Shown here: in pieces, positions 1-64,000 of the stretch
Position numbering within the stretch: the stretch's first letter is position 1
Layout of the letters: every line of letters begins with the position of its first letter
Notes under the pieces: generated by a model
Databases searched by the model: none
Told to the model about the DNA's origin: nothing
Seen by the model: only the letters and a program-made list of their open reading frames with translations
Program-made: the position numbers and the translations under genes
Virus record (IMG/VR): IMGVR_UViG_3300007770_001284
Location: 62,001 to 126,000 of that record
Length of the DNA: 64,000 nucleotides
Reading direction: 5' to 3' (one strand)

Positions 1-2
1 TC

Positions 3-638
3 TTAATCGACGCATCGACGATCAGGCTGGCACAGACTATGTTAAGCACCACACTGGATGGAGATGGCGTTGCTGATTTTATTTATCCATACGGTCATGG
101 CCAGTATTCTTTAAGGGTATGGGCAAAGCACCAGCTTGAGACCTCAAGCGCCCCCGACGGCCACCGCGAAGCTGAAGAAGCAGCTTCAGCGGAGTTGGCA
201 TATGCAATCATTGAATTGATTGCAAAAGACAATATTGATTTGTTATATTATCAAAATACAATATTAGACGTAGTGAGTGTTCCCTGGTCATCGGCCTTTG
301 GTCACATATTTTTTGCGAAGACAGAAGCTTATTTGAGGGCGTACGGAGAGAATGAGAATTTTGTTTCGTGGGGTGCTGAAGATATAGAGAGGTTTACTAG
401 GTTTTCGAAGCTTGGGTTTAAAGTTATGAGATTTCCTTATCCTGTTGTACATCTCGAGCATCCTCGAGGTCTTGATTCTGGAAAGTCTAATCCGCATTTT
501 CAATCGAATGAAGACTTGTGGGTTTCGCTACAAGACAAAGATGTTGATTGGATCAAGAATTATTATGAAAATTGTGAATATTACAAAGCTCGAAAATGGA
601 AGAGCCTGGACATGGGTGAATTATTTAAATGGCAATAG
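3..638 (+). CDS. Galactosyltransferase-like protein (Glyco_transf_7C), 5'-truncated by the window edge
   Basis: The frame is open from position 3. It has the GT7C signature GENENFVSWGAEDIERF...HLEHPRG and is a paralog of 1459-2424. Confidence 0.75.
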   Translation, partial: LIDASTIRLAQTMLSTTLDGDGVADFIYPYGHGQYSLRVWAKHQLETSSAPDGHREAEEAASAELAYAIIELIAKDNIDLLYYQNTILDVVSVPWSSAFGHIFFAKTEAYLRAYGENENFVSWGAEDIERFTRFSKLGFKVMRFPYPVVHLEHPRGLDSGKSNPHFQSNEDLWVSLQDKDVDWIKNYYENCEYYKARKWKSLDMGELFKWQ

Positions 639-649
639 GTGAAAATTAG

Positions 650-1450
650 ATGTTTTTTTATTCTGAATTAGGAAAAAATGGAAGGATTGGAAATCAAATG
701 TTCCAATATGCCACGCTTTTTGCGTTGGGCAAAAATAGACAAATTGACATTGGTATACCTGCCGCTGCAGTTGAGGTGTTTAAGAATACTACAAAGCCGC
801 TTAGTATTGTTGAGGCCTTCCCCAATTTGTCCGCGAAAAAAATAGACGACATTGAGGCTAAAGGGCAATATCAAGAAGAGAGCTTTTTATTTTCACCAAA
901 CCTGTTTTTGTTAATGGACAATTGTGATATTCATGGTTACTTCCAGTCTCCCCTTTACTTCTCTAAATTCCAGGAGGAGTTGAGAGAAGAGTTTCAATTT
1001 AGCAGAGATATAGATTCTGTTGCTCAAGGAAAAATAGATGATATTCGATCTTCTGATTCTCTTGTATGTGCCGTACATTTCAGGCGCTCCGATTATCTAG
1101 AGTTCCCAAATTTTCACACTAATCTAGAAGCAGAATACTACAACACGGCAATCTCGATTATGCTAAATAAATTTCCTGACATTAAATTTGTAGCGTTTTC
1201 AGATGATGCTGAGTGGCTTCAAGAGACTTTGCCCCCAGAGATTTTGGCTTCCCCAGGTGAAAACCAATTCGAAGATATGTGTATGATGACTAAATGTGAC
1301 GCTCACGTAATCGCTAATTCTTCGTTTAGCTGGTGGGGGGCTTGGTTATCAACAAGTACTAATCTTGTTATCGCGCCCCAGCGCTGGTTTGGTCCTGAGG
1401 GGCCGAAAGACTGGAGTACAATTTACCCACCGGGATGGGGCTTGCTGTAG
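650..1450 (+). CDS. Alpha-1,2-fucosyltransferase (GT11)
   Basis: GT11 motifs GRIGNQMFQYA, GYFQS, HFRRSDY, FSDD and IANSSFSWWGAWL. Confidence 0.9.
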   Translation: MFFYSELGKNGRIGNQMFQYATLFALGKNRQIDIGIPAAAVEVFKNTTKPLSIVEAFPNLSAKKIDDIEAKGQYQEESFLFSPNLFLLMDNCDIHGYFQSPLYFSKFQEELREEFQFSRDIDSVAQGKIDDIRSSDSLVCAVHFRRSDYLEFPNFHTNLEAEYYNTAISIMLNKFPDIKFVAFSDDAEWLQETLPPEILASPGENQFEDMCMMTKCDAHVIANSSFSWWGAWLSTSTNLVIAPQRWFGPEGPKDWSTIYPPGWGLL

Positions 1451-1458
1451 GAGAAATA

Positions 1459-2424
1459 ATGTCTTGGTTTCCAGATGATATGAAAAATGCTGAGTGGGGT
1501 AACGTAGAGCTCGATACAGAGAGTACGTTATACAAATTGCTGTACCGTCCTGATGAGAAAAAACTCGACTTGAGCGATCACACATTTATTATTCCATATG
1601 CAACAGATTCTTATGTAAGATTATGGAATCTTGTAACCAGCGTTTTATACCTGCGAATTCATACATCTGCCAATATACTGATTTTCGCAGCAGAAGACCC
1701 AACTCTCAATATAGAACAAAATTTAGTTGCTGGGTTACAAGGCTTGTACACACCGAATATTACAAATGAATTTCTCCAAAAATTTATTGAAAGAGTAAAA
1801 ATAATAAGTGCTACTCGTTCGACTGATCAACCGTTCCATCGTACACGCTATTTGAATGAAATGTTGGCAGTCGTAGATACACCGTATGTCGTAAATTTCG
1901 ATGCAGACATATTGCTTCCATTGGGAACAATGGCAGTTTCTGCATTGGCACTTAGAGATGAAAATGCTGACTTTGTTTATCCGTATGGTCATGGTAAGAA
2001 CCAGCTTCGTCTTTTTATTGAAGATGACATGTCATCTGATAGAAAGATTGTAGACGCTATTATCCATTCTGATTTTGGTGGTATATTAAACGACCGCGGT
2101 CTTAGGTGGGGCGCAGCCTACGGCCAGGCGATATTTGCGAATACAGAGAAGTACAAACAAGCTGGCGGAGAAAATGAGGAATTTATTTCGTGGGGTGCCG
2201 AAGATGTTGAACGGTTTGTAAGGTTTATGAAGCTAGAGTATAATGTTTTAAGGCTACCATCTATCGTTTATCACTTAGAGCACCCACGAGGTCCTGATTC
2301 TGGTGTGACAAATCCAGCATTTCGACACAATGAACAGCTGTGGGAAACGCTTCAAAAAATGAGCAAAGACGAATTGATTGAATATTACAGCAAGTGTGGC
2401 TACCTAAAGAATCGCGGTTGGTAA
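1459..2424 (+). CDS. Galactosyltransferase-like glycosyltransferase (GT-A, GT7C C-terminus)
   Basis: DAD motif (VNFDADILL) and GGENEEFISWGAEDVER. Start moved to ATG 1459 after an AGGAG SD. Confidence 0.8.
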   Translation: MSWFPDDMKNAEWGNVELDTESTLYKLLYRPDEKKLDLSDHTFIIPYATDSYVRLWNLVTSVLYLRIHTSANILIFAAEDPTLNIEQNLVAGLQGLYTPNITNEFLQKFIERVKIISATRSTDQPFHRTRYLNEMLAVVDTPYVVNFDADILLPLGTMAVSALALRDENADFVYPYGHGKNQLRLFIEDDMSSDRKIVDAIIHSDFGGILNDRGLRWGAAYGQAIFANTEKYKQAGGENEEFISWGAEDVERFVRFMKLEYNVLRLPSIVYHLEHPRGPDSGVTNPAFRHNEQLWETLQKMSKDELIEYYSKCGYLKNRGW

Positions 2425-2428
2425 TAAA

Positions 2429-3826
2429 ATGAGTTTTGCTGATTATTTCAAGGAAGTGTTTTATAAAAGGTTGTTTCAACCCCAATTGCCAGCAACGAGA
2501 CCTCGCAATAGAGCAGATTCTTTGTTAAAGGTATTCGAAATTCTGGACGAAAGAAGTAAGAATGGCCAAGATTTTTTTCGCATTGTAGAAACGGGTACTG
2601 CTAGAGCAGACCATGGCCATTTGTGCTTTGGCGGTGACGGATGCTGTACTTACATTTTTGATAAGTTTGTGAATCATTATGATGGTGAAGTATTATCCGT
2701 TGATATCAATGAAAAAAATTGTCGGTATTCCACCTCTATTACTTCACAGAAAACAGTATTATACCATCAAGACTCCGTGGAGATGCTTTGGTCAATGCCA
2801 GAAGCCGACAAGGTGGACCTTCTTTATTTGGACACCATTGATTTTGATCCTGAAAATCCGTATCCTTCTATGTCTCAATGTATGAAAGAGCTTTGTGCTG
2901 CTATGAAAAATTTAAGACCTGAGTCCATAGTCATTATCGATTCTCATGATCCGCTCTTTACGGGAGGAAAGATGTGCAAGAGCTTGTACGTCAAGAACTT
3001 TATGAGTGATATAAAAGCAGATCTACTTTTTGAAGATTATCAAATTGGGTGGATTTTCGAAAGTGACGACACCAATATAGACGAAAAAGATACCAGTACG
3101 AATAAAAACGTCGATATGTCTGTAATGACTGAGACTCGTCATGCCGCGGCTCAAGAATACGAATGGGCTGCGACAGTTGACTGGGTAGGACATGCTCTTC
3201 CTACTTTGAATCATTGGGTCGAGGAGAGGAATGATACAGAATATTGGTGCGGTGAATCGGGTGAAATGGCCAACCTAAATCAATTTTTTCTTAATGATGA
3301 AGATGTTTGGTTAAAATTTGCAAAAGAAATTCAGGATAAGACTTTGTTGGAAATTGGGGGGTCTTGTTTTGGAACAGTGGCTAGATGGAGCTTTATAAAG
3401 ACTCGTATACATATTGAGCCGTTGTTACCGAAGATTAATCCTTTCCTTGAGAAAGCGCTCCAAGGCCGCGACTCCTGGTACAAGGATGTAATCGAGTATC
3501 CAGTTTGTGCCGAAGAATTTATATCTGAGCTCGAAGATAGAATTGATGGGTGCATTTATACTAGAAATTGTCTTGATCACACCAAGAATCCCTGGGCAAT
3601 TTTAGACAATATTGGTCGGTATGCTAAAAAGGGTTGTTATTTGTTATTGTGGACTGAAATAGCACACCTCGATGGTGGGGATGTTGGTCATATAGACATA
3701 ACTCATAATCCTGAAGATTTAGAGAGCTATATCAAGAATTTGGGCTTTGAAATTATAAGACCAGTCGTTGTTGGGAATTTAGAGCATACACTAGAATATG
3801 GTTGTTTTGCCATAAAGAATGAGTAA
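2429..3826 (+). CDS. Two-domain class I SAM-dependent methyltransferase fusion
   Basis: N-domain IVETGT...SVDI...DLLYLD...IIDS; acidic linker; C-domain LLEIGGS...IEPL...NCLDH...P. Confidence 0.7.
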   Translation: MSFADYFKEVFYKRLFQPQLPATRPRNRADSLLKVFEILDERSKNGQDFFRIVETGTARADHGHLCFGGDGCCTYIFDKFVNHYDGEVLSVDINEKNCRYSTSITSQKTVLYHQDSVEMLWSMPEADKVDLLYLDTIDFDPENPYPSMSQCMKELCAAMKNLRPESIVIIDSHDPLFTGGKMCKSLYVKNFMSDIKADLLFEDYQIGWIFESDDTNIDEKDTSTNKNVDMSVMTETRHAAAQEYEWAATVDWVGHALPTLNHWVEERNDTEYWCGESGEMANLNQFFLNDEDVWLKFAKEIQDKTLLEIGGSCFGTVARWSFIKTRIHIEPLLPKINPFLEKALQGRDSWYKDVIEYPVCAEEFISELEDRIDGCIYTRNCLDHTKNPWAILDNIGRYAKKGCYLLLWTEIAHLDGGDVGHIDITHNPEDLESYIKNLGFEIIRPVVVGNLEHTLEYGCFAIKNE

Positions 3827-4604
3827 TATGGAATTTGAAACGATATATTGCAATTACGCTGATGAAAATTATGAGCATCATCAAAGAAACATGGTGAACC
3901 ATGTGATTGAAAACGGTATATTCGATTACGTTTGTGACTACACAAGGGAATGGCTTGTGACGACAGAATTTTATAAAGAAAATAAGTCCATTTTAGATAG
4001 AGAGCGCTTAGCTGGGTATATGCTATGGAAACCGTTTATTATTTTAGACGTTTTAGAGAAAGCAAAAGAAAACCAGATTGTTGTTTATATGGACGTGGGT
4101 GATGTGCCCAACAAGGGTATTTCGGATTATGTAAAAAAATGGATGAAAAATAACGATTTATTAATTACGTTGGGCGGAAACAAAAATCGTCAAATGACGA
4201 AAAGAGACACCTTTATTTTAATGGATTGTGAAGAAGAAAAATATTATAACGCTATTCAAGTCGAGGCGGGTTTCTTTGCAGCAAAGAAAACTACAAGTAA
4301 TATTGCTTTTATTCGGGAGTGGCTAGAATATTGTAAGGATGAGAGAATACTAACAGATATTCCAAACCAGCTCGGCGTCTCTAATTTTGATGAGTTTATA
4401 GATCATCGTCATGATCAAAGTATTTTGTCACTTTTACAAGTAAAATATAATATCCAAACATCTTCTAAGCATAGAGGATACGTGGGGTTTAACGTTAATA
4501 TGCACAAAAAGGGTCACAAGTACGCAAATGGCGGGTCTAGTATTGGGACATCTGGGATATTTTCCCATTGGAATAATCGTGGGGAGTGGAGAGCAGAAGA
4601 ATGA
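3819..4604 (+). CDS. Putative glycosyltransferase (WKP...YMD...HRHDQS family)
   Basis: GYMLWKPFII, VYMDVGD and DHRHDQSILSLL, in a glycan cluster. Confidence 0.55.
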   Translation: MSNMEFETIYCNYADENYEHHQRNMVNHVIENGIFDYVCDYTREWLVTTEFYKENKSILDRERLAGYMLWKPFIILDVLEKAKENQIVVYMDVGDVPNKGISDYVKKWMKNNDLLITLGGNKNRQMTKRDTFILMDCEEEKYYNAIQVEAGFFAAKKTTSNIAFIREWLEYCKDERILTDIPNQLGVSNFDEFIDHRHDQSILSLLQVKYNIQTSSKHRGYVGFNVNMHKKGHKYANGGSSIGTSGIFSHWNNRGEWRAEE

Positions 4605-4927
4605 GTAGTGATAAAAAGACATATGTGTTTGATTTGGATAATACGCTATGCGACACGAAGCGAAACGCTGATGATACAGCGTGGGGGTATTTAGACTCTA
4701 AGCCACATCTCGACAGAATAGAGAGAGTAAATGAGCTGTTTCAACAAGGTCACACAATCATTATAGAGACAGCTCGTGGCTCGTTTTCCAAGGTTAATTG
4801 GTATATCCAGACCCATGAGCAATTAACGTCGTGGGGCCTGAAATTCCATCAGTTAAGAACGGGCGTAAAATTTGCTGCCGACTATTTTATTGATGACAAG
4901 GCAATAAATTCAGAGGAGTTTTTTTAG
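4601..4927 (+). CDS. Small HAD-family capsule-type phosphatase (EcbF-like)
   Basis: FDLDNT, TARG and K..ADYFIDDKA; ATGA overlap with the upstream gene at 4601. Confidence 0.75.
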   Translation: MSSDKKTYVFDLDNTLCDTKRNADDTAWGYLDSKPHLDRIERVNELFQQGHTIIIETARGSFSKVNWYIQTHEQLTSWGLKFHQLRTGVKFAADYFIDDKAINSEEFF

Positions 4928-6264
4928 TGGCCGCCGAGATAGCAGCTTCGAATAGGCACATACCACTTTTCAAAAAGACCTATTATGGTTTAGTTCCTTT
5001 TGAGAGACGATACGGAAGCGCTTTCGATAAGACTTACAAGTTCTTATGCGAGTCTGAGTCATGGACTTTGCAGAGACTTCTAGATTATCAACACGTCCAA
5101 TTTAAGCTACTCATTTCTCATGTGTATAAGAACGTTCCATATTATAGGCGTTTAATGAATGAAAGGGGTCTTACTATTGATTCGTTTCGAACCATCGAAG
5201 ACCTTCATTTGCTGCCGTATCTTACTAAAGAAATTATTAGAGACAATATTCAAGATCTAATCGCAACAAACATGAATGATCGCCCGGTCGAGTTTAGAAC
5301 AAGCGGCTCAACAGGAAAGAAGTTAGTATTCTATGGCACTGACGATCTTTATAAAAAAGAAGCCGCGTTTATTTTAAGGGCTTTTCGCTCCCACGGTGCG
5401 ACGATGTACGATAAGCCCAGTGTGTGGATACGAAGGTACGTTCCTAAGAACAATAACTCTCCGCTTTGGTATTACGATCATGAGCTCAGGCGCCTATACA
5501 TGTCTGCTTACAATATCAATTCTGATACCATCAAGGATTATGTCACAGAGATTAATCGAAAGAAATATCACACTTTAGTTGGCTACCCGTCAAGCATCTA
5601 TATTTTTGCATGTATGTGCGAAGAATCAGGCTTATATCCGGCCGGTATAGAGGCAATCCATGTAGCATCAGAAAAAATGCTGGATAAATGGAAAGACAAA
5701 ATCGAAGAAGTTTTTGGGATAATTCCAAAGGCTCATTATGGTATGCAGGAAAAAGTTGTATTGCACCATCAGACGTCGCATTCGACTGCTTATATCGAAA
5801 ATTTTGAGTATGGCATTACTGAATTTGATAATACCGAAGGTCAAAATGTTATTGTAGGTACAGGATTTTTAAATTACTATATGCCTTTTATTCGATATCG
5901 CACAAGTGATGTGGGGATACTGAACCCGGATGGGGCCCCCTATCGTATGTTAGATATCGATGGAAGATGTGACGATATTCTTGTTTCAAAAAATGGTGCC
6001 CGCCTTCCTGGTGTTAATTTTTATACGATGATGTACAAGATTGACGGTGTAAAAATGTTCCAGATTATTCAGAAGACCAGGGAAACAATCGAATTTCTTT
6101 TAGTGCCCAATGAACACTACACAGAGGAAACGATATTAGAAATAACAACAGGCTTAAAACAGAGATTAGGAAATTTAGATATTAGTGTTCAAGTAGTCGA
6201 GAAAATCAAAAGAAGCCACGATACTGGCAAAATCAGGTGCATATTCAATGAGTGTGAAAGCTAA
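4927..6264 (+). CDS. CapK / phenylacetate-CoA ligase-like adenylate-forming enzyme
   Basis: VPYYR, LPYLTKE, TSGSTG P-loop, YPS, MPFIRYRTSD, GRCDD and GKIR. Confidence 0.85.
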   Translation: MAAEIAASNRHIPLFKKTYYGLVPFERRYGSAFDKTYKFLCESESWTLQRLLDYQHVQFKLLISHVYKNVPYYRRLMNERGLTIDSFRTIEDLHLLPYLTKEIIRDNIQDLIATNMNDRPVEFRTSGSTGKKLVFYGTDDLYKKEAAFILRAFRSHGATMYDKPSVWIRRYVPKNNNSPLWYYDHELRRLYMSAYNINSDTIKDYVTEINRKKYHTLVGYPSSIYIFACMCEESGLYPAGIEAIHVASEKMLDKWKDKIEEVFGIIPKAHYGMQEKVVLHHQTSHSTAYIENFEYGITEFDNTEGQNVIVGTGFLNYYMPFIRYRTSDVGILNPDGAPYRMLDIDGRCDDILVSKNGARLPGVNFYTMMYKIDGVKMFQIIQKTRETIEFLLVPNEHYTEETILEITTGLKQRLGNLDISVQVVEKIKRSHDTGKIRCIFNECES

Positions 6265-7306
6265 AAAGCGGGTGATGTCTTTAGAGCCCTACAACGTCGG
6301 AAAACGATTTGAATTACCCGTTGGGTGGGAATGCTTTGATTGGAATGAATCTGCATTTCCTCCAACTCCTCATGTTCGTAATGCTATTGAAGAGTTCATG
6401 AAAAGTGGCAAGATGGAAAAATATCCGGATATTTCAAATAAGCGTTTAAAGGAAGAACTTTCTCTTTATGTGAATTTACCCACAAGTCATATTGAGGCCT
6501 ATAATGGGTCTGACGCTGCACTAAGGGATATTTTTGCGGTTTTCGTAGATGAAGAAACACGGGTCCTATCCTATCAACCCTCATACACTCAGGTGGATAC
6601 CTTTATTGTTCTCAATACAGAGCATTATACGCAGGTACAAATCGAAGACCCTTTAGGCAATCATGTTTATGACTTTAGTCACTGTGCAAATTACGACGTG
6701 GTGTATCTTGTAACTCCCAACAATCCCACTGGAAAGACGATTTCACTTTCCGTGATTACTTCATTAGTGGAAAAATATAGAGAGACTTTGTTTGTAGTAG
6801 ACGAAGCGTATTACGAATATTCAGGTATTTCATGTTCAGACTTGGTTTTAGAGCATGAAAATCTTTTAGTAATAAGAACGTTTTCTAAGGCATTCGGCTT
6901 AGCAGCCCTTAGGTTAGGGTATGTGCTTGGACATCCTTCTTCTTTGTTCTTGTTAAGAAAAATTAAAAATGGGAAGAGCGTTAATGCACTTTCTCAAGTG
7001 GCTGGTATAGCTTGTTTGGAGGACTTATCATATCTCCATGCTCGTGTTAGTGAAATAAAGGAATCAAAAAGAGCGTTCATCGAAGGAGTAAACAGGTTTC
7101 CAGGTTTTTATGCCTTAGAAAGTGAAGCGAATTTTGTTTTACTTCGAGTACCAGATGTTTCTTCTTTTATTGACACCATGACACAAAACAAGATTGTAGT
7201 TCGTGATCGCAGCTATATAACAAATTTAGAAAATTGTGTTAGAATCACTATTGGATCATTGGTTCATGTGGATAACATTTTGAATATAATAGAGCGGAGC
7301 ACATAG
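6248..7306 (+). CDS. PLP-dependent class I/II enzyme, HisC/CobD family
   Basis: NGSD, PNNPTG, VDEAYYEY and RTFSKAFGLAALRLGY (PLP lysine). Confidence 0.85.
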   Translation: MSVKAKKRVMSLEPYNVGKRFELPVGWECFDWNESAFPPTPHVRNAIEEFMKSGKMEKYPDISNKRLKEELSLYVNLPTSHIEAYNGSDAALRDIFAVFVDEETRVLSYQPSYTQVDTFIVLNTEHYTQVQIEDPLGNHVYDFSHCANYDVVYLVTPNNPTGKTISLSVITSLVEKYRETLFVVDEAYYEYSGISCSDLVLEHENLLVIRTFSKAFGLAALRLGYVLGHPSSLFLLRKIKNGKSVNALSQVAGIACLEDLSYLHARVSEIKESKRAFIEGVNRFPGFYALESEANFVLLRVPDVSSFIDTMTQNKIVVRDRSYITNLENCVRITIGSLVHVDNILNIIERST

Positions 7307-8535
7307 TGGATATTTCTTTTATAGGTCTTGGGAAGCTAGGGCTACCCTTGGCATGCTGTCTTGCCAAGTCAAAAAACAGAGTGCTGTGTGTTGATAAAAA
7401 TGAACATGTATTAGACAAATTAAATCGTAAGACGCTTCCTTTTTTTGAGCCTGGATTAGAAGAGCTTTTGCTTGAGGTGAGTCCAAATATAATAGGCTTT
7501 ACTGATTCATATTTTCGAGCAATCAATGAGACAAATGCGACAATAATTTTAGTGAACACACAATTGGGCGATGATGGATATGCATCTGACTTTGTGGAGT
7601 CCGCACTTTCCGATATTGCTTTAAATCTTCGAATGAGCGATAAGCCGTATCATACAATCGTACTGTCTTCTACAATATTACCCAGTACAATCAAGACAAA
7701 GCTAATTCCTCTAGTAGAGAAAATTTCTAAAAGAAAGTATAAAGAAGGTTTCGGTTTCTCATACGTTCCAGATTTTGTGCGGTTAGGCGCTGTTATTCAA
7801 GATTTTAGAAATCCAGAATTTTTCTTGATAGGTGCGAATTGTGATTATGATTATAACGTAACAAAAGAGATTTTTGAAGGCTTACATGAAAATGATCCTC
7901 CAAACTACAAGTTGACACTTGAAGAAGCAGAGATTGCGAAAGTGGGATTAAACGCTTTTATTGTTAGCAAAATTACATTTGCAAATTTTCTTGGCCGGTT
8001 ATGCGATGATTTAGAAAATGTTGATATTCATAATATTACCGAAGCAATTGGAAATGATCGTAGAATTTCTCCGTTTTTCTTTCGATCGGGAGCGCCATAT
8101 GGCGGAACATGCTTCCCACGTGATACATGGGCCTTTATAAGATTTGCCCAAGACCGTGGTTATCAAGCGAAAAATTTAATATTTGCCGATGAAGTTAATG
8201 AAATGGTTTACCAAGACATCTTGAAGAAAGCATCGAGATTTGAGCGCATAGGAATTTTGGGATTGTCGTTTAAACCAAATTCACCAGTTACGATTGGGTC
8301 ACCGTCCGTTCGATTGATAAAGGACCTCAAAAAACTTGGGAAGCAAGTTTATACATTCGACCCACTTTTGGAAACATACGAAAATTTAGATGATGAAGTG
8401 ACAGCATGCAAAAGCCCACAGGCATGTGTCGATTGTTCTGACGTAGCAGTTGTAATGCACTATGATTTGAGATATAATGGATTATCATTTTTTGATACCA
8501 AAATTATCGACGTTTGGGGTATTGGTAATGAGTGA
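7306..8535 (+). CDS. NDP-sugar 6-dehydrogenase (UDP-glucose/GDP-mannose dehydrogenase family)
   Basis: GLGKLG Rossmann motif, catalytic K (AKVGLN), YGGTCFPRD and GLSFKP. Confidence 0.9.
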   Translation: MDISFIGLGKLGLPLACCLAKSKNRVLCVDKNEHVLDKLNRKTLPFFEPGLEELLLEVSPNIIGFTDSYFRAINETNATIILVNTQLGDDGYASDFVESALSDIALNLRMSDKPYHTIVLSSTILPSTIKTKLIPLVEKISKRKYKEGFGFSYVPDFVRLGAVIQDFRNPEFFLIGANCDYDYNVTKEIFEGLHENDPPNYKLTLEEAEIAKVGLNAFIVSKITFANFLGRLCDDLENVDIHNITEAIGNDRRISPFFFRSGAPYGGTCFPRDTWAFIRFAQDRGYQAKNLIFADEVNEMVYQDILKKASRFERIGILGLSFKPNSPVTIGSPSVRLIKDLKKLGKQVYTFDPLLETYENLDDEVTACKSPQACVDCSDVAVVMHYDLRYNGLSFFDTKIIDVWGIGNE

Positions 8536-8544
8536 GGATGAATC

Positions 8545-9396
8545 GTGCACAGTATTATATTGACCATCCATAATGGCGCGAGACGTATGGCTGATGGCGA
8601 AATATTACTGGAAAGAGTGCTAGATGGTCTCATCAATAATTCGGTGGGCGATTATGAATTATTATGTATGCTGGATGGATGTACCGACGGTTCAGAATTA
8701 ATTGTTGAAAAATATATTGATTCGAGTAAGCACTTAGACATTCGTGCAATTATCACACCAGACATATATGAGCTTCGAACAAATAACGTTGGATTTAAAG
8801 CGTCGAAAGGTGAGTATGTCATAGTCGTTCAGGATGATCAAATTGTGACAGAGCCCGGATGGAACCGGCGGATGCAAGAACCATTTGACGTATTTGATGA
8901 TGTCTTCGCAGTAACTGCCAGAACAGCGCACAATTGGATTTTGAATCCTAATAGCAAACATTTTGGAACAGATACGATTTTAGACAATTGTTGGTGTGAT
9001 ATTTTTCTAGCGACAGATCATGCTTATGGGTATCCTATACAGATGACAAATTATAAAAGAGATGAATTTGCTGTGAGAGGGACAGTTAACCGAGGACCCT
9101 TGATGATCAATCATAAAGATTTAAGAAGTATGAATTATCTCGATGATGAGTTCGCTCCTTGTGATATGGACGATCATGACTTAATGTTTAGAGCGTACAA
9201 ACAACTTGGGAAAATTTGCGGCGGTTATCGAATTGGTGTTGAGTCAAAACCAGCCTGGAGTGGGTCGACAGTCAGCGGATCTGTACCGCCATGGGCGCTA
9301 CGATCTCATCACAAAAATTGTAGAATTTTTTATAGTAGAAACAAAGATGTCCTGACTGAACGTCGTATTGTGGAAAATCGTAGAATTACTCATTAA
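8545..9396 (+). CDS. Glycosyltransferase family 2
   Basis: ILTIHN, DGCTDGS, NVGF..SKGEYVIVVQDD and DDHDL. Confidence 0.8.
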   Translation: MHSIILTIHNGARRMADGEILLERVLDGLINNSVGDYELLCMLDGCTDGSELIVEKYIDSSKHLDIRAIITPDIYELRTNNVGFKASKGEYVIVVQDDQIVTEPGWNRRMQEPFDVFDDVFAVTARTAHNWILNPNSKHFGTDTILDNCWCDIFLATDHAYGYPIQMTNYKRDEFAVRGTVNRGPLMINHKDLRSMNYLDDEFAPCDMDDHDLMFRAYKQLGKICGGYRIGVESKPAWSGSTVSGSVPPWALRSHHKNCRIFYSRNKDVLTERRIVENRRITH

Positions 9397-9420
9397 AAAT
9401 GGAGCAAGGATTTATAGACC

Positions 9421-10158
9421 ATGATTGATCTAACCAGAGGATTTGTCTTTATTCACATTGGTAATTGTGCAGGGACAAGTATAGAATACTCCTTACGTGC
9501 TCCATCGACCGAGCTGGTCCCCTGGGATAACAAAGGCGCTACACAGCACCTTACATATTCTGAAATTAAACGCTGGTATTTGGTTCGAGCCTCCCGACCT
9601 GGCCCAATTGGTAAGCATTTGGTACCAGATATATACGCTAAATTCGATAGCTTGTTTAAGTTTACAGTCATAAGAAACCCATGGGATAGAATGGTTGCGA
9701 AATATAGACATGAAGCAAGGCCTTGGAACCAGTGGCTCGAGATTTGCAAAAGCGGTGTGAAAGCAGGGCCCTCATTTAAAGAATTTCTTTTGGGGAGCAA
9801 AGATTGGAATGTTCATGATTTAAACGACCCATTGTTCGACCACCGCCACTGGGCACCATTCCTTAATTGGTTTGGGAAAGATGACCTAAATTTTTATATA
9901 GGGTTTGATAATCTGGACGAAGATTATCAAAAAGTGTGTGGAATACTGGGTATACAAGATGCTCCCTTAAAAGATTTATTTCCAGATATAGGCGGACCAA
10001 TTAGGGCTCCAAATAGGAAATTAGACGAAAGAGGTAATGCACGACGACATTACAGCTATTATTATGATCAAGAGTCAATAGATTTTATTGCAAAAAGATT
10101 TAAAGAAGACATTGATTTTTTTGGGTTTGAATTTGAAGACAAACGACATGCTAAATAA
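9421..10158 (+). CDS. Sulfotransferase family 2-like protein (altered PAPS-binding motif)
   Basis: FVFIHIGNCAGTS, FKFTVIRNPWDR and C-terminal Y..YYD...F..DI..FGFEF. Confidence 0.75.
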   Translation: MIDLTRGFVFIHIGNCAGTSIEYSLRAPSTELVPWDNKGATQHLTYSEIKRWYLVRASRPGPIGKHLVPDIYAKFDSLFKFTVIRNPWDRMVAKYRHEARPWNQWLEICKSGVKAGPSFKEFLLGSKDWNVHDLNDPLFDHRHWAPFLNWFGKDDLNFYIGFDNLDEDYQKVCGILGIQDAPLKDLFPDIGGPIRAPNRKLDERGNARRHYSYYYDQESIDFIAKRFKEDIDFFGFEFEDKRHAK

Positions 10159-10188
10159 TCATTGGATTGTTGAGAATAGGAGAATAAA

Positions 10189-10833
10189 ATGAGCTTTGCT
10201 GAGTATTTCAAGAAAGAGTTTTATAACAGGCTGCTTAGTCCGAATCACCCTGCAACTGTGCCGCGTGATAGAGCGAGTTGTTTATTGAAGATATTTGAGT
10301 TACTAGATGAAAAAAAGAGTAATGGTCAAAATTATTTTCGTATAGTAGAAACGGGTACAACTCGTCCTGACCATGGACACTTGTGTTTTGGTGATGATGG
10401 GTGCGGTACTTACATTTTTGATAAATTTGTAAACCATTATGATGGGGAAGTATTGTCTGTTGATATCGATGAAAAAAATTGTCGGTACTCTAATGCTCTG
10501 ACATCTGAGAAAACGAAGGTATTCTGTCAAGATTCTGTTGAGATGTTATGGTCTTTACCCGTTGACTTTAAGATTGATTTTCTTTATCTCGATTCTTTTG
10601 ATTTTTCCGCTGAAGACCCCCACCCTTCGATGCTTCATCATGTGAAGGAGCTTTGCGCTGTTATGAAAAATTTAAATCCAGGTGCTTTAATTGTGGTTGA
10701 TGATCATAACGTCGTTGATGATGAGTCTTCGCCAGAGGGTAAAATAGGAAAAGGCTCTTATGTAAAAGACTTCATGTGTAATATAGGCGCGGAGCTGCTT
10801 TTTGAAGGATACCAGATTGGGTGGAAGCTGTGA
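10189..10833 (+). CDS. Class I SAM-dependent methyltransferase (paralog of the 2429 N-domain)
   Basis: IVETGT, SVDI, DFLYLDSFD and IVVDD. Confidence 0.75.
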   Translation: MSFAEYFKKEFYNRLLSPNHPATVPRDRASCLLKIFELLDEKKSNGQNYFRIVETGTTRPDHGHLCFGDDGCGTYIFDKFVNHYDGEVLSVDIDEKNCRYSNALTSEKTKVFCQDSVEMLWSLPVDFKIDFLYLDSFDFSAEDPHPSMLHHVKELCAVMKNLNPGALIVVDDHNVVDDESSPEGKIGKGSYVKDFMCNIGAELLFEGYQIGWKL

Positions 10834-11609
10834 CTTGGGGCCCCACTATAGTCTATTATCTAGATGAGCTTAAAATTGCTTATATAGAGATAAAAAAAGC
10901 CGGTTGCACGACTGTCAAGACCTCCCTTGCGAATTATCTTCTTGAAATTGCTGGGGGGTTAGGCCATCACCAAAAATATAAGCCCAATATAGACGGTGTT
11001 GATTACAATTACGGAACATCGATTCATGATGAGTATTTTACGTGGGCCGGGCAATGGAACAGAGTCCAGTCTTTAGGTGATGATTGGACTGTGTTTACTA
11101 TTGCAAGAGAACCAATCGAGAGGTTTGTTTCTGCATTCTATTCCAACGCAGATAGACCATTTTTATACTCGGATATTAACGAGTATATTACAAATCATTT
11201 CTTATATGAAGATGGTTTACTTTCGACCGTGGGCCACAAAAAAATAAATTTGCATAAATTTCGAGAGGATGGTCATATAGTACCGCAGCACAAAATTTTA
11301 GCCAACGTCTCGGCGCGCATCGACTATATAGGGCACTTAGATGATATGGATTCAGCTTCACATTACATAAGCAGCGTTATACGTGATGATAATTTTAAGT
11401 TTGTTCATGCAAATGCCCGTCCATTAAAAAAGCTCAGCGATGATCGCTTTGGACAACCTCGCGAGAAACGGAATTTCGGATGGCCCCGCTTGACAAAAGA
11501 GTCATTGGATATTTTGTTAGAGTTTGGATATAGACAAGATTATGAACTTTTTGATAGGTACGATCCGGAAAAATGGTTACACAATGTATGGGACGGAATT
11601 ATAAGATAG
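10821..11609 (+). CDS. Sulfotransferase family 2 protein
   Basis: IEIKKAGCTT (5'-PSB), REPIERFVSAFY (3'-PB), HIVPQ and DYELF. May start at GTG 10830. Confidence 0.75.
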   Translation: MEAVTWGPTIVYYLDELKIAYIEIKKAGCTTVKTSLANYLLEIAGGLGHHQKYKPNIDGVDYNYGTSIHDEYFTWAGQWNRVQSLGDDWTVFTIAREPIERFVSAFYSNADRPFLYSDINEYITNHFLYEDGLLSTVGHKKINLHKFREDGHIVPQHKILANVSARIDYIGHLDDMDSASHYISSVIRDDNFKFVHANARPLKKLSDDRFGQPREKRNFGWPRLTKESLDILLEFGYRQDYELFDRYDPEKWLHNVWDGIIR

Positions 11610-12394
11610 CGAACGCTTTGGAAGACATACGCATAGCCGCGTATTTTGGTGGACTGGGTGACAGCCTGCAATTTTCGACGCTTCCAGAACTATTTTCTGA
11701 AGCGGGACACGATGTTTATGTTTGGGACAAAGCATACTTCAGAAATCCTGAGATAAAAGAGCTTGTGTGGGACTGTAATCCTTTTGTGAAGGGAGAGAGA
11801 GCAGGACAATGGAATGCTGGAGACATCCCCGGGCTAAAGTATGAAAATTTATCTGGTAATGTTATCTCTAACTGGGAAACGTTGTTTGGGTTCAAGCCAA
11901 CAAACAAATACCCAAAAATATATTACGAGCCAAAAGATACAAGCAAGGCTAGAAATTCTATTTTGCTAGACTTAACATCAATATCTGGTGATTATCGAGG
12001 CTATTCCGTGTCGGAAGCCGTGGATAAACTGGTTTCTATGTATCCTGGAAGAAGCATATACCAATTGACATTTCACAACTCTTTGAACAACCCTCCAGCA
12101 AGCAATAAAATACAAGAACCATGGAGTAGTCCAAATAATCAAAGATTTTTGTACAATGATTTTGAAAGTGAAAAGATTGTGGTGAATTCGATATTCGAAT
12201 ATTGCGATATGATTTATTCTAGTGATGTTTTTATCACGCTTCATTCAGGGGGTCATGCAGTTTCTAGTGCGATCAAAGAATATAACAGCGATTTAGAGGT
12301 TCACTCTATAATTCGAAAAGTCGATTATGATTACTGCATTCCTCGTGGATTCTTTTTATTCGATAATATCAAATACTCTGTAATTGCCAGGTAA
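11573..12394 (+). CDS. GT9 (heptosyltransferase)-like GT-B glycosyltransferase
   Basis: GGLGDSL..S, NPFV and FITLHSGGHAV; lies directly upstream of the heptose adenylyltransferase. Start uncertain. Confidence 0.55.
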   Translation: MVTQCMGRNYKIANALEDIRIAAYFGGLGDSLQFSTLPELFSEAGHDVYVWDKAYFRNPEIKELVWDCNPFVKGERAGQWNAGDIPGLKYENLSGNVISNWETLFGFKPTNKYPKIYYEPKDTSKARNSILLDLTSISGDYRGYSVSEAVDKLVSMYPGRSIYQLTFHNSLNNPPASNKIQEPWSSPNNQRFLYNDFESEKIVVNSIFEYCDMIYSSDVFITLHSGGHAVSSAIKEYNSDLEVHSIIRKVDYDYCIPRGFFLFDNIKYSVIAR

Positions 12395-12398
12395 TAAA

Positions 12399-12797
12399 TT
12401 GGACAGACATATTTCAAGAAAGGTTGTTTTTACAAATGGGTGTTTCGATATTTTGCACAGGGGACATATAGAGCTCCTACGCTATTGTAACTCTTTGGGG
12501 TACGTTATTGTTGGGTTAAATAGTGATACTAGCGTGAAGAAGTTGAAAGGTAATGGACGACCTTTTTTTTCTCAAGACGATCGAAAATTCATGCTTGAGG
12601 CATGTAGATACGTAGACGAAGTCCGTATTTTTGACGGTGATACGCCATTAGAGATGGTAAAAAATATTTCACCCGATGTGATGGTTAAGGGCGGTGATTA
12701 CGCGCCAGAAGAAGTCGCCGGGAGTGAAGTATGTGAAGTTAAGATATTCAAATTTATCGGTGGTTATTCTACAACAAAAATTCTAGAGAGAGGTTAG
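12399..12797 (+). CDS. hldC: D-glycero-beta-D-manno-heptose-1-phosphate nucleotidyltransferase (RfaE domain II / HldC)
   Basis: FTNGCFDILHRGH, GLNSD.SV..LKG..RP, VKGGDY and GYSTT. TTG start at 12399 preferred over the track start at 12384. Confidence 0.9.
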   Translation: MDRHISRKVVFTNGCFDILHRGHIELLRYCNSLGYVIVGLNSDTSVKKLKGNGRPFFSQDDRKFMLEACRYVDEVRIFDGDTPLEMVKNISPDVMVKGGDYAPEEVAGSEVCEVKIFKFIGGYSTTKILERG

Positions 12798-12799
12798 AG

Positions 12800-13159
12800 T
12801 TGTCAACTTCATTAGAGATCAAATTTGTACCGAAAGGGTGGGGATTTGAGAAGTGGATTGTTAATTGCGATGAGTATTGCGGAAAGCTCCTGTATTTCGT
12901 TAGGGGGAAGTGTTGTTCTTGGCATTACCATGAGTTAAAAGACGAGGTGTTTTATGTCCAGTCGGGCCGAGTTTTAGTCAAGTACTCTGAGGGTGATGAC
13001 ATAAATGAAGCAGATGAAGTTGTTCTGGGCCCTGGCCAAAATTTTCATGTCTATAGGGGTCTTCGCCACAGAGTGATAGCTTTAGAAGACACAGAGCTTT
13101 TTGAATTTTCTACGCAACATTTTGATAGTGATAGTCTTAGGATTGAAAAGGGTGACTGA
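12800..13159 (+). CDS. Cupin-fold protein (sugar isomerase-like)
   Basis: KGWG.E.W, HYH..KDE and distal H (LRHR) metal ligands. Confidence 0.75.
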   Translation: MSTSLEIKFVPKGWGFEKWIVNCDEYCGKLLYFVRGKCCSWHYHELKDEVFYVQSGRVLVKYSEGDDINEADEVVLGPGQNFHVYRGLRHRVIALEDTELFEFSTQHFDSDSLRIEKGD

Positions 13160-13813
13160 ATGCGCAGAGTTTTGATTACCGGTTGTAGCAGGGGTCTTGG
13201 AAAACACCTCATGAATCATTTTGATTTAAATGATTGTGAAGTTTTTAGGCATACTCGACAGCCTCTAAGCGGAAAAAACCAGTTAGCGGGTGATATAAAC
13301 GCTGATAATTTTTGTGATAATTTGGAAGCATTCGTGGAGGCCAACCAAATTGAGGTTTTTGTGAACAATGCTGCTATCCACAGCCCTCGCGCTTTTCTAG
13401 AATATAGTGAAGCAGATATCAAGGATGTTTTGAACACAAATTTAGTGTCTCAAATATTGATGATACAACGTGTATATAGGATTTTTAAAAAGCGTAATAA
13501 AGGCACAATAGTCAATATTAATTCTCTTGCCGGGCGAGGTCCGTCTGCCAACGAAACGGTGTATTGCGCAAGCAAATACGGTCTAAGAGGGTTTTCTGAG
13601 TCTTTGCAAATCGAGTCGATTGGAACCGATATAAAGATTCTTGATTTTTATCCAGGAGCAATGAAAACTGGCATGTGCAAAAACAGAAGCAATTATGACG
13701 ACCTCATGGACCCGGACGAAGTCGCAGAAACGATTGTTAATATTGTCTTAAAAGAAAGAACTACAATTCTTCCGACAGAAACGATAATTCGTCGATTTTT
13801 GTCAGGAAAGTAA
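13160..13813 (+). CDS. Short-chain dehydrogenase/reductase
   Basis: TGCSRGLG, NNAA, NS and YCASK. Confidence 0.9.
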   Translation: MRRVLITGCSRGLGKHLMNHFDLNDCEVFRHTRQPLSGKNQLAGDINADNFCDNLEAFVEANQIEVFVNNAAIHSPRAFLEYSEADIKDVLNTNLVSQILMIQRVYRIFKKRNKGTIVNINSLAGRGPSANETVYCASKYGLRGFSESLQIESIGTDIKILDFYPGAMKTGMCKNRSNYDDLMDPDEVAETIVNIVLKERTTILPTETIIRRFLSGK

Positions 13814-13817
13814 GGAA

Positions 13818-14834
13818 ATGATTATGAGAGCAGCAATTTTAGAAAAGCTTAATTCTCCACTGACCATCAGAGAGGTTGAACTAACCCCCTTGAAGGTTGG
13901 TCAAGTGCTGGTTAGGATATTAGTAAGCGGGTTATGTGGCGCGCAGTTGCACGAAATAAGGGGACACAAGGGTAACGCAAAATTTCTACCGCACTTAATG
14001 GGACACGAGGGCTGTGGTATTGTTGAGAGCATCGGTAGCGGTGTGACAACAGTTTCCCCGGGTGATAAGGTGGTGATGCACTGGAGGCCCAGTACAGGTA
14101 TCGAAGCGCCATTCCCTGAATACATCCTTAATGGAAAAAAAATAAGCAGCGGAAAGGTAACAACGTTAAGCGAATACTCGATTGTTTCTGAAAACAGATT
14201 GACTGTTGTTCCTCCAGACACTCCCGATAATTTTTGCGCTTTGCTTGGGTGTGGATTGACAACAGCGCTTGGAATTATAGACAACGAAATAGATCTTAAA
14301 ATGGGCGAAAGTGTACTGGTTGTTGGATGCGGAGGTGTGGGGCTGAACCTAATACAAGGTGCAAAGCTAAAGAGCGCTTATCCAATTATCGCTGTTGACG
14401 TTTCCGAAGATAAGCGTATAAAAACCCTCGAGGTCGGTGCATCAACCTTTATTAATCCGCTTAAAGATGATATGACTGCTATTTCTGTCGATGTCATTAT
14501 AGACACAACAGGAAATTCAAGGGTGATTGGCTCTATGGTTCATCATCTTTCTAAAAACGGTAGAATTGTTCTTGTGGGACAGCCCTCCCCAGAAGAAGAA
14601 CTAACTATCCCTAATGGCGTTACTCTTTTTGGTGGCTCTGGAAAATCTATTAAAGCTAGCCAGGGTGGAAAAACTAATCCAGCTGAAGATATACCTCGGT
14701 ATGTTAAGATGCACGATGCAGGTCTCCTAGACGTTGATAAAATTGTTACTCATACATTTACGCTAGAGCAAGTCAATGAAGCGTTTGATCTTTTGCAAAC
14801 GGGTACTGCTGGTCGAATTATGGTGAAGATGTGA
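13818..14834 (+). CDS. Zn-dependent medium-chain dehydrogenase
   Basis: GLCG, GHEG, LGCG and GCGGVG. The structural-Zn four-Cys lobe is absent. Confidence 0.9.
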   Translation: MIMRAAILEKLNSPLTIREVELTPLKVGQVLVRILVSGLCGAQLHEIRGHKGNAKFLPHLMGHEGCGIVESIGSGVTTVSPGDKVVMHWRPSTGIEAPFPEYILNGKKISSGKVTTLSEYSIVSENRLTVVPPDTPDNFCALLGCGLTTALGIIDNEIDLKMGESVLVVGCGGVGLNLIQGAKLKSAYPIIAVDVSEDKRIKTLEVGASTFINPLKDDMTAISVDVIIDTTGNSRVIGSMVHHLSKNGRIVLVGQPSPEEELTIPNGVTLFGGSGKSIKASQGGKTNPAEDIPRYVKMHDAGLLDVDKIVTHTFTLEQVNEAFDLLQTGTAGRIMVKM

Positions 14835-15643
14835 GTGGTAGCGTTCAAAGATTTTTAGAAGAAATTAAGATTTATGATTGCGGGTTTCAAAAAATAAGAA
14901 TCGGAAACAAGTCAGACGGTGGATATGTTGCTCTTCATGAAATCTGTGAAAATACCAGAACACTATACGCTTTCGGCGTAGAGGATAATATTACGTTTGA
15001 ACAGGATTTTGTAGATAAGTTCCCACACACAGCTGTGAAATTATTCGACCACACAGTCGATAGGCTACCAGCAGAACACCCCAATTTTGCTTTTATTAAA
15101 AAAGGAATTGCCGCAAAAAAGTCAGATCAATTTTTAGCATTGTCAGACATGATTGATTCTGAGGTCGGTGGTTTGACTATTAAGATGGATATTGAGTGGG
15201 ATGAATGGGCAACGCTAGCATCTCTTAGTAGCAAGCAATTGAAAAAGATTGATCAGTTATTAGTTGAATTTCATTTAATCGCTGTGGACACTGATGAAAA
15301 ATTTATTGCCAATCCCAACGATGACTACGGGCTAACTCCTTATTTTGATTCATTTTATAGATCAGTTTATCAGAAGATAAATGTTGGATTGTTTGACATG
15401 TATTACGATGTGATGAAGACCCTTAATGAAAATTTTTACGCTTTTCATATCCACCCAAATAATTCTTTGGGAAAGATTAACGTCGATGGGCATTGTTTTC
15501 CTCCGCTTATTGAAGTAAGTTTTGTGAGAAAAGCGCTGGTAAAAGATGTCAGCGCTTCAACGTGTAATTTTCCTATATCGGGATTAGATTTTCCAAATAA
15601 ACCTTACAAAAAAGAAATTCAAGATTATTATCCATTAGCTTGA
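14831..15643 (+). CDS. FkbM/Methyltransf_22-like methyltransferase
   Basis: RIGNKSDGGY, FGV, KMDIE, QLLVEFH and HIHPNN. Confidence 0.75.
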   Translation: MSGSVQRFLEEIKIYDCGFQKIRIGNKSDGGYVALHEICENTRTLYAFGVEDNITFEQDFVDKFPHTAVKLFDHTVDRLPAEHPNFAFIKKGIAAKKSDQFLALSDMIDSEVGGLTIKMDIEWDEWATLASLSSKQLKKIDQLLVEFHLIAVDTDEKFIANPNDDYGLTPYFDSFYRSVYQKINVGLFDMYYDVMKTLNENFYAFHIHPNNSLGKINVDGHCFPPLIEVSFVRKALVKDVSASTCNFPISGLDFPNKPYKKEIQDYYPLA

Positions 15644-15652
15644 GGGGAAAGA

Positions 15653-16393
15653 ATGCTGAACAAAAGATCAAAACAGATAAGACGCGAAACCATAAAGCTA
15701 TCCAAAGCAAACGGTGGCTATCATTACGGTGGTTGTTTTTCCGCTGTTGAATTGTTGGTTTCTTTATACGATTATGTGTTAACAGACAACGACAAATTTA
15801 TCTTAAGTAAGGGTCATGCTTGCTGGCCCTATTATGTTTTATTGAGAGAGAGGGGATTCAATCCAAGGTTACAGGGTCACCCCACACTAGACGAAAAGAA
15901 CGGAATTCATTATACCACCGGTAGTGAGGGGCATGGTTTTCCAGCCGCGATAGGAATGGCGCTAGCTAGAAAAATGAAAAACAAGCCCGGGAAAATATAC
16001 GTGATTGTAGGCGATGGAGAGTGTCAGGAGGGAACGACATGGGAATCGTTGCTGCTAGCAGCGCATTACAAGCTAGACAATCTTGTCATAATAGCTGACT
16101 GGAACGGGATACAGGGATCTGGATATACGAAAGACATTTTGCCTATTCCGAATATGGAAAAAGTTACAGCGCTTCTTGGATGGCATGTTTCACAAGTTGA
16201 TGGACATTCTTATGCTGAAATCTTGGCTGCTCTAGAGGAACACGAAAAAGATAAGCCCAGATTTATAATAGCTAATACGATAAAGGGGAAAGGAGTCAGC
16301 TATATGGAGAACCAACCATGTTGGCACGCTCAGTGGCCGGCCCCTGATTATGAAGAACAGGCGATGAAAGAGCTGGAGGATTGTGAAGAATGA
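15653..16393 (+). CDS. Transketolase-like N-terminal (ThDP-binding) subunit
   Basis: H.GG..S, FILSKGH, GDGECQEG..WE, TIKGKG and WH. Confidence 0.9.
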   Translation: MLNKRSKQIRRETIKLSKANGGYHYGGCFSAVELLVSLYDYVLTDNDKFILSKGHACWPYYVLLRERGFNPRLQGHPTLDEKNGIHYTTGSEGHGFPAAIGMALARKMKNKPGKIYVIVGDGECQEGTTWESLLLAAHYKLDNLVIIADWNGIQGSGYTKDILPIPNMEKVTALLGWHVSQVDGHSYAEILAALEEHEKDKPRFIIANTIKGKGVSYMENQPCWHAQWPAPDYEEQAMKELEDCEE

Positions 16394-16872
16394 GACGTGC
16401 TTTTGGAAGAGTAATTGTGAAGTTGGCTGAAAAAGATGAGAACATTGTTTTAGTGACTGGAGATGTTGAACAAGAGATGGAGGAATTCAAAGATCGATGG
16501 CCAGAACGATATTTGAACGCTGGGCTCTGTGAGCAATCAATGATCAGTATGGTTGCAGGAATGGCTCTGGAGGGCTTACGTCCAGTTGTCTATTCTATTA
16601 CCCCCTTTCTTATTGAGAGACCGTTTGAGCAGATCAAAATAGACATCGATGAGCAGAAGTTACCTGTAATGCTGGTAGGACAAGCTGATTATCCGACCCA
16701 TGGACCGACACACCGCCCATTAAACCCAGAGGGGCTGATTGGGCTTTTAAAAAATACAATTGGGTATTTCCCCAGAAATCAACAGGAAACTGAAAAAGCA
16801 ATGATCGACGCATATCTTATGGCTGAACCAGCGATTATCTGCATTAAGAGAGACGGTCTTCCCTTTTTCTAA
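16390..16872 (+). CDS. Transketolase-like pyrimidine-binding subunit (no C-terminal domain)
   Basis: P.RYLNAGLCEQ, GMALEG..P, ERPFEQIK and GPTH; only 160 aa. Confidence 0.85.
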   Translation: MRRAFGRVIVKLAEKDENIVLVTGDVEQEMEEFKDRWPERYLNAGLCEQSMISMVAGMALEGLRPVVYSITPFLIERPFEQIKIDIDEQKLPVMLVGQADYPTHGPTHRPLNPEGLIGLLKNTIGYFPRNQQETEKAMIDAYLMAEPAIICIKRDGLPFF

Positions 16873-16886
16873 AATTTAAGTTAAGC

Positions 16887-17636
16887 GTGAGAATGAAAAA
16901 GATATTGGTCATAGGAGAAAGTTGTCAGGATATTTTTGTCTATTGTAATGCAAGCCGCTTATGTCCAGATATTCCTGTTCCTGTTCTAAATGAAAAATAT
17001 CGGACTGACAACCCGGGTATGGCTGCTAATGTTCATCGAAACATTCACGCCTTGGGTGTGACAAGCGATATTATTACAAACGATAACTGGGGGGATATTA
17101 CTAAAAAACGGTACGTTCATGAAGAGAGTAATCACATGTTCTTTAGGGCCGATTCGGTAGACGAAATAGAAAGAATAGACTTAAGCGTGATATCATATGA
17201 TTATGACCTGATTGTAATATCAGACTATGATAAGGGTTTCTTGACTGAAGCAGATATAAAAATAATATGCTCAAACCATAATAACGTATTTATTGATTCT
17301 AAGAAAATTTTAGGGACGTGGGTTCATGATGCTAGATATATCAAGATCAATCATACAGAATACCAGCGCTCGAAAAGCTATATTGATAAAACAATGTTCG
17401 AAAAAATTATTCGGACTGAAGGCCCAAGAGGGTGTGTATATAGGGAAGTGGTCTATCCAGTCAACAAGGCTGAGGTAAAAGATGTATCGGGCGCGGGCGA
17501 TAGTTTTCTAGCGGCTCTTGTGGTAAAGTTTTTAGAAAATTCTGATATAATAGAAAGTATAAAATTTGCAAATAAGTGCGCTTCTGAAATTGTTACAAAG
17601 AGGGGGGTTTCAACGATACAATGCAACGTGTATTAG
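16887..17636 (+). CDS. hldA: Heptose-7-phosphate kinase (RfaE domain I / HldA, PfkB family)
   Basis: RLCPD.PVPV, GMAANV, ISDYDKG and DVSGAGDSF. Confidence 0.85.
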   Translation: MRMKKILVIGESCQDIFVYCNASRLCPDIPVPVLNEKYRTDNPGMAANVHRNIHALGVTSDIITNDNWGDITKKRYVHEESNHMFFRADSVDEIERIDLSVISYDYDLIVISDYDKGFLTEADIKIICSNHNNVFIDSKKILGTWVHDARYIKINHTEYQRSKSYIDKTMFEKIIRTEGPRGCVYREVVYPVNKAEVKDVSGAGDSFLAALVVKFLENSDIIESIKFANKCASEIVTKRGVSTIQCNVY

Positions 17637-18439
17637 TCACAGGAGCTGACGGTTTTATTGGGAAGAATCTTGCCGCAACCCTAAAAGAAGAAGCGCAAAT
17701 TTTTTGTTTGTCTGAAGACAATTTGGATGACGCTAGATGGAAAGACGTGTGGAACCATTTTCTGGAAGAGGCGTCTCCTGCTGTCATTTTTCATGTCGGC
17801 GCGTGTTCCGACACATTAGAACAAAACGTTAATTTTATGATGCATCGAAATTATGAGACAACAAAGTTTCTAATGGATTGGTGCGTCAACAATAGCGTTC
17901 CAATGATTTACTCTTCTTCTGCTGCAAGCTATGGAGTGACTGAAGACTATCCATCGAACTTATATGGATGGAGTAAGTACGTCGCAGAAGATTATGTGGT
18001 GAGTAATTCTGGCATCGCATTACGTTATTTTAATGTGTATGGCCCGGGGGAGGAACGCAAGGGGAAGATGGCGTCGATTGTGTATCAGATGTACAAAAGG
18101 CACCAAGGAAATTTGGAGTGCAAGTTATTTCCAAAACGACCTCTTCGAGATTTTGTGTATGTGAAAGATGTTGTGTCTGCAAACATTCATGCTTACAAGA
18201 ATTACGAATCGTTAAGAGGATCATACTACGATGTTGGTAGCGGTCAATCAAGGGCATTTGAGGATATTCTTGATTTGCTAGAAATCGAATATTCTTATCA
18301 CTCCACTCACACGATTCCAGAGGGCTATCAATTTTTCACCTGCAGCGATAAAGAAAAGTGGCTACCGGGCTGGGCCCCAGAGTATCAGCTCGAAGCAGGA
18401 ATCGAGGATTATGGAAAAGTATTACGATTACAGCGTTGA
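17621..18439 (+). CDS. hldD: ADP-L-glycero-D-manno-heptose 6-epimerase
   Basis: TGADGFIG, HVGACSDT, SSAASYG, YGWSK, RYFNVYGPGEERKGKMAS and RDFVYVKD. Confidence 0.85.
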   Translation: MQRVLVTGADGFIGKNLAATLKEEAQIFCLSEDNLDDARWKDVWNHFLEEASPAVIFHVGACSDTLEQNVNFMMHRNYETTKFLMDWCVNNSVPMIYSSSAASYGVTEDYPSNLYGWSKYVAEDYVVSNSGIALRYFNVYGPGEERKGKMASIVYQMYKRHQGNLECKLFPKRPLRDFVYVKDVVSANIHAYKNYESLRGSYYDVGSGQSRAFEDILDLLEIEYSYHSTHTIPEGYQFFTCSDKEKWLPGWAPEYQLEAGIEDYGKVLRLQR

Positions 18440-19070
18440 CGATTATCAATTCGTCGAAGCCATATCTGGTTTATTTGATTGTGGTAATTTACAGTATCTG
18501 CATGAAATGCACATTGACGAATATGAGTTTTTTGATAAGCCGGGAAAAGATTCGGATACCATATTCCATCAAAAGTTTTATAACAAAATGAGATCTGGCT
18601 GGCCAGAATTTCTTGAATTATATCAAAAATTTATTAGAGAATTTATAGCTCCCATTACTAATGCGAAAGACCAACTCATATATCAAAAGTGGCCTACATT
18701 TCGGGTACACCTCCCAAATAACGTAGCAGTGGGCGGATGGCATAAGGATAGCGACTACAATCACCCTCTTGGGGAGACAAATTTTATACTTGCATTAACT
18801 CCTATGTTCGAGAGTAATACAACTATTGCGGAAAGCGAGCCGGGGAAGATGGATTTTCATCAGCTTGAATTAATGCCTGGTCAGATTGTGCGCTTTAATG
18901 GAAACCAGTGCACTCATGGAAACCTCCCTAACAAGACTGGCGTTACCAGGGTGAGTTTCGATTTTAGGATCATGATGCCAGAAGACTATAACTCAAATTA
19001 TCGCTTAACTTCGCTAAGCAAAGGAAACAAATTTCTTATTGGTCACTATTATGAGGTTATGGAGATATGA
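18411..19070 (+). CDS. StrG-like Fe(II)/2OG-type oxygenase
   Basis: PTFRVHLP, HKD (HxD) and HGN..N.TG.TRVSFDFR. Confidence 0.6.
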   Translation: MEKYYDYSVDDYQFVEAISGLFDCGNLQYLHEMHIDEYEFFDKPGKDSDTIFHQKFYNKMRSGWPEFLELYQKFIREFIAPITNAKDQLIYQKWPTFRVHLPNNVAVGGWHKDSDYNHPLGETNFILALTPMFESNTTIAESEPGKMDFHQLELMPGQIVRFNGNQCTHGNLPNKTGVTRVSFDFRIMMPEDYNSNYRLTSLSKGNKFLIGHYYEVMEI

Positions 19071-19993
19071 GGGTTGTAATCACAGGCGGAACAGGGATGG
19101 TCGGAGCTGGATTTCGAAGCATAGAGACAGAGCATGAACTTATATTTGTTGGCTCGAAAGATTATGACTTAAGATATCTTGATGATACTCGATGTATGGT
19201 GAGGGACCACTGTCCTGAAGCAATAATACATCTTGCTGCCAGGGTGGGCGGAGTAAAGGGCAACTCTGATTTTGTCGCGGACTTTTTTTCTGATAATATT
19301 CGGATAAATACAAACGTCTTGTCGGTTGCACATAAGCTTGGAGTAGGGAAGGTTGTTTCTTTGTTATCAACTTGCGTATACCCTGATGCAGTTGTGTATC
19401 CTCTAACAGAAGAGCAGATTCATGACGGTGAGCCGCACCCCAGCAACTTTGGTTATGCGTACGCTAAGAGGATGCTGGACGTACACTCAAGGGCCCTTCG
19501 TCAGCAATATGGATGTAACTTCATCTGCGCAGTGCCAAACAATCTGTACGGTCCTTATGATAATTTTGATTTAGAAAATGGGCATGTCATACCATCGATA
19601 ATAAGAAAGGTGTGGGAAGCAAAGCAAACGGGAAATCCACCTGTTCTTTGGGGCGATGGGTCTCCATTAAGGGAATTTACGTACTCAAGAGATATTGCAA
19701 TTGCGTTGCTTTTTTTATTAGAAAATTATGATTTGGCTGCTCCTGTGAATATAGGCACGACAAACGAGGTAAGCATCAAAAACATAGTGAGCATGATTTG
19801 TGAAAGTTTAGAATACGACGGAGAAATTGTTTGGGATATTACAAAGCCAAGCGGTCAATTTAAGAAACCAAGCTCTAATAAGCGCTTTCTTTCTCTTGGT
19901 TGGCCATCTGCCTCGTATACGCCTCTGCGGAAGGGTATACAATTGACATGCAAATGGTTTAAGGAAAGCTATCCAAATGTAAGGGGAGTTTGA
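19067..19993 (+). CDS. fcl: GDP-L-fucose synthase
   Basis: GGTGMVG, HLAARVGG, STCVYP, YAYAKR, PNNLYGP.DNF, HVIP and WGDGSPLREF. Confidence 0.93.
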   Translation: MRVVITGGTGMVGAGFRSIETEHELIFVGSKDYDLRYLDDTRCMVRDHCPEAIIHLAARVGGVKGNSDFVADFFSDNIRINTNVLSVAHKLGVGKVVSLLSTCVYPDAVVYPLTEEQIHDGEPHPSNFGYAYAKRMLDVHSRALRQQYGCNFICAVPNNLYGPYDNFDLENGHVIPSIIRKVWEAKQTGNPPVLWGDGSPLREFTYSRDIAIALLFLLENYDLAAPVNIGTTNEVSIKNIVSMICESLEYDGEIVWDITKPSGQFKKPSSNKRFLSLGWPSASYTPLRKGIQLTCKWFKESYPNVRGV

Positions 19994-20703
19994 AAATGAA
20001 TGTCTTAGTTCCAATGGCTGGCGCGGGCAGTCGATTTATGTCTGCGGGCTACGTTCTACCAAAGCCATTAATCGACGTTGATGGTACTCCAATGATACAA
20101 ACTGTTGTTGAAAATCTCGGTTATGATGCAACTTATATTTTTGTCGTTCAGGCTTCGCATTACCACGAATATGGTCTTGCAAGTTTTTTGGAATCTATAG
20201 CTCCAGGGTGTAAAATAGTCTTGGTAGACGGAATGACAGAGGGAGCAGCGTGTACAACACTTTTGGCTAGAGACTATATCGCTAATAATGACTCGCTACT
20301 GATTGTTAATTCTGACAATGTATTCGATTGGGACAACATGGCATTCTTAAGAGACGCAACGCAACCCGGCGTTGATGGGTGTATTCTTGTATTTAACGGT
20401 ACGAACCCAAAATGGAGCTTCGCGAAGACGGACGAAACAGGCCGAGTAACGGAAGTAGCTGAAAAAAAGCCCATCAGCGATATAGCCACTGCTGGAGCAT
20501 ATTTTTGGGCAAGAGGCTCTGATTACGTACAAGCAGCAAGTCAAATGATAGAAAAAGATATAAGGACTAATAACGAATTCTATGTCTGTCCAGTATACAA
20601 TGAGTTAATCAATAATGGTGGCTACGTTACAGTGTCATACGTCGAGAAGATGTGGGGACTTGGAACGCCAGAAGACTTACAATATTATTTGGAGCATCAC
20701 TAG
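19990..20703 (+). CDS. Capsule-type nucleotidyltransferase
   Basis: PMAGAGSRF...PKPLI, TEGAACT, EVAEK, NEFYVCPVYN and LGTPEDL. Confidence 0.85.
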   Translation: MKMNVLVPMAGAGSRFMSAGYVLPKPLIDVDGTPMIQTVVENLGYDATYIFVVQASHYHEYGLASFLESIAPGCKIVLVDGMTEGAACTTLLARDYIANNDSLLIVNSDNVFDWDNMAFLRDATQPGVDGCILVFNGTNPKWSFAKTDETGRVTEVAEKKPISDIATAGAYFWARGSDYVQAASQMIEKDIRTNNEFYVCPVYNELINNGGYVTVSYVEKMWGLGTPEDLQYYLEHH

Positions 20704-20704
20704 T

Positions 20705-21337
20705 TTGGGATATACGTCTTTTATTTTTGACAATGACGGGGTGCTTGTAGACACCACTGAGCTACAAGTTAAAGCAACGCTAGCAGCAATTGACGAGGTC
20801 TTGAATTTAAAGCTAACAACTCAAGAAGATATTTCTGTCCTTAAGTCAACTATAACTACTCGTGATAAGCTCATAAAGCTTTGTCAAAAGGGGTACTTTA
20901 CTCTTAATAAAGTAGACGCTGTATACGAAAGAAAAAAAATAATCACAAATAAAATGATGAGTATGTTAGACTCTGAAGACTATCAAGACAAAATTGAAAT
21001 GTTTGAATTTTTACGACGAGAAAATAAAAACATAGCGGTAGTAACGAATGCGAACCGTGCTTCGACAGTTACACTACTAAATAATCTTGGTTTTATGAAG
21101 TACCTAGATGTGTTAATAACGAATAATGATGTAAAGAACACAAAGCCACACGCCGAACCATATGTTAGGGCGATGCTTCAATTAGGCGGCTCAATTGAGG
21201 ACTTCATAATATTCGAAGACTCTGTAACAGGTTTAGCCTCGGCTCGCGGCTCAGGCGCAACTGTTTACGAGATCAGCAATTTTAGAGATGTAAATACCCA
21301 ATTGATGGAAGAAATAATAGCGGGAAATTACAAATGA
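20705..21337 (+). CDS. HAD-superfamily phosphatase (beta-PGM-like)
   Basis: FDNDGVL, VTN, KPHAEPY and EDS..G. TTG start at 20705 after GGAG preferred over the track start at 20615. Confidence 0.85.
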   Translation: MGYTSFIFDNDGVLVDTTELQVKATLAAIDEVLNLKLTTQEDISVLKSTITTRDKLIKLCQKGYFTLNKVDAVYERKKIITNKMMSMLDSEDYQDKIEMFEFLRRENKNIAVVTNANRASTVTLLNNLGFMKYLDVLITNNDVKNTKPHAEPYVRAMLQLGGSIEDFIIFEDSVTGLASARGSGATVYEISNFRDVNTQLMEEIIAGNYK

Positions 21338-21792
21338 TTTTTATTGCTCATCGAGGAAACACCAACGGCCCCGTGCCGTCCTTAGAAAATAATCCAGACT
21401 ATATTGATAAAGCGCTACAGGCAGGTTTCTATGCTGAGGTCGATGTTCGGCAGGGTGAAAGTTCCGAAACGTTTATTGTGGGTCATGATTTTGGTGAATA
21501 CCAATTAGATATTTCTTGGTTCCTCCAGCGCAGAGAAAAATTGTTTATTCATGCTAAAGACTTAAGCACGTATGCTTATTTTCTAAGTGATAATCAAGTG
21601 TGGCATGTTTTCTGGCATCAAAACGACGCATACACCATGACATCTTCCGGATATATATGGGCGTATCCCGGTAGCGAATTAAACGATAAGTGTATATGTG
21701 TGATGCCAGAAACAGCGTCATATTCCTCTGAGCAATTATCGATATGTGCAGGTATTTGCAGCGATTATGTTGCTTCAATGTACAGCGGGTAG
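21334..21792 (+). CDS. Truncated glycerophosphodiester phosphodiesterase-like protein
   Basis: IAHRGN, EN, EVDV, GHD, HAK and GICSDY. Confidence 0.75.
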   Translation: MIFIAHRGNTNGPVPSLENNPDYIDKALQAGFYAEVDVRQGESSETFIVGHDFGEYQLDISWFLQRREKLFIHAKDLSTYAYFLSDNQVWHVFWHQNDAYTMTSSGYIWAYPGSELNDKCICVMPETASYSSEQLSICAGICSDYVASMYSG

Positions 21793-21837
21793 TGTATGCT
21801 AAAACATCTTCTAAAATTCTAATATTATTTTGTTTAT

Positions 21838-22848
21838 ATGGAAAACACAAAAAAAGAGACTGTTCTAATAACAGGGGGCGCGGGATTTATTGGCCACGCG
21901 ATAATAGAGCACTTATTAAGGACTACCGATTTTGATATTGTATCGCTTGATCGGCTGGATACATCTGGATGTCTAGACAGGATAAGTGATGTTATTGCGA
22001 AAAACCCATCGTGGCGCCGACGCACTCATGTAATTTGGCACGATCTCAAAGCGCCTTTGAGCGACCATGTTATACACAAGCTGGGGAGAATAGACTACAT
22101 CTTGCATCTTGCAGCAGGTTCTCATGTAAATCGTAGTATACAATATCCTCTTGAGTTTGTGATGGACAATGTGGTTGGTACTTGTAATTTACTGAACTAC
22201 GCGAAGGAACGCTGTGAAACGTTAAAACTGTTTTTATATTTCAGCACTGATGAGGTTTTTGGTCCAGCACCGCCAGGAACCACGTTCAAAGAAAACGACA
22301 GGTATAATGCTAAAAATCCCTACGCTGCAACAAAAGCAGCGGCCGAGGAGCTGTGTAATGCATATGCAAACACGTATAAACTTCCTGTTATCGTCACGCA
22401 TACAATGAACGCATATGGCCCACGACAGCATCTCGAGAAATTTATTCCTATAGTAATAAAGAAGTTACAAAATAATGAAAGTATTGTGATTCACTCAGAC
22501 CGAGGAGGTACAAGACCTTCGAGCCGTCGCTACCTTTTTTCTAGAGACGTTGCTGAAGCTGTAAGATTTTTAATGCTGACGCATACCATTGGGGAAAAAT
22601 ATAACGTTCGAGCGGATGCTGAAACAGATAATTTAACGCTTGCGAAGATGATCGCTTCCATTATGGGAAAAGAGTTAAGGTATGAGTTGAAGTACCCAGA
22701 GCGCACAAGACCAGGAAACGATTTTAGGTATTCTGTGTGCGGGGAAAAATTACAAAAAATGGGGTGGAGGCAGCAAACAAGTTTGGAACAAGGCCTTGAG
22801 GAAACGATACGCTGGTATCTGGACAATCCGACGTGGGGCGTTTTATGA
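21838..22848 (+). CDS. NDP-glucose 4,6-dehydratase (RmlB-like)
   Basis: TGGAGFIG, HLAAGSHV.RSI, STDEVFG, PYAATKA and N.YGPRQH.EKFIP. Confidence 0.9.
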   Translation: MENTKKETVLITGGAGFIGHAIIEHLLRTTDFDIVSLDRLDTSGCLDRISDVIAKNPSWRRRTHVIWHDLKAPLSDHVIHKLGRIDYILHLAAGSHVNRSIQYPLEFVMDNVVGTCNLLNYAKERCETLKLFLYFSTDEVFGPAPPGTTFKENDRYNAKNPYAATKAAAEELCNAYANTYKLPVIVTHTMNAYGPRQHLEKFIPIVIKKLQNNESIVIHSDRGGTRPSSRRYLFSRDVAEAVRFLMLTHTIGEKYNVRADAETDNLTLAKMIASIMGKELRYELKYPERTRPGNDFRYSVCGEKLQKMGWRQQTSLEQGLEETIRWYLDNPTWGVL

Positions 22849-23897
22849 AAATAGCAATGATCACGGGGGTAACAGGCCAAGACGGATCATATCTTGCCGA
22901 ATTTTTGCTTGAAAAGGGGTATCGTGTTATTGGGTTGAAGAGAAGAACAAGTCTAATTACAACAGACCGAGTGAATGAAATTTATGATAATCCAAATTTT
23001 GAATTGCGATATTACTCTCTGCATGATCCCACAACATTATATCGGTTGCTAGAAGAATACAGACCCTCTGAATTTTATAACCTTGCTGCTCAATCTCATG
23101 TGCGTGTTTCTTTTGACGTCCCCATTGAGACTGTAGACTCGATTGCAATGGGTACATTGCGCATTTTTGAAGCGATTCGTCATGTAGATAAAGAAATAAA
23201 AATATATCAGGCTTCATCTTCAGAGATGTACGGTGATAATCCTACCCATCCCCAGAATGAGAGTACGACATTTATGCCTGTCAGCCCTTACGCTTGCGCT
23301 AAATTATTTGCACATAATCTGTGCCGGAATTATCGTGAAGGATATGGCATGCATATTTCTAGCGGAATTCTTTTTAATCATGAATCACCGCGTCGGGGAG
23401 AAACGTTTGTAACAAAGAAGATAACCCGCGCCGCGGCCAGAATTAAGCTGGGGCTACAAGAAAAATTATATCTCGGGAATTTAGACGCAAAGCGTGACTG
23501 GGGATATGCAGGTGACTATGTGGAGATGATGTGGTTAATGCTACAACAGGACAACCCTGACGATTATGTAATTGCAACAGGAGAAACTCACTCTGTTAGA
23601 GATTGGCTCGAGGCAGTCTTTAAGGAAGCTGGGTTACCGATCGATGGGAACGTAGAGATCGATCATCGCTTGTTTAGACCACATGAAGTACCCTTGCTGC
23701 TGGGTGATCCGTCTAAGGCTAAGGAAAAGCTTGGGTGGGAACCAAAGATGAAATTTCAACAATTAGCAAAGCTAATGTACCAGGCTGATCGACTGGAGGC
23801 CGAAAGAGACCTTCGAGCCGCAGGTCGTGATTTAAAGCTTCAAGGCTTGATGGATGGTCAGAAAATACCATTTCGAGGTTTTAAAAAAATAGAGTAA
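22845..23897 (+). CDS. gmd: GDP-mannose 4,6-dehydratase
   Basis: TGVTGQDGSYLAE, YNLAAQSHV, QASSSE, SPYACAK, FNHESPRRGETFVT and RDWG. Confidence 0.97.
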   Translation: MKIAMITGVTGQDGSYLAEFLLEKGYRVIGLKRRTSLITTDRVNEIYDNPNFELRYYSLHDPTTLYRLLEEYRPSEFYNLAAQSHVRVSFDVPIETVDSIAMGTLRIFEAIRHVDKEIKIYQASSSEMYGDNPTHPQNESTTFMPVSPYACAKLFAHNLCRNYREGYGMHISSGILFNHESPRRGETFVTKKITRAAARIKLGLQEKLYLGNLDAKRDWGYAGDYVEMMWLMLQQDNPDDYVIATGETHSVRDWLEAVFKEAGLPIDGNVEIDHRLFRPHEVPLLLGDPSKAKEKLGWEPKMKFQQLAKLMYQADRLEAERDLRAAGRDLKLQGLMDGQKIPFRGFKKIE

Positions 23898-23908
23898 ATG
23901 CATATCAC

Positions 23909-23935
23909 AACTTCTATAATATATCATAGGAAGTT
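23909..23935 (+). promoter_or_regulatory. Sigma70-like -10 box (TATAAT 23915-23920) inside an imperfect inverted repeat that overlaps the SD
   Basis: aacttctat-aatatatc-ataggaagtt upstream of the nuclease ATG; no clear -35. Confidence 0.4.
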
Positions 23936-23938
23936 TAT

Positions 23939-24811
23939 ATGCATATTAGGTTACCAGAAGAGATAGAATTTCGTACCGGAAAGCCCCACGTATCGTTTTC
24001 TGAAGTGCGCTGCTGGAAAGAGTGCGCCTATCGACATAAGCTTCTTTATATTGACAAGCTTGGCACTGATGAGCCCTCTCCATATCTTTCTTATGGTACT
24101 GCTGTACATGAGGCAATCGAAAACTTTCTGAATACAGGCAAAATGGACGCTTCTATTGCTGTTACGATGATAGAAAGTGAGTGGGAAAAACATGGGTTCG
24201 AATCCCAGGCCTTTATTGATAATCATGCTGCGTATCGAAAGTCACAAGGGTGGAAACCTAAACCACACCCGCCCCTCGTCGAATGGAAAGAATACGCAGA
24301 AACAGCCCTTTCTAGATTACCAGAATTTTTAACTGAAACGTTCGGGAAATACGAAATAGTCTCTGCTGAAGAAGAGCTGTACGAGTATTATGCAGATTCT
24401 GATATCTTTTTCAAGGGTTTTATCGATGCGCTTATTAAAACAAGCGTTCGTGGTAAAGATGTTTATTACGTCATTGATTGGAAGACCGCGGGCGACAAGG
24501 GGTGGTTTAGGGATAAGCGCCAAGATATTTTGACCTGGGCTCAGATTGCGCTTTATAAGACTTTTTGGAGAAACAAACTTGGGCTTGGTACGAAACAGGT
24601 TCGGTGTGGCTTTGTTCTCCTGAAACGAGGCGCACCTTTCGAAAATGTGTGCGAATTTGTGAACGTATCTGTTGGTCCTAAAGCAGAAGAAAAGTCGATG
24701 AGCATTTTACGAAGTATGGTAAAAACAGTGCGCAGGGGTATTTTTTTGAAAAATAGAAATTCGTGCTTGTTTTGTGAATTTAAGAACACTTCTAATTGCC
24801 CTGGCGGCTAA
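23939..24811 (+). CDS. PD-(D/E)XK nuclease, Cas4/RecB/AddB-like, with a 4-Cys Fe-S staple
   Basis: HVSFS...C, GTAVH, E.E, GFIDA, IDWKT, QIALY and C-terminal CLFC......C. Confidence 0.85.
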   Translation: MHIRLPEEIEFRTGKPHVSFSEVRCWKECAYRHKLLYIDKLGTDEPSPYLSYGTAVHEAIENFLNTGKMDASIAVTMIESEWEKHGFESQAFIDNHAAYRKSQGWKPKPHPPLVEWKEYAETALSRLPEFLTETFGKYEIVSAEEELYEYYADSDIFFKGFIDALIKTSVRGKDVYYVIDWKTAGDKGWFRDKRQDILTWAQIALYKTFWRNKLGLGTKQVRCGFVLLKRGAPFENVCEFVNVSVGPKAEEKSMSILRSMVKTVRRGIFLKNRNSCLFCEFKNTSNCPGG

Positions 24812-24874
24812 AAGCATTATGTAGCATATACGATAAGCCCTTGTCATTTATGATTATCTCGATGAGGTACGTGT

Positions 24875-26128
24875 ATGAAGAAATATAAAATACTAATGCT
24901 GTCTGACCACGCTCTTTCAACATCGGGTGTTGGATGTCAGTCAAGGTTTCTTATTAATGGATTGATTGAGAAGGGTTGCTGGACTGTAAGACAGTTCGGG
25001 GCAGCATTGAAGCATAACAATTACGACGTTGTGCAAGTCTCTGAAGACTTTGTTATTAAGCCAATAGACGGATTTGGAAATCCAGATATGCTTAGAATTG
25101 CATTAGCAACAGAGCGTCCGGACGTCGTATTACTTTTTACTGACCCAAGATTTTTTACTTGGTTGTGGGAAATGGAAGATGAAGTTCACCAGTTGTGTCC
25201 CATTGCATATTGGCATGTATGGGACAATCGTCCCCGCCCGACGTTCAACGACAAGTATTACGCTGCAACAGACTTAATAAATTGTCATTCATACCCAACG
25301 TATGAAATTGTGAGTGAAAAATTTCCCGAAAGAACGAATTTTATTCCTCATGCTTTACCTACCGATGTGTTTTTTCCACTTCCAGAGCTTGAAAAGAAAC
25401 GATGGCGCCAAGATATTTTGGGGTATCAAAAGAAAGATGACTTTGTTGTGTTGTGGATTAATCGGAACGCAAAGCGGAAGAGGCCAGCCGATGTTTTGTG
25501 GGCATGGAGCTTGTTTCTCGAGAAGCATAATATCACTGATGCCACACTTTTGATGCATACGGACCCCCATGATCAGGAGGGCCCAGATTTAGTGGCAGTA
25601 GCGGAGATGTTGGGTGTTCAACACTCGGTGTTGTTTTCCCCAGAAAGAGTAGACTTCACAAAAATGAACATACTTCACAATATCTCTGATTGCTGTGTGA
25701 ATATTGCATATGCTGAAGGGTTCGGGTTATCTACGCTGGAAGCGATGCAAGTGGGAAACCCAGTGGTCGCAGTTAAGACTGGCGGCTTAACACGTCAAGT
25801 TGTTAATCATCGTGATGGTACTGAGAACGGAGTTGCCTTAGACGTTAAGCATACGACATTAGTGGGTTCGCAAAACGTACCCTTCATATATGAGGACTAT
25901 GCTGACGTGCACGATGTCGCAGATGGTTTTTATAAACTATATTCGATGGATGAAAGTGAGAGAGCCGCTCTAAGCGAAAAATGTAAAGAATACGCTTCCA
26001 AAGAATTTGATTTGCAAACGACAATTGATGATTGGCATGGTACGCTATTAAATCTTGTTGAAAAATGGCAAGCTGGAGAGCGAATGACCCCACGTTTTGA
26101 AGTGATTGAAATGGGAGCATCGGACTAA
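24875..26128 (+). CDS. GT-B (GT4-like) glycosyltransferase
   Basis: SGVG, NRNAKRKR and AEGFGLSTLEAM (ExxxxxxxE-type motif). Confidence 0.88.
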   Translation: MKKYKILMLSDHALSTSGVGCQSRFLINGLIEKGCWTVRQFGAALKHNNYDVVQVSEDFVIKPIDGFGNPDMLRIALATERPDVVLLFTDPRFFTWLWEMEDEVHQLCPIAYWHVWDNRPRPTFNDKYYAATDLINCHSYPTYEIVSEKFPERTNFIPHALPTDVFFPLPELEKKRWRQDILGYQKKDDFVVLWINRNAKRKRPADVLWAWSLFLEKHNITDATLLMHTDPHDQEGPDLVAVAEMLGVQHSVLFSPERVDFTKMNILHNISDCCVNIAYAEGFGLSTLEAMQVGNPVVAVKTGGLTRQVVNHRDGTENGVALDVKHTTLVGSQNVPFIYEDYADVHDVADGFYKLYSMDESERAALSEKCKEYASKEFDLQTTIDDWHGTLLNLVEKWQAGERMTPRFEVIEMGASD

Positions 26129-26129
26129 C

Positions 26130-27290
26130 ATGAAAGTAATAATAAGGGCGCCACTGCTGAGTGTAACAGGATACGGCGTACACGCTCGTCAAGTTTTTTC
26201 TTGGGCATTATCAAAAAATTGGGATGTATACGCTTCGATTGTGCCGTGGGGGATATGCACGTATTACCTCGACCCAACTGCTTTAGATGGTTTGATAGGT
26301 AAGGTCATGGACCGATCCGCGCCTGTTCAAGATCCTGATCTTTCGTTTCAGGTTCAATTACCTGATGAGTGGGATCCGGGTCTTGCACGAGTGAATATCG
26401 GTGTGACTGCCGGTGTTGAGACAAACCTATGTTCACAGTCTTGGGTCGAAGCGTGTAAGAAAATGCACATGGTAATTGTTCCAAGCACATTTACAAAGAA
26501 GACGTTTGTTGACTCTGGTGTACCAGAACACAAGATTGCTGTGATACCAGAGGCGCATAGCTACAGCGACGAAATTTCACTAAAGCTAGATAAGCAGCTG
26601 AGCGATTTGCCTACATCATTTAATTTTTTGATGTTTGGGCAAGTAACTGGAAATAATCCAGAGAATGATCGAAAAAATACATTTTATGCGCTGAAGTGGT
26701 TAGCGGAAACGTTTAAGAGCGATAAGGATGTTGGAATTATCGTGAAGACCAACTTGGGACGTTTTACCACTGCTGATAGAGAAAGGTCGGTGGTGATGTT
26801 TAAGCAGCTAATAAATGAAATAAAACAAGGGCCCTATCCGCGCTTTTATTTGGCTCATGGTATGCTGGATGAGGGAGAAATTTCTACGCTGTATAAAAAT
26901 GAAAACGTAAAAGCGTTGTTGGCACCAACCCGCGGAGAGGGTTGGGGTCTACCCATTTTAGATGCCGCCGCGGCAGGTCTTCCCGTTATCGCAACAGATT
27001 ATTCTGGCCATTTAGACTTTTTGAAGCACATTAAATTTCTTTCACTAGATTATGACATGGTTCCTGTTCATCCGTCCCGTCATGACGGCCGTGTCTTTAT
27101 AGAGGGTACCGCATGGGCAGATGTAAAAGAAGGGTCTTTCAAGGCCAGAGTCAAAAAATTCAGGAAGGCACCCTCTCTTCCCCAGCGCTGGGCACAAACT
27201 GGCTCAGGAATATTAAGGGAAAAATTTTCGCTAGACGCCATAAAAGAGCAGTATGACGCATTTATGGAGCGTATAGTTGACGACTCTTGA
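26130..27290 (+). CDS. GT-B (GT4-like) glycosyltransferase
   Basis: TGYGVHAR, TAGVET, VPSTF, RKN, RGEGWGLPILDAAA and SGHLDF. Confidence 0.88.
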   Translation: MKVIIRAPLLSVTGYGVHARQVFSWALSKNWDVYASIVPWGICTYYLDPTALDGLIGKVMDRSAPVQDPDLSFQVQLPDEWDPGLARVNIGVTAGVETNLCSQSWVEACKKMHMVIVPSTFTKKTFVDSGVPEHKIAVIPEAHSYSDEISLKLDKQLSDLPTSFNFLMFGQVTGNNPENDRKNTFYALKWLAETFKSDKDVGIIVKTNLGRFTTADRERSVVMFKQLINEIKQGPYPRFYLAHGMLDEGEISTLYKNENVKALLAPTRGEGWGLPILDAAAAGLPVIATDYSGHLDFLKHIKFLSLDYDMVPVHPSRHDGRVFIEGTAWADVKEGSFKARVKKFRKAPSLPQRWAQTGSGILREKFSLDAIKEQYDAFMERIVDDS

Positions 27291-27603
27291 AACAGCACTA
27301 GTCTGTGGGCTTGTTTTAGCAACAGTTATTGCCATTATTGCAATTTCATTTGCTGTTAAATTTGCTTTACTAATCTTGCGAGTCGAAGATGCGCTTGAAG
27401 AGAGTTTAGATATTTTAGATGAGCGCTACACATCAATAACAGAGATTGTCGAAATACCATTGTTTTCAGACAGTCCACAGATCCGTCAGGTCCATACAGA
27501 CCTGGTGCGTTCTAGAGAAGCTATTCTTTTAATAGCCAACACTTTAACGGACGATTTTAGTCGTTTGAAGGACAATGAGGATGGCACGAAAGAAAATACG
27601 TAG
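27277..27603 (+). CDS. Hypothetical protein with an N-terminal transmembrane helix
   Basis: Hydrophobic residues ~7-34 followed by an acidic coiled-coil-like segment. Confidence 0.6.
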   Translation: MTTLETALVCGLVLATVIAIIAISFAVKFALLILRVEDALEESLDILDERYTSITEIVEIPLFSDSPQIRQVHTDLVRSREAILLIANTLTDDFSRLKDNEDGTKENT

Positions 27604-28306
27604 AAACCCCGGTAAGCCGAGGAACATGTATTTCAATAAAGATACTCAAGCATCGATTGAAGAATATCAGAACGAAGACGACTCAAAGAAAAGAGAGACA
27701 GTCTATAAAGAGAAGATCCTTCCGGCATTCGATCAATTAGCAGAGAGCTTGATTTTTGTTTACGGATTTAATTCTCCGTACGATGGGTTTCATGCGTTGA
27801 AGTCAGACTGCGTTACGTTCTTATACGAGACAATTCACAAATGGGATCCTGCTCGCGGCACAAAGGCTTTTTCTTATTTTAACGTTGTAGCAAAAAATTG
27901 GTTGATTATTCGTTGTCGAAATGCGAAAAAAGAAGACAGAAGACATGTTTCGATGTCCGATCTAACAACTATGTCGTCAAGAGATAAACATACTGTTGCA
28001 AACAGCAGTGTTGCTCCCTCCCCCCAGGAGATTATGGAATTGGGAGAGCTTCGTGACAATATAGTAAGGGTTATCGATGAAATTGACAAACGTATTACGA
28101 AAGAGAATGAAAAAATCTGTGTGCAGGCCATTCGAACAGTTTTTCAGAACATTGATAATTTGGACTTTTTAAACAAGCGTGCTATTTACGTTTATGTGAG
28201 GGAAATTTCGGGATTGACATCGAAGCAGCTTTCCGTTGCGATGTCGAAGATACGAAAGCATTACAAAGATATTGTGCATGATTCTCGAATCGTGGATTTG
28301 CTTTAA
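27581..28306 (+). CDS. Phage RNA polymerase sigma factor (T4 gp55-like late sigma)
   Basis: YF...I..Y N-terminus; region-2-like HKWDPARGTKAFSYFNVVAKN; HTH-like C-terminus (REISGLTSKQLS). Confidence 0.65.
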   Translation: MARKKIRRNPGKPRNMYFNKDTQASIEEYQNEDDSKKRETVYKEKILPAFDQLAESLIFVYGFNSPYDGFHALKSDCVTFLYETIHKWDPARGTKAFSYFNVVAKNWLIIRCRNAKKEDRRHVSMSDLTTMSSRDKHTVANSSVAPSPQEIMELGELRDNIVRVIDEIDKRITKENEKICVQAIRTVFQNIDNLDFLNKRAIYVYVREISGLTSKQLSVAMSKIRKHYKDIVHDSRIVDLL

Positions 28307-28312
28307 GGATGA

Positions 28313-28684
28313 ATGATGGGTGATAAAGTCGAAAAAAGCTTACAGGATCTAGAGCAAACAAAGAAGAAGATGAAAGACTTCGAGGGAGTCTTAAAAAAGA
28401 TAAAGCATGCTGATGAAAAGAAAAGAATACTCTGGAAAGAGATATATGACAACGCGTTAATAGATCGTCAGAATGCCCACATTTTATTTGTCGAGGCATA
28501 CACATGCATGACGCAAAGTGCATCAGAACATGTCAGTCTCGGTAGCACTTTGGCAAAATATTTAGAGCGCATGGGAAAGTCCAACGAGCAATTACTGAAA
28601 TTAGCAGATTTGATATCGAAGTCTGAAGCTGCACATAATGCAATAAATGCTGACGAATTATTTTCTCAAATACAGGATGAGTGA
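28313..28684 (+). CDS. Helical hypothetical protein (possible small terminase-like)
   Basis: All-alpha protein with EIYDN and KYLE...KSNEQLLKLA. The function is a guess from size and context. Confidence 0.35.
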   Translation: MMGDKVEKSLQDLEQTKKKMKDFEGVLKKIKHADEKKRILWKEIYDNALIDRQNAHILFVEAYTCMTQSASEHVSLGSTLAKYLERMGKSNEQLLKLADLISKSEAAHNAINADELFSQIQDE

Positions 28685-30432
28685 TGGCAAAGGGTTCGGG
28701 AACAGATGCAGTTGCAAAGATCAATAATCCCACCAGCGATGTCGGCGATGTCGTTGAAGAAGCTGGAACAGCAGGCCCGACGCAAGTACTGCAACGTGCA
28801 GTGGTCGTGGAAATCCTATATGATTTAGCTGCGTTTACTGAAGAAGAATTCACAGAGCTACAGGAGCTTGTGTCTACTCCAGATTTGCTGGCTTCTGCCC
28901 CTCGAAATTCTGTGATCGCTCGTTCTGTGACCGCGGGAGCAGACAAAAGAGCGACTGTAGAAACAGATGAAGAATCCAACGAGGAGAAGGGCACAGTAGG
29001 CATTCTGTGTTACCCATTTTTCCCTCCCCACCTGTGTTTCCCTATAAAGCCCGGGGAGCAGGTATGGGTGATTAACGATTCCCCTGATGTTACTGCGGGG
29101 GTGTCTTATTGGATGTGTAGGATTCCAGAGCCAGACCATATCGATGGTGTCAATTACACTCACGGAGATAGGAAGTTTGTCGGATCAACAGGTGAGAAGA
29201 GTTCCTCGGAAAAGTCCGCATCGGCTCAGGGCGAGGAGTTAGACGCAGACGCTGAGATTTTTGGCTTTCCAAACGGTCCCGGCACGGAAGACGCATTTTC
29301 TTTAAACACTGAGCTGGCATACGAAGAAATCGTTAACGCGTCGCTGTCGTATCTTTCATTTATTCCCGAGCCAGTTCCACGTTTTACGAAGCGCCCGGGA
29401 GATCTTGTTATTCAAGGCTCAAACAACGCTTTGATATGTCTTGGTCAAGATCGTGGATGGACCCACCCAGACAGCAGTGTTACACGTACAGATGCTGATG
29501 GTGCAGAAGCCTCTAACGCGACATTGGAAGATGGTGATACCACGCTGGATGCTTCGATAAGCACTGGCTGCATCGATATCGTTGCCGGACGCGGCCGTTA
29601 CGATTTCAGAGTCCTTGGCGGAAGTGTCGATGCGGAACCCGAGTTGACGGCTTCCAGGTCGGTTAAGAATGTTCCGCCCGAAGAAGGTGGCCGAGACGCG
29701 TATGATGAAACAAATAAAAATCCTGTTGGAGACGACACTGCCGACGTGAATCGGCTTGATACTCCAGCAGAGGGCGATCCCGATTTGGAGAACGACGCAG
29801 CGCGGCTGTACGTGGCGATGGCAATGCAGGTCGACAAAAGTTTCCACATCGATAAGGAGGGTGATACAATCCCATCTGCAATTGATGGTAACATAGCTCC
29901 CGCAGAAGATGAGTCTTCTATTGAGTTTCCTGCTGCTATTGTTGCAAAGTCTGATGAGATTCGTTTGATTGCCAGAAGAAAAGAGTCAGATGATCCCGTC
30001 TCTGGAGCCCCAGAGATAAATGGCAGTATAAGATTGATCAAGGAAGGTGATATCAGCGATGACGCATGCGCTATATACCTCTTACCTGATGGCACGATTC
30101 AGATCAGTGGAAAGCAGATATTGATAGGAAGAAAGTCAAGTGATCAGTCTGAACGTTCGTCTATCTACGCTATGGGAGATGGTGGAGACCCAATGGGTCC
30201 CAACGGCACTGAACCGTGGGTGAGGTTTTCTGATTTGAAGAAGTTGTTTACGCAGTTGTACGAAGCGTTAGATGATTTTTGTACGACGCTTCAATCCAAT
30301 CAATGCCCTCTTTGGGGGCCAAACCCTCAAGTTACAGCAGCCTCCACGCAGCTACAGGCACTACTTAAAATTCATAAAACAAGAACAGAAGATTTCGATC
30401 AGTTGGCGTCAACAAGAATTTGGGGAGAATAA
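28681..30432 (+). CDS. Baseplate central spike/hub protein (gp5/VgrG-like)
   Basis: OB-fold-like P..PGEQVWV, GDLVIQGSNNALICLG and a beta-rich C-terminus; precedes gp25/gp6-like genes. Confidence 0.6.
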   Translation: MMAKGSGTDAVAKINNPTSDVGDVVEEAGTAGPTQVLQRAVVVEILYDLAAFTEEEFTELQELVSTPDLLASAPRNSVIARSVTAGADKRATVETDEESNEEKGTVGILCYPFFPPHLCFPIKPGEQVWVINDSPDVTAGVSYWMCRIPEPDHIDGVNYTHGDRKFVGSTGEKSSSEKSASAQGEELDADAEIFGFPNGPGTEDAFSLNTELAYEEIVNASLSYLSFIPEPVPRFTKRPGDLVIQGSNNALICLGQDRGWTHPDSSVTRTDADGAEASNATLEDGDTTLDASISTGCIDIVAGRGRYDFRVLGGSVDAEPELTASRSVKNVPPEEGGRDAYDETNKNPVGDDTADVNRLDTPAEGDPDLENDAARLYVAMAMQVDKSFHIDKEGDTIPSAIDGNIAPAEDESSIEFPAAIVAKSDEIRLIARRKESDDPVSGAPEINGSIRLIKEGDISDDACAIYLLPDGTIQISGKQILIGRKSSDQSERSSIYAMGDGGDPMGPNGTEPWVRFSDLKKLFTQLYEALDDFCTTLQSNQCPLWGPNPQVTAASTQLQALLKIHKTRTEDFDQLASTRIWGE

Positions 30433-30435
30433 TGT

Positions 30436-31455
30436 ATGTCTAAAGAATCAGGTAGTGGAATTGGTCAATCTAGCTGGTCATTTTCGCTCGGCAAATTACA
30501 AATAGACGAAGACGCCCAGCTGGCCGCGGCGACAGCAGCACTTCTCGATTCCTTTGTTGAACCCACTGCGGAAGAGGTTACGATTTCCGCCGCCGCAGTT
30601 GGCGCCGCCGCTACTCTTGGTGGCGCCCTGGCGTTAACACTACCGCTGGCATTTGACGTCGATGTCCCCGAAATCGCGTTGCCTGCTAAAAGCGGGAGTA
30701 GTGCTGACGTAGAGGGAGATGAAGAAACAATTGAGACCTTTAACGCATTACAGGCATCTTCCGATGCACAAGCTTCGATGGGTGACGCTGTTTTTCAAAC
30801 GCTAGATCCGATCCTGAATGGTATCAGAGCCGAAGACGATCCAGCTGTCCTTGCCATATACGAAGCTGCCGATAAGGCCATTAGCGATGCTGGTATAGAT
30901 GACAAGGACACTGTGCCACCAATTCCGTATGATGGTAATTTCATAACGAGTGTTGTACCCTCAATTGCAAGAATGCAATTATTCGATGAGATAGCATACG
31001 CTTTCCGACGATCTGGGATGGCTGCAGGAGCAGAAGATCCAGAAGCTCCAGGTAAAATTCTAGCAGCTTATATTGCTTTGGCGGTTGAAAAATTTGTGAG
31101 GAGAGCGATCATTAAAGTGTCTTTACCAGATGATAACTACATCAAGTTGCTGTCCGAACTAACTACGTTTGGAACAAACGCTGCCGCTTCCGCGGCGGTG
31201 GGGTCTCCGAATGTTGCTCTGACCACAACGGTAGAAGGCGGAAATGCCCAGGGATCGTATACACTTGACTCAGCTGACATGATGCTTGGCGTTAACGTTG
31301 TTCCTTTACTTAATTTTTATGGTGGAATAAAGAGAGTTGTTGACTACGGGGATAATTTTGTTCATGATGGGTATGTTGATGATGGTGCTGAGGCAAAGAT
31401 GGTGAACATGGACGCTATCTTATTAATGCTAGAAAATGGAATAAACTTCGTATAG
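30436..31455 (+). CDS. Hypothetical acidic protein in the baseplate module
   Basis: 339-aa ORF between the spike and gp25-like genes. Confidence 0.6.
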   Translation: MSKESGSGIGQSSWSFSLGKLQIDEDAQLAAATAALLDSFVEPTAEEVTISAAAVGAAATLGGALALTLPLAFDVDVPEIALPAKSGSSADVEGDEETIETFNALQASSDAQASMGDAVFQTLDPILNGIRAEDDPAVLAIYEAADKAISDAGIDDKDTVPPIPYDGNFITSVVPSIARMQLFDEIAYAFRRSGMAAGAEDPEAPGKILAAYIALAVEKFVRRAIIKVSLPDDNYIKLLSELTTFGTNAAASAAVGSPNVALTTTVEGGNAQGSYTLDSADMMLGVNVVPLLNFYGGIKRVVDYGDNFVHDGYVDDGAEAKMVNMDAILLMLENGINFV

Positions 31456-31477
31456 CGTGGTGAATTTATAGAAGTTG

Positions 31478-31484
31478 ATAATTA
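31478..31484 (+). promoter_or_regulatory. Candidate late promoter ATAATTA
   Basis: ATANTTA recurs in intergenic gaps at 31478, 48869, 56360 and 59863. Confidence 0.5.
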
Positions 31485-31499
31485 ACCCCAGGTGGTTGT

Positions 31500-31997
31500 A
31501 TGGCGTTAACGAAATTAGGAGATAGACAAGTTTACTCTTTTAGGTCTGTTGGTGAACAAGCCGAGGCCCGGAAGCTTCGACAGAAAGAGCAAAAAAGGAA
31601 TATAGCTTTTGGGATTAAAACCCCCGTGGCGCTGTCGTCGGAGGGAACTGAGTTTATTAAAATGAATTATTCTATGGCTGATCAAGTTAGCGATAATTTT
31701 AAGAACTTAATCCTCACAAATCACGGTGAACGGTTGGGGTTTCCTGATTTCGGTGCGAACTTAATGGAGTTGTCGTTTGAGCTTCAAAGCGAAGATGGGC
31801 AAACTGAGGCGATAAATAGGATAAGTCGCGCCGTCGGTAAATACATGCCCTATGTGATTCCATCCACATTCGAACCCATTACTGAGTATTTTGACAACAA
31901 GAACGTCGCAAAAGTCGGTGTTAGAATCACTTATAGTGTTCCGAAGTTAAACGTCCAGAACAGGATTCTTGAAGTAATAATCTATAGCGCGAGTTGA
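31500..31997 (+). CDS. Baseplate wedge/sheath initiator (T4 gp25 / P2 gpW-like)
   Basis: Q...N.KNLILTNHGER...PDFGANL....FE and I..AV.KYMPYV. Confidence 0.9.
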   Translation: MALTKLGDRQVYSFRSVGEQAEARKLRQKEQKRNIAFGIKTPVALSSEGTEFIKMNYSMADQVSDNFKNLILTNHGERLGFPDFGANLMELSFELQSEDGQTEAINRISRAVGKYMPYVIPSTFEPITEYFDNKNVAKVGVRITYSVPKLNVQNRILEVIIYSAS

Positions 31998-33844
31998 CAA
32001 TGGCATCAGACATCAAAAAAGACCTTAAGAAAGAATTACAGCGAAGTTATCTTGCAAAAGATTTCAATTCTTTTCGAGCAGAATTATTAACGCATGCGAG
32101 GGTTTACTTTCCTGATAAGATAAGAGATTTCACTGAAGCTAGCTTAGGAGGGTTGCTGCTTGATATGGCTGCGTTTGTCGGTGATTCGATGGCGTTTTAT
32201 TTGGACCACCAATTTAACGAATTGAATTGGGCTACTGCCATCGAGAGCAAAAATGTACAAAAACACTTAAAAAGCGCGGGTGTTAAAGTCCGGGGCGCAG
32301 CGCCGGCTGTTTGCGGGGTTACATTTTATTTTGAAATCCCAGCCGAGCTTGTGGGTAGCGAGTATGAGCCTTCTCCAACGCTGCTACCAAAAGTTGGACA
32401 GGGTACAAGGCTAGCCTCTGCTAAGGGTGTTCCATTTTCTCTGGTAGAAGATCTGGATTTTACAGAGAAAGATTATCTCGGAAACTATCTTTACAATGCA
32501 GTCCTTGTAGAGGCCGATGACTCTGGGAATCCAGTCAGTTATGTTGTTACTAGGTTAGGAATTTGTCTTTCTGGTGAAGAAAAAACGGAGTCGATAAAAA
32601 TTCCAAATGTTCATAAACCCTATAGAACACTAACATTAGCGTCTGAAAATATAACAGAAATAATAAGCGTGAAAGATGTAGAAGAGAACGTGTACTATGA
32701 AGTGAACAACCTAACACAAGACACCGTTTTTGAGGTGGTTGCAAATACTACTGAAGATGCTGATCAAGTTCCTAATAATATTGAAATAATTCCTGCGCCC
32801 TACAGATTCACAACGACTTATGATTACAACACAAAATTAACTAAATTAAGGTTCGGCGCCGGTGATGCCTCAACGCTGGACAATGATATTGTTCCGGACC
32901 CTGCTGAACTAGCGTTGCCGCTATATGGTAAGAAGACGTTTGGTAAATTTACGATTGACCCCAATTCGTTGCTTCAAACTCACACTCTTGGTATAGCACC
33001 AAAGAATACTACACTAAAAATTACGTATCGTTTCGGCGGTGGATTGAACCATAATGTTGCTGCATCGACAATTAAGACTGTCGACTCGCTAATACTGACG
33101 TTTGATAGCAGGGCGCCGGCATCTGGTGCAGCTGCAGTCCGAGCGTCAGTGGATGTGCTGAATGACGATCCCGCTTCCGGTGCTGATAACGCCCCTACGC
33201 TAGAAGAACTTCGAGTTCAGATTCCTGCCTCCCGACAAGCGCAGAACAGAATTATCACGAAAGAAGATTTGGTTTCTAGAATATACACTTTACCCAATAA
33301 ATTTGGGAGAGTGTACCGTGTTGGTGTTCGTCCGAACCCAATTAATTCATTGGCATCACAGATATTTGTTGTGTCTCGAGACAAAGATAAAAAGCTGGGC
33401 CTAACTCCAGATACGCTAAAGAAGAACCTACGGAAATATCTAAACGAATTTCGGGCCGTAAGTGATGCATTTGATATTTTAGATGCGCAAGTTGTTAATT
33501 TTGCTGTAAGCTTGGAAATAGTTGCGCATCCAACATCAAACAAGACACAAGTCGCCCAGTCGTGTATCAAGGCTTTGACAAGAATATTAGACACAAAAAA
33601 CTTCCAAATTGATATGCCAATAGCGTTGTCGGATATTACGAATGTAGTACTGAACACGCAAGGAGTAATTTCATTGGTCGATCTCAAAGTAACGAATGTT
33701 ACGGGGACTGTAGAGGAAAGAGTTTATAGCGATGTATCGTTCAACGTCGACGCGAACACATTTCAACAAATGGTAATAGGGCCAGATGGTTCAATCTTTG
33801 AATTAAAATATCCAGATACCGATATCAAGATTTCCGTAAGGTGA
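31994..33844 (+). CDS. Baseplate wedge subunit (T4 gp6 / Baseplate J-like)
   Basis: YL.KDF..FR..L, DFTEAS.G, AFVGD...FYLD.Q.NE, LRFG.G, Y..GGG...NV and QNRIITKED. May start at ATG 32000. Confidence 0.9.
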   Translation: MTMASDIKKDLKKELQRSYLAKDFNSFRAELLTHARVYFPDKIRDFTEASLGGLLLDMAAFVGDSMAFYLDHQFNELNWATAIESKNVQKHLKSAGVKVRGAAPAVCGVTFYFEIPAELVGSEYEPSPTLLPKVGQGTRLASAKGVPFSLVEDLDFTEKDYLGNYLYNAVLVEADDSGNPVSYVVTRLGICLSGEEKTESIKIPNVHKPYRTLTLASENITEIISVKDVEENVYYEVNNLTQDTVFEVVANTTEDADQVPNNIEIIPAPYRFTTTYDYNTKLTKLRFGAGDASTLDNDIVPDPAELALPLYGKKTFGKFTIDPNSLLQTHTLGIAPKNTTLKITYRFGGGLNHNVAASTIKTVDSLILTFDSRAPASGAAAVRASVDVLNDDPASGADNAPTLEELRVQIPASRQAQNRIITKEDLVSRIYTLPNKFGRVYRVGVRPNPINSLASQIFVVSRDKDKKLGLTPDTLKKNLRKYLNEFRAVSDAFDILDAQVVNFAVSLEIVAHPTSNKTQVAQSCIKALTRILDTKNFQIDMPIALSDITNVVLNTQGVISLVDLKVTNVTGTVEERVYSDVSFNVDANTFQQMVIGPDGSIFELKYPDTDIKISVR

Positions 33845-33851
33845 TTTCAAC

Positions 33852-35405
33852 ATGTTTTATATCTTAACGGCTAGCGCTGATACATACATCACAAATAAAA
33901 TTATTGATAATAGTTTTAGAGCCACCGACACGAATGTTGGAAGGGCTGGTACACTGGATTTGTTTAAGCTCTACGATGAGTCTACGTATACTTCTGGGTC
34001 TACTAGGGTTACGTCATCTGTTAGTGAGCTGTCACGCTTATTAGTAAAATTCGATTACAGCACGCTATCCACACTCGCGAGTTCTTCTCTAGATTTTACG
34101 AACTCGAGCTTCAGAGCAACGCTTGAATTAACTGAGGTAGAAACAGGATCACCAGTTCCTAGAAATTTTTGGGTTGTTGCTTATCCACTGGCTAAAGCTT
34201 TTTCTGAAGGCTCTGGTCGTGATGTTAACCGCTTTCTAGATGTCGACGCCGCAAATTTTTTGACGGCATCCTATTCTTCTTCCGGCTCACCGGTATTATG
34301 GAGTCTGTCGGGCTCTGGTAAAGCTGGGTTTATGGGGGATTCGGGAATTGATTATATCACAACTGGCGTCCTGGGATCTTCCATAACTGACTTCGGAGCG
34401 TCTCAATATTTCAGTGATGGGCCTGGGAAAATATCACTTGACGTAACAAAGGTTGTTTCTTCATCATTGGCTGGTGATTTATCAAACCACGGCTTTAGAA
34501 TTTCTTTTAGCGGGTCATACGAAACAGATTCAAAAACAAGGTTCGCTAAAAGGTTCGCCTCTCGCCACGTTAGAAACAAAATATTGGCACCCCGAATTCT
34601 TGTAACATGGAATAATACCATAAAAGACAGTCATCAAAGCTTCATATTTAATTCTACTGCGAGCTTGTTCCTAAAAAATATTGTTGGGGGAACTGCAACT
34701 AACATTAGATCTGGTGCATCTGATACGGCACTGACAGGTCAGAATTGCATACTACTGACGTTGATCAGTGGGTCTGGACCAACTGCTAAATCAATTTTTG
34801 TAACAGGATCTCAACATACCGGGTCCGCAACTGGTGCGGGAATGACTGGAGTGTACTCTGCCTCATTTTCCCTTAACAGGTTTGATTCTACATTTTTTAA
34901 GACCTTGAGAAGTCAGGATGAGCTTGTCTTGAAAGAGATTTGGTCTTCTATCGATAGAACTATTGGATATCTGACAAGTTCTATTACAGTGAAGAAGTCC
35001 GCAGTCGGAACTGATAATTTTGTTAATAGAAGCTTGGTGTTCTCTGCGCTGAATGCGCAGCCAGAGTATAAGCAATACTCGACCGCGAAAATTCGTCTCT
35101 TTATAGAAGATATCGACGCGCAATTAAAAGACAAAGCTTACAAGCTACCACGAAAATTAAAGACAGCTGTGGTTGATAGAGTATATTATAGGATAAGAGA
35201 TATTGAAACGAATACGGTTATTATACCATTCGATGACGTAACGGATTCGACAAGGCTTTGTACTGATGCTGCTGGAATGTATATTGATTTATTAACTGCT
35301 GGTCTTCCATTAAATAGAAGCTATACTATAGACTTGCTTGTGAAGGATAGCGGGGTTTCGGAAATTGTGGAGCTTAGGGATATTTCTTTTAAGGTTGTTT
35401 CTTAA
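33852..35405 (+). CDS. Virion structural (baseplate-associated) protein
   Basis: Follows the gp6-like gene; SRLLVKFD, LDVT..V, N.GF, P.I.V.W and YYRIRD...VIIPFD; [ST]GS-rich. Confidence 0.6.
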   Translation: MFYILTASADTYITNKIIDNSFRATDTNVGRAGTLDLFKLYDESTYTSGSTRVTSSVSELSRLLVKFDYSTLSTLASSSLDFTNSSFRATLELTEVETGSPVPRNFWVVAYPLAKAFSEGSGRDVNRFLDVDAANFLTASYSSSGSPVLWSLSGSGKAGFMGDSGIDYITTGVLGSSITDFGASQYFSDGPGKISLDVTKVVSSSLAGDLSNHGFRISFSGSYETDSKTRFAKRFASRHVRNKILAPRILVTWNNTIKDSHQSFIFNSTASLFLKNIVGGTATNIRSGASDTALTGQNCILLTLISGSGPTAKSIFVTGSQHTGSATGAGMTGVYSASFSLNRFDSTFFKTLRSQDELVLKEIWSSIDRTIGYLTSSITVKKSAVGTDNFVNRSLVFSALNAQPEYKQYSTAKIRLFIEDIDAQLKDKAYKLPRKLKTAVVDRVYYRIRDIETNTVIIPFDDVTDSTRLCTDAAGMYIDLLTAGLPLNRSYTIDLLVKDSGVSEIVELRDISFKVVS

Positions 35406-38400
35406 TGGCTAAGGGACCCAAGATAAGGCGGGTTTTTGAAAACCAGCGACTTTTCACCCCGCAGGTGATCCGAAGGTATACAGACTCTTCGGGGGTGTTA
35501 AAGCACCAGAGCGCCGCCTCGCTTTCTGGATCTGCACCGTCCTCTACAACAGGTTCGTTTCGATATGACCCTCCGGGATCACCCCTTAAGTCATCTCAGC
35601 AGCTTCCATTAGATTTTTCAAAATTTGAAAACCATACATTTTTTGCTTCTGCTGAATCAAACGTTAATATCGCATTTGAGAAGATAATAAATCAATTTCC
35701 GTTCGACGGAACGCGTGAGGAGTATGAAGACTTCTTGGATGACCTGACAGGATTTGAGAAACATGTCTTAGATTCTTTCCCAAGCTATACTGGGTATCTC
35801 ACCTTCTCAAGTTCTTTAAAGCAATATATCGAAATAAAAGATAGAGCAGGTGTTCTTTTTCCAGCACTTTCTAGAATCCGCTCTGCAAAAACAATATTAG
35901 ATCCTTTAGATCGCTCTTTTTCGGTAGAGTGTCGTCTTTTTTTGCCTCCCATAGCGAATGATAATCAGATAATTTTTAGTCATATGAGTGATGGAGGGGT
36001 GGGCTATGCTGCCTTTCTAGATTCAGGCGATGCATCGGCTGCTAATATAAACTTTGCTGTCATTAGCGGGTCTGATCATATTTCTGCATCTTATTCTTTA
36101 CCAAAAGACCAATTTCATTTTCTAAATTTCGTTTATGACAAGAGGCCAGGCAAGAAATTTGCAGCTATAATGAGCAGTTCTGCGATAACAGCTAAGTCTC
36201 GACGCTTTAAGTTTGGATCGTTGTCTACCCGCGGAGCCTCTTTTTTTATAGCGACTGGTAGCACATTACAACTGGGAGGGTCAGAATTTATTCCAGCTGA
36301 AACATTTAGCGGATCCATTGACGAATTCAGAGTGTTTTCTGATGTACGTACTACGGAAGACATAGAGTATTACAACCAGCGAACGATGTTCGCGAAAGAC
36401 GGTCTTAGGCTGTCATTACGTTTTAATGAACCAACAGGATCGTATACGAACAACGATGTTGTTTTAGACCACTCTGGGATGAGCTTACATTCACGGATAA
36501 GCAATTTTGCCGCTTCGATGCGGACTGTTGATACTGATAACATTCCGCCAATGCTATTTGAGGCGTCTGTAAAGCATCCTGTGCTTTTTCCATCGTACCC
36601 CACCGTATTAACGCTCAACGAACAATTATTATTGACTGCCTCATCATACGATACAAACAATCCTAACTTAATTACAAAGTTGATTCCAGAACATTATTTG
36701 GCAGAGGCCGCGGCGACGCTTGATGTGTCGTCTGACCCTGATGGTTCGTTGATGGACGGCTTATCATCAACTACTTCCGTCGACTACAGCGCACCTGGCG
36801 GCGCGCAGTTGGGACAACCCCAGATTATTTCTTCGCTTCTTTTTGTGTGGGCAAGAGAGTTTGACTTGATCAAATCGATGCTTGATCATGCTAGTAATTT
36901 AGTGTTCGCAGAATATGATACAGAAGAATCAATTGCTGATCAATTTTTACCAGTTCTGGCGCATCATTATGGTATCGAGCTGCCAAATATGTTTAGAAAC
37001 GCAAAAATGAATCAATTTTTTGCTGGCGAAGAAATTGTTGATGGGAAGATAACAAAAAGTCTGCAGTTTGTTCAAAACGAGATTTGGCGACGTCTTTTAA
37101 CGAACATCCGCGAAATTATAATTTCGAAAGGTACAAAACATGCCATGAAGGCTGTCTTTAGGGCCTCTGGTATAGACCCCAATCGCATATTCAGATTTGT
37201 CGAATATGGTGGCACTTCGACACAACGCTTGGGTCTTGCAAGAGAAAAAGCAACAGAAGTGTCTACGTTACTAGATTTTTCTGGGAGTATGGCGAATATG
37301 ACGGGTGTTGAAGATGCGCATGGTTTTTATAGCGTGAAGCCAGCCGTGCAAAGCGTGTTTCTGTCTGCATCACGTGTTGAGAGGGGATACCCGAACATAT
37401 CAGGCGATTTTGTTGCACATCCCGACGGAGGTACATATTCAGACGCCGCCCGAGACGGCTTATTAACGTCAGGCAGCTGGACGATCGAAACTCGAGTGAA
37501 GTTTCCAATGGCGCGAGACATCACCTGGAACCAGAGCTTATTTCGCCTCCACGTAACTGCGTCAGAGGACGAGGGTAATCCCAGCGCTGCTGATAATTCT
37601 CACAGGGTATTACTGAACCTCGTTGCGACTCCGCCAATATCTCGTGCTGTATACGCCGAGAAAACAGGCGAGCAGCTCACATTGTATTGTCGACCAGGTT
37701 TCAATTCATCAGCACCTTTGCTTGCTCTTCCGTTAACCGGCGCCGATATTTTTGATGGCAAAACTTGGTATATTTCTTGTGGTCGAATTCGATCAGAGCA
37801 TGCTGGATCGTATGTGTCTTCGAGCTATTTTATAAGAGCTGGCCGCCAAGAGTATGGAGACGTTTCTGAGTATTATGTAACTTCTTCGCACTTTGCTGAA
37901 AACGATTATTCTGATCTTCCCGGTGAAAATTTATTTCAACGAAAAAATGCAGTGTCTGATCCGATCCTTAATGCTAGCGGCTCGTTTATAGTGGTTGGTA
38001 CTCAAAATATCCACACTGGCACCGGCTTTTACCAATTAAACGATAGTGCTATAAGCAACACTGCAAGAACAACTCGTTTTGACGGCCTTTGGGGGCATTG
38101 CAGGTTCTGGTCAAAAGCGCTCGATGAAGATGAATCGAAAGAACATATTTTAAATTTCAAGTCGCTTGGCGTGAAGGACCCGCTTGTTAACTTTGGCTTT
38201 TCGTCAGATGTAACGGGTTCATTTGAGAAGCTTCGTATTGATGTTTCGACAGATCAGCCTAGCACAGAAAGCAATGAATTGGGTACTTTACCGCTGGTTG
38301 ATTTTTCGCAAAACTTCAATCCTGTTTCCGCCGGTGGCAATGCTAGCGGCGCAACGGCATTTGGATTTGAAGCCAAAAAACGTATTATACAGCCCGAGCG

Positions 38401-38980
38401 TTTTGATTTTAGCTTTTTATCCCCAAATTACGATGAGATGCCAGAACAGAATAAGGTTCGAGTGGCCGGGTTCACTCAAGGAAAAAATCTTTTTGAGCTG
38501 GGCGGTAATCCAGCCCCAGTTTATGAGATCGTTAAATCCGCTGAACCAGTTGATGACACCCGGTTTATGATTGAATTTTCTATAATGCAAGCCCTTGACG
38601 AAGACATAATGAACATCTATGCGACTCTCGACGCACTTGATCTCGCGTTAGGCGCCCCAGAGCTGATGTTTGCAGAAGAGTATCCAGATCTTGCTAGATT
38701 AAGAAAAATATATTTTAATCGCTTAACAGAGTCCATTAATTACAAAAAGCTGTTTGATTTCTTTAGATGGCTTGATGATTCATTTGATGTGATTATTGAG
38801 AGCCTTATTCCTCGAAAGACAAATTATCTGGGGTTCAATTTTATAATTGAGGGCCATGGCCTCGAGCGACCGAAGGTCGCGTATGGTTCTGGTGATGTAT
38901 ATCTCGGCGAGAGTACTCGTAGAAATCTTAAGGGGATAATACTACTCCGACAACTTGTTGGTGATATGAGGAAGTACTGA
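35405..38980 (+). CDS. Large baseplate wedge protein (gp7/P2 gpI-like segment) with LamG-like domains
   Basis: FSGSIDEFRVF (LamG), ADQFLPVLAHHYG...IWRRLL.N...I..SKGT (gpI-like) and a second LamG-like domain. Confidence 0.65.
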   Translation: MAKGPKIRRVFENQRLFTPQVIRRYTDSSGVLKHQSAASLSGSAPSSTTGSFRYDPPGSPLKSSQQLPLDFSKFENHTFFASAESNVNIAFEKIINQFPFDGTREEYEDFLDDLTGFEKHVLDSFPSYTGYLTFSSSLKQYIEIKDRAGVLFPALSRIRSAKTILDPLDRSFSVECRLFLPPIANDNQIIFSHMSDGGVGYAAFLDSGDASAANINFAVISGSDHISASYSLPKDQFHFLNFVYDKRPGKKFAAIMSSSAITAKSRRFKFGSLSTRGASFFIATGSTLQLGGSEFIPAETFSGSIDEFRVFSDVRTTEDIEYYNQRTMFAKDGLRLSLRFNEPTGSYTNNDVVLDHSGMSLHSRISNFAASMRTVDTDNIPPMLFEASVKHPVLFPSYPTVLTLNEQLLLTASSYDTNNPNLITKLIPEHYLAEAAATLDVSSDPDGSLMDGLSSTTSVDYSAPGGAQLGQPQIISSLLFVWAREFDLIKSMLDHASNLVFAEYDTEESIADQFLPVLAHHYGIELPNMFRNAKMNQFFAGEEIVDGKITKSLQFVQNEIWRRLLTNIREIIISKGTKHAMKAVFRASGIDPNRIFRFVEYGGTSTQRLGLAREKATEVSTLLDFSGSMANMTGVEDAHGFYSVKPAVQSVFLSASRVERGYPNISGDFVAHPDGGTYSDAARDGLLTSGSWTIETRVKFPMARDITWNQSLFRLHVTASEDEGNPSAADNSHRVLLNLVATPPISRAVYAEKTGEQLTLYCRPGFNSSAPLLALPLTGADIFDGKTWYISCGRIRSEHAGSYVSSSYFIRAGRQEYGDVSEYYVTSSHFAENDYSDLPGENLFQRKNAVSDPILNASGSFIVVGTQNIHTGTGFYQLNDSAISNTARTTRFDGLWGHCRFWSKALDEDESKEHILNFKSLGVKDPLVNFGFSSDVTGSFEKLRIDVSTDQPSTESNELGTLPLVDFSQNFNPVSAGGNASGATAFGFEAKKRIIQPERFDFSFLSPNYDEMPEQNKVRVAGFTQGKNLFELGGNPAPVYEIVKSAEPVDDTRFMIEFSIMQALDEDIMNIYATLDALDLALGAPELMFAEEYPDLARLRKIYFNRLTESINYKKLFDFFRWLDDSFDVIIESLIPRKTNYLGFNFIIEGHGLERPKVAYGSGDVYLGESTRRNLKGIILLRQLVGDMRKY

Positions 38981-41646
38981 TGCCAAAATATGTCATAACG
39001 ACGCCAGTCAATAATACTGCATATTATAATCTTACTGCATCGATGTACGTTGGTGGTCCACCTCCAGTTGCACAATATACTGCGCATAGTTCATTAGCTG
39101 GATGGTGGCGGTTAAATGAAGACGTTTCCGCTGCTGGTTCTATTACTGATGCAAGCGGAATGGGACTCCCCGGCTCGTTTGCAGCTCTCACCGAACGACC
39201 GAGCTTTTCGATATCAACACCGTCATCGAATATCCAAATGAGGACATGTTTATTTGACGGATCTTCTGACGTCGTCACAGTTGCGGTACCCGCTGATGCA
39301 ACTGCGCTTTCGTTCGGTGACGGCGCTACCGACACACCATTTTCTGTAAGCGCTTGGGTTTACCGTACTGGAACCGGATCTCTGACATATGACACTATAA
39401 TCCACAAAGGTGAGCAGAGTGGTGTTAATTTGGAGTACCAGCTGGTCTTGTATGATGCCAATGGCGACGGAAATTCTAGAATACGATTTAAGGTTGGTGA
39501 TGATAGCGTAAATGCAAACCTGCTAGCACAAACTCCAGCTGCTTCATTAACAGGAGGTAGCTGGCACCATATAGTCGCGACATATGACGGGACCGGGGCA
39601 GAGACAATCGCTGCAGGCGGCGATGCGACGGGCTGCATGTCAATTTATATTGATGGCGTCGCGCAATCCCTGTCTGATGATTCTACTCTTGCTTCATCTT
39701 ATGTTGCGATGGAGAATTCCGCCGAGTCTCTTTATGTGGGTGCGAGACAAACTGTAAATTATTACAACGGAAATATGGCCGATGTTGCGATCTGGGGAGT
39801 TGTATTATCTGAAGCTGATGTGACAGCGCTATATAACGCCACCGGTGGCTCCTTTTATTATACGTATCGAAATTATGACCTCATCGGCTATGGCGAAAGG
39901 CTATCTCCTACCGGTTCGCAGTACGAGATGTCCCTGCAGGGCCTTGACGCACAGAAAGATGGCATCTACTACCCAAGCCTCCTTCCAAGGATCAGACAGG
40001 GCGCTCCAATGTCGTTATGGCGAAATGGAGACAAGCTCCCTGACACGTATTTTGACGATACGCTACAAATGAATCCAGACCCAAATGATATGCGCGGCGA
40101 AAATGATGTGAAAATAAATCAACGTATTGATTTTGATATGGAGAAATTAGATTTCGGACAGGCACCGACCGTCCAGCAGGGCATGCCCTATGTCGAGACG
40201 CAACGCTACGATCCAGTTGCCTATTTGCAAGCATCGGAAGAGACGATGTGGCCTGTGCATCTTTTTAATCTTGGTTCATTGCTCGATCACGAATTTGATG
40301 GTATCATTGAGCCGCTAGATGTTAGACCAGAAATACTGGGCATGTCCGACCATCGTTATGAGGGCCACGCCGTGAGAGGTGGCTTGACGGGGGGCGCTGC
40401 TGAGACATACTTCGGAAGTAAGCAGATCGTTGATACGTGGAAGACCTCAGATACAAAAGTTGCCCATTTTTTAGATGCTCCGCTAAATTGGGGGACGATA
40501 CCCGTAGGAGCGTACTCAAATATCACTCAGGAATCTGACACTGCTTTTTTTGACACGACAGCATTTGATGCCACAAACGGTGTATTATTTTTGAACAATC
40601 AATTAATGAGCAGTGGGATGTCAGCACCTTACGATCTTGTCGATACAGATGCAATATTCTCTATGGACCTCGCAAACTCGGACTTCCACGCCATGAGATA
40701 TCGTTTTCCGGCTTCCAATAGGCTTGCTCTTTGGTTTAGGTTCAATGAAGACAACTCATACGCTACCGATCCCTCCGGCGACGTGGTGGACAGTAGCGGA
40801 AATGGTAGAGATGGTTCCATGCAAAACTCGTATGACCACCCGGTCTTCTTTGAGTGGCAAGACCCTGATGGTCCTTCGTCATCCACCTCTTCTCCATCAG
40901 CATTGATCCAGACAGGAAGCGCTGGATTTGCGTGGGGGGGGGACGATCCTTGTCGTGTAATTTCCTCTAACGCCGCTGACTGGGAGGCCACATCTTGGGG
41001 AAGTGGCGGTGGATATTGTTCTATATCGGTTTGGGTCTGGTGGGATGCTCCTACCTCACGAGTGATAAACACGGGAGTGAACGAAGAGTCGTCTATTGTT
41101 ACAATCGGAAACGGTAATGTTAGGCTCTATATTGACGATACCACTGGCTATCTAACATTTAAGAGAATTTACACAAGCCAGGTTGGTAAGTGGGAATCGA
41201 GAAATCCAGTCCCCGAGAAAGAATGGGTCCACCTCGCGATTACGTACTTAACTTCCGACTACCCGTTCTTGTTTGACCCGACGATGTATATCAATGGTAG
41301 AATTGTTCCTATTACAGAAGACACGCCCGGCAATGGAACTCCAGACGCCATCAACTCCTACGGGCTTATTGTGAGTACATCCGGCACTCGTGTGAAGACA
41401 TTCTCGGGTATCATATCGGATCTTGCTGTGTGGAGTCATCATGACTTAAAGCCGAGCGAGGTACGTGCGATATACAACGCACGTTTCGGCACGTACGAGG
41501 ACTCTTTAGCTGAAGATAATTTAATAGCGGCGATGCGTTTGATGAACACAGGATCTCAAGCTACCGCCGACCCGACAGAAGAGCGGGCAAATCATGGATT
41601 TTACTTTGACAAAAATGCTGGTTCAATTACGTACGGAGACTTGTAA
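38980..41646 (+). CDS. Virion protein with two LamG/concanavalin A-like domains
   Basis: GWWRLNE, FSVSAWV, WHHIVATYDG, IYIDG and YNGNMADVAIW; second copy WVHLAITY, MYING and FSGIISDLAVW. Confidence 0.75.
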   Translation: MPKYVITTPVNNTAYYNLTASMYVGGPPPVAQYTAHSSLAGWWRLNEDVSAAGSITDASGMGLPGSFAALTERPSFSISTPSSNIQMRTCLFDGSSDVVTVAVPADATALSFGDGATDTPFSVSAWVYRTGTGSLTYDTIIHKGEQSGVNLEYQLVLYDANGDGNSRIRFKVGDDSVNANLLAQTPAASLTGGSWHHIVATYDGTGAETIAAGGDATGCMSIYIDGVAQSLSDDSTLASSYVAMENSAESLYVGARQTVNYYNGNMADVAIWGVVLSEADVTALYNATGGSFYYTYRNYDLIGYGERLSPTGSQYEMSLQGLDAQKDGIYYPSLLPRIRQGAPMSLWRNGDKLPDTYFDDTLQMNPDPNDMRGENDVKINQRIDFDMEKLDFGQAPTVQQGMPYVETQRYDPVAYLQASEETMWPVHLFNLGSLLDHEFDGIIEPLDVRPEILGMSDHRYEGHAVRGGLTGGAAETYFGSKQIVDTWKTSDTKVAHFLDAPLNWGTIPVGAYSNITQESDTAFFDTTAFDATNGVLFLNNQLMSSGMSAPYDLVDTDAIFSMDLANSDFHAMRYRFPASNRLALWFRFNEDNSYATDPSGDVVDSSGNGRDGSMQNSYDHPVFFEWQDPDGPSSSTSSPSALIQTGSAGFAWGGDDPCRVISSNAADWEATSWGSGGGYCSISVWVWWDAPTSRVINTGVNEESSIVTIGNGNVRLYIDDTTGYLTFKRIYTSQVGKWESRNPVPEKEWVHLAITYLTSDYPFLFDPTMYINGRIVPITEDTPGNGTPDAINSYGLIVSTSGTRVKTFSGIISDLAVWSHHDLKPSEVRAIYNARFGTYEDSLAEDNLIAAMRLMNTGSQATADPTEERANHGFYFDKNAGSITYGDL

Positions 41647-44600
41647 TGTTTAGAGGGAAGAAAACACCGTTTATTCCAGACCTTTCGCGTTTTATTTCGT
41701 CGGAAGGTGCACACGGTAAGAGGTGGGATCTGTCCAGCAGCTGTCTAGCGCACTATCGCTTTAACGAGTATGTTGATGGCGGTGACGACTCCGCCGCGAT
41801 AATTCCCGACAGGTCGGGGAAACAGGGCGGGATGAATGTTGTGACGGGGAGCATTACATTGGGCAGTATGCTTCCAGCCCTTCCTCCAGAACTTTCTCTC
41901 GATCGGGAGATGTTCACTGACAACAGGGGGGATCCATCTACCGTATACTCGGCTGAATTGATTCCCGGTACAGATCGACGAGCCATCCGTCCGTATCCGA
42001 AACGCACGTTTGATTTTTCTACTCGAGGCGGCCGGTTTCTTCTTCAGGAAGGTTTACAAGGTATAGATCCAGTAAGTACCAAGGGGTGTACATTCGTTTT
42101 TCGTTTTAAATTCGCAAAATCCTCCACCAGTACCTTTAACGAGCTGATTTTCTCTATATCTCAATTGAACACCACACAAGTGTCTTTTTCTGTTACTAGC
42201 ACTTCTGGGGTTCCCACAATCGAATTACGAGTTTTTACCAACCAGTCCGAAACTGCTGCCAACGTTAGTATAACCCAACAAGAATGGTACACGATCGTTG
42301 GGTGTGTAAAAGATGGTTCCACGAGTCTTGAAGCATGGAAGGAAGCTGATGGCTCGCAACGTCCCAAGAACGCGCAAAGCATAAGCGGAATTCCTGTTAC
42401 GTTAACGAACCCACAGATATTTGTCGGTTACGGTGACTATAATTCATCTCCCAATTCAAGCTTTAATGACAGCAACGATTGGGGGCAATGCTCTAGAATT
42501 AGTGAATTGGCGATATTCGATGGATGGATATCTGATGAATTGTCACAAGCAATAGGTTCCGGCTGGAGTGACGGCTCCCCCGGTACCACAACTTCACACA
42601 CTGCTAGATTTAATCGGCATACATCCGGACTGGATAACCGAGGTCCGCGCACCGTTCTTAAGCGTATGGATAATGAGCTCCGGACATACCCGTCGATTAG
42701 CAGAACCGGTGATCAGGGACGGCTTGGAAATGAGCCGGTAACTCCGTTTAGTGATGAAGACACGCTTGTGTTTACCACAGACACGCCCGTTATGTTTCCA
42801 GATATGCTACCCACATATCTTTATGAGTCAACTCGTCAAGGCCACCTTAGATCTTATCATTCGGGCTCCGGCGATCGTTCGGGAGATGATCATCGTATAG
42901 AGACACGTATAACTGCGTCAGCAGATCTTTCCCACCGCGTTCGTCCGGGTTTGATGAATAAAGAAGTCTTCATTATGAACATGTCTGGTAGCACTGCTGA
43001 CGCTGGGCTGCGCGGTGGGGTTGAAGGCACCATGGCGCCATTCGACGATAGTCGTATCGATACGTCTCTGACAACAGCGACAATAGCGACTGCCAAAGAA
43101 ACGATGCTGGGGTTCGATCAAAAACTGGGAGATAGGATCGCGATCGTTATAGACCTCAGTAGCGAGACAGACACCACAATGGGTCATAGGTCAACGCTTT
43201 TGATATCACCCAATTCCGAGGGCCCGTACGATTCATATCCATATCCTCTTAGCCAGGACACCGTCCGCCATCCCGACCCTGCGAGCATCAATAGTATATG
43301 CTATTATAATTTCAATACCAAGGGTTGGGATGTCACTGGGACAGTTTCGCTAGATGAGGTAGGTTCAGCACCCTCCGGCGGAGTTGAGGTCCCAGGCACT
43401 GGTGCATCAGGTTCTTTCCTGATGGCGAGTACGTCGATTGCCTTCGCCGCAACGACAGGTTTTGCGATATCTCCTGATGAAGCAGAGCCTCTCCTTCCTC
43501 TGGCAGCCCGCGGCCGGCCGACTGATTGGTTCGGATTTCCGTTCGATCAAAAGTGGGATGCTTCCGATAGCCAGCTTCTTGATATGTCGAAGTATATATC
43601 TGCTCCATTTTTGTTGGAAAAGATGGAGATCACCCATGATATGGAATTTATAGAGTCGGGTGATGATGGGCTCGGATACGTCGTAAGAGACGGTAGCGAT
43701 CCCGGGACGCTCCTTGCGGTTTCATCTTCGGATTCCAGTAAAGCGATCCCCGGTCGAGCGCGTGCCGATAGAGGGGCCGGCACTACATTGGTAACAACTA
43801 ATGACCTCCAGGGAGACCTGGGACATGTCCCAGGTCATGGCGGTGAAGGTATAGGAACAGTACTGTGCGGTGACACAAGCCTTCAGAACCTGACAGACAA
43901 GAATGGCAATGAGTACCCGGGCGCCCATGTGCCTCCTGAGTCTGCCTCTTGTCTCACCGGACCACAAGGTGGCCAGCGACGGTACACTAACCCTCGGGGG
44001 CCGTGGCTCCGGTACCGAATGGATCACGATCCTAACTTTTCCGGCAAAATATACGATAGCCATCCTGAGGGCTGCCGTGATTCCGCCGACATCGGCCTCG
44101 GCGAAACCCTCTTCGCGTTCGATCAGTTAGGTCGAACGCCTTGGGATGGATTTCTCCGCGCCGTCGCGCCGAGCGCCGCTCTCACCATGCCGACTCTCGA
44201 TCGTAACCAAACGCCGAGTAGAGGACTACAGGGTTGTTCTTACGCCTTCAATGGCGGTACGAATGGGTTTGTTATCGGAAGTGGTTCTCAGATGAATTCG
44301 TATATCGGTCCCCATAATCCATATCGCGGTAATAATGGTCAAGCTCTCGCTTACGGCGATATATGGTTTTCGATGTGGTTCAGGTACCTCGGCGCCGGCG
44401 GCGGCAGCTACGGTCGGCTATTCCACTTTGGCGACGATAGCAACACAGGTCTCGGTAATATGGCTGCTTTCTTCTATGACGCCGGGCCGGGCCCAAAACT
44501 TTATTTTAATGCCAATTATTACCAGCCAGCGCTGACGTCTTCCGCAGGCAGCATGCATGAAGCCCAGTGGGGCACAAATGATGTGGTGATCGATCCAAGC

Positions 44601-47600
44601 AATGGGGCATGGTACCATCTTGTGCTTAGGTTCCACCCTGGGGAGTTCGCTCAGTCCGCTTCTCGCGGTGAGTACACCGGTACTGGAAACCCCGCGTCCT
44701 GCCAGGCATGGATAACAAGCGACCTCCCTGGTGTCACCATAGAAGGAGAAGACGCCGAAACCGTGCCGGCACAATGGGGCACTTACAAGGCGATGACTGC
44801 GACAATCGATCCGTCTGATTACGGCTCGATATATTGGGCCGGTTTCGAGGACGCTAACCATGACTGTGTGATAGGTAACCGTAACGACGGAGCGCGCGGC
44901 TTCAATGGCCAACTTGCCGATTTCCAGGTATGGAAGATGGAGGAAGGGTGCATCCCACACACAGGCGACACGGACACCAATCTCTCCGGATCTCTACGTT
45001 TTTTCCAGAATAACGACCTGGGCGTCACCGGTGCGCGCAACAGATTAGGAACTACGTTACCAGAATGGTACATGGAAGCACCGTCAAAATATAGTCCGAA
45101 GGCGCCGGGAGTACTTTCCCATGACGTTTTCTCGTATGGCCGATTTCCGCTTATGGGTGGTATGGGTGGTCAGCACGGCGACCAAGCCAATAGTCACCTC
45201 AGCAATCTCGGTAAGGGGATGTTGTTACCATCGGATGACGGATTTTACAAGGTCGTACAAAATCCAATGTTCGCCGGCGGGACCCCCGCCACCCAAGCGC
45301 CTAAGACGACGTTCAACGGAGCTATTCGTGAATTGATACCAACTATGTCTGTTCAAACCCCTGGCGGAGTACCTTTCTGGAGATGTGATACGTTCTTTCT
45401 AATGAGACAAGCAAAGGGCACTGTCGATCGCTCAAGCCCACAAAAAGCGCAGTACTCGACATTAGCGTCTCCTCAACGCTCGCGGCAGTGGCCAATGGAA
45501 GGCCGGAAGAAAGATTGGGATCCTGTTGTTCCCGACAAGTTTCCAATCACTTCCGTCTCAACCGATAAAATTAGAGAATTGATAACGTACGGTCAGATAG
45601 CTCATTACGGCTACACTCGTTCTACGTCCGACTGTCAGGCATTCAAGAGTGGTTCATCCTGGCAAGAAACTCACGTCTTGCGCAGCGGTATGTCTGGGTC
45701 AACCAACAAGTTCTATAATGTGGGCGCCTCTCCGAGGTCGGGGTTTCCGCACTCACTCTTCACGACGGTCAAACAACAATACCTCGATCCGATGGGGCTT
45801 GGATACCGGTCCCCAGATTCGTCAGGTCTCCCTTACGCCGACCTCCGCGGTGGTTCGCGACATCCCACAAAAGACATGCAGAACCCAGCGATCAAGTCGG
45901 AGTACGTCGGTCTCAATTTCTCGAATGCTTATTATCCATTCCAGGCGCGCTACAATACGCTTGGTATAGATACAGCGAATCTCGCCACGGGCAAGGGGGG
46001 CGCGCCTTCTGCTAACCTCCAAGGTCTTCCCACAATTTTTGTAGGTCAGCCGCACTCTGGATCGTACGAAGCGGGAGGTGGTTCTTTTGTTTCGAATCCG
46101 CTGTTATTCGTTTCTGAAGCAGCGGCAGTAGGATTGAATGAAGAGAATGCCACCATCGGCCACGGCGCGAATGATTTTTTTACGTGGGGCGGTTTTGGGA
46201 TTACTGGATCCTTGACGGGACAGACTCTTCTCGAAGCTGGTCTTCGCCGTGAGACTTCGATCAGATTGGATCACGGTGAGCGATTCGTTAAGCTGTGGGC
46301 TGCTGATCCCACACCTGGCGTATTAGGGTGGCGGGGTGGTGTCCCGCGCGGAGTTTGGGATCCAGCCACCGGCGACCTGGTCTCGACACCATGGTATAAG
46401 CTCAAGCCTTCCTCCGCGTATCTCGTCGCGACGGCGAGTCGGGAGCCGTGGCCAACCAATGTCCAATATTATCATACTGCTAGCCAGAATATCTTGAGCT
46501 CAGGAACATTTACGATGTTAACTGACATCAAGAATTCCAACGCCGCCGGCGCCGTCGCTGGAGGAACTTTCAACACTCTCTTTTACCAATATGATGCTCG
46601 CTGGGGGCCGGCCACCACTGTCGGTTCTTATGTTACTCCTGTCGTACCCCAGAATATAAGCGATAGCGAAGAAGGCGTCTTCTACCCGAGAGAAAGTAGT
46701 TATGTCCATCAAATTGACGAATTCACCAGCGTAAGTCATGTGTTCAGGAGTGTCGGCCTATCGTCTGGAAGATCAATCGTCAAGTCCGTCCCGGGGGATG
46801 TACCCACATCACAAAAATTATCGTATGTGCCCTCCGTGAAGGGGGTAGTGACGGGTGCATATAGCGACTTTCTCGAGTCATGGGATCCGCGATCTTTTTG
46901 GGGGGACTATGGGTGGACCGGTCCGATTGGCTCGGCTCATTTTGTCCAGACGTCCAGCTTTCAACCGATTGATTTTTCTAACCTAAGATCTACACTAACC
47001 CAGCAGGGTAATCAAGCGTATAGCGACTGGGTGGCCGTTTCACAGTATCACTTGAACCAATCACTGCCGTATGCCCCAGGCGCAGACTCTGAAGAATGGT
47101 CGACCACTTTCGAAGCACTGAAGTCGGCTTCTACAAACAATTCTGGTTATTTCGTCGCTGCAAATGCGGTAACGAACTGGCCGTTTTGTATCGGTGCGAT
47201 GACCCAAACGACAGGTACCCTAGCTCGTACATATACGTATAATTCTCCTTATGTACTAGAGCCTGGAGATAAACTGGTGCTTGGCTTCCAGCCGGCGATC
47301 GGTGGAATGAATGAGGGTGCTCCTAAGCCGTTGAACAGTATTTCTGGGCCATTTTCTAGAGCTGACGAGAAAGGGTATCAGGGTGTCGAGGGCAACGATT
47401 TCAGCGCAAAGAACGACCAGAGCACCCCAAATTATGTACCGAATGAGTTCCGACCTGGGGTCAATCGAAGGAACCTGTCTGAGCAGATCCGTCAAACTGT
47501 CTTGAAAGCCGGTAAAGCGCGACTTGTCTTGTACGGTACTCTGTTACGTGATAATAAACCTCATCCCGCGGAGTTGAACCAGCCCCTGGTCACAAACGCC

Positions 47601-48842
47601 GTACACGAGGCCCTTCACTTCGATAACCCGGTCATGGACCAGTTCTTGGTCGATGACAAGACAGCATACAGCGGTTCTTACCTGGATCAATATATAACAG
47701 GTAGCGCTCGATACATACCACAGGACGATAAGAAGGACAACCCCTTTTCGGGTGATCGTAATATCTACGTCCGGAAGGTGGCAGCCACTGGCTGGGATGG
47801 AAACCTGTCTTTTAACAAGTCATTGCAACGATTTGTGGTCTTGCCAGACCAAAGTGAAGTGTATTGGGACTCCGTTCTGCCCACTGTATCACAGATCTGG
47901 AAAATTGACGGGAAGACTCCCGACACATCTGGTCAGAATCTGTTCTATAGACTCCAGGCCTCGACTCGGTATTCCGATCCTAGCAGCAGCGAAGGGCTTG
48001 CCGCTGTAAATAATGGGTGGGTCGGCGCATTTCCTTTTGAGAGTAGATATGATGACGTGGATAGAGTATTGAAAGACCCCGCCGACCAATCGAGCTACCG
48101 CACCATTCCGCAACCAGGGCTGAACTACGGCTGGGCCCAGCTCATCCCCAGGCCTTTTAGGTGGGGATGGGCACGTCTCGGTCCGCCCCGAAGTCTTACT
48201 GCTTATCTCCAAAGCCCGCTGGTAAAGGCGGCTTACGCGTCGAGGGGGAAGCTCCTCACAGACCCGACTCTGGAGTGTCGACAATCAGAAGACACAGCAG
48301 ACAAGGCAATGGCTGCCGCTCTATTTGGATTCGCAACAACTGGTGGCGCATATTTCTATGATGGCTCGGGCTATCTTTCTTCCACCGGAGGTACCACAAA
48401 TGGATTTACCTGGAACCGCAAAAGCTTAAATACATACGCCATCCCCTCCAGCCAGCAGGCCTTCTCCATGCGTCTTGACCATCCAGAAGGTGTCAAGTAT
48501 GGCCTTAAGAATTATGTTTGGTCTTACACAAACGCAGTTTTTCGACCGGATAGATACGGCCAGCTGAGGGACATGTTAGAGCAACGACGTTATACGAAGT
48601 TCTTCAACACAGGAGACGATGAGACGCCTCGAGGGACAGGTGACGCCGCTGTTTCTTGTATTTTTGTTGATGCTGACGGTAATCCTATAGATGATGCTAG
48701 CAAAACATCATGCCAGAACATAAGCACGTTTATGACTTCTTCCATCCCGTATTTTGAGGGTGAGGCCCAACGGACTCCTACAACAAACCCATTCGTGTCT
48801 ATCGATATCGGTAATATGGTTTCTCGAACGACGCTTAGATAA
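41646..48842 (+). CDS. Giant (2398 aa) virion structural protein with LamG-like domains
   Basis: HYRFNE...ISELAIFD and WYHLVLRF...FNGQLADFQVW; conserved-looking C-terminus FRPDRYGQLRDMLEQR...S.PYF. Confidence 0.65.
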   Translation: MFRGKKTPFIPDLSRFISSEGAHGKRWDLSSSCLAHYRFNEYVDGGDDSAAIIPDRSGKQGGMNVVTGSITLGSMLPALPPELSLDREMFTDNRGDPSTVYSAELIPGTDRRAIRPYPKRTFDFSTRGGRFLLQEGLQGIDPVSTKGCTFVFRFKFAKSSTSTFNELIFSISQLNTTQVSFSVTSTSGVPTIELRVFTNQSETAANVSITQQEWYTIVGCVKDGSTSLEAWKEADGSQRPKNAQSISGIPVTLTNPQIFVGYGDYNSSPNSSFNDSNDWGQCSRISELAIFDGWISDELSQAIGSGWSDGSPGTTTSHTARFNRHTSGLDNRGPRTVLKRMDNELRTYPSISRTGDQGRLGNEPVTPFSDEDTLVFTTDTPVMFPDMLPTYLYESTRQGHLRSYHSGSGDRSGDDHRIETRITASADLSHRVRPGLMNKEVFIMNMSGSTADAGLRGGVEGTMAPFDDSRIDTSLTTATIATAKETMLGFDQKLGDRIAIVIDLSSETDTTMGHRSTLLISPNSEGPYDSYPYPLSQDTVRHPDPASINSICYYNFNTKGWDVTGTVSLDEVGSAPSGGVEVPGTGASGSFLMASTSIAFAATTGFAISPDEAEPLLPLAARGRPTDWFGFPFDQKWDASDSQLLDMSKYISAPFLLEKMEITHDMEFIESGDDGLGYVVRDGSDPGTLLAVSSSDSSKAIPGRARADRGAGTTLVTTNDLQGDLGHVPGHGGEGIGTVLCGDTSLQNLTDKNGNEYPGAHVPPESASCLTGPQGGQRRYTNPRGPWLRYRMDHDPNFSGKIYDSHPEGCRDSADIGLGETLFAFDQLGRTPWDGFLRAVAPSAALTMPTLDRNQTPSRGLQGCSYAFNGGTNGFVIGSGSQMNSYIGPHNPYRGNNGQALAYGDIWFSMWFRYLGAGGGSYGRLFHFGDDSNTGLGNMAAFFYDAGPGPKLYFNANYYQPALTSSAGSMHEAQWGTNDVVIDPSNGAWYHLVLRFHPGEFAQSASRGEYTGTGNPASCQAWITSDLPGVTIEGEDAETVPAQWGTYKAMTATIDPSDYGSIYWAGFEDANHDCVIGNRNDGARGFNGQLADFQVWKMEEGCIPHTGDTDTNLSGSLRFFQNNDLGVTGARNRLGTTLPEWYMEAPSKYSPKAPGVLSHDVFSYGRFPLMGGMGGQHGDQANSHLSNLGKGMLLPSDDGFYKVVQNPMFAGGTPATQAPKTTFNGAIRELIPTMSVQTPGGVPFWRCDTFFLMRQAKGTVDRSSPQKAQYSTLASPQRSRQWPMEGRKKDWDPVVPDKFPITSVSTDKIRELITYGQIAHYGYTRSTSDCQAFKSGSSWQETHVLRSGMSGSTNKFYNVGASPRSGFPHSLFTTVKQQYLDPMGLGYRSPDSSGLPYADLRGGSRHPTKDMQNPAIKSEYVGLNFSNAYYPFQARYNTLGIDTANLATGKGGAPSANLQGLPTIFVGQPHSGSYEAGGGSFVSNPLLFVSEAAAVGLNEENATIGHGANDFFTWGGFGITGSLTGQTLLEAGLRRETSIRLDHGERFVKLWAADPTPGVLGWRGGVPRGVWDPATGDLVSTPWYKLKPSSAYLVATASREPWPTNVQYYHTASQNILSSGTFTMLTDIKNSNAAGAVAGGTFNTLFYQYDARWGPATTVGSYVTPVVPQNISDSEEGVFYPRESSYVHQIDEFTSVSHVFRSVGLSSGRSIVKSVPGDVPTSQKLSYVPSVKGVVTGAYSDFLESWDPRSFWGDYGWTGPIGSAHFVQTSSFQPIDFSNLRSTLTQQGNQAYSDWVAVSQYHLNQSLPYAPGADSEEWSTTFEALKSASTNNSGYFVAANAVTNWPFCIGAMTQTTGTLARTYTYNSPYVLEPGDKLVLGFQPAIGGMNEGAPKPLNSISGPFSRADEKGYQGVEGNDFSAKNDQSTPNYVPNEFRPGVNRRNLSEQIRQTVLKAGKARLVLYGTLLRDNKPHPAELNQPLVTNAVHEALHFDNPVMDQFLVDDKTAYSGSYLDQYITGSARYIPQDDKKDNPFSGDRNIYVRKVAATGWDGNLSFNKSLQRFVVLPDQSEVYWDSVLPTVSQIWKIDGKTPDTSGQNLFYRLQASTRYSDPSSSEGLAAVNNGWVGAFPFESRYDDVDRVLKDPADQSSYRTIPQPGLNYGWAQLIPRPFRWGWARLGPPRSLTAYLQSPLVKAAYASRGKLLTDPTLECRQSEDTADKAMAAALFGFATTGGAYFYDGSGYLSSTGGTTNGFTWNRKSLNTYAIPSSQQAFSMRLDHPEGVKYGLKNYVWSYTNAVFRPDRYGQLRDMLEQRRYTKFFNTGDDETPRGTGDAAVSCIFVDADGNPIDDASKTSCQNISTFMTSSIPYFEGEAQRTPTTNPFVSIDIGNMVSRTTLR

Positions 48843-48868
48843 TACCGGCTACCACGTTGCTTTTCGTA

Positions 48869-48875
48869 ATATTTA
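48869..48875 (+). promoter_or_regulatory. Candidate late promoter ATATTTA
   Basis: Member of the ATANTTA set; ends 23 nt before ATG 48899. Confidence 0.5.
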
Positions 48876-48898
48876 GTGTTACGTAACGGGAATGTTGA

Positions 48899-51800
48899 AT
48901 GGCACGTGAATCAAGGACATCTTTAAATAAATCTGATTTTTTGGTCATAAGATCGAAAACTGACGATTCTATCTTAAAGATAGTTTCTCCCCAGCACTTC
49001 CAGATCGGGTTCGATGATAAGGAATTTCATCGGATTCTCGCTGTCCATGGTAATGTTGAGGCCACAACGGTGTACGCTCCATCATTGTCTGGTTCTTTAA
49101 CACGCCTTGCTGATGGTACTACGTATCTACGCGAAGGGAACAATGTAACGATTACAACTGGTTCAGACGGCGCTGTTACGATTGCCGCGGGTACAGGCGC
49201 GCTGGTCGGGACGCTGTCGGGAGTAGAGGCGGACGGAATTCAAGACTTTACTTATGACGGAAGCGGAAACGCATCAGTAAAGGTAGACTTATATGACCGC
49301 GGAGGAATTACATTCTCTTCAAGTGGTCTGGGTCTGAATCCAAATGATGTAGACTCAGAATTAGCTGTGACCCCCGCCTCCGGAGACTTGCTGTTCATCT
49401 ACGATCTTGATGACCCCACTGCACGCAATGTAAAAAAGGTTTCCGTCTCCAACTTAATGGCGGCAGGCGCCGGTGGCACTTTGGCGAATGCCATTACTTT
49501 TGGAGACGGAATTTATGATTCTGCTTCTGGCGCAAGCTCATATAATAATACTGCCGCGGCAACAATCGCAGTAGATCTTGCGACAAATTCTGGTTTAGAA
49601 TTTAGTTCAAATAAATTAAAAGCCGATCTGGATGGCTCAACGTTAAGTGTAAATTCGTCTGGACTAAGCGTTGCGTCAGTACCGAATGCTTTAACACATG
49701 GAACGGGAATATCATCATTTAGTTATGACGGCGGCACAGCTAGCGTGGCAGTCGGTATCGATACATCTACGGTTCCTCTTTTGGCAAGTAGCAATACATG
49801 GTCTGGAACAAATACATTTGGTACACTGTTGGGGAAGCATGATGAGGTGTCTTCTGGCGTTCCATATCTTGTGGGCGGTAGCAACGTTACAATTTCTTAT
49901 GATACCCCGACTTCTGGCCAGATAACAATCGCTGCTTCGCTTGGTGCCGGAGGAGATCTTACCGCCGGGTCAGGTATTGGCACTTTTACGTATAATGGCA
50001 CAGGTGCAGCAACAGTTGGATTAGACGCAACATCGTTGTCTTCTGCTGGTACAAGGTCTTCATCTCTATTTGTGTCTGACGGCGGGACTACAATAACAAA
50101 ATCTACTGTGGGTACGTTGGTTGACCTGGTTGACAGAACCGTGCTGATGGCCGCGGCTTCGAACGGCGGGATCAACCTGAACTTTCAAGGTGCTGAGCTA
50201 CCAACTTTATTTTCTATTGATTTAGATGGCAGTACCCTTTCGATCGGAAATAACGGGATATCTGTTGCAAATTTGCCGTATGCAATTTCTCAAGGAACAG
50301 GCATTGATACATTTTCGTTTGACGGCTCTTCTACCCAGACAGTTGCAATCGACACTGCAGTGGTTCCTCGAAAGGGTGTCGACAATACGTGGACAGGGAA
50401 AAATACGTTTGGTATATCAACAACAGCGGGCTTAACTGGCTCTCTACAAGAAGTGTCTTCTGGTGTACCATATCTTGCCTGCGGTACAGGTGTAAGCATC
50501 GTTACGTCATCGAACGGACAGATAGTCGTTTCAACAGATGGCACAGAAATTACTGGTGTTACCGCTGGCCAGGGATTGACAGGTGGCGGTGCTTCCGGCG
50601 ATGTAACCCTGGCGGTTGATCTTGCATCAACCGCAGGCCTAGAATTTAGCTCTGATAAATTAAGGGTCAAGCTTGACGGCAGCACAATCGATATGGGTTC
50701 TTCTGGTATAAGCGTGGCGAATGTTCCAAATTCTTTGGCTCAAGGAACAGGGATATCAACGTTCACTTATGATGGTGGGACTTCTGGTATTACTGTTGGT
50801 ATTGATAATTCTGTCGTCGCGACATTAACTGGGTCTCAATTTAGCGGACCTGTTGTCTTTAATGCTGGTTTGTCTGGGTCGTTGACGCGGCTTCCTGATG
50901 GTACGTCATATCTCCGGCAGGGTGATAACGTCACGATAACGACGGGGTCTTCTGGTGAGATTACAATTAGCGCAATCGCTGGTGGTGGTGGCGTCGCGGA
51001 TGGTAATGCACAATATCTTGTTTTGGCCGCGACTAGTTCTCTCGCGCAAGAGAGAGTTATTACAATGGGGACAGGCCTTGCATCTAGCGACGACGGTGCA
51101 GGTAATGCGTACACTCTACGAGTGAAAGATAGCGAGTTTGCTGCATTAACTGGCTCGATTTTTTCCGGTGATGTTGTTGCGCAAGCAGGACTTTCCGGGT
51201 CCTTACAAGCGCTGTCTGATGGCACGTCATACCTCCGCGAGGGCTCGAATATTGCAATAGCAAGTTCCTCAGCGGGATATGTCACAGTGTCTTCTACTGA
51301 TACAACATACACAGCTGGTTCCGGCCTGGATCTTTCGGGTACCGCATTTAGTGTCGATCTTAAGAGCGGATCTGGCTTAGTAATTGACTCTGCCGAGCTT
51401 TCAATTGATGATTCTGTTTTAGCGACGATTACTGGGTCTACTTTTACTGGTACCGTGACCGCCCCAGCTCTTTCGGGTTCGCTTACAAGACTACAAGACG
51501 GGACTTCCTATCTACGACCAGGTAATGCTAATGTTATCATAACCTCTGCCTCAGCTGGGTATATTTCAATATCATCTACTGACACAGACACAACATACAC
51601 TGCTGGCGATGGTCTAGATCTTTCAGGCACCGAATTCAGTGTCGATCTTAAGAGCAACTCTGGGTTGGTGATTGATTCAACAGAGCTCTCTATAGACGAT
51701 TCGATTATTGCAACGATCACTGGATCGACCTTCACAGGCACGGTTACTGCTCCAGCTCTTTCTGGTTCACTCACCAAACTACAAGATGGGACATCTTACC

Positions 51801-53737
51801 TGATCGCAGGAAGTAACGTGACCATTACTACTGGCTCCTCTGGAGCTGTGACAGTAGCTGCGTCCGGTGGAGAAATATCAGTTGTTTCCGGTTCTTCTAG
51901 CGTTTCAAGCATCAGCACTCTAAACTTATCTAAGCTTGGAGTTATAAGCGATCTGGGCGGTGGCGTCGTCGCAGTCACTGGGTCTATAGGAGATGCTGAA
52001 GACGGTTCATATTCTGATGGGTTATTCACCGATTTCAGTACTGTAACACCAGTTGGGACAGCGGTGGATAGGTTTAACGAGGTCTTGAAGGGGCTTGCAC
52101 CCTCCGCCGCCCCAGGTCTAGACGATATGAACTGTTCAGACTCTGGTACTTCGGCTGTCCTTTCCTTCGGATCATCGCAGTCAATTTCCGGTTATACAAA
52201 TGCACGACCTTCCACGTTGACGCCCACTGACAATCTTTCTGATATCGATATTAATGGAACGTTTAATTCAACTGCCGCAAGTAATGACTTACGGCGCGCT
52301 TGTTTCGGCGGCTCGACAGTGATCAACGGAACGCTGAACGCCGACGTGTCAGCAGATGGTGTAAATTACGCCGCTTATTCATTCGGCAACGGTAATCAGG
52401 GAACTTTGAAACTTTTTGTAAATGATAATTCCACTGCAATACACTCTGTAGATTTAAGTTCATTCGGGTCTGGGAATTCTTTGAACGGAAACGGGTCTGG
52501 GTTTAACCTTTCTGCAACCACGCCAGGCCATTTTAGCGATAGCAGCAATTTCGAAACTTTCCAACACCGGCAAGGTACATACACAATCACCGCCGCTGAT
52601 CAGCAGAGCGGGTGGAACTACGCGAGGGTGGTGCACACAATAGCAGGCGCAGATATAACATGCAACTATGTGGAGTGGGTGAACGATCCCGATTCCAATG
52701 CATTGTCTTCCGATAATTCTGCCATGGATTCGCTTTCCATGACAGGAACTAAAAATCTTTCGGGAGTGAAATATAACACTGGCGGAACCGCTGAATATAG
52801 GATCCGCGTCTTGAATGCGTATCGTAATGTATATTCTACATCTACAATATCTTTTAACGGCACAAATTGCTCAGTCTCGTCTCAAGCGTTTCCATCTATC
52901 AATCATGCAGGCGGCGAAGATGAAACGAAAATTCTGCATCTTACTGGATCAGCGACGATTACAGGCGATCCTATTTTAGATGGGTCGATTTCTGTAAGTA
53001 CTAATGTACCCGCACCGCTAAAATCGAATCTTTCCAGCGCCGGCTCACAGTCAATAAGCGGAATTTTGTTATACGATCTATCTGATACATCCACCGCCAC
53101 GTCTGAGACGTTCAGGGGTGAAAGTTATAGATTAATATCAGGTAGCTATAATACTCAAGCTAACGTTACCGCTGGAGGGAGTGCTTGGGATTCTACAACA
53201 AGCCTCGCCGGCGTTGATGGCTTGCTTTTTTATAATAGCCGACTTTACGCGCCGCCCCAAGGAGGAGATTCTGGAGATTTTAGAAACACTTCTGACGGCG
53301 GGTCAATAACAAACGGTCCAAGTAGCAATGTAAATTATAGCGGTATCACGTCAGGCACAAGAACGTTTTATAGATATTTTCAGAACACATCAGGGGGCTC
53401 AAAGACAGGTTTCGATCTTACTATCAACGGATCAGGAACTATCGCTTCTCAAGCGACTACATTGACAACGTCGAACCTTCACGTGTTGATTAAGCTTCCG
53501 ACCACAACTGCTGCCTTTGAAACTGGGTGGATGGATTTGGCAATCTCATTCGCGACGGGACAAACCTCCGACGGCGACGGCTGCTTAGATGGAAGCTTAG
53601 ACTCATCGCTCAATGCGACTAACACTGCGACCTTCGGAACACAGTCAGTAGGCAGTAATGAATATATAGTTGTGAAAATAGAGGCAGACGCTTCATCAAC
53701 TGGGTACATTTCTAGTATGAGCGTTTCGTGGAGCTAA
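48899..53737 (+). CDS. Repeat-rich fibre-like virion protein (1612 aa)
   Basis: Ser/Gly/Thr-rich, with 7 copies (2 degenerate) of LSGSLxxLxDGTSYLxxGxNVTI plus other repeats, and a unique ~600-aa C-terminus. Confidence 0.7.
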   Translation: MARESRTSLNKSDFLVIRSKTDDSILKIVSPQHFQIGFDDKEFHRILAVHGNVEATTVYAPSLSGSLTRLADGTTYLREGNNVTITTGSDGAVTIAAGTGALVGTLSGVEADGIQDFTYDGSGNASVKVDLYDRGGITFSSSGLGLNPNDVDSELAVTPASGDLLFIYDLDDPTARNVKKVSVSNLMAAGAGGTLANAITFGDGIYDSASGASSYNNTAAATIAVDLATNSGLEFSSNKLKADLDGSTLSVNSSGLSVASVPNALTHGTGISSFSYDGGTASVAVGIDTSTVPLLASSNTWSGTNTFGTLLGKHDEVSSGVPYLVGGSNVTISYDTPTSGQITIAASLGAGGDLTAGSGIGTFTYNGTGAATVGLDATSLSSAGTRSSSLFVSDGGTTITKSTVGTLVDLVDRTVLMAAASNGGINLNFQGAELPTLFSIDLDGSTLSIGNNGISVANLPYAISQGTGIDTFSFDGSSTQTVAIDTAVVPRKGVDNTWTGKNTFGISTTAGLTGSLQEVSSGVPYLACGTGVSIVTSSNGQIVVSTDGTEITGVTAGQGLTGGGASGDVTLAVDLASTAGLEFSSDKLRVKLDGSTIDMGSSGISVANVPNSLAQGTGISTFTYDGGTSGITVGIDNSVVATLTGSQFSGPVVFNAGLSGSLTRLPDGTSYLRQGDNVTITTGSSGEITISAIAGGGGVADGNAQYLVLAATSSLAQERVITMGTGLASSDDGAGNAYTLRVKDSEFAALTGSIFSGDVVAQAGLSGSLQALSDGTSYLREGSNIAIASSSAGYVTVSSTDTTYTAGSGLDLSGTAFSVDLKSGSGLVIDSAELSIDDSVLATITGSTFTGTVTAPALSGSLTRLQDGTSYLRPGNANVIITSASAGYISISSTDTDTTYTAGDGLDLSGTEFSVDLKSNSGLVIDSTELSIDDSIIATITGSTFTGTVTAPALSGSLTKLQDGTSYLIAGSNVTITTGSSGAVTVAASGGEISVVSGSSSVSSISTLNLSKLGVISDLGGGVVAVTGSIGDAEDGSYSDGLFTDFSTVTPVGTAVDRFNEVLKGLAPSAAPGLDDMNCSDSGTSAVLSFGSSQSISGYTNARPSTLTPTDNLSDIDINGTFNSTAASNDLRRACFGGSTVINGTLNADVSADGVNYAAYSFGNGNQGTLKLFVNDNSTAIHSVDLSSFGSGNSLNGNGSGFNLSATTPGHFSDSSNFETFQHRQGTYTITAADQQSGWNYARVVHTIAGADITCNYVEWVNDPDSNALSSDNSAMDSLSMTGTKNLSGVKYNTGGTAEYRIRVLNAYRNVYSTSTISFNGTNCSVSSQAFPSINHAGGEDETKILHLTGSATITGDPILDGSISVSTNVPAPLKSNLSSAGSQSISGILLYDLSDTSTATSETFRGESYRLISGSYNTQANVTAGGSAWDSTTSLAGVDGLLFYNSRLYAPPQGGDSGDFRNTSDGGSITNGPSSNVNYSGITSGTRTFYRYFQNTSGGSKTGFDLTINGSGTIASQATTLTTSNLHVLIKLPTTTAAFETGWMDLAISFATGQTSDGDGCLDGSLDSSLNATNTATFGTQSVGSNEYIVVKIEADASSTGYISSMSVSWS
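51293..51800 (+). repeat. Tandem intragenic duplication, 288-bp period
   Basis: gtgtcgatcttaagagc at 51351 and 51639; the peptide TYTAGxGLDLSGTxFSVDLKS...DGTSYL occurs twice. Confidence 0.85.
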
Positions 53738-53740
53738 CCT

Positions 53741-56104
53741 ATGGCGTATGATGCAAAAACTGAGCGCTTGATTTCGCTTAAGAAATTAGCGGGTAAAGCG
53801 CAGACATCAAACGATAAGGGTCTTTCTAACGAGGGACTGCCGTCAGGTATAACTACAACTTCTGAAAATATATTCGGAGAATCGGTCACTACCAGCCCAT
53901 CCAACACCGCGCTATATACAATCACGGGACAGGTGGAATACCTCAGATTTCCCGCAACGTTTATTGCCGGTAGCGATACATCGGATGGTCGACACGGATT
54001 TGAATTAAAGCTTCCATCTGATTATGAATCCAATTCATCGAATTCAAAGGCGGGTACGTACCCGTTCCAGAATGATCAAGTCATTAATATAACGTCTGGA
54101 TCGTTACAACTTATACCTCCATCTTTTGCGTCATCATACGAGGCAAAGCCGTATTACGGTGGTAATTCGTCCAAGGGATCAGGTACACTAATTCCGCTAC
54201 TGGACGCTCGAGATTGGTATCTAGATTATTTTAACGGAGTGTTCTTCCAGCAGGACCCATCTGGAACTGGAGACCAGGCGGATAATCCTGACTTTATTGA
54301 GGGCTATCTGTATATTGGTGATATGCTGGACACTGTTGTCGCGTCAGCTGGCGGTGCAGGAGATGGTGATCCTGCTGCACAATATCTTGTTTTGGCCGCC
54401 ACCGCATCGCTATCGAATGAGCGTGTGTTTACAGCAGGAACAGGAATAAAGACTACTGATTCTGGTGCCGGTGCTGCCTATACGATCGCAGTTAGAGATT
54501 CAATTGTCGCAACTTTAACTGGTTCAACATTTTCAGGAACAGTTTCTGCTCCCGCATTGTCCGGTTCATTAACGAATCTGCAGGATGGTACTAGCTACTT
54601 GATTGCTGGAAGTAATACGACAATAGTGACAGGTTCTTCAGGAGCCATTACAATTTCATCGACTGGAGGTATTGATGGTTCTGGAGCAGCAAACAGAATT
54701 GCGACCTGGTCAGATTCAGATACGCTAACATCTGATGCTGACTTTACGTGGAACGGGTCTCTTTTAGATGTCCAGGGTGACGTAAATCTTAACGGAACTG
54801 TGGTGGTAAACCAGAGCGGAGTCGATAAAAACTTTAGGGTAGAAACCCAAAATAAAAGTAGCGCCTTGCAGGTAGACGGTGAAACAGACCAAGTACTTCT
54901 ATTTTCCGGAAGTCTTTCTGATGCTTCTGGTCACGGCTCGTCAGCAGCAGACCCTGACCCAAGAACGTTCACTGACACTAATTTCTTCGTGTCTGGATCT
55001 ATCGATTCTCGAAATACTTCAAGGAGAGGTACTTCTGTTTTCGGTGGTGATGTTGTAGTATCCGGAACGTTATCTGTCAACAGGGGTCAGGCGGGTGTTG
55101 GTAGCATGTTTACCGTTACATCAGATGGTAAAGTTGGCATTGGGTCTGATACTCCTTCTTATAAGCTTTCTGTTGGCGGAAATATGGACGTGGGAGAGTA
55201 CATCTACCACAAAAATGATGCCAACACTTTTATTCGGTTTCAGCCAGATGATATAAACATTCAAGCTGGTGGTGTCGATCTTATAAAAATGACAGAATCA
55301 GGTGCCAATACACAGATACTGATTTTATCTGGTGGCGGCACCTCAGATCCCAACCCCGCTAATTTTGGTGATACTAGTTTCTTTGTATCTGGAAGTATAG
55401 GGAGTATTGGGACATCAACAGGGGGTTCATCTGTTTTCGGTGGGGATGTACTTGCTTCTGGGTCTGTTGTAGCGTTGGCCGGCCTATCCGCGTCTTTACA
55501 ACAACTTAGCGATGGTACATCATATCTTCGGGAAGGGCCGAACGTTACTATAACATCAGCCTCTGATGGTTCAATAACTATTTCTTCGACAGGAGGCAGC
55601 GGTTCTCCCGGCGGAAGCAATACGCAGATTCAATTTAACGATAGTAACACTTTTGGTGGCGACAGCACATTCACGTTTAATAAGGTAACGAATACTTTAA
55701 GCGTGCCCGCATTGTCGGGTTCATTGACGCGGCTCGTTGACGGTACGTCGTATCTTCGGTCTGGTACTGGTATCTCTATAACCACCGGATCATCTGGTTA
55801 TGTTCAAGTTAGTAATACTGGGGTATCCGAAAGACAGAGACAGAGCTATTTTCTAGCACAATCGTATTCTGCCGGGGTGAATGTTCCAGTGTCATCGACA
55901 AATTTTGCGACGGTATCTTATGACATTGGTTTGATCGACGTTTTATTGAATGGACAGTTATTGCATTCTGGCACAGCAGCGCAGGTAACAGCAGATCCTG
56001 TGGAACGAGATTACTATGTGACTGGTGCATCATCATTAAAATTTGCGTTTGATATTGAAATTGATGATGTTCTCGATGTAATGGTATACAAGGTAGTAAG
56101 CTAG
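53741..56104 (+). CDS. Fibre-like virion protein (787 aa) sharing repeats with the 48899 protein
   Basis: Three DGTSYL repeats, two FFVSGSI...SVFGGDV repeats, GKVGIG and a C-terminal LNGQLL domain. Confidence 0.7.
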   Translation: MAYDAKTERLISLKKLAGKAQTSNDKGLSNEGLPSGITTTSENIFGESVTTSPSNTALYTITGQVEYLRFPATFIAGSDTSDGRHGFELKLPSDYESNSSNSKAGTYPFQNDQVINITSGSLQLIPPSFASSYEAKPYYGGNSSKGSGTLIPLLDARDWYLDYFNGVFFQQDPSGTGDQADNPDFIEGYLYIGDMLDTVVASAGGAGDGDPAAQYLVLAATASLSNERVFTAGTGIKTTDSGAGAAYTIAVRDSIVATLTGSTFSGTVSAPALSGSLTNLQDGTSYLIAGSNTTIVTGSSGAITISSTGGIDGSGAANRIATWSDSDTLTSDADFTWNGSLLDVQGDVNLNGTVVVNQSGVDKNFRVETQNKSSALQVDGETDQVLLFSGSLSDASGHGSSAADPDPRTFTDTNFFVSGSIDSRNTSRRGTSVFGGDVVVSGTLSVNRGQAGVGSMFTVTSDGKVGIGSDTPSYKLSVGGNMDVGEYIYHKNDANTFIRFQPDDINIQAGGVDLIKMTESGANTQILILSGGGTSDPNPANFGDTSFFVSGSIGSIGTSTGGSSVFGGDVLASGSVVALAGLSASLQQLSDGTSYLREGPNVTITSASDGSITISSTGGSGSPGGSNTQIQFNDSNTFGGDSTFTFNKVTNTLSVPALSGSLTRLVDGTSYLRSGTGISITTGSSGYVQVSNTGVSERQRQSYFLAQSYSAGVNVPVSSTNFATVSYDIGLIDVLLNGQLLHSGTAAQVTADPVERDYYVTGASSLKFAFDIEIDDVLDVMVYKVVS

Positions 56105-56127
56105 TGGACACCATAATTTAAATTAGT

Positions 56128-56346
56128 ATGCAAGACACATCTCAATATATTACCGCGGATATCGGATTAGCAGCGTTTCTTCTTTTGAAGGGGTGTGAGC
56201 TCCTCTCTGCGGGTCGAGAGAAAAACAGATATAAATTTGTGTTTAAAGACAATGTTGAGTGTACAAAGTACGCTGTTGGGTACATCAACAGTGATTATTC
56301 ACGCTTCGATGCGATACTAAAAAACTTGAAAAATCTCGTGCACTAA
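56128..56346 (+). CDS. Small protein resembling DUF5659
   Basis: Y.T.DI.LAAFL..KG..L.......KFVF pattern; 72 aa. Confidence 0.55.
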   Translation: MQDTSQYITADIGLAAFLLLKGCELLSAGREKNRYKFVFKDNVECTKYAVGYINSDYSRFDAILKNLKNLVH

Positions 56347-56359
56347 CGCTAAGACTTGT

Positions 56360-56476
56360 ATAGTTAGAGGCAAGTTCGTTCGTTTCCTATTAGTTTGTTT
56401 TCCCCGTATGTTTTTTACGTTGATTTCTTCGTTTATGTGTTTGTAGAACACTAATTTCGAAAAAGGAAAATAAATT
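56360..56476 (+). promoter_or_regulatory. Candidate late promoter ATAGTTA plus a ~110-nt U-rich structured 5' leader
   Basis: ATAGTTA at 56360-56366; tttcct/aggaaa and attagt/actaat are complementary. Confidence 0.45.
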
Positions 56477-59233
56477 ATGCCCCAAAAAACAAAAATGAGA
56501 TTGCTCCAGCTCTCTGGTGGACTCGCAAGCAACAATGCTGCTGCTTTTGAATTCGTCGATGGTTCTGGCGCATCTGATCAATCATATTTAAGATTTGATA
56601 CGGTATCAGGTCAATCAGAGTTTGGTGCTCCTGTCGTTATCGGTACCGATGGTGCCACTGCCGGTGATATCAAGCTCACCACAGACAATAACGGTGAGAT
56701 CATCTGGGAAGGCTCTTCCGCTGATGGTAACGAGAATAAGCTGCGCGCTGAAGACGGTGCTGGCGTAAACACGTTACCTGCATCGACAGGTACTATCCTG
56801 ACAACCGCCACCGCTGTTACAGTGGAACAAGGTGGTACAGGAGCAACATCGCTAACAGACGGTGGTATCCTACTTGGTAACGGCTCTGGCGCTATTCAGG
56901 CGATGAACGTTCTTTCCGATGGTGAGATGCTTGTTGGTGACGGTACGACTGACCCCGCCGTTGAAAGCGGAGCAACACTTCGCACAAGCATTGGTGTTGG
57001 TACTGGTGACAGTCCACAATTTACAGGTATTGAACTTGGTCATGCATCTGACACTACACTTACAAGGCAAGGTTCTGGCGATGTTAACATTGAAGGAAAC
57101 ATCATCTACCGTGCTGGTGGAACAGACGTTGCGATTGCTGATGGTGGAACCGGTGCTTCAACTGCCGCTGCTGCTGCAAGCGCTTTGGGTGTTGGAACTG
57201 AGGATAGCCCACAGTTTACTGGCTTGAATCTCGAGTCTTCTACCTCCAACTTGCCGCTGGCGATCCTGAAAAACACCAACTCCGACGCCTTAGGTGCTCG
57301 TCTTCGGTTTGTTAAAGATAAGGGCGCCGCAGGTGCTGATGGCGATGATGTTGGTAGCATTGAGTGGCTCGGTGATGATGCTGGTCAAAACGCGACCGCG
57401 TTTGGAAAAATTCTGGTAGAGGTCTCTGAGTCTGATGATACTGACGAAGCAGGTAAAATGTCATTGTTCGTCGCAGAAAGTAACGGGACAACGACAACTC
57501 TTACTGCTGGTCTGATACTAGAGGGTGAGCACGCAACAGATGGCCAGGTTGATGTAACAATCGGCGCTGGTTCTGCGTCTACAACGACAATTGTGGGCGA
57601 GGCAATTATTGCTGGTGATCTAACTGTTCAGGGAACGACAACTACAGTCAACCAGACGATTATCGAGAGTACAGTAGATGTCCTCGTGTTCGAAGGTGCT
57701 ACTGCCAATGCCCACGAGACTACGCTTAAGGTTGTTGAACCAACTGCTGATTGTTCTTTCGCATTGCCAACGCTGACTGCGGGTAACTACTTCATTCCAG
57801 CAATCACTGATACAGCTACTGATGCGTCTACGGCTGTTACTGCTGCGGAGTTTGCACTCCTCGACGGTGACTCAAATGTTGCAACTGTTACTGTTGCCGA
57901 CAACGACGGTGTGCTCTTCAACGACGCCGGCACAATGAAGCAGGTCACGGTACAGTCTCTTGCTGCATACTATGATGATGAGATAACAGCTATGCCAAAC
58001 CTTGTTACAATCGGTAAGGCTGCTGCTACAACAGATATCGCAGCTGGTGACCTCACCATGTACAATGCTGTAAACGATGGTAACCCCACAATCAGAGTAG
58101 GTAAAGATGCTGCTGACAGCCTCGGTATCGCAGTGAGCTACGCGTCAGGTGCTCAGACCCTTGAAAAGGTCGAGTTCTCCACCGCGTCGTCCACAGGTAA
58201 TGCTGACGACGGTAAATTTGTCTTTGATGTTGATGGGACAGATATTCTGTCCATCGGTGACGCAGGCGTCAGCATATCAGCAAGCATGGCTTACGCGGTA
58301 GCTGGCACTGCGATTCTGTCCGACAGTGGCGGCACAATGACGCTGTCAAATGTTGATGCTATTGACGCAACAACTGAAAGCACTATTGAAGCTGCGATTG
58401 ATTCCCTCGTTGAACTTACTACAATCGGTAAGGCTGCTGCTACAACCAACATTGCCGCTGGCGATGTTACGATGTACAATGCTGTAAATGATGGTAATCC
58501 TTCGATCAGAGTAGGTAAAGATGCTGCTGACAGCCTTGGCATAACAGTGAGCTACGCGTCAGGTGCTCAGACCCTTGAAAAGGTCGAGTTTGCCACCGCG
58601 TCGTCCACAGCTAATGCTGACGACGGTAGGTTCATCTTCGATGTCGACGGTACTGATATAGTCACAATCGGTGATGCTGGGCTAGAGCTCAAGGACGACG
58701 CCACGATTGGGAGCCTCTCGGACCATGACTTGTTAACTCTTGGGAATGCCATTCTCACTGTTGCGGGTGAAGTATCTATGACTACGCTCGATATCGGCGG
58801 GACAAACGTGACTGCAACCGCTACAGAGCTTAGTTTGCTGGACGGTGATGTTGGCAATGACGCTTCGATAACGATTGCCGACACTGATGGAATCCTTGTC
58901 GACGACGGCGGGGCAATGAAGAAGGTACCTGCTAGCGATCTTAAGACTTTCATCGGTTCCGGTCAAACCACAAAAGGCTACACCGAAGTCGGTACGGCCG
59001 TTGCTGCCGACGCTAACGTGTCTGTGCCTACGATCAATGCAGCCTCTTGGGGACAAGCTGATATATCCGCCGCTACTGATAGAGAGATATACCTGAACGG
59101 TCAGCTCTTGATGCCTGGAGCTTCTGCTGCATCAAACAAGGACTGGTATAACGAGGGTACAACTAATGGCATCGTCCGATTCGAGTTTGGTCTTGAAGTC
59201 GGTGATGTTTTGACATTCGTTCTTAGATCTTAA
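56477..59233 (+). CDS. Tail/head fibre-like protein (918 aa) with internal duplications
   Basis: GGTGA repeats, GDLTVQGTTTTVN fibre motif and a C-terminal YLNGQLL...GDVLTF domain. Confidence 0.7.
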   Translation: MPQKTKMRLLQLSGGLASNNAAAFEFVDGSGASDQSYLRFDTVSGQSEFGAPVVIGTDGATAGDIKLTTDNNGEIIWEGSSADGNENKLRAEDGAGVNTLPASTGTILTTATAVTVEQGGTGATSLTDGGILLGNGSGAIQAMNVLSDGEMLVGDGTTDPAVESGATLRTSIGVGTGDSPQFTGIELGHASDTTLTRQGSGDVNIEGNIIYRAGGTDVAIADGGTGASTAAAAASALGVGTEDSPQFTGLNLESSTSNLPLAILKNTNSDALGARLRFVKDKGAAGADGDDVGSIEWLGDDAGQNATAFGKILVEVSESDDTDEAGKMSLFVAESNGTTTTLTAGLILEGEHATDGQVDVTIGAGSASTTTIVGEAIIAGDLTVQGTTTTVNQTIIESTVDVLVFEGATANAHETTLKVVEPTADCSFALPTLTAGNYFIPAITDTATDASTAVTAAEFALLDGDSNVATVTVADNDGVLFNDAGTMKQVTVQSLAAYYDDEITAMPNLVTIGKAAATTDIAAGDLTMYNAVNDGNPTIRVGKDAADSLGIAVSYASGAQTLEKVEFSTASSTGNADDGKFVFDVDGTDILSIGDAGVSISASMAYAVAGTAILSDSGGTMTLSNVDAIDATTESTIEAAIDSLVELTTIGKAAATTNIAAGDVTMYNAVNDGNPSIRVGKDAADSLGITVSYASGAQTLEKVEFATASSTANADDGRFIFDVDGTDIVTIGDAGLELKDDATIGSLSDHDLLTLGNAILTVAGEVSMTTLDIGGTNVTATATELSLLDGDVGNDASITIADTDGILVDDGGAMKKVPASDLKTFIGSGQTTKGYTEVGTAVAADANVSVPTINAASWGQADISAATDREIYLNGQLLMPGASAASNKDWYNEGTTNGIVRFEFGLEVGDVLTFVLRS
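58006..58680 (+). repeat. Intragenic direct repeat, ~260-bp units with a 414-bp period
   Basis: acaatcggtaaggctgctgctacaac at 58007 and 58421; 46-bp identical block at 58131-58176 and 58545-58590. Confidence 0.92.
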
Positions 59234-59262
59234 GAAACAAGCTGAAATCAGCTTTTATGTCT

Positions 59263-59297
59263 GGGGGGACCTTTCGAGGTCCCCCCTTTTTATTTTT
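59263..59297 (+). terminator. Rho-independent terminator
   Basis: Perfect 10-bp stem ggggggacct-TTCG-aggtcccccc followed by tttttattttt. Confidence 0.95.
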
Positions 59298-59315
59298 ACC
59301 CTTCGAACATTAAGT

Positions 59316-59335
59316 TATAATATTCCACTGGGAGG
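59316..59335 (+). promoter_or_regulatory. Sigma70-like -10 (TATAAT) and SD (GGAGG) for the 59342 gene
   Basis: TATAAT at 59316-59321 just after the terminator; GGAGG at 59331-59335. Confidence 0.5.
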
Positions 59336-59341
59336 TAATTT

Positions 59342-59863
59342 ATGGAAGATGATTTCGCCGCCGTGATCAAGGGAAAATTGGTTGATGTTCAAGAAAGAAT
59401 AAAAAATCAAAATACTAAAGTACTGAATCCACAGTATCACTCTCGAAGGCTAACAGAGGTGCTACAGGAGGCAGTAGAAAATATTGACGTTAATGATGGA
59501 GAGCAGAAGGTTGTTGAGCAGCTTGTAGCAATTCTGAACAGAGCTCCCGGGTATGTTGCAGGTGGGTTCACAGACGCGTTACAGCAAGTAGCTTATTTAA
59601 AGCAAGAATTAGGTGTGTGGGTTTCCGTTAATACAGAGTGGCAAAATTTTGAATCTCGTATTCTGGAAGACAAGAATAGAAAAGAAGAATTGAAAGCAGC
59701 AATTGCTTCTGGTGCGATTGAAGAACGAAGTAGCAGCACTAAGCGAGAAGTCGGTGCACACCCAGGTCCGACTACAGCCGTGATTCGAGAAGCGAAAGCT
59801 GAGATAAAAGCTGAGCTTGAGGAGGCAGAGCGAAAAGCTGAGCTTGAGGAATCTGGTAGCTAA
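59342..59863 (+). CDS. Hypothetical coiled-coil protein
   Basis: Strong SD; helical and E/K-rich; C-terminal KAELEE duplicated. Confidence 0.7.
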   Translation: MEDDFAAVIKGKLVDVQERIKNQNTKVLNPQYHSRRLTEVLQEAVENIDVNDGEQKVVEQLVAILNRAPGYVAGGFTDALQQVAYLKQELGVWVSVNTEWQNFESRILEDKNRKEELKAAIASGAIEERSSSTKREVGAHPGPTTAVIREAKAEIKAELEEAERKAELEESGS

Positions 59864-59869
59864 TACTTA
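59863..59869 (+). promoter_or_regulatory. Candidate late promoter ATACTTA
   Basis: Member of the ATANTTA set; ends 5 nt before ATG 59875. Confidence 0.45.
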
Positions 59870-59874
59870 GATGC

Positions 59875-60822
59875 ATGGCTGGAATTTTAAATCCCAAAAC
59901 AAGATTTATGGATACGTTCCTGACGCAGGTCGGACGGAGTCAGTCAGCGCATTGGGAATTACGTTTTTCCTTCGCAACTTTTTCTGATTACGCAACCTTT
60001 TACGAGGCTGATGGTACCGACCCAAAACGTGCCACCGACACTACAAACCGTATATTCTTTGAAGCTCACAATAGGCCACAAGACCAAGTAATTCCAGAAT
60101 TCGATGATGATGGTCAAATATCATTTCCCGCTGGAGATTTTGAGCTAACAAACGGTTCGATGCTTGTACTTTCCGGGGCTTCTGGAGGAACAGCATTTTT
60201 GGCTGGCGACACGTTAGTCTCTAGTGCTAGTACCGCGTTTACAGACTGTGTTGATTCGCTGAAGGATATGCAGCCCCTTCGATCGAGTGATCCCCTCGAC
60301 GAAAATGATGATTTTAAAGTTAGCACATATTCTCACACATTTTTTGTAACTTGTAATCTACCTATTCCATCTACAAAACCTCGTAGAATATCTCTACAAA
60401 ATGCCGAAAGCTTATGGCAAGACAAGAAATTAACCCACATACCGAATTTCCAATTTATGTCACCAGTAAACAAGACATCGGGTGCTGTATTAAGAGACTA
60501 TCCAAAACTTCAACAACCCGCTCCATTAAATTACCAAGATCTTATGGTTTCACTTGGGGCAAACGATCCCAGCGGTGAAACCGGTGTAGGCGCCCCTTTG
60601 AGCGTTACATTTCCGGAGACTTCAAAAGACAATAATTTAGTGTGCCAGGTCTTTGAAGTTTGTAGCGGCAGCGTAAATAAGCTTAGGGTTATAGATTTCG
60701 GTGAGTTCGAAGATGAAGACCCATTCAGCCCAGGAAAGCATGTATTTTTTGTCGGCAAGCTATTTAATGATGACGCGGGCGAAGATACTTTTATAAATCT
60801 GTTTACCGTTGTATTTGATTGA
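59875..60822 (+). CDS. Virion structural protein (baseplate/tail-associated)
   Basis: N-terminal D..LT..GR.......F....F.D pattern reminiscent of tail-fibre/baseplate attachment domains. Confidence 0.5.
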   Translation: MAGILNPKTRFMDTFLTQVGRSQSAHWELRFSFATFSDYATFYEADGTDPKRATDTTNRIFFEAHNRPQDQVIPEFDDDGQISFPAGDFELTNGSMLVLSGASGGTAFLAGDTLVSSASTAFTDCVDSLKDMQPLRSSDPLDENDDFKVSTYSHTFFVTCNLPIPSTKPRRISLQNAESLWQDKKLTHIPNFQFMSPVNKTSGAVLRDYPKLQQPAPLNYQDLMVSLGANDPSGETGVGAPLSVTFPETSKDNNLVCQVFEVCSGSVNKLRVIDFGEFEDEDPFSPGKHVFFVGKLFNDDAGEDTFINLFTVVFD

Positions 60823-60830
60823 GTTGATAG

Positions 60831-63287
60831 ATGCTATTTAAACCGCAAATTTCACCCGACGTAGTGACGATACCTAGCCAGTACGCAAAGTTGCTTCGTG
60901 TGTATGGAGAACCTGGTTCTAGATCGTTCATATATCGATTTACTTTTTCTATCGATATTACCCAAGCCGTGAGGTCTGATGCGTTATTTTTAGAAGTACG
61001 ACTCCTCGCGAAAAAACCAGAAAAATCGAAGGTAAAACCAGCTGCTGTTTCTACAAAGTCTTTTAAAAAATCTACAAAGAGGCTAGAAAAAGCTGCTCAG
61101 AAAAAGGTAAAGACAAGAAAGGCTCAGCAGTTTGCCTATCTAAAGACAGAAATAACAGACGCTATACCAAACGAAAATGCAAGGTGGATTGCATCAGGAA
61201 GGCTAGCTTACCGTCGGCCTGTTAAGAGAAAGACTGTTCCAATTTTAAATTCAGAATTATATACTCTACCTTTATCAGGTAGTTTGCCTCGTCGAAAGCG
61301 GGTGAGCTTACAGAAAGTGTCAAATGCTTTTGTTTCTACGAGACGTGACCCCGCACAAATTGTCAGCTCTAGAAGAAAAAGTCGCTTTAAAAAATCAAGG
61401 CCAGATGCGCTTTCATTTTTAGGACCATCTGACGCGATGCTAGCTCAGAAAGTTATGTTTCGTGAAACAAAGAAAGAGGTTGTTCCAAAAATATTTACTG
61501 TGTTTTTAAGAAATGCGAAATTAAAGCGTATGGTAAGGCTTTCTGAAAAGCGCTTAAAGAGCAGGTCAACATTTTATCTTCATGCAACATTACGATCAAG
61601 CAAGGGTGTTGTTGTCGGCGAAGCAGGTGTTGTGGTCTCCCACGCGAAAATCTTAAATGATTTTTTGACGCCAACAAAGCCTCCAGCACTATCTGTTTCT
61701 CAATTGGGCATTGGTGAATTATCGGTGGGGGTGACGCAGTTAGACTCTAAGGCGTCAAGAGTCAAATTATTTCGTCGATTGGCTCCAACAGATAATTCTG
61801 CTGGAACAGGTTGGGTATCAATATTAGACACAGACCTTGATGTTGGCGATGGAGAAATTCGTTTTCGTGACAAGGTTGCAACTGCAAGTCCTGTCATGTA
61901 TAGAGCAACGGCTGTTGGCGCTAATTCTCGTCCCACTGAAGAGTTTTCGTCTACAGTGATAACACCTCGTCAGGAGGTCAAGCTGGACTATTCTGGGAAA
62001 GGGACAGCGACAGCAAAGCTCGAATCGAACGTAATAACAACTACAGTGACAGATTTCCCCAAGAATGCAATCTCAGTGGCATTAAGAAGATATAATCTTA
62101 CGAATAATTCATATTCTAAAAAGCAAGCACAGACAGGGAGCGGATTCACGCTTGTGGGATCAGGTTCAGTAGATGACCAGATTCAATCCGTGACGTCTGA
62201 GGATGATGTAGTGAGTTTCCGTGATAAGCCTCTTCCAGGATCAATGTACAAGTACGTTCCACTGACCTATACACTTTATGGGAAAGAAGTGCTTGGAAAA
62301 GCCGCCATTATAGATTTTATTGAATCGCAAGAAGATAACAAGAAAGTTGATATGAAAGTTGGTTCAGCAACGCTGACGTCGACTCAAAATAGTAAATCAG
62401 TGAGTTTTTCTATTGCTGGAAGCTTTACTGAATTTGGATTTGAGGAAATTGAGGCAACATTATCTGATGCAAATCAAGCAGGCCTGTTTGGCGGTGATGT
62501 TTCTTCGAACCGTGATAAATTCTCTTCTTTAATTGTATTTCTTGTAGAAAGAGAAAATTTTAAAACTGGGGAGGTTGAGTCATTTGGGTCCCAAGAGGCT
62601 GGAACATTTACAGATTCACAAGCACTCCAGCAAGAAAAGAATGTCAAACCTCTTGCTGCTGGAACTAGATACGCCTATAAAGTAACAGCGTGCATTCGAC
62701 CAGCCGATACTTTGTTTCCTGATTTGGTAACAACAGAAATAGACCAGACAACGCTGCTCTCTTTTTCCAGATCCGTTCAAAAATTTAGGGGGCCAATGCA
62801 ATTACGAAAGAGTACACTGGCATCAACAGCTCGCCAGCTTGATGCCAACGCGCCGTCTGCGTTAGAACCGATTGATCCTTTTCTTGCGGGCAAAACCGCC
62901 GTTCAAGTAACAACTGAAATAGCAGTTCCAAACTCAATAACGAAGGGCTCTTCCGCCACTGTCGAGAAGCGGATGGACAATAATCTTATAAAGTGGTCAT
63001 ATATTGGCGATATGGCAAGATTAGATCACTTCCAGGTATTCCTTACATCGGCCGGCGGTTTTGAATTGCTAGGAACGGTCCATGCCGATTCTTCTTCAAT
63101 GAATTTTTCATATCGTCACTTCATAAACCGGGAAATACCATATAATTCCAGCTATGCTTACGAGATTAGACCAATTAATATTTCTTTCAAGGAATTATCA
63201 TCTTTGAGAACTACACTCATACCAGCGAATCCTATGGCGGGTTTAACGACTAAAGAACTTCGTAATGTTAGGATTATACAAAGATAA
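60831..63287 (+). CDS. Putative structural protein with a basic N-terminal part and FN3/Ig-like repeats
   Basis: K/R-rich first ~250 aa; FRD...YRA, FRD...YKY, FTD...YAYKV and YAYEI strand motifs. Confidence 0.55.
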   Translation: MLFKPQISPDVVTIPSQYAKLLRVYGEPGSRSFIYRFTFSIDITQAVRSDALFLEVRLLAKKPEKSKVKPAAVSTKSFKKSTKRLEKAAQKKVKTRKAQQFAYLKTEITDAIPNENARWIASGRLAYRRPVKRKTVPILNSELYTLPLSGSLPRRKRVSLQKVSNAFVSTRRDPAQIVSSRRKSRFKKSRPDALSFLGPSDAMLAQKVMFRETKKEVVPKIFTVFLRNAKLKRMVRLSEKRLKSRSTFYLHATLRSSKGVVVGEAGVVVSHAKILNDFLTPTKPPALSVSQLGIGELSVGVTQLDSKASRVKLFRRLAPTDNSAGTGWVSILDTDLDVGDGEIRFRDKVATASPVMYRATAVGANSRPTEEFSSTVITPRQEVKLDYSGKGTATAKLESNVITTTVTDFPKNAISVALRRYNLTNNSYSKKQAQTGSGFTLVGSGSVDDQIQSVTSEDDVVSFRDKPLPGSMYKYVPLTYTLYGKEVLGKAAIIDFIESQEDNKKVDMKVGSATLTSTQNSKSVSFSIAGSFTEFGFEEIEATLSDANQAGLFGGDVSSNRDKFSSLIVFLVERENFKTGEVESFGSQEAGTFTDSQALQQEKNVKPLAAGTRYAYKVTACIRPADTLFPDLVTTEIDQTTLLSFSRSVQKFRGPMQLRKSTLASTARQLDANAPSALEPIDPFLAGKTAVQVTTEIAVPNSITKGSSATVEKRMDNNLIKWSYIGDMARLDHFQVFLTSAGGFELLGTVHADSSSMNFSYRHFINREIPYNSSYAYEIRPINISFKELSSLRTTLIPANPMAGLTTKELRNVRIIQR

Positions 63288-64000
63288 TGGGAAGCCTACT
63301 AGACAACGCTAATCTGTCGCCGCTAACGAGCGTTGACCAAGATGATATAATCAGCTTATCAGAGTTATTATTGGGCGAAGAAAAAATAGAGACTACGATA
63401 ATAAAAAGAGCTGCATCTGTTGAGCCTACAAAAAAGACAAAATCAGGCCGTGCTGCAAGGCTATCTAAGACAAAAAGTTCATCGACAAGTACCAGGGGGA
63501 AAACAGCGGCTCCTATCCAAAGTGCTGAACAACATAGAATAGAGAAAAAAAACCAGCAAGCCGAACGTCAGAGGCTAGAAGCGTATCAATTACAGCAAGG
63601 AAAGAAGAAAAGTGGTACGCCCTCCGCCCCCAGAACTATTGGGTCTAAGAAAAGCTCTACTGCATTATTGACAGAGACTAGAGATAATTCGCTTGTAATC
63701 AATACTACGCTTCGCCCTGTCGTGCTGGGAATGATGGATTTTTTGCCGACGCTTGATCCAACAGGGACAAAAGCAACGTCAGTGGGAAATATTCTAAAAA
63801 TTAATAGAGCAATCAAGGTATTAAATATCGAAAATCTCCCGGAAGGCATTGACATATCTTTGCAAGAAGCCCTGAATCTAGAGTATTTAGAGACATATTC
63901 CCAATACATCAGCCAGCGTGCAGCTTTCTTAAAAAGTTTGGATGCTTCAAATTTTAGTATTTTAGATGACGTAGTTAGTTTTCTTTCTTTAGCTAATGAG
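63287..64000 (+). CDS. Hypothetical protein, 3'-truncated by the window edge (not in the ORF track)
   Basis: ATG overlaps the upstream TAA (TAATG); MGSLLDNANLSPL... is open for 238 codons to the end of the window. Confidence 0.75.
   Translation, partial: MGSLLDNANLSPLTSVDQDDIISLSELLLGEEKIETTIIKRAASVEPTKKTKSGRAARLSKTKSSSTSTRGKTAAPIQSAEQHRIEKKNQQAERQRLEAYQLQQGKKKSGTPSAPRTIGSKKSSTALLTETRDNSLVINTTLRPVVLGMMDFLPTLDPTGTKATSVGNILKINRAIKVLNIENLPEGIDISLQEALNLEYLETYSQYISQRAAFLKSLDASNFSILDDVVSFLSLANE

Follow-up and report, generated by a model that had tools for sequence, protein, structure and literature searches.

A swappable island of soluble glycan genes beside the baseplate genes of an uncultured marine jumbo phage

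Why would a tailed phage carry more than 27 kb of sugar-building genes without any visible means of moving the product across a membrane? The locus lies on a 254.7-kb IMG/VR phage contig (IMGVR_UViG_3300007770_001284); the window analysed here is the 64,000-nucleotide stretch from base 62001 to base 126000. A first-pass annotation made from the sequence alone had described a glycan cassette running through a nuclease and two GT4-like glycosyltransferases into a late sigma factor and the baseplate/fibre module, and had proposed that the glycan is built in the cytoplasm and attached to virion proteins. Our analysis confirms the gene arrangement that it saw, with three corrections given below. 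Its interpretation is supported only in part: a conserved GT4 core with an exchangeable cassette is borne out, whereas virion proteins as the acceptor remain an inference, tentatively favoured over the host envelope.

Organization of the island

The window contains 50 co-oriented genes on the + strand (Table 1). Of genes g01–g30, 22 have glycan-related family hits from Pfam or NCBIfam, one (g07) carries a CapK_C mark on the contig's gene table, and one (g19) is FkbM-like through the Pfam marks of its homologues, giving 24 of 30. Of the 32 junctions from g01 to g33, 20 overlap or touch and 7 have gaps of 15 nt or less. The cassette does not start at base 1, as the first-pass annotation had it; g01 is the C-terminal 199 aa of a 380-aa transferase, and two more GT2 genes precede it, so that the true cassette comprises 33 genes and 27.1 kb, starting 3.2 kb before the window. 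Its GC content is 40%, against 48–49% in the flanking fibre genes. The join to the downstream genes is not chimeric: five assemblies from different samples cover window positions 16106–37287 with 0–29 mismatches, and there is no GC break at 24 kb.

Family hits support GDP-L-fucose synthesis (GMD plus an Fcl-like enzyme); ADP-L,D-heptose synthesis, with transketolase supplying sedoheptulose-7-P, HldE domains I and II, a HAD phosphatase, and HldD; an NDP-6-deoxyhexose route; and a uronic-acid route with an amidoligase, the amidation itself being read by analogy. At least six GT-A transferases (including a GT11 fucosyltransferase), two sulfotransferases, and an FkbM-type methyltransferase are also encoded. 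The fucose, heptose, sulfate, and methyl chemistry of the earlier proposal is thus backed by family hits, although methylation rests on g19 and not on the weak hit of g04.

Kyte-Doolittle scans found no 19-residue hydrophobic segment (at or above 1.6) in g01–g33 or in the eight ORFs of the 18.8 kb upstream of the window, which include the five genes in the 15 kb upstream of the cassette; g34 is the only clear membrane anchor. No polytopic priming phosphoglycosyltransferase (WbaP/WecA type) was detected by Pfam search, and no flippase, ABC exporter, polymerase, or ligase was found in the 83 kb examined, which leaves about 170 kb of the genome outside the search. Among 1274 ORFs of 90 related loci there is no polytopic protein with eight or more segments, the only multi-span protein being a 284-aa protein with four to six segments beside gp25. 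The clustered, co-oriented NDP-sugar and glycosyltransferase genes typical of a cell-surface polysaccharide locus are present, but its membrane components were not found in the region read.

The gene called a late sigma factor in the first-pass annotation (g35) has no Pfam or PHROG hit and no PDB hit by phmmer or profile search, and so lacks a sigma region 2 or region 4 recognizable by sequence. Alignment motifs and an AF2 model (pLDDT 80.6) suggest a relationship; sigma factors are 23 of the top 24 PDB fold hits (Foldseek), but these are weak matches, with E-values of 0.045 or worse and TM of 0.23–0.34. It is best described as sigma-like, without the qualifier "late."

The gp25 assignment rests on a Pfam hit of 1.4e-5 (below the cut-off) and PHROG 43 at 1.1e-6; the gp6-like protein matches PHROG 219 and, by tblastn, the annotated baseplate wedge of Flavobacterium phage immuto (7e-67; 30% identity over 99% of the length).

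Table 1. Features of the glycan island and adjoining genes (positions in the 64,000-nucleotide window)
Position	Strand	Feature	Basis and remarks
1..2424	+	g01 (C-terminal part of a GT7C-like GT-A transferase that starts upstream of the window), g02 GT11 fucosyltransferase, g03 GT2/GT7C-like transferase	Pfam
2429..4604	+	g04 (weak methyltransferase hit), g05 (no assignment)	g04 hits below the Pfam cut-off; g05 no hit
4586..8535	+	g06 HAD-IIIA "capsule biosynthesis phosphatase"-like, g07 adenylate-forming CapK/PaaK-like ligase, g08 HisC-like PLP aminotransferase, g09 NDP-sugar 6-dehydrogenase	Family hits; together a probable uronic-acid amidation block, by analogy
8545..12394	+	g10 GT2, g11 and g13 Sulfotransfer_2 carbohydrate sulfotransferases, g12 and g14 (no assignment)	Family hits
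12384..18439	+	Heptose block: g15 HldE domain II adenylyltransferase, g16 cupin, g17 SDR, g18 Zn-ADH, g19 FkbM-like methyltransferase, g20/g21 split transketolase, g22 HldE domain I kinase, g23 HldD epimerase	Family hits; block kept in relatives L012/L013
18411..22848	+	g24 (weak 2OG-Fe oxygenase hit), g25 GDP-L-fucose synthase-like, g26 sugar-1-P nucleotidyltransferase, g27 beta-phosphoglucomutase-like HAD, g28 (no assignment), g29 dTDP-glucose 4,6-dehydratase-like	Family hits
22833..23897	+	g30 GDP-mannose 4,6-dehydratase	Pfam 2.7e-129; with g25 the semi-conserved proximal end of the cassette; kept at 64-90% identity in most relatives
23939..24811	+	g31 PD-(D/E)XK (Cas4/RecB-like) exonuclease	7.5e-20; linked to the GT4 pair also in immuto and Mel-JY01, absent next to the pair in the L101 clade
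24875..26128	+	g32 GT4 (GT-B, retaining type)	E-x7-E kept; in most of the more distant relatives the best-conserved protein of the block; more than 4000 homologue clusters in metagenomes
26106..27290	+	g33, second GT4	E-x7-D/E kept; overlaps g32 by 23 nt; fused to g32 in relative L023
27277..27603	+	g34, small protein with an N-terminal membrane anchor	Travels with g35, not with the GT4 pair
27575..28306	+	g35, divergent sigma-70-like protein	Alignment motifs, AF2 plus Foldseek; no sequence-level hit
28313..31455	+	g36, g37, g38, conserved proteins without assigned function preceding the baseplate wedge genes	Synteny with immuto genes 153-155
31500..35405	+	g39 gp25-like and g40 gp6-like baseplate wedge proteins, plus g41	Pfam, PHROG, tblastn
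35405..48842	+	g42 and g43 (Laminin_G_3 / ConA-like lectin domains), g44 (2398 aa): presumed baseplate-distal or fibre proteins	Hypervariable among relatives; fibre role inferred
48899..59233	+	g45, g46, g47, Ser/Thr/Gly-rich repeat proteins	Paralogous to the 2148-aa and 1811-aa giants just upstream of the cassette; g47 lies beyond 1..56104

Conservation and exchange among relatives

If the GT4 pair is a core and the upstream genes a "serotype" locus, the order GT4-GT4-sigma-baseplate should persist in related genomes while the cassette varies, a test set by the first-pass annotation. This is what was found: the order holds in 26 of 26 distinct relative lineages, in which the GT4 proteins are 45–100% identical, including the L101 clade of relatives, which lacks both cassette and nuclease. 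In the relative L023 the two GT4 enzymes are fused into one 807-aa protein. The cassette, in contrast, is exchanged even in a near-identical relative (L097), which has g35 and g36 at 100% and g40 at 91% identity but six unrelated genes in place of the distal cassette. Another relative (L099) uses transaldolase, SIS, and GHMP-kinase genes instead of the transketolase route, and the cassettes of other relatives hold NeuB, GLF, DegT, carbamoyltransferase, and other sulfotransferase families.

The adjacency to the baseplate is specific to this clade. In the cultured, distant relatives immuto and Microcystis phage Mel-JY01, the orthologous nuclease-GT4-GT4 trio and its cassette lie away from the structural genes, following lysis genes in immuto and among replication genes in Mel-JY01, so the adjacency could reflect a recombination-prone spot. 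The nuclease is 25% identical, and the two GT4s about 30% identical, to their immuto counterparts, and the sigma-like to baseplate gene order is the same in immuto. In these two phages the cassette, about 11 kb, lies downstream of the pair and encodes soluble glycan proteins (GT2, WecE-type aminotransferases, a methyltransferase, a PglB-like acetyltransferase, and an epimerase).

In two relatives (L019 and L024), a terminator-like hairpin followed by a −10-like box separates the nuclease from the GT4 pair, which would place the pair in the unit with the baseplate genes; this motif evidence is weak, and a consensus promoter/terminator scan showed no excess over shuffled sequences.

Possible targets of the glycan

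The analysis establishes the glycan island of an uncultured marine jumbo myovirus, with two retaining-type GT4 glycosyltransferases as an invariant core that, in this clade, heads the gene run into the sigma-like gene and the baseplate, and, just upstream, a low-GC, recombination-swapped cassette of soluble enzymes whose pathways are assigned by family hits. That the two GT4s work as a unit is suggested by their gene overlap, their fusion in one relative, and their presence in a clade with no cassette. The remainder, including the acceptor and the order of reactions, is inferred. In the view that we tentatively favour, all steps would run in the cytoplasm of the infected cell; the GT4 pair would place the first sugars directly on phage structural proteins, most plausibly the Ser/Thr/Gly-rich fibre proteins whose genes bracket the island, and the cassette enzymes would then extend this primer into a lineage-specific, fucosylated, heptosylated, methylated, and sulfated glycan coat on the virion. 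The absence of membrane segments, the bracketing by paralogous giant repeat proteins, and the synteny, fusion, and swapping described above agree with this view, as do the nearest neighbours of the GT4s. It is based on sequence and predicted structure, with no acceptor identified and no experimental data. The lack of membrane segments is not diagnostic, since ordinary O-antigen and capsule transferases are also soluble or peripheral, and it does not separate protein glycosylation from extension of host lipid-linked intermediates.

An alternative, on balance unlikely but only a little less likely than the first, is remodelling of the host envelope. The phage enzymes might extend or rebuild a host undecaprenyl-phosphate-linked glycan (O-antigen, capsule, or S-layer/protein O-glycan precursor) at the inner face of the membrane, relying on the host's priming transferase, flippase, and ligase, and so change the infected cell surface, for example to exclude other phages or to stop progeny sticking to debris. 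The gene content is that of a cell-surface polysaccharide locus, soluble transferases are normal for such pathways, the unit lies outside the structural module in immuto and Mel-JY01, and the low GC of the island suggests uptake from cellular donors. Phage "LPS-like" gene clusters without export genes are usually read this way, and serotype change is listed as an option for the moraphages (PMC12619734). However, nothing phage-encoded in the region examined links the product to the membrane, and a host flippase and ligase would have to accept many unrelated phage-made glycans. The GT4 pair is also more conserved than the baseplate proteins in most of the more distant lineages, persists without any cassette, and is syntenic with baseplate genes in 26 of 26 lineages; its conservation and persistence fit a conserved phage-side acceptor better than diverse host glycans.

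It is less likely that the pair and the cassette serve another target or separate targets, such as a non-structural phage or host cytoplasmic protein, a glycolipid, or a small-molecule glycoside or storage sugar, with the cassette an unrelated metabolic island beside the pair. Fold neighbours of g33 include small-molecule GT4s (BshA, GlgM, sucrose-phosphate and trehalose synthases, LmbT, and SenB), the pair exists without a cassette in the L101 clade, and the nuclease, together with the terminator-like signals in L019 and L024, separates the two. Pair and cassette nevertheless stay together despite rearrangement, the cassette being upstream of the pair in the marine clade and downstream in immuto and Mel-JY01, and at least six further transferases plus sulfo- and methyltransferases imply an oligo- or polysaccharide rather than a simple glycoside.

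DNA hypermodification to evade restriction, with the nuclease degrading unmodified host DNA, is very unlikely, although the trio lies next to replication genes in Mel-JY01, g33 passes the Pfam cut-off for "GT4-conflict" (29.6 bits against 26), and phage clusters put heptose and Kdo on 5hmC using a GT-B, a HAD/kinase, and a cytidylyltransferase (bioRxiv 10.1101/2023.12.21.572611): Pfam, PHROG, and NCBIfam searches of the 83 kb examined found no C5-methyltransferase, 5mYOX/TET, thymidylate-synthase-like (dCMP/dUMP) hydroxymethylase, hydroxylase, or 5-hydroxy-dCMP synthase, one of which lies beside the transferase in known systems; T4 beta-glucosyltransferase is absent from the top 50 PDB fold hits of the g33 model (pLDDT 88.8); LC-UV-MS/MS of immuto virion DNA showed canonical dA, dC, and dT with fdPreQ1 replacing dG, and no glycosylated nucleoside was reported (PMC10516641); and a GT11 fucosyltransferase, sulfotransferases, and at least eight transferases are far more than any known DNA glycan needs.

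Comparison with other glycosylation systems

The chloroviruses (PBCV-1/NY-2A) encode soluble cytoplasmic transferases, and PBCV-1 encodes a GDP-mannose 4,6-dehydratase and GDP-fucose synthase pair, as here. Chlorovirus NY-2A B736L is the top PDB hit for g32 by sequence (E 6e-6) and for g33 by fold (16% identity), but the similarity is weak and barely better than to cellular GT4s; BshA, GlgM, HepE, sucrose-phosphate synthase, SdgB, and GtfA all score within about two orders of magnitude in the fold search. The chlorovirus acceptor is the major capsid protein, with N-linked glycans, the host here is a bacterium and the virus a tailed phage, and this cassette is much larger and includes sulfation and heptose. 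Mimivirus and other Megavirinae have clade-specific clusters that make bacterial-type sugars and decorate surface fibrils. The present cassette likewise differs between close relatives and lies among presumed fibre genes, and three of the four best named BFVD matches of g33 are giant-virus transferases (TM 0.71–0.74); glycosylation of the fibres is inferred only.

Tailed phages can glycosylate their particles, as shown by mycobacteriophage virion O-glycosylation (Freeman et al. 2023, as summarised in PMC12619734), in which phage-encoded transferases modify virion proteins in the cytoplasm. That system has two or so transferases beside the capsid and tail-tube genes, uses host sugars, and has no large cassette, whereas the neighbours here are baseplate and fibre genes; a tblastn search with g32 of 50,697 phage records found no mycobacteriophage. 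The "moraphages" (Perez-Hernandez et al. 2025, PMC12619734) are aquatic jumbo phages whose core genome includes four putative glycosyltransferase groups, a sigma factor, gp25, and gp6. A Rhodothermus phage is a neighbour in their capsid tree, and RM378 is a GT4 hit here. The resemblance is at the level of such features only, since the MCP, TerL, and PolB genes by which that lineage is clustered lie outside the window; that paper leaves the transferase function open and does not describe the cassette, its swapping, or the synteny.

The GtfA-GtfB and SdgA/B O-GlcNAc transferases of streptococci and staphylococci are paired GT-B/GT4 enzymes that act in the cytoplasm on Ser-rich fibrous surface proteins, after which further transferases extend the glycan. 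SdgB and GtfA appear among the fold hits, no better than many other GT4s. GtfB is a non-catalytic partner, whereas both phage families keep the invariant Glu and the E/D eight residues later. Phage DNA sugar-hypermodification clusters (T4 alpha/beta-GT; 5mYOX- or ThyS-linked transferases) also combine GT-B enzymes with sugar-activation genes, including a heptose route, but differ in the points given above.

Virus-encoded glycosylation is thus already known; what differs here is a large, exchangeable soluble cassette set beside a conserved GT4 pair and baseplate genes in a phage. It is possible, though doubtful on present evidence, that a cosmopolitan clade of aquatic jumbo phages, its spread attested by the GT4 homologue clusters in metagenomes, gives its virions, probably the giant Ser/Thr/Gly-rich fibres, a strain-specific glycan coat made wholly in the cytoplasm by phage enzymes, primed by the GT4 pair and extended by a recombining 10–27-kb "serotype" cassette. 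If so, this would be the first bacterial-virus counterpart of the giant-virus glycocalyx and a new route of cytoplasmic protein glycosylation.

Gene content and genomic context

The region analysed lies within JGI contig Ga0105015_1000011, also filed as IMGVR_UViG_3300007770_001284 (254,743 bp; bases 62001-126000), and the same region occurs in at least 24 other contigs. Five IMG/VR assemblies from different samples cover the junction between cassette, nuclease, GT4 pair and baseplate with 0-29 mismatches, and GC content is flat across 22-26 kb; the junction is therefore real, and an assembly chimera near 24 kb is rejected. The observation made in the first-pass annotation, a long run of glycan genes leading into two GT4-like enzymes and the baseplate genes, is thus upheld. 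No phage in GenBank is close at the DNA level (megablast of both halves of the region against 50,697 phage records gave no match), and there are no tRNAs in the window.

All 50 main ORFs are on the + strand. Family searches assigned GT7C-like, GT11 and GT2 transferases (g01-g03 and g10), two Sulfotransfer_2 enzymes (g11 and g13), and a block comprising a HAD "capsule phosphatase", a CapK/PaaK-like ATP ligase, a HisC-like aminotransferase and an NDP-sugar dehydrogenase (g06-g09); these four genes, which sit side by side, resemble the Campylobacter capsule genes that amidate glucuronic acid. An ADP-heptose set follows, consisting of HldE domain II (g15), HldE domain I (g22) and HldD (g23), with a split transketolase (g20/g21) that could supply sedoheptulose-7-P. 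The remaining assignments are an Fcl-like GDP-fucose synthase (g25), RmlA-like, beta-phosphoglucomutase-like and RmlB-like enzymes (g26, g27 and g29), and GMD (g30, 2.7e-129). The product of g19 has no direct hit, but its homologs carry FkbM-type methyltransferase domains. The closest cellular homologs of the phage GMD among 185,579 species genomes are 56-63% identical, and almost all are from Verrucomicrobiota (Roseibacillus, Luteolibacter, Prosthecobacter, Opitutales); this single-gene evidence hints at a host or gene donor outside the Bacteroidota predicted for the "moraphage" lineage of aquatic jumbo phages.

The first gene, g01, is cut by the window edge; the contig shows that it encodes 380 aa and is preceded by GT2 genes of 260 and 640 aa and a 180-bp AT-rich gap. 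The cassette therefore comprises 33 genes and 27.1 kb, with a GC content of 40.0%, against 49.1% and 47.9% in the flanking giant genes. A Kyte-Doolittle scan found no membrane-type segment in any cassette product, and none in the proteins preceding the cassette (PhoH, proteins of 119 and 371 aa, and giants of 2148 and 1811 aa). The PhoH-like gene (PHROG 2765, 1e-93) lies 14.9 kb upstream of the cassette start, before the giant fibre-like genes.

Downstream, g31 encodes a PD-(D/E)XK exonuclease, and g32 and g33 encode GT4/GT-B enzymes that both keep the E-x7-E/D signature in alignments of 13-14 homologs. The small protein g34 has an N-terminal membrane anchor. No sequence-level family hit was obtained for g35, and phmmer and profile searches of the PDB found no sigma factor; its alignment, however, shows sigma region 2-like and region 4-like motifs, and an AF2 model (pLDDT 80.6) returned sigma factors as 23 of the top 24 PDB matches, although the best E-value is only 0.045. 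We therefore describe g35 as sigma-like, and the first-pass designation of a "late" sigma factor goes beyond this evidence. The small anchored protein overlaps the start of the sigma-like gene both here and in Flavobacterium phage immuto, and may be an anti-sigma factor or a membrane-tethered regulator of the phage sigma. A role for g34 as a membrane anchor for the GT4 pair is rejected, because in immuto the same type of protein sits beside the sigma-like gene, far from the GT4 pair; it travels with the sigma-like gene and not with the transferases.

The products of g39 and g40 are gp25- and gp6-like, and those of g42 and g43 carry ConA-like lectin domains. The Ser/Thr/Gly-rich repeat proteins g45-g47 are paralogous to each other and to the two giants upstream of the cassette (five giant ORFs of 2148, 1811, 1612, 787 and 918 aa), so that the island sits inside a set of paralogous fibre-like genes. 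That they are fibres is inferred from size, composition, repeats, position and a weak BclA_C/C1q-like C-terminus in the 1811-aa protein, for which only identical copies were found in IMG/VR. Seven copies of a GSLTxLxDGTSY-type motif, within modules about 95-100 aa apart, are shared by g45 and g46; the motif was not found in the upstream giants or in related loci, so there is no shared acceptor motif.

A strong intrinsic terminator (a G6/C6 stem with a T-run) follows g47, and a 372-bp non-coding gap separates g46 from g47; these are the only long non-coding stretches in 59 kb. A scan of 18-37 kb for promoters and terminators gave counts that did not exceed those in shuffled sequence and was uninformative. 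A -10-like element, (T/G)AT(A/G)AT(T/A), recorded without statistical assessment, lies about 12-25 nt before the start codons of the first cassette gene, the nuclease, the first GT4, gp25 and g48, and stays in place upstream of g31 and g32 in diverged relatives. In two relatives (loci L019 and L024) a terminator-like hairpin precedes it between the nuclease and the GT4.

Locations of features in the window and in related loci
Feature	Location
Region covered by five independent assemblies	window 16106-37287
HAD phosphatase, ligase, aminotransferase and dehydrogenase block (g06-g09)	window 4586-8535
Heptose pathway supply genes, transketolase route	window 15653-17636
Heptose pathway supply genes in relative L099	L099:2060-4309
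GMD (g30)	window 22833-23897
Interval upstream of first cassette gene, with -10-like element	L096:15437-15616 (L096, locus with the genes upstream of the cassette)
Interval upstream of g31 (nuclease), with -10-like element	window 23898-23938
Interval upstream of g32 (first GT4), with -10-like element	window 24812-24874
Interval upstream of g39 (gp25-like), with -10-like element	window 31456-31499
Interval upstream of g48, with -10-like element	window 59234-59341
Small anchored protein overlapping the sigma-like gene (g34; and in phage immuto)	window 27277-27603; L093:7547-7840
Giant paralogous repeat proteins	L096:3555-15436; window 48899-59233
Non-coding gap between g46 and g47	window 56105-56476
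Non-coding stretch following g47, with terminator	window 59234-59341
PhoH-like gene	L096:716-2047
Fused GT4 ORF in relative L023	L023:557-2977
NDP-sugar dehydrogenase inserted between nuclease and GT4 pair (L079, L080, L083)	about 2.1-3.0 kb in L079
Protein with 4-6 predicted membrane segments (L077-L083)	just upstream of gp25

Conservation in uncultured and cultured relatives

Scans of IMG/VR with g33 and gp6 returned 84 loci. In every locus with enough upstream sequence and gp6 at 44% identity or more (56 loci and 26 distinct identity signatures), the order GT4-GT4-small anchored protein-g35-g36-g37-gp25-gp6-g41-g42 is kept. In most of the more distant relatives g32 is the best-conserved protein of the block, at 59-65% identity where gp6 is 44-52%. 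The region upstream of the nuclease, in contrast, varies: GMD and usually the Fcl-like gene are kept, and beyond them lie NDP-sugar dehydrogenases, DegT aminotransferases, PglF-type dehydratases, NeuB with a 2-epimerase, UDP-galactopyranose mutase, a carbamoyltransferase, FkbM methyltransferases and other sulfotransferase families. The pattern proposed beforehand as a test, a conserved GT4-GT4-sigma-baseplate order with a variable cassette, was therefore found.

The closest informative relative, L097, has g35/g36 at 100%, g37 at 97% and gp6 at 91% identity, yet has six unrelated genes (carbamoyltransferase, HtrL, radical SAM, methyltransferase and others) in place of the heptose and distal block; identity falls stepwise towards the cassette (g30 90%, g29 84%, g28 72%, g25 66%). 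Two close relatives feed a heptose pathway by different routes, the window using transketolase plus HldE-type enzymes and L099 using SIS isomerase, transaldolase and a GHMP kinase. One clade (L028-L032/L101, contigs up to 391 kb) has the GT4 pair, the sigma-like gene and the baseplate, but no cassette and no recognisable nuclease; a 284-aa protein beside the GT4 pair in L101 is not detectably related to the nuclease. In L023 the two GT4 genes form a single 807-aa ORF with no stop, residues 5-422 matching g32 and residues 425-807 matching g33, a fusion-type ("Rosetta stone") hint that the two proteins work together. In one sub-clade an NDP-sugar dehydrogenase gene is inserted between the nuclease and the GT4 pair. 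No polytopic membrane protein (eight or more segments) occurs in any of these loci; a 278-292-aa protein with 4-6 predicted membrane segments replaces g38 in the sub-clade with 50-52% gp6 identity.

A tblastn search identified gp6 and GT4 homologs at about 30% identity in Flavobacterium phage immuto, Microcystis phage Mel-JY01, a 484-kb uncultured phage and RM378. In immuto and Mel-JY01 the nuclease-GT4-GT4 trio is kept and is followed by about 11 kb of soluble glycan genes, but it is not next to the baseplate. In immuto it follows lysis genes, 28 kb from the sigma-like to baseplate block, whose internal order matches that of the window; in Mel-JY01, on which a literature search found no paper, it lies among replication genes. 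The link between the GT4 pair and a glycan cassette is therefore ancient and survives rearrangement, which argues for a functional link, whereas the link to the baseplate is specific to the marine clade, which weakens position as evidence for a virion target.

The clade is widespread: g32 has more than 4000 homolog clusters at E <= 1e-10, from Tara, JGI and ENA metagenomes, and the best 120 are all at least 62% identical. A 2025 paper on "moraphages" reports aquatic jumbo phages with four core glycosyltransferase groups, a sigma factor, gp25 and gp6, and leaves the transferase role open between DNA, serotype and virion (PMC12619734). Literature searches found no description of the cassette, its swapping or the synteny. 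Virion glycosylation itself is established in mycobacteriophages and giant viruses, so that the present case would not add a new category.

Possible targets of glycosylation

The junction, the family assignments of the cassette genes, and the conserved order beside an exchanged cassette are established by the sequence comparisons; the glycan acceptor, the fibre role of the giant proteins, the joint action of the GT4 pair and the regulatory role of the sigma-like protein are inferred. The first-pass interpretation, that the phage glycosylates its own virion proteins, is accordingly only partly supported. Between virion proteins and the host envelope the evidence is indirect. Glycosylation of virion (phage) proteins is tentatively preferred, at less than even likelihood, because of the position among fibre and baseplate genes, the synteny in 26 of 26 distinct lineages, the high conservation of g32, and the persistence of the pair without a cassette; in L019 and L024 the terminator-like hairpin and -10-like box place the pair at the head of the baseplate unit, and chlorovirus and giant-virus transferases are the nearest neighbours.

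Remodelling of the host envelope is somewhat less likely but remains possible: the gene content is that of surface-polysaccharide loci, soluble transferases are normal there, and immuto and Mel-JY01 place the unit elsewhere. Another target, or separate targets, is considered unlikely. Glycosylation of DNA is very unlikely, since known phage DNA-glycosylation clusters sit beside a base-activating enzyme and none is present in the 83 kb read, the g33 model (pLDDT 88.8) does not match T4 beta-glucosyltransferase in the top 50, and published LC-UV-MS/MS of immuto DNA shows canonical dA, dC and dT, with fdPreQ1 replacing dG (PMC10516641).

Implications for phage biology

The cultured relative immuto, which infects Flavobacterium sp. 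LMO8, carries the orthologous unit and makes the question of the target directly testable. If the target is the host envelope, a lytic phage that installs whole new surface glycans using only soluble enzymes would still be notable. If it is the virion, the system would reveal a membrane-free pathway that builds elaborate glycans directly on proteins, and would supply enzymes for glyco-engineering (phage sulfotransferases, fucosyl- and heptosyl-transferases, and a paired GT4 primer). A complex, sulfated and variable glycan coat on abundant marine phages would affect adsorption and host range, stickiness to mucus and marine particles, and particle stability and recognition; it would also show serotype-like diversification on the virus side of the arms race.

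Follow-up and report, generated by a model that had tools for sequence, protein, structure and literature searches.

A marine phage NDP-heptose gene set with a cupin and a mini-HAD phosphatase as proposed substitutes for GmhA and GmhB

Introduction

The first step of ADP- and GDP-heptose synthesis is catalyzed by GmhA (TIGR00441), a sedoheptulose-7-phosphate (S7P) isomerase of the SIS alpha/beta fold, and the 7-phosphate is usually removed by GmhB (TIGR00213). A survey of NDP-heptose biosynthetic enzymes across kingdoms (Tang et al. 2024, as summarized in PMC11573728 and PMC11461863) includes viral kinase and nucleotidyltransferase homologs and the (F/L)xxGxSTT motif of the nucleotidyltransferase. 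According to those summaries, the phosphatase is absent in viruses, and isomerase-kinase-transferase fusions are described with no mention of a cupin.

Aldose-ketose isomerization by cupins has precedents. The D-lyxose/D-mannose ketol-isomerases (Thermofilum 7NZO-7NZQ, B. subtilis YdaE 2Y0O; Pfam PF07385) convert a ketose to a manno/lyxo-configured aldose, though the known enzymes use unphosphorylated sugars. The small cupin phosphomannose isomerases (PMIs; Thermococcus 7ZVY, 7ZVM) and the type II PMI cupin domain (PF01050) act on sugar phosphates. Another metal-dependent cupin interconverts glucose-6-P and fructose-6-P, a reaction normally carried out by a non-cupin enzyme.

Cyanophages are known to carry a four-gene "LPS/heptose" cluster, for example P-SSM2 PSSM2_309-312 (T4-GC 304-307), S-CAM1, and P-TIM68. 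It has been in GenBank since the P-SSM2 genome and is mentioned as heptose-related LPS genes, but under what appear to be wrong names: the HAD is labeled "phosphoheptose isomerase" and the cupin "putative nucleotidyltransferase" or "cysteine dioxygenase". Here, we analyze a 64,000-nucleotide stretch (the window) of a 254.7-kb T4-like marine phage record, IMGVR_UViG_3300007770_001284, in which the same module is split up within a larger island. The phage is not a close relative of cyanophages, as its major capsid protein is 36% identical to that of cyanophage S-H38. We found no paper proposing that the cupin replaces GmhA, and none of these proteins has been assayed.

Gene content of the locus

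The original prediction described a viral NDP-heptose pathway without recognizable GmhA or GmhB, and the gene content bears this out. The genes are tightly packed on the + strand. The HldC-like nucleotidyltransferase (12384-12797, 137 aa) has TIGR02199 as its best family (E 5e-43, 146 bits against a cut-off of 181.5), and its best solved-structure match is Burkholderia HldC 5x9q (E 1.6e-24); an HxGH motif is present. The HldA-like kinase (16887-17636) has a shortened PfkB fold of 249 aa against the 315-position model TIGR02198 (E 5e-33, 114.6 bits against a cut-off of 345) and contains a GAGD motif. The HldD-like 6-epimerase (17621-18439, 272 aa) matches TIGR02197 (E 1e-59, 202 bits against a cut-off of 274.6) and carries GxxGxxG and YxxxK. 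All three are best hits but fall below the curated equivalog cut-offs, so the true substrate could differ, for example a hexose.

Profile searches of the whole 254,743-bp record, which CheckV rates as 75% complete, revealed no GmhA (TIGR00441, PF13580) and no GmhB (TIGR00213). An unknown host might supply both steps. However, there is also no SIS_2 match in five complete cultured cyanophage genomes that carry the cupin.

The cupin (12800-13159, 119 aa) starts 2 nt after hldC. It matches Cupin_2 and has an intact G-x5-H-x-H-x4-E-x6-G motif followed by a later His. Two HADs are present. The first (4586-4927) is a mini-HAD of 113 aa, which has the HAD catalytic motifs and no cap, as does GmhB. 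Its DxDxT, TARG, K, and DD motifs are invariant in 14 homologs. It is nearest to the EcbF/BcbF-type "capsule biosynthesis" proteins, with matches to PDB 9iqw (E 2.6e-9) and 1xpj, although its best NCBIfam model, TIGR01689, scores only 26 bits against a cut-off of 162. It has no TIGR00213 match and is shorter than the 176-position GmhB model (about 105-113 aa). The second HAD (20615-21337, 240 aa) is of the beta-phosphoglucomutase type. The original prediction proposed that a HAD may replace GmhB, naming both as present; the comparison below supports this idea but singles out the mini-HAD. The second HAD is found in only 6 of 80 loci.

The cupin module in phages, and natural fusions

In 80 related viral loci, a mini-HAD homolog is present in 72 and lies immediately upstream of the cupin in 62, overlapping it in 56. 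HldC lies within 4 kb in 70, HldA in 58, and all four genes occur together in 54. The cupin is the most conserved of the four, with a median identity of 79%, compared with 56% for HldC, 47% for HldA, and 42% for the HAD. In cyanophages such as P-SSM2 it is 60-65% identical to the window protein. We note that in the window itself the HAD lies 7.9 kb from the cupin.

In phage Bellamy, the cupin sits between HddA-like (NF049969, 279 bits) and HddC-like genes of the GDP-heptose route, followed by an RmlD-like reductase and a GMD-like dehydratase, with the mini-HAD 2 kb upstream. The cupin and the HAD are retained while the kinase and nucleotidyltransferase change type and nucleotide. This bears on the alternative that the cupin is a tailoring enzyme acting on the finished nucleotide-heptose, such as a C3 or C3/C5 epimerase like the CapF cupin domain or the RmlC-like heptose epimerases, with the host providing the GmhA and GmhB steps. 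Tailoring enzymes also cluster with pathway genes, and the incomplete record leaves room for this reading. Nevertheless, the cupin stays 60-80% identical whether its partners are ADP-type (HldA/HldC) or GDP-type (HddA/HddC), which fits a step before nucleotide attachment, and we consider the tailoring role unlikely.

Natural fusions also exist: HldA-cupin, cupin-HldA, HldC-cupin, and HAD-cupin (designated P0139). The kinase domain of one HldA-cupin fusion (designated P0245) scores 347 bits, above the TIGR02198 cut-off, and its gene lies beside STT3 and a GT9-containing transferase.

Distribution in archaea

We next examined 201 small archaeal genomes. All 11 cupin carriers have HldA (hypergeometric P = 4e-8). 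Among the 47 HldA-positive genomes, 30 have GmhA only, 10 the cupin only, 1 both (a weak SIS hit), and 6 neither (Fisher P = 1.5e-5). These genomes are MAGs and are related to each other, so the P values are indicative only. The near exclusion of GmhA is what a replacement would give, rather than an add-on.

Three genomes (designated G229, G190, and G248) contain cupin-hldD-hldA-gmhB/hldC operons, canonical except for the missing GmhA. Their HldA scores 382-399 bits (cut-off 345), while the GmhB part scores 128-156 bits, above the 149.6 cut-off only in G229. Two others (G241 and G217) have HldA-cupin fusions. In sister genomes, GmhA occupies the same adjacent or fused position. Furthermore, in one genome (G292) the mini-HAD lies beside canonical GmhA genes and HddA- and HddC-like genes.

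These data also bear on a second alternative, that the cupin is a PMI converting fructose-6-P to mannose-6-P, which either feeds the GDP-mannose/GMD branch of the same island (19990-23897) or belongs to a module that works entirely on hexose and makes an NDP-beta-mannose. The nearest bacterial cupin (53% identical) lies directly upstream of a GDP-mannose 4,6-dehydratase and not beside heptose genes. Relatives at 34-39% identity are fused to NTP_transferase plus the ManC beta-helix, or match PF01050 above its cut-off, and fusions to NeuB also occur among the more distant relatives. The window has its own NTP_transferase, beta-PGM-like HAD, and GMD. On the other hand, in phages the cupin tracks the heptose kinase, nucleotidyltransferase, and HAD rather than GMD or ManC genes. 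A PMI would not be expected to exclude GmhA, nor does an HldD-type 6-epimerase have a target in a hexose. The window cupin does not hit PF01050, and the P0245 kinase domain exceeds the heptose-specific cut-off. The PMI reading therefore appears improbable.

Homology of the cupin and proposed pathway

The AF2 model of the cupin has a pLDDT of 96.5. The fold alone does not discriminate between functions, as CapF (a sugar-nucleotide epimerase domain), KdgF, and Pac13 score as well as the isomerases (Z 13.7-15.6), with the CapF cupin domain among the top structural matches (Z 15.6). At the sequence-profile level, the family is nearest to the D-lyxose/D-mannose isomerases 2y0o (1.1e-11) and 7nzo (2.7e-11), whereas the small cupin PMIs reach only about 1e-5 and CapF only 1.3e-4. 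Shared features include YCxK, HxH...KxE(T)F, His, and E-x-S motifs. The residues named as metal ligands and intermediate stabilizer in the Thermofilum enzyme (H75, H77, E88, H143, and K86; PMC8378251) align with H42, H44, E49, H90, and K47, all invariant or nearly so. The window protein is about 50-100 residues shorter than these isomerases, about 25% identical, and does not reach the PF07385 threshold. Quercetinases and oxalate decarboxylases also match the profile, and the cupin fold is functionally promiscuous, leaving a remote possibility that the protein has a role unrelated to sugar chemistry, such as ligand sensing or the dioxygenase activity suggested by the RefSeq name. The adjacency, translational overlap, fusions, and phyletic pattern are too consistent across phages and archaea for an incidental linkage, and the best profile matches are sugar isomerases.

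Five independent kinds of comparative evidence, namely adjacency in phages, retention upon the switch to HddA/HddC, domain fusions, archaeal complementarity with GmhA, and homology to manno/lyxo-specific isomerases, support in silico the proposal that the cupin replaces GmhA. The same cupin appears to stand in for GmhA in thousands of marine phage sequences and in some archaea. We infer that the phage encodes a self-sufficient pathway from S7P to an NDP-glycero-manno-heptose, a reading to which we assign a probability of roughly 75%. In this scheme, the cupin isomerizes S7P to D-glycero-D-manno-heptose 7-phosphate using a divalent metal held by His42, His44, Glu49, and His90, probably through a cis-enediol intermediate with Glu49 and Lys47, as proposed for its D-lyxose isomerase relatives. 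HldA phosphorylates C1, the mini-HAD removes the 7-phosphate, HldC adds the nucleotide, and HldD epimerizes C6. Each of these activities is inferred, as are the nucleotide used and the acceptor of the sugar. The original prediction also named ADP-heptose as the ALPK1 ligand, which has no evident bearing on a marine phage.

Neighboring genes and the HldC motif

The genes between the cupin and hldA may supply and tailor the sugar. A split transketolase is encoded by 15653-16393, the N-terminal thiamine-diphosphate-binding subunit (Transketolase_N E 4e-29; PDB 6yak, E 9e-53), and 16390-16872, the pyrimidine-binding subunit (Transket_pyr E 8e-21). The latter matches only residues 36-197 of the 341-aa C-terminal chain 6yaj and lacks the usual C-terminal domain. 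This transketolase may provide S7P. A classical short-chain dehydrogenase (13160-13813, 217 aa; adh_short E 3e-34), probably a sugar-tailoring enzyme, is present in only 15 of 80 loci. It is followed by a Zn-dependent medium-chain alcohol dehydrogenase (13818-14834, 338 aa; ADH_N and ADH_zinc_N); an ADH recurs next to a transketolase-like gene in heptose modules of P-TIM68 and of a metagenome contig. The product of 14831-15643 (270 aa) has no Pfam or PDB hit, but is a candidate FkbM-like methyltransferase based on ESM-Atlas features (0.98 to Methyltransf_21 clusters, 235 of 256 features shared).

The weakest element of the original prediction is the GT9-like label for 11573-12394 (273 aa), which has no Pfam, NCBIfam, or PDB sequence hit. 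ESM-Atlas places viral GT9 clusters as the nearest family-bearing clusters (feature score 0.95, TM 0.64-0.67), and homologs lie next to hldC or the cupin in 9 of 80 loci. This candidate, a possible heptosyltransferase that may transfer the sugar, is a lead only. Finally, the HldC C-terminus reads FIGGYSTT, with Tyr in place of the Arg linked to promiscuity, as the original prediction noted. This is the norm in this phage family, with no Arg seen in 71 homologs.

Genomic setting and the heptose genes

The virus record spans 254,743 bp, is rated 75% complete by CheckV, and belongs to a phage. It encodes a T4-type major capsid protein (PF07068, 221 bits) and a baseplate wedge gene at position 31994 of the window, with very large ORFs of up to 2,398 aa downstream of the latter. 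The capsid protein (locus G000:C1:149418-153224 in our numbering of genomes and contigs) is 635 aa long and matches the Gp23 model in two pieces separated by a large insertion. Its nearest relatives are an uncultured 484-kb phage (51% identity) and Flavobacterium phage 'immuto' (47%), whereas it is only 36% identical to the capsid protein of cyanophage S-H38. No psbA was found in the record. It is therefore a distant T4-like jumbo phage rather than a typical cyanophage. Because the heptose module is nonetheless shared with cyanophages, these relationships suggest that the module moves horizontally between phage lineages. Bases 2429-27290 of the window form one co-directional, tightly packed glycan-biosynthesis island.

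The original prediction, that the window contains genes for HldC, HldA and HldD but no recognisable GmhA or GmhB, is confirmed, although each gene can only be called HldC-, HldA- or HldD-like. In each case the heptose-specific NCBIfam model is the best hit but scores below its curated cut-off: 146 against 181.5 bits for the HldC-like protein (12384-12797; TIGR02199), 114.6 against 345 bits for the HldA-like protein (16887-17636; TIGR02198), and 202 against 274.6 bits for the HldD-like protein (17621-18439; TIGR02197). The HldA-like match falls in two stretches, with about 40 model positions missing. The HldC-like protein carries the HxGH and (F/L)xxGxSTT motifs and its best solved relative is Burkholderia HldC (5x9q, E 1.6e-24), while the HldD-like protein contains GxxGxxG and YxxxK. 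A 119-aa cupin with a complete metal-binding motif follows hldC after 2 nt, and HADs lie at 4586-4927 and 20615-21337. The record contains no match to GmhA (TIGR00441, E<=1), to the SIS_2 domain (PF13580, E<=10) or to GmhB (TIGR00213, E<=10). The label 'GT9-like', given in the original prediction to the product of 11573-12394, is less secure. Pfam, NCBIfam and PDB sequence searches are blank, a fold predicted from the single sequence without an alignment failed (pLDDT 32), and the label rests only on an ESM-Atlas lead to viral GT9 clusters.

The C-terminus of the HldC-like protein reads FIGGYSTT. The motif linked to promiscuity, as in the STTR5-type heptose nucleotidyltransferases, is (F/L)xxGRSTT (PMC11573728), and the original prediction was correct in noting Tyr at the Arg position. 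Among 71 phage homologues this residue is Tyr in nearly all, with a few Phe, His or Leu, and never Arg.

A conserved four-gene module in phages

A pattern search with the cupin found 484 relatives in viral contigs at 75-99% identity, and a word search found 4,855 protein clusters at 90% identity, in addition to 411 loci in prokaryote genomes. Of the 80 viral loci that we examined, 72 have a homologue of the 113-aa HAD at 4586, 71 have HldC and 67 have HldA. The usual layout is HldA/HldC, then the HAD, then the cupin. The HAD lies immediately upstream of the cupin in 62 loci and overlaps it in 56, and all four genes lie within 4 kb in 54. We note that the loci are not all independent, as some are near-identical contigs. 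The cupin is the most conserved member of the module, with a median identity of 79%, against 56% for HldC, 47% for HldA and 42% for the HAD. In the window the module is dispersed, with the HAD 7.9 kb upstream of the cupin.

Thirty-five cultured phage records, nearly all of Synechococcus or Prochlorococcus phages, carry the cupin at 60-65% identity. The gene module itself is long known from cyanophage genomes, but its public annotation is wrong in a consistent way. In P-SSM2, genes PSSM2_309-312 are annotated, in order, as nucleotidyltransferase, carbohydrate kinase, 'phosphoheptose isomerase' and 'putative nucleotidyltransferase'. The 'phosphoheptose isomerase' is in fact the mini-HAD of about 105 aa, and the last gene is the cupin, which RefSeq calls 'cysteine dioxygenase' in its copies of these genomes. 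A genome announcement repeats the heptose reading of these genes (PMC7378029). Five complete cupin-bearing genomes (S-SM2, P-SSM2, S-CAM1, P-TIM68 and Bellamy) have no SIS_2 match, and the lack of GmhA is therefore not an artefact of an incomplete record.

In phage Bellamy the cupin lies between a GHMP kinase, whose best family is HddA (NF049969, E 7e-83, full length), and an NTP_transferase, whose best family is HddC. An RmlD-like reductase and a GMD-like dehydratase follow, and the mini-HAD lies 2 kb upstream beside a class II aldolase. This is the layout of a GDP-(6-deoxy-)heptose cluster with the cupin where gmhA would be. A step that precedes nucleotide attachment explains why one cupin serves both ADP-type and GDP-type sets. 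The Bellamy-type kinase and transferase are absent from the 80 closest viral loci.

Domain fusions

An exhaustive search of 50%-identity representatives found 3,295 relatives, several of which are multidomain proteins. These include the HldA-cupin proteins P0180 and P0245, the cupin-HldA protein P0182, the HldC-cupin proteins P0142, P0147 and P0203, and the HAD-cupin protein P0139, whose HAD half is 40% identical to that of the window. The kinase domain of P0245 scores 347 bits, above the TIGR02198 cut-off. Two contexts are informative. P0245 lies in an archaeal contig next to STT3 (AglB) and a transferase containing a GT9 domain, and P0142 is followed by an ADH, a transketolase-like gene, PfkB, an epimerase and a 110-aa gene, which is the window's own order. 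Other 'fusions' are with HNH-like or unrelated N-termini and carry no functional message.

We also note that several contigs binned into cellular MAGs look like phage DNA. A 'Methanobacteriota' contig has Bellamy-type genes at up to 92% identity, and a 250-kb 'Bifidobacterium breve' MAG contig carries HldC-cupin-ADH...HldA-HldD-HAD in the window's order at 47-61% identity.

Phyletic distribution in cellular genomes

To examine the relationship between the cupin and GmhA, we sampled 201 small archaeal genomes from the phylum of one cupin carrier. The cupin profile matched 11 genomes, HldA 47 and GmhA 56. All 11 cupin genomes have HldA (hypergeometric P = 4e-8), and the cupin is adjacent or fused to HldA in 6 of them. 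Among the 47 HldA-positive genomes, 30 have GmhA only, 10 the cupin only and 6 neither, and the single genome with both has a weak SIS hit (87.5 bits) located 330 kb from HldA (Fisher P = 1.5e-5). These are related MAGs, so the P values are indicative rather than exact, but the pattern is nevertheless what non-orthologous displacement predicts. Three of the genomes (G229, G190 and G248) have an operon consisting of the cupin, an hldD-like gene, hldA, and then a GmhB-HldC fusion. HldA scores 382-399 bits in these genomes, above its cut-off, whereas the GmhB part scores 128-156 bits, above its cut-off only in G229. This is a complete ADP-L-glycero-manno-heptose gene set that lacks only GmhA. Two further archaeal genomes, G241 and G217, carry HldA-cupin fusions, and in sister genomes GmhA takes the same adjacent or fused position.

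One bacterial chromosome (G005, locus C1:3141440-3142300) has the cupin and an HldE-like gene (314 bits) but no canonical GmhA. It also has a 599-aa ORF with weak PfkB and SIS pieces, and we did not count it as clean evidence. The closest bacterial cupin, at 53% identity, lies next to a GDP-mannose 4,6-dehydratase in a glycan cluster, and relatives at 34-39% identity are fused to ManC-type transferases or to NeuB, or match the phosphomannose isomerase (PMI) model PF01050. The wider family therefore includes probable phosphomannose isomerases, and a PMI or dual activity for the phage enzyme is not excluded.

Structural relationships and predicted function of the cupin

The AlphaFold model of the cupin is confident (pLDDT 96.5) and shows an all-beta barrel, but structural searches with Foldseek and VIA-align confirm only that it is a cupin. 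Isomerases, CapF, KdgF, Pac13 and dioxygenases are all tied at Z 13.7-15.6, so the fold does not decide the function. A tailoring epimerase is less likely than an isomerase. In Pfam, the window protein hits only Cupin_2, Cupin_1 and cNMP_binding and does not reach the gathering threshold of the D-lyxose/D-mannose isomerase family PF07385, although some homologues give sub-threshold or marginal Lyx_isomer hits. The family profile is more informative. Its best PDB matches are the D-lyxose isomerases 2y0o (1.1e-11) and 7nzo (2.7e-11), ahead of quercetinases (3.6e-9), and the aligned motifs extend beyond the generic cupin signature. The Thermofilum enzyme binds Mn through H75, H77, E88 and H143, and K86, two residues before the Glu, is proposed to stabilize the enediol intermediate (PMC8378251). 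These residues align with H42, H44, E49, H90 and K47 of the phage protein, all of which are invariant or nearly so. Lyxose and mannose isomerases convert a ketose to a manno/lyxo-configured aldose and, from established carbohydrate chemistry, the conversion of sedoheptulose 7-phosphate (S7P) to glycero-manno-heptose 7-phosphate is the same stereochemical problem.

The original prediction that the cupin replaces GmhA is thus supported, and it can be sharpened. On comparative evidence alone, in the absence of any biochemistry, we consider it likely (probability roughly 0.7) that this cupin family is a second, non-homologous class of S7P isomerase, used in place of GmhA by very abundant marine phages, by a set of small-genome archaea and probably by some bacteria, and that the ~105-aa HAD is a second class of heptose-bisphosphate phosphatase. 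NDP-heptose synthesis is a textbook pathway and a drug and immunology target (GmhA, HldE, ALPK1 agonists), and every described version starts with the SIS-fold GmhA. A cupin performing this step would be a case of non-orthologous displacement, one that genome surveys scoring heptose capacity by GmhA and GmhB homology would miss, and it would correct the long-standing wrong names in cyanophage genomes. The assignment of a cupin as the S7P isomerase and a mini-HAD as the phosphatase appears to be new, as literature searches for cupin with sedoheptulose, heptose and isomerase, and for cupin with GmhA, which did not cover subscription journals, found nothing relevant.

The mini-HAD phosphatase candidate

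The original prediction also proposed that a HAD replaces GmhB, and the mini-HAD at 4586-4927 is the better candidate. The other HAD, at 20615, is of the beta-PGM type and occurs in only 6 of 80 loci. All four HAD motifs (DxDxT, S/T, K and DD) are present in the mini-HAD, with D16, D18, T20, T62, K95, D103 and D104 invariant in 14 homologues. It does not match the GmhB model and hits only generic HAD-IIIA/IIIC models, PNKP-phosphatase models and the EcbF/BcbF capsule phosphatase model TIGR01689. Its nearest relatives are PDB 9iqw ('capsule biosynthesis protein', E 2.6e-9), for which no paper was found, 1xpj and the EcbF/BcbF family, but the scores of 26 bits for the window protein and 52 bits for the HAD-cupin fusion are far below that family's cut-off of 162 bits. 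Commentaries on Tang et al. state that the phosphatase of the pathway is absent in viruses (PMC11461863). This protein is the obvious candidate, and would explain that report. Nevertheless, the evidence for the HAD is weaker than for the cupin, as the archaeal cupin operons use ordinary GmhB, and S-SM2 and Bellamy place a copy next to an aldolase. In archaeal genome G292 the mini-HAD lies beside canonical GmhA genes and HddA- and HddC-like genes, and it therefore also pairs with canonical partners.

Other genes of the island

An SDR, a Zn-ADH (13818-14834), an FkbM-like methyltransferase candidate (14831-15643) and a split transketolase that lacks the usual C-terminal domain (15653-16872) lie between the cupin and hldA. 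The methyltransferase candidate has no Pfam hit, a PDB sequence search returned nothing useful, and its probable FkbM type is based on an Atlas score of 0.98. The gene at 18411-19070 likewise has no Pfam hit and shows only a weak match to a 'sporadic carbohydrate cluster 2OG-Fe(II) oxygenase' (TIGR04324, E 4e-4). An ADH together with a transketolase-like gene recurs in heptose modules of P-TIM68, of several viral loci and of a metagenome contig that has an HldC-cupin fusion. Transketolase makes S7P, and substrate supply is the simplest reading, though the pair may instead build a modified sugar. A carbamoyltransferase of the NodU/CmcH type recurs next to the heptose genes or the cupin in phages, an archaeal contig and a bacterium, which hints at a carbamoylated sugar.

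A second nucleotide-sugar branch lies at 19067-23897 and comprises an epimerase, an NTP_transferase, the beta-phosphoglucomutase-type HAD, an unknown 152-aa gene, an SDR dehydratase/epimerase and a strong GDP-mannose 4,6-dehydratase (432 bits). It probably makes a GDP-6-deoxyhexose. The upstream part of the island (2429-11609) holds two sulfotransferase-family genes (9421 and 10821), a GT2, a UDP-glucose/GDP-mannose dehydrogenase, a class I/II aminotransferase and a PaaK-like adenylating enzyme (4927-6264), suggesting a sulfated, acylated or aminated glycan, which is unusual for a phage. Virion glycosylation and remodeling of the host surface are both possible uses of the heptose. A DNA search of window 24875-32800 against cultured phages gave no match. 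Finally, two more glycosyltransferases (phrog_2170) lie at 24875-27290, just before the baseplate genes, and two giant ORFs (2,398 and 1,612 aa) lie downstream at 41646-53737. Their closeness to the glycan island would fit glycosylation of virion or fibre proteins.

What the first reader, a model, noticed from the sequence alone, without database searches (positions are those of the whole stretch)
13160..16872. Minimal split transketolase with SDR and Zn-dehydrogenase: possible branched-chain or higher-carbon sugar synthesis
Seen: a 246-aa ThDP subunit and a 160-aa Pyr subunit with no third (C-terminal) domain; the usual TGSLG reads TGSEGHG. It sits next to an SDR and an MDR. The cassette has an RmlB-like dehydratase but no recognisable RmlC/RmlD. 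Known: ThDP enzymes add C2 units to NDP-4-keto-6-deoxysugars (YerE for yersiniose, AviB1/B2 in avilamycin). Inference: either a branched sugar is made, or the enzyme supplies sedoheptulose-7-P to the flanking heptose kinase.
Basis: partly seen in the sequence, partly recalled or inferred. Interest (0 to 1): 0.6.

Follow-up and report, generated by a model that had tools for sequence, protein, structure and literature searches.

The report
Minimal two-domain transketolase in phage sugar module
A marine jumbo phage carries a stripped-down two-subunit transketolase-like enzyme that is genuine and widespread, mostly in viruses, and always sits among sugar-tailoring genes, so it most likely builds an unusual sugar for a glycan rather than serving central metabolism.

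Summary
Window 15653-16393 encodes a 246-aa ThDP-binding subunit (TKN) and 16390-16872 a 160-aa Pyr subunit (TKP). No transketolase C-domain exists here or anywhere in the 254.7-kb record, and independent assemblies show the same junction.

The window belongs to a T4-like jumbo phage from seawater. The pair is a real family: more than 2000 homologues of TKP, almost all 160 aa among those listed, mostly viral. TKN and TKP co-occur in 109 of 116 loci.

In phages they form a conserved module: ADH-like MDR, FkbM-like methyltransferase, TKN, TKP, SDR. This module often lies beside a heptose-type activation set or GT9 'heptosyltransferase' fusions. In SAR11, Chlorobium and others the pair lies in glycan islands beside GmhA/HldE. 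Two of three genomes checked also hold a full-length transketolase, and all three hold a DXS-sized protein. Equivalent SAR11 islands carry the same pair with the C-domain.

The catalytic His and Glu residues are kept. The sugar-phosphate and acceptor-site residues are not.

Best reading: a dedicated two-carbon (ketol) transferase that builds an unusual heptose-linked sugar for a methylated, sulfated glycan assembled on a soluble target. The exact reaction is unknown. Its S7P-supply idea is disfavoured. Its branched or higher-carbon sugar idea stays open.

The parts
15653..16393 (+). TKN: 246-aa ThDP (PP-domain) subunit of the minimal transketolase-like enzyme
   Evidence: Pfam Transketolase_N 3.9e-29. 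Closest solved chain is the split-TK N subunit 6YAK, E 9e-53. H24, H55, H76, G120-D-G, N151 and H225 are kept across 115 family members. NCBIfam transketolase 186 bits against a cut-off of 488.
16390..16872 (+). TKP: 160-aa Pyr-domain subunit, no C-terminal domain; ATGA overlap with TKN
   Evidence: Pfam Transket_pyr 8.1e-21 over residues 1-156. PDB: DXS 8A29 8e-14 and split-TK C subunit 6YAJ 2e-12, aligned to residues 36-197 of 341. More than 2000 homologues; 116 of the 120 listed are exactly 160 aa. Forms a clade apart from TK, DXS and E1beta, support 97/96.
13818..14834 (+). Zn-dependent MDR of the alcohol-dehydrogenase type; commonest partner of the pair in phages
   Evidence: Pfam. Nearest PDB chains are class I/III ADHs, 5e-46. 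Catalytic Zn ligands C40, H62, C144 and NAD-type D203 are conserved; the structural-Zn lobe is absent. Present in 43 of 48 viral loci.
14831..15643 (+). FkbM-like class I methyltransferase-fold protein (no Pfam hit)
   Evidence: AF2 pLDDT 89.6. VIA: METTL13 5wcj Z 11.9, FkbM 2py6 Z 11.1 over residues 1-232. Foldseek finds O-methyltransferases. Present in 25 of 48 viral loci. FkbM domains are fused to GT9 and SDR in L105 and L106.
13160..13813 (+). Classical SDR (217 aa), probable ketoreductase of the module
   Evidence: adh_short 3e-34. S122/Y135/K139 conserved, R33 after beta2. 40% identical to the C-terminal SDR domain of the GT9-FkbM-SDR fusion in L105. Present in 35 of 48 viral loci.
12800..13159 (+). 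Small cupin, sugar ketol-isomerase or epimerase
   Evidence: Cupin_2. Profile hits D-lyxose ketol-isomerase 2y0o 2e-8, D-lyxose/D-mannose isomerase 7nzo 1.6e-6, CapF 5.5e-5. The fold search ties CapF, Pac13, KdgF, PMI and lyxose isomerase at Z 14-16.
12384..12797 (+). RfaE-domain-II-like nucleotidyltransferase (137 aa)
   Evidence: TIGR02199 146 bits, below the 181.5 cut-off. Co-occurs with the pair in 14 viral and 42 cellular loci, where it is usually part of an HldE-like fusion.
16887..17636 (+). Short PfkB kinase related to HldE domain I (probable start ATG 16893)
   Evidence: TIGR02198 114.6 bits against a cut-off of 345; the N-terminus aligns to HldE residues 11-101. Present in 19 viral loci.
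17621..18439 (+). HldD-like extended SDR (272 aa)
   Evidence: TIGR02197 heptose_epim 202 bits against a cut-off of 274.6; SSAASYG motif.
4586..4927 (+). 113-aa HAD-like phosphatase that travels with the nucleotidyltransferase and cupin in other phages
   Evidence: Weak PNK3P/HAD and EcbF-BcbF capsule-phosphatase hits. Adjacent to the NT and cupin in L094-096 and L126-133.
1..27290 (+). Glycan island holding the module (starts at G000 58.8 kb, upstream of the window)
   Evidence: GT2, GT11, GT7C-like and GT4 glycosyltransferases, two sulfotransferases, NDP-sugar dehydrogenase, GMD, Fcl-like enzyme, 4,6-dehydratase, RmlA-like NT. No polytopic membrane protein among about 35 genes.

Best explanation
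TKN and TKP are the two subunits of a real ThDP enzyme of the transketolase superfamily that has lost the C-terminal domain and some loops. It is not a pentose-phosphate enzyme. It is the carbon-carbon bond-forming step of a conserved sugar-building module (ADH-type MDR, FkbM-like methyltransferase, TKN/TKP, SDR). That module works together with heptose-type activation genes (cupin isomerase/epimerase, PfkB kinase, small HAD phosphatase, RfaE-II-like nucleotidyltransferase, HldD-like epimerase). Favoured mechanism (inferred, not shown): the NAD-type MDR oxidises a primary alcohol of a heptose-type (or hexose-type) intermediate to an aldehyde. The ThDP enzyme transfers a two-carbon glycolaldehyde (ketol) unit from a ketose donor onto it. 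The SDR reduces the new keto group and the methyltransferase O-methylates the product. The resulting unusual higher-carbon sugar is nucleotide-activated and used by the island's glycosyltransferases. The glycan is also fucosylated and sulfated, and it is assembled in the cytoplasm on a soluble acceptor, most likely phage virion proteins.
For: Shown. (1) Real family with fixed architecture: more than 2000 homologues, almost all 160 aa among those listed; the C-terminus is conserved whatever gene follows; TKN and TKP are together in 109 of 116 non-identical loci; ATGA overlap. (2) ThDP and catalytic residues are conserved. (3) Module conservation in viral loci: MDR 43, SDR 35 and FkbM-like 25 of 48. 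In 25 viral loci with complete context, 24 have an NAD(P) oxidoreductase and 18 have a kinase/HldE or a GT9 fusion. (4) Fusions: GT9 + FkbM + SDR in one polypeptide beside MDR-TKN-TKP in L105 and L106. (5) Cellular loci: an HldE-like gene in 51 of 82 and extended SDRs in 72 of 82; GmhA (SIS_2) in 17. (6) Extra paralogue: of three carrier genomes checked, two hold a full-length TK and all three a DXS-sized protein. The pair was found in only 8 of 201 sampled genomes of the SAR11 family. (7) Equivalent SAR11 islands carry TKN plus a 304-329-aa TKP with a true Transketolase_C domain, so this is a glycan-island TK lineage in which the C-domain is dispensable. (8) No Wzx, Wzy or initiating transferase in the island, which lies in the structural-gene region. 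Inferred. The direction of the MDR (NAD-type Asp203, ADH-like Cys-His-Cys Zn site) and of the SDR (Arg33) comes from motifs. The changed substrate site comes from the alignment to 6YAJ plus textbook TK residues: the Arg358 equivalent (R2) is kept, while the Ser385, His461, Asp469 and Arg520 equivalents (E29, Q98, H104, R154) are not conserved. Precedent for a two-component TK recruited as a C2 donor: NapB/NapD (PMC7570522).
Against: No biochemical datum exists for any member. Donor and acceptor are unknown. The module order and cofactor arguments are circumstantial. This phage has no GT9 and no GmhA, so the heptose link rests here on three homologues that all score below their NCBIfam cut-offs. 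A kinase lies directly beside the pair in both phage and cellular loci, and the cupin looks like a ketol-isomerase. Both fit equally well a role before activation, that is, simply making a ketose. The residue equivalences rest on a 2e-12 alignment. The protein target of the glycan is untested. The phage also has a probable DNA-modification cluster. The heteromer prediction could not be run.
Confidence: 0.5

Rival explanations
1. Ordinary transketolase activity. In this reading the phage (or the island) simply boosts sedoheptulose-7-P or another ketose phosphate. The cupin isomerase, kinase, phosphatase and nucleotidyltransferase then turn it into an ADP-heptose-like donor.
For: The TK catalytic histidines and Glu are kept. 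A kinase lies next to the pair in phage and cellular loci. The cupin resembles D-lyxose/D-mannose ketol-isomerases, which gives a complete ketose -> aldose -> 1-P -> NDP route. GmhA/HldE lie beside the pair in cells.
Against: Of three carriers checked, two already hold a full-length TK and all three a DXS-sized protein. Many phage loci have MDR-MT-TKN-TKP-SDR but no kinase or NT. The Ser385, His461, Asp469 and Arg520 equivalents are not conserved. The profile of the Pyr subunit scores classical TK at only 15-22 bits. The tight linkage to the MDR, SDR and methyltransferase is left unexplained.
Confidence: 0.2
2. Branch formation. In this reading the enzyme adds a two-carbon unit to a keto group of a nucleotide-activated ketosugar (functionally like YerE or AviB1/B2), giving a branched-chain sugar.
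For: The island holds a true 4,6-dehydratase (21838-22848, TDE motif). Cellular islands hold C-methyltransferases, DegT aminotransferases and radical SAM enzymes typical of ketosugar tailoring. Phage loci without a kinase or NT imply action on an already activated sugar.
Against: Extended SDRs beside the pair are mostly SSS-x-YG epimerase type, not dehydratases. The partner MDR is of the ADH (alcohol/aldehyde) type. The enzyme belongs neither to the YerE (AHAS-like) family nor to the E1 alpha/beta families. Ketone acceptors are unusual for TK-type enzymes (general knowledge).
Confidence: 0.15
3. DXS-like or E1-like chemistry. In this reading the donor is a 2-oxoacid (pyruvate or hydroxypyruvate) that is decarboxylated, and the product is a deoxy-ketose or acyloin.
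For: TKP is slightly closer to DXS (8e-14) and to E1beta (74-90 bits from the family profile) than to TK. TKN also hits DXP_synthase_N at 2.4e-16.
Against: TKN is far closer to the split TK (E 9e-53, 183 bits) than to any DXS (best E 7e-16, 62 bits). Its GDGECQEG...DxN and WH motifs are of the TK type.
Confidence: 0.08
4. Artefact or decaying gene: a frameshifted or truncated split transketolase.
For: It is shorter than every solved transketolase; one cellular copy (Arenicellales, L063) does look truncated.
Against: Identical sequence in four assemblies and in contigs of an independent study. More than 2000 homologues of essentially the same length at 70-90% identity among the best hits. No C-domain remnant in the record. 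The next gene is a complete kinase.
Confidence: 0.01

Closest known systems
Split-chain transketolase of Carboxydothermus hydrogenoformans (PDB 6YAK/6YAJ)
   Same: Two polypeptides with PP and Pyr domains. TKN aligns over its whole length (E 9e-53), with the ThDP/metal motif and catalytic histidines. TKP aligns to the Pyr domain with the cofactor-activating Glu.
   Different: The solved enzyme's second chain carries the C-terminal domain (341 aa against 160). TKN lacks two loops of about 9 and 12 residues and the N-terminal segment. The sugar-phosphate and acceptor residues of the Pyr domain are not conserved. The genomic context is glycan synthesis.
'Partial' transketolase genes in SAR11/Fonsibacter hypervariable regions and the Nanopelagicales surface island (PMC6811365, PMC12817590)
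   Same: The same kind of gene in the same kind of island. [quoted passage not shown] A 'distinct transketolase' lies in a cell-surface replacement island. My loci L047, L083 and L155-157 are of this type.
   Different: Those papers only noticed the genes or tied them to the pentose-phosphate pathway. Not described there: the phage-borne form, the conserved MDR/MT/SDR module, the GT9 fusions, and the pairing of forms with and without the C-domain.
Two-component transketolase NapB/NapD (DinU/DinS) of tetrahydroisoquinoline antibiotic pathways
   Same: A split TK taken out of central metabolism to deliver a two-carbon unit from xylulose-5-P into a biosynthetic pathway (PMC7570522).
   Different: Those subunits are 306 and 754 aa and hand the unit to a lipoyl/ACP system. 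No E2-like or ACP gene accompanies the pair here.
YerE (yersiniose) and AviB1/AviB2 (avilamycin) ThDP enzymes
   Different: Different ThDP families (AHAS-like; E1 alpha/beta). TKN gives only a weak E1_dh hit (4e-5) and a weak TPP_enzyme_C hit (4e-7). The substrate was not tested.
ADP-L-glycero-D-manno-heptose pathway (GmhA, HldE, GmhB, HldD) and GT9/TibC heptosyltransferases
   Same: The kinase, nucleotidyltransferase and epimerase next to the pair are nearest to HldE-I, HldE-II and HldD. GmhA/HldE lie beside the pair in cells. GT9 domains, one with a weak TibC N-domain hit, are fused to module enzymes in phages.
   Different: All three window proteins score below the equivalog cut-offs and are shortened. 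This phage has no GmhA and no GT9. A cupin may replace GmhA.
Sulfo-transketolase SqwGH of sulfoquinovose degradation
   Same: A split TK acting on a non-phosphate sugar and followed by SDR- or ADH-type reductases (PMC13436972). Sulfur-related genes recur near the pair (sulfotransferases here; APS kinase and a TauE-like gene between TKN and TKP in L101).
   Different: That pathway is catabolic. Here the neighbours are glycosyltransferases, methyltransferases and activation enzymes, and the sulfur genes point to PAPS-dependent O-sulfation.

Membership tests
Transketolase (EC 2.2.1.1), canonical | PP domain with ThDP/Mg motif GDG...N and the catalytic histidines | tested here: met
   G120-D-G, N151, H24, H55, H76 and H225 are aligned to 6YAK and conserved in 115 sequences.
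Transketolase (EC 2.2.1.1), canonical | Pyr domain with the cofactor-activating Glu | tested here: met
   E48 in the C-E-Q motif is aligned to AEQ of 6YAJ and DXS and is at least 90% conserved.
Transketolase (EC 2.2.1.1), canonical | Third, C-terminal domain (PF02780) | tested here: not met
   TKP ends after the Pyr domain. No PF02780 match in the whole phage record, while the same search hit all 14 control genomes.
Transketolase (EC 2.2.1.1), canonical | Sugar-phosphate and acceptor-reading residues (E. coli Arg358, Ser385, His461, Asp469, Arg520) | tested here: not met
   By alignment to 6YAJ only the Arg358 equivalent (R2) is conserved; E29, Q98, H104 and R154 sit at variable columns. The equivalences are inferred from a 2e-12 alignment.
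Transketolase (EC 2.2.1.1), canonical | Score above the NCBIfam equivalog cut-off | tested here: not met
   TKN 186 bits against 488; TKP 57 bits against 488.
Transketolase (EC 2.2.1.1), canonical | X5P/R5P ketol-transfer activity | not testable with these tools
   Needs an enzyme assay.
[quoted passage not shown] | Single three-domain chain scoring above the DXS model cut-offs | tested here: not met
   TIGR00204 77 and 63 bits against 466. The protein is split and has two domains. The Pyr tree places it outside DXS.
2-oxoacid dehydrogenase E1 alpha/beta (AviB1/B2 type) | E1_dh alpha subunit plus a beta subunit with Pyr and C domains | tested here: not met
   E1_dh only 23 bits (E 4e-5, cut-off 22) against Transketolase_N at 102 bits. 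No C-domain. The clade is separate from E1beta.
Glycan-island split transketolase lineage (SAR11 HVR type; informal) | TKN/TKP pair embedded in a surface-glycan island beside HldE-type genes, additional to the housekeeping TK | tested here: met
   Phage copies group with these in the Pyr tree.
ADP-heptose biosynthesis pathway | GmhA, HldE kinase, GmhB, HldE adenylyltransferase and HldD all present at equivalog level | tested here: not met
   Kinase 115/345, NT 146/181.5 and epimerase 202/274.6 bits. No SIS_2 in the record. The phosphatase is only a weak HAD.

The most novel reading that the evidence does not exclude
Tailed phages of the ocean (and some SAR11, Chlorobium and other cells) encode a previously undescribed route to a higher-carbon (C8/C9) or otherwise new heptose-derived sugar. 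A minimal two-domain transketolase extends an enzymatically generated sugar aldehyde by two carbons. The methylated, sulfated product is placed by phage glycosyltransferases, including TibC-like protein heptosyltransferases, on the phage's own capsid or fibre proteins.
Probability: 0.2. Interest if true: 0.85.

Novelty: new variant of a known kind. Interest (0 to 1): 0.62.

Why it matters
If the reading holds, three things follow.

- The transketolase fold can work without its enigmatic C-terminal domain. Natural pairs with and without that domain in equivalent islands offer a direct test of what the domain is for.
- A very common but unannotated viral gene pair (atlas clusters of up to 1328 members, 61-80% viral) would mark a sugar pathway of unknown product. 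That pathway sits in marine phages and in the hypervariable surface islands of SAR11, the regions thought to govern phage-host recognition.
- It would add to the few cases of phages making their own complex glycans, here apparently without any membrane step.

A compact 406-residue C-C bond-forming ThDP enzyme with a relaxed acceptor site would also interest biocatalysis.

Tried and rejected
- **Assembly error or frameshift restoring a C-domain:** rejected.
- **Next ORF as a hidden C-domain:** rejected. It is a PfkB kinase from its first residues.
- **Close homologues in GenBank phages:** none. All 15 hits are below 33% identity and are ordinary TK or DXS, several in records that are not phage genomes or are short unannotated fragments.
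- **Literature:** searches for a characterised transketolase in heptose, O-antigen or higher-carbon sugar pathways found no functional study, only passing mentions.
- **YerE-type 4-keto-6-deoxy chemistry as the main context:** weakened by the SDR motif count.
- **DNA glycosylation as the purpose of this island:** not excluded. However, a separate MilA-like + UDP-galactopyranose mutase cluster 110 kb away is the better candidate for that role.
- **Fold search of the cupin:** did not separate isomerase from epimerase.
- **Limits and operator notes:** No alternative genetic code was used.

Full report
**What is there.**
The interval holds five tightly packed genes on the + strand:
- SDR, 13160-13813
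- Zn-type MDR, 13818-14834
- a 270-aa ORF, 14831-15643
- TKN, 15653-16393
- TKP, 16390-16872

Pfam gives Transketolase_N at 3.9e-29 for TKN. It gives Transket_pyr at 8.1e-21 over residues 1-156 of the 160-aa TKP. The TKN stop and TKP start overlap as ATGA, and TGSEGHG lies at 15917-15937.

**Is the missing C-domain real?**
Yes, on five grounds.
- TKP ends at ...KRDGLPFF*, and the next ORF aligns from its N-terminus to the HldE kinase domain.
- A six-frame search of the whole 254,743-bp record finds no Transketolase_C. The same search hit all 14 control genomes.
- The stretch 13160-17636 is base-for-base identical in four IMG/VR contigs from four metagenomes.
- Logan contigs of four marine runs from two studies, one independent of the likely source, cross the TKP/kinase junction without any difference. 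These are contigs, not raw reads.
- The word-index search returned more than 2000 proteins; 116 of the 120 listed are exactly 160 aa, at 71-90% identity. The same C-terminus occurs in phages with different downstream genes.

**Where the window comes from.**
It is part of a viral record.
- 209 of 225 ORFs lie on one strand.
- The record has a T4-type major head protein, a large terminase and a helicase. The head protein is nearest to those of Flavobacterium phage immuto, Microcystis phage Mel-JY01 and an uncultured 484-kb phage.
- The runs that hold the sequence are marine or seawater metagenomes.

The finding sits in a glycan island of about 30 kb (G000 58.8-89.3 kb; window 1-27290). The island holds:
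- GT2, GT11, GT7C-like and GT4 glycosyltransferases;
- two sulfotransferases;
- an NDP-sugar dehydrogenase;
- GMD plus an Fcl-like enzyme;
- a true 4,6-dehydratase and an RmlA-like transferase.

None of its roughly 35 proteins is a polytopic membrane protein. Giant ORFs and a baseplate-wedge-like gene flank it.

**The family and its company.**
TKN and TKP occur together in 109 of 116 non-identical loci.
- *Viral contigs.* The recurrent partners are the MDR (43 of 48 loci), the SDR (35) and the 270-aa protein (25). Less often there is the kinase (19), nucleotidyltransferase (14), HldD-like epimerase (14) or cupin (13).
- *Typical short form.* The order is MDR, 270-aa protein, TKN, TKP, SDR, then a methyltransferase+GT9 fusion. 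It lies next to capsid, portal or terminase genes.
- *Fusions.* In L105 and L106 a single polypeptide joins a GT9 domain, an FkbM methyltransferase and an SDR. L105 also has a weak TibC N-domain hit, and its SDR domain is 40% identical to the window's SDR.
- *Cellular genomes.* The pair occurs in Pelagibacteraceae single-cell genomes, the isolate Chlorobium phaeovibrioides BrKhr17, an Arenicellales chromosome, Anaerolineales and others. There it lies in glycan islands with HldE-like fusions (51 of 82 loci) and extended SDRs (72). The same islands hold a 221-aa methyltransferase (46), radical SAM enzymes (30) and DegT aminotransferases, APH-type kinases, PhyH, MDR, SDR and GmhA.
- *Mis-binning caveat.* Some MAG-labelled contigs show the phage-type order and may be mis-binned phage DNA. 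This was not tested.

Of three carrier genomes checked, two also hold a full-length TK (668-679 aa) and all three a DXS-sized protein (639-643 aa). In 201 sampled genomes of the SAR11 family only 8 have the short form. Three others carry, in an equivalent island, TKN plus a 304-329-aa TKP with a genuine Transketolase_C domain. The short form is thus a C-domain-less member of a glycan-island transketolase lineage.

A tree of Pyr domains puts the short TKPs in one clade (97/96) apart from TK, DXS and E1beta. The phage copies form a subclade (97/97). The tree is small, with a midpoint root and long-branch warnings. ESM Atlas clusters of this protein (54, 1328 and 93 members) are labelled 61-80% viral where taxa are known. 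No GenBank phage record has a close homologue.

**The neighbours inside the interval.**
- *The 270-aa ORF.* It has no Pfam or NCBIfam hit, but it folds confidently (pLDDT 89.6) as a class I methyltransferase. FkbM (2py6, Z 11.1, residues 1-232) is among the top matches.
- *The MDR.* It is nearest to class I/III alcohol dehydrogenases. It keeps the Cys-His-Cys catalytic zinc site and an NAD-type Asp, and it lacks the structural zinc lobe.
- *The SDR.* It keeps Ser-Tyr-Lys and an Arg after strand beta2.
- *The adjacent cupin (12800-13159).* Its sequence profile hits D-lyxose and D-lyxose/D-mannose ketol-isomerases (2e-8, 1.6e-6) and more weakly CapF. The fold search does not separate these.

**Active site.**
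TKN is 183 bits from the split transketolase 6YAK, against 62 bits from the best-scoring DXS. It keeps the ThDP/metal motif and four histidines. TKP keeps the Glu, an N-terminal Arg, and a family motif (A-D-Y-P-x-x-G-P-T-H).

By the alignment to 6YAJ, the positions matching E. coli Ser385, His461, Asp469 and Arg520 are E29, Q98, H104 and R154. These columns vary across the family. This equivalence is my inference from a modest alignment plus textbook residue roles. Asp469 is the residue whose replacement relaxes acceptor specificity in engineered transketolases (general knowledge).

**Interpretation.**
- *Shown:* a real, conserved, two-domain, two-subunit ThDP enzyme. It is an extra paralogue, it is genetically locked to an ADH-type MDR, an SDR and a methyltransferase, and it is repeatedly tied to heptose-type activation or transfer genes.
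- *Inferred:* it forms a C-C bond in the synthesis of an unusual sugar.

My favoured sequence is oxidation of a primary alcohol (MDR, NAD+), ketol transfer (TKN/TKP), ketoreduction (SDR) and O-methylation. This would give a sugar two carbons longer than its heptose- or hexose-type precursor. I put about 0.3 on that detail and about 0.7 on the broader claim of a dedicated glycan-sugar enzyme rather than a pentose-phosphate enzyme. The alternatives are ketose supply to the activation set, branching on a ketosugar, and 2-oxoacid chemistry. They are listed with their tests.

Because the island lacks any membrane step and lies among structural genes, the glycan is probably built on a soluble target. 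Virion proteins are the likeliest target, and the GT9/TibC-like fusions in related phages point the same way. This remains untested.

**Known or new.**
Two papers noticed such genes. [quoted passage not shown] The other reported a 'distinct transketolase' in a Nanopelagicales surface island, read as a pentose-phosphate aid (PMC12817590). I found no functional study.

The nearest characterised precedent for a transketolase diverted to biosynthesis is NapB/NapD (PMC7570522). I class the finding as a new variant of a known kind.

**Limits.**
No biochemistry is available. Reads were available only as contigs. Co-occurrence counts come from loci found with peptide patterns of this phage's protein, so distant members are under-sampled.

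Noticed in passing
outside the window: G000 197249-204000 (L153, L154): A thymidylate-synthase-family protein is closest to the CMP 5-hydroxymethylase MilA (E 6e-43, against 3e-23 for ThyA). It is followed directly by a UDP-galactopyranose mutase (E 3e-126), then an extended SDR and a second cupin. This looks like a cytosine hypermodification and glycosylation cluster, perhaps with a furanose sugar (compare PMC13326640).
   Followed up: partly
L155 (G048), L156 (G006), L157 (G123): Pelagibacteraceae islands of the same make-up (GmhA, HldE, APH kinase, MT, MDR, C-MT, DegT, DUF6016) carry TKN plus a 304-329-aa TKP that keeps a true Transketolase_C domain. They are natural counterparts of the C-domain-less form.
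   Followed up: yes
L101 10611-12344; L114 10765-12835; also L099, L103, L118, L129: In several phages extra ORFs lie between TKN and TKP. L101 has a TauE-like permease, a small nucleotidyltransferase-like ORF and an APS kinase (PAPS supply?). L114 has a GIY-YIG/NUMOD3 homing endonuclease plus two unknown ORFs.
   Followed up: partly
window 9421-10158 and 10821-11609: Two Sulfotransfer_2 genes lie in a phage glycan island. Together with APS kinase in L101 and ATP sulfurylase/APS kinase beside the SAR11 locus L083, this suggests the glycans are O-sulfated.
   Followed up: no
window 650-1450, 19067-19993, 22833-23897: A GT11 (fucosyltransferase family) gene, an Fcl-like gene and a GDP-mannose 4,6-dehydratase (456 bits, above cut-off) together give a phage-encoded GDP-fucose branch.
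   Followed up: partly
window 2429-3826 and 10189-10833: The C-terminal part of the 465-aa ORF is 64% identical to the 214-aa ORF, an internal duplication within the island. Both have at most very weak methyltransferase hits.
   Followed up: no
window 23939-24811: A PD-(D/E)XK nuclease-family gene sits between GMD and the GT4 genes. It is conserved at that place in related phage contigs L094-096.
   Followed up: no
window 35405-56104 and G000 46725-58606: Giant ORFs of 1191, 888, 2398, 1612 and 787 aa lie downstream of the island, and ORFs of 2148 and 1811 aa lie upstream. Several share repeated segments. None matched PHROGs, except a weak baseplate-wedge hit at 31994-33844. They are candidate glycosylation targets.
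   Followed up: no
outside the window: G000 149802-151709: The major head protein (635 aa) matches T4-type capsid proteins in two pieces covering only about 58%. This implies a large inserted domain.
   Followed up: no
L063 / L151 (Arenicellales chromosome): The TKP copy next to an intact TKN gives only a 110-aa open frame that matches profile positions 4-91. It may be a decaying copy.
   Followed up: no
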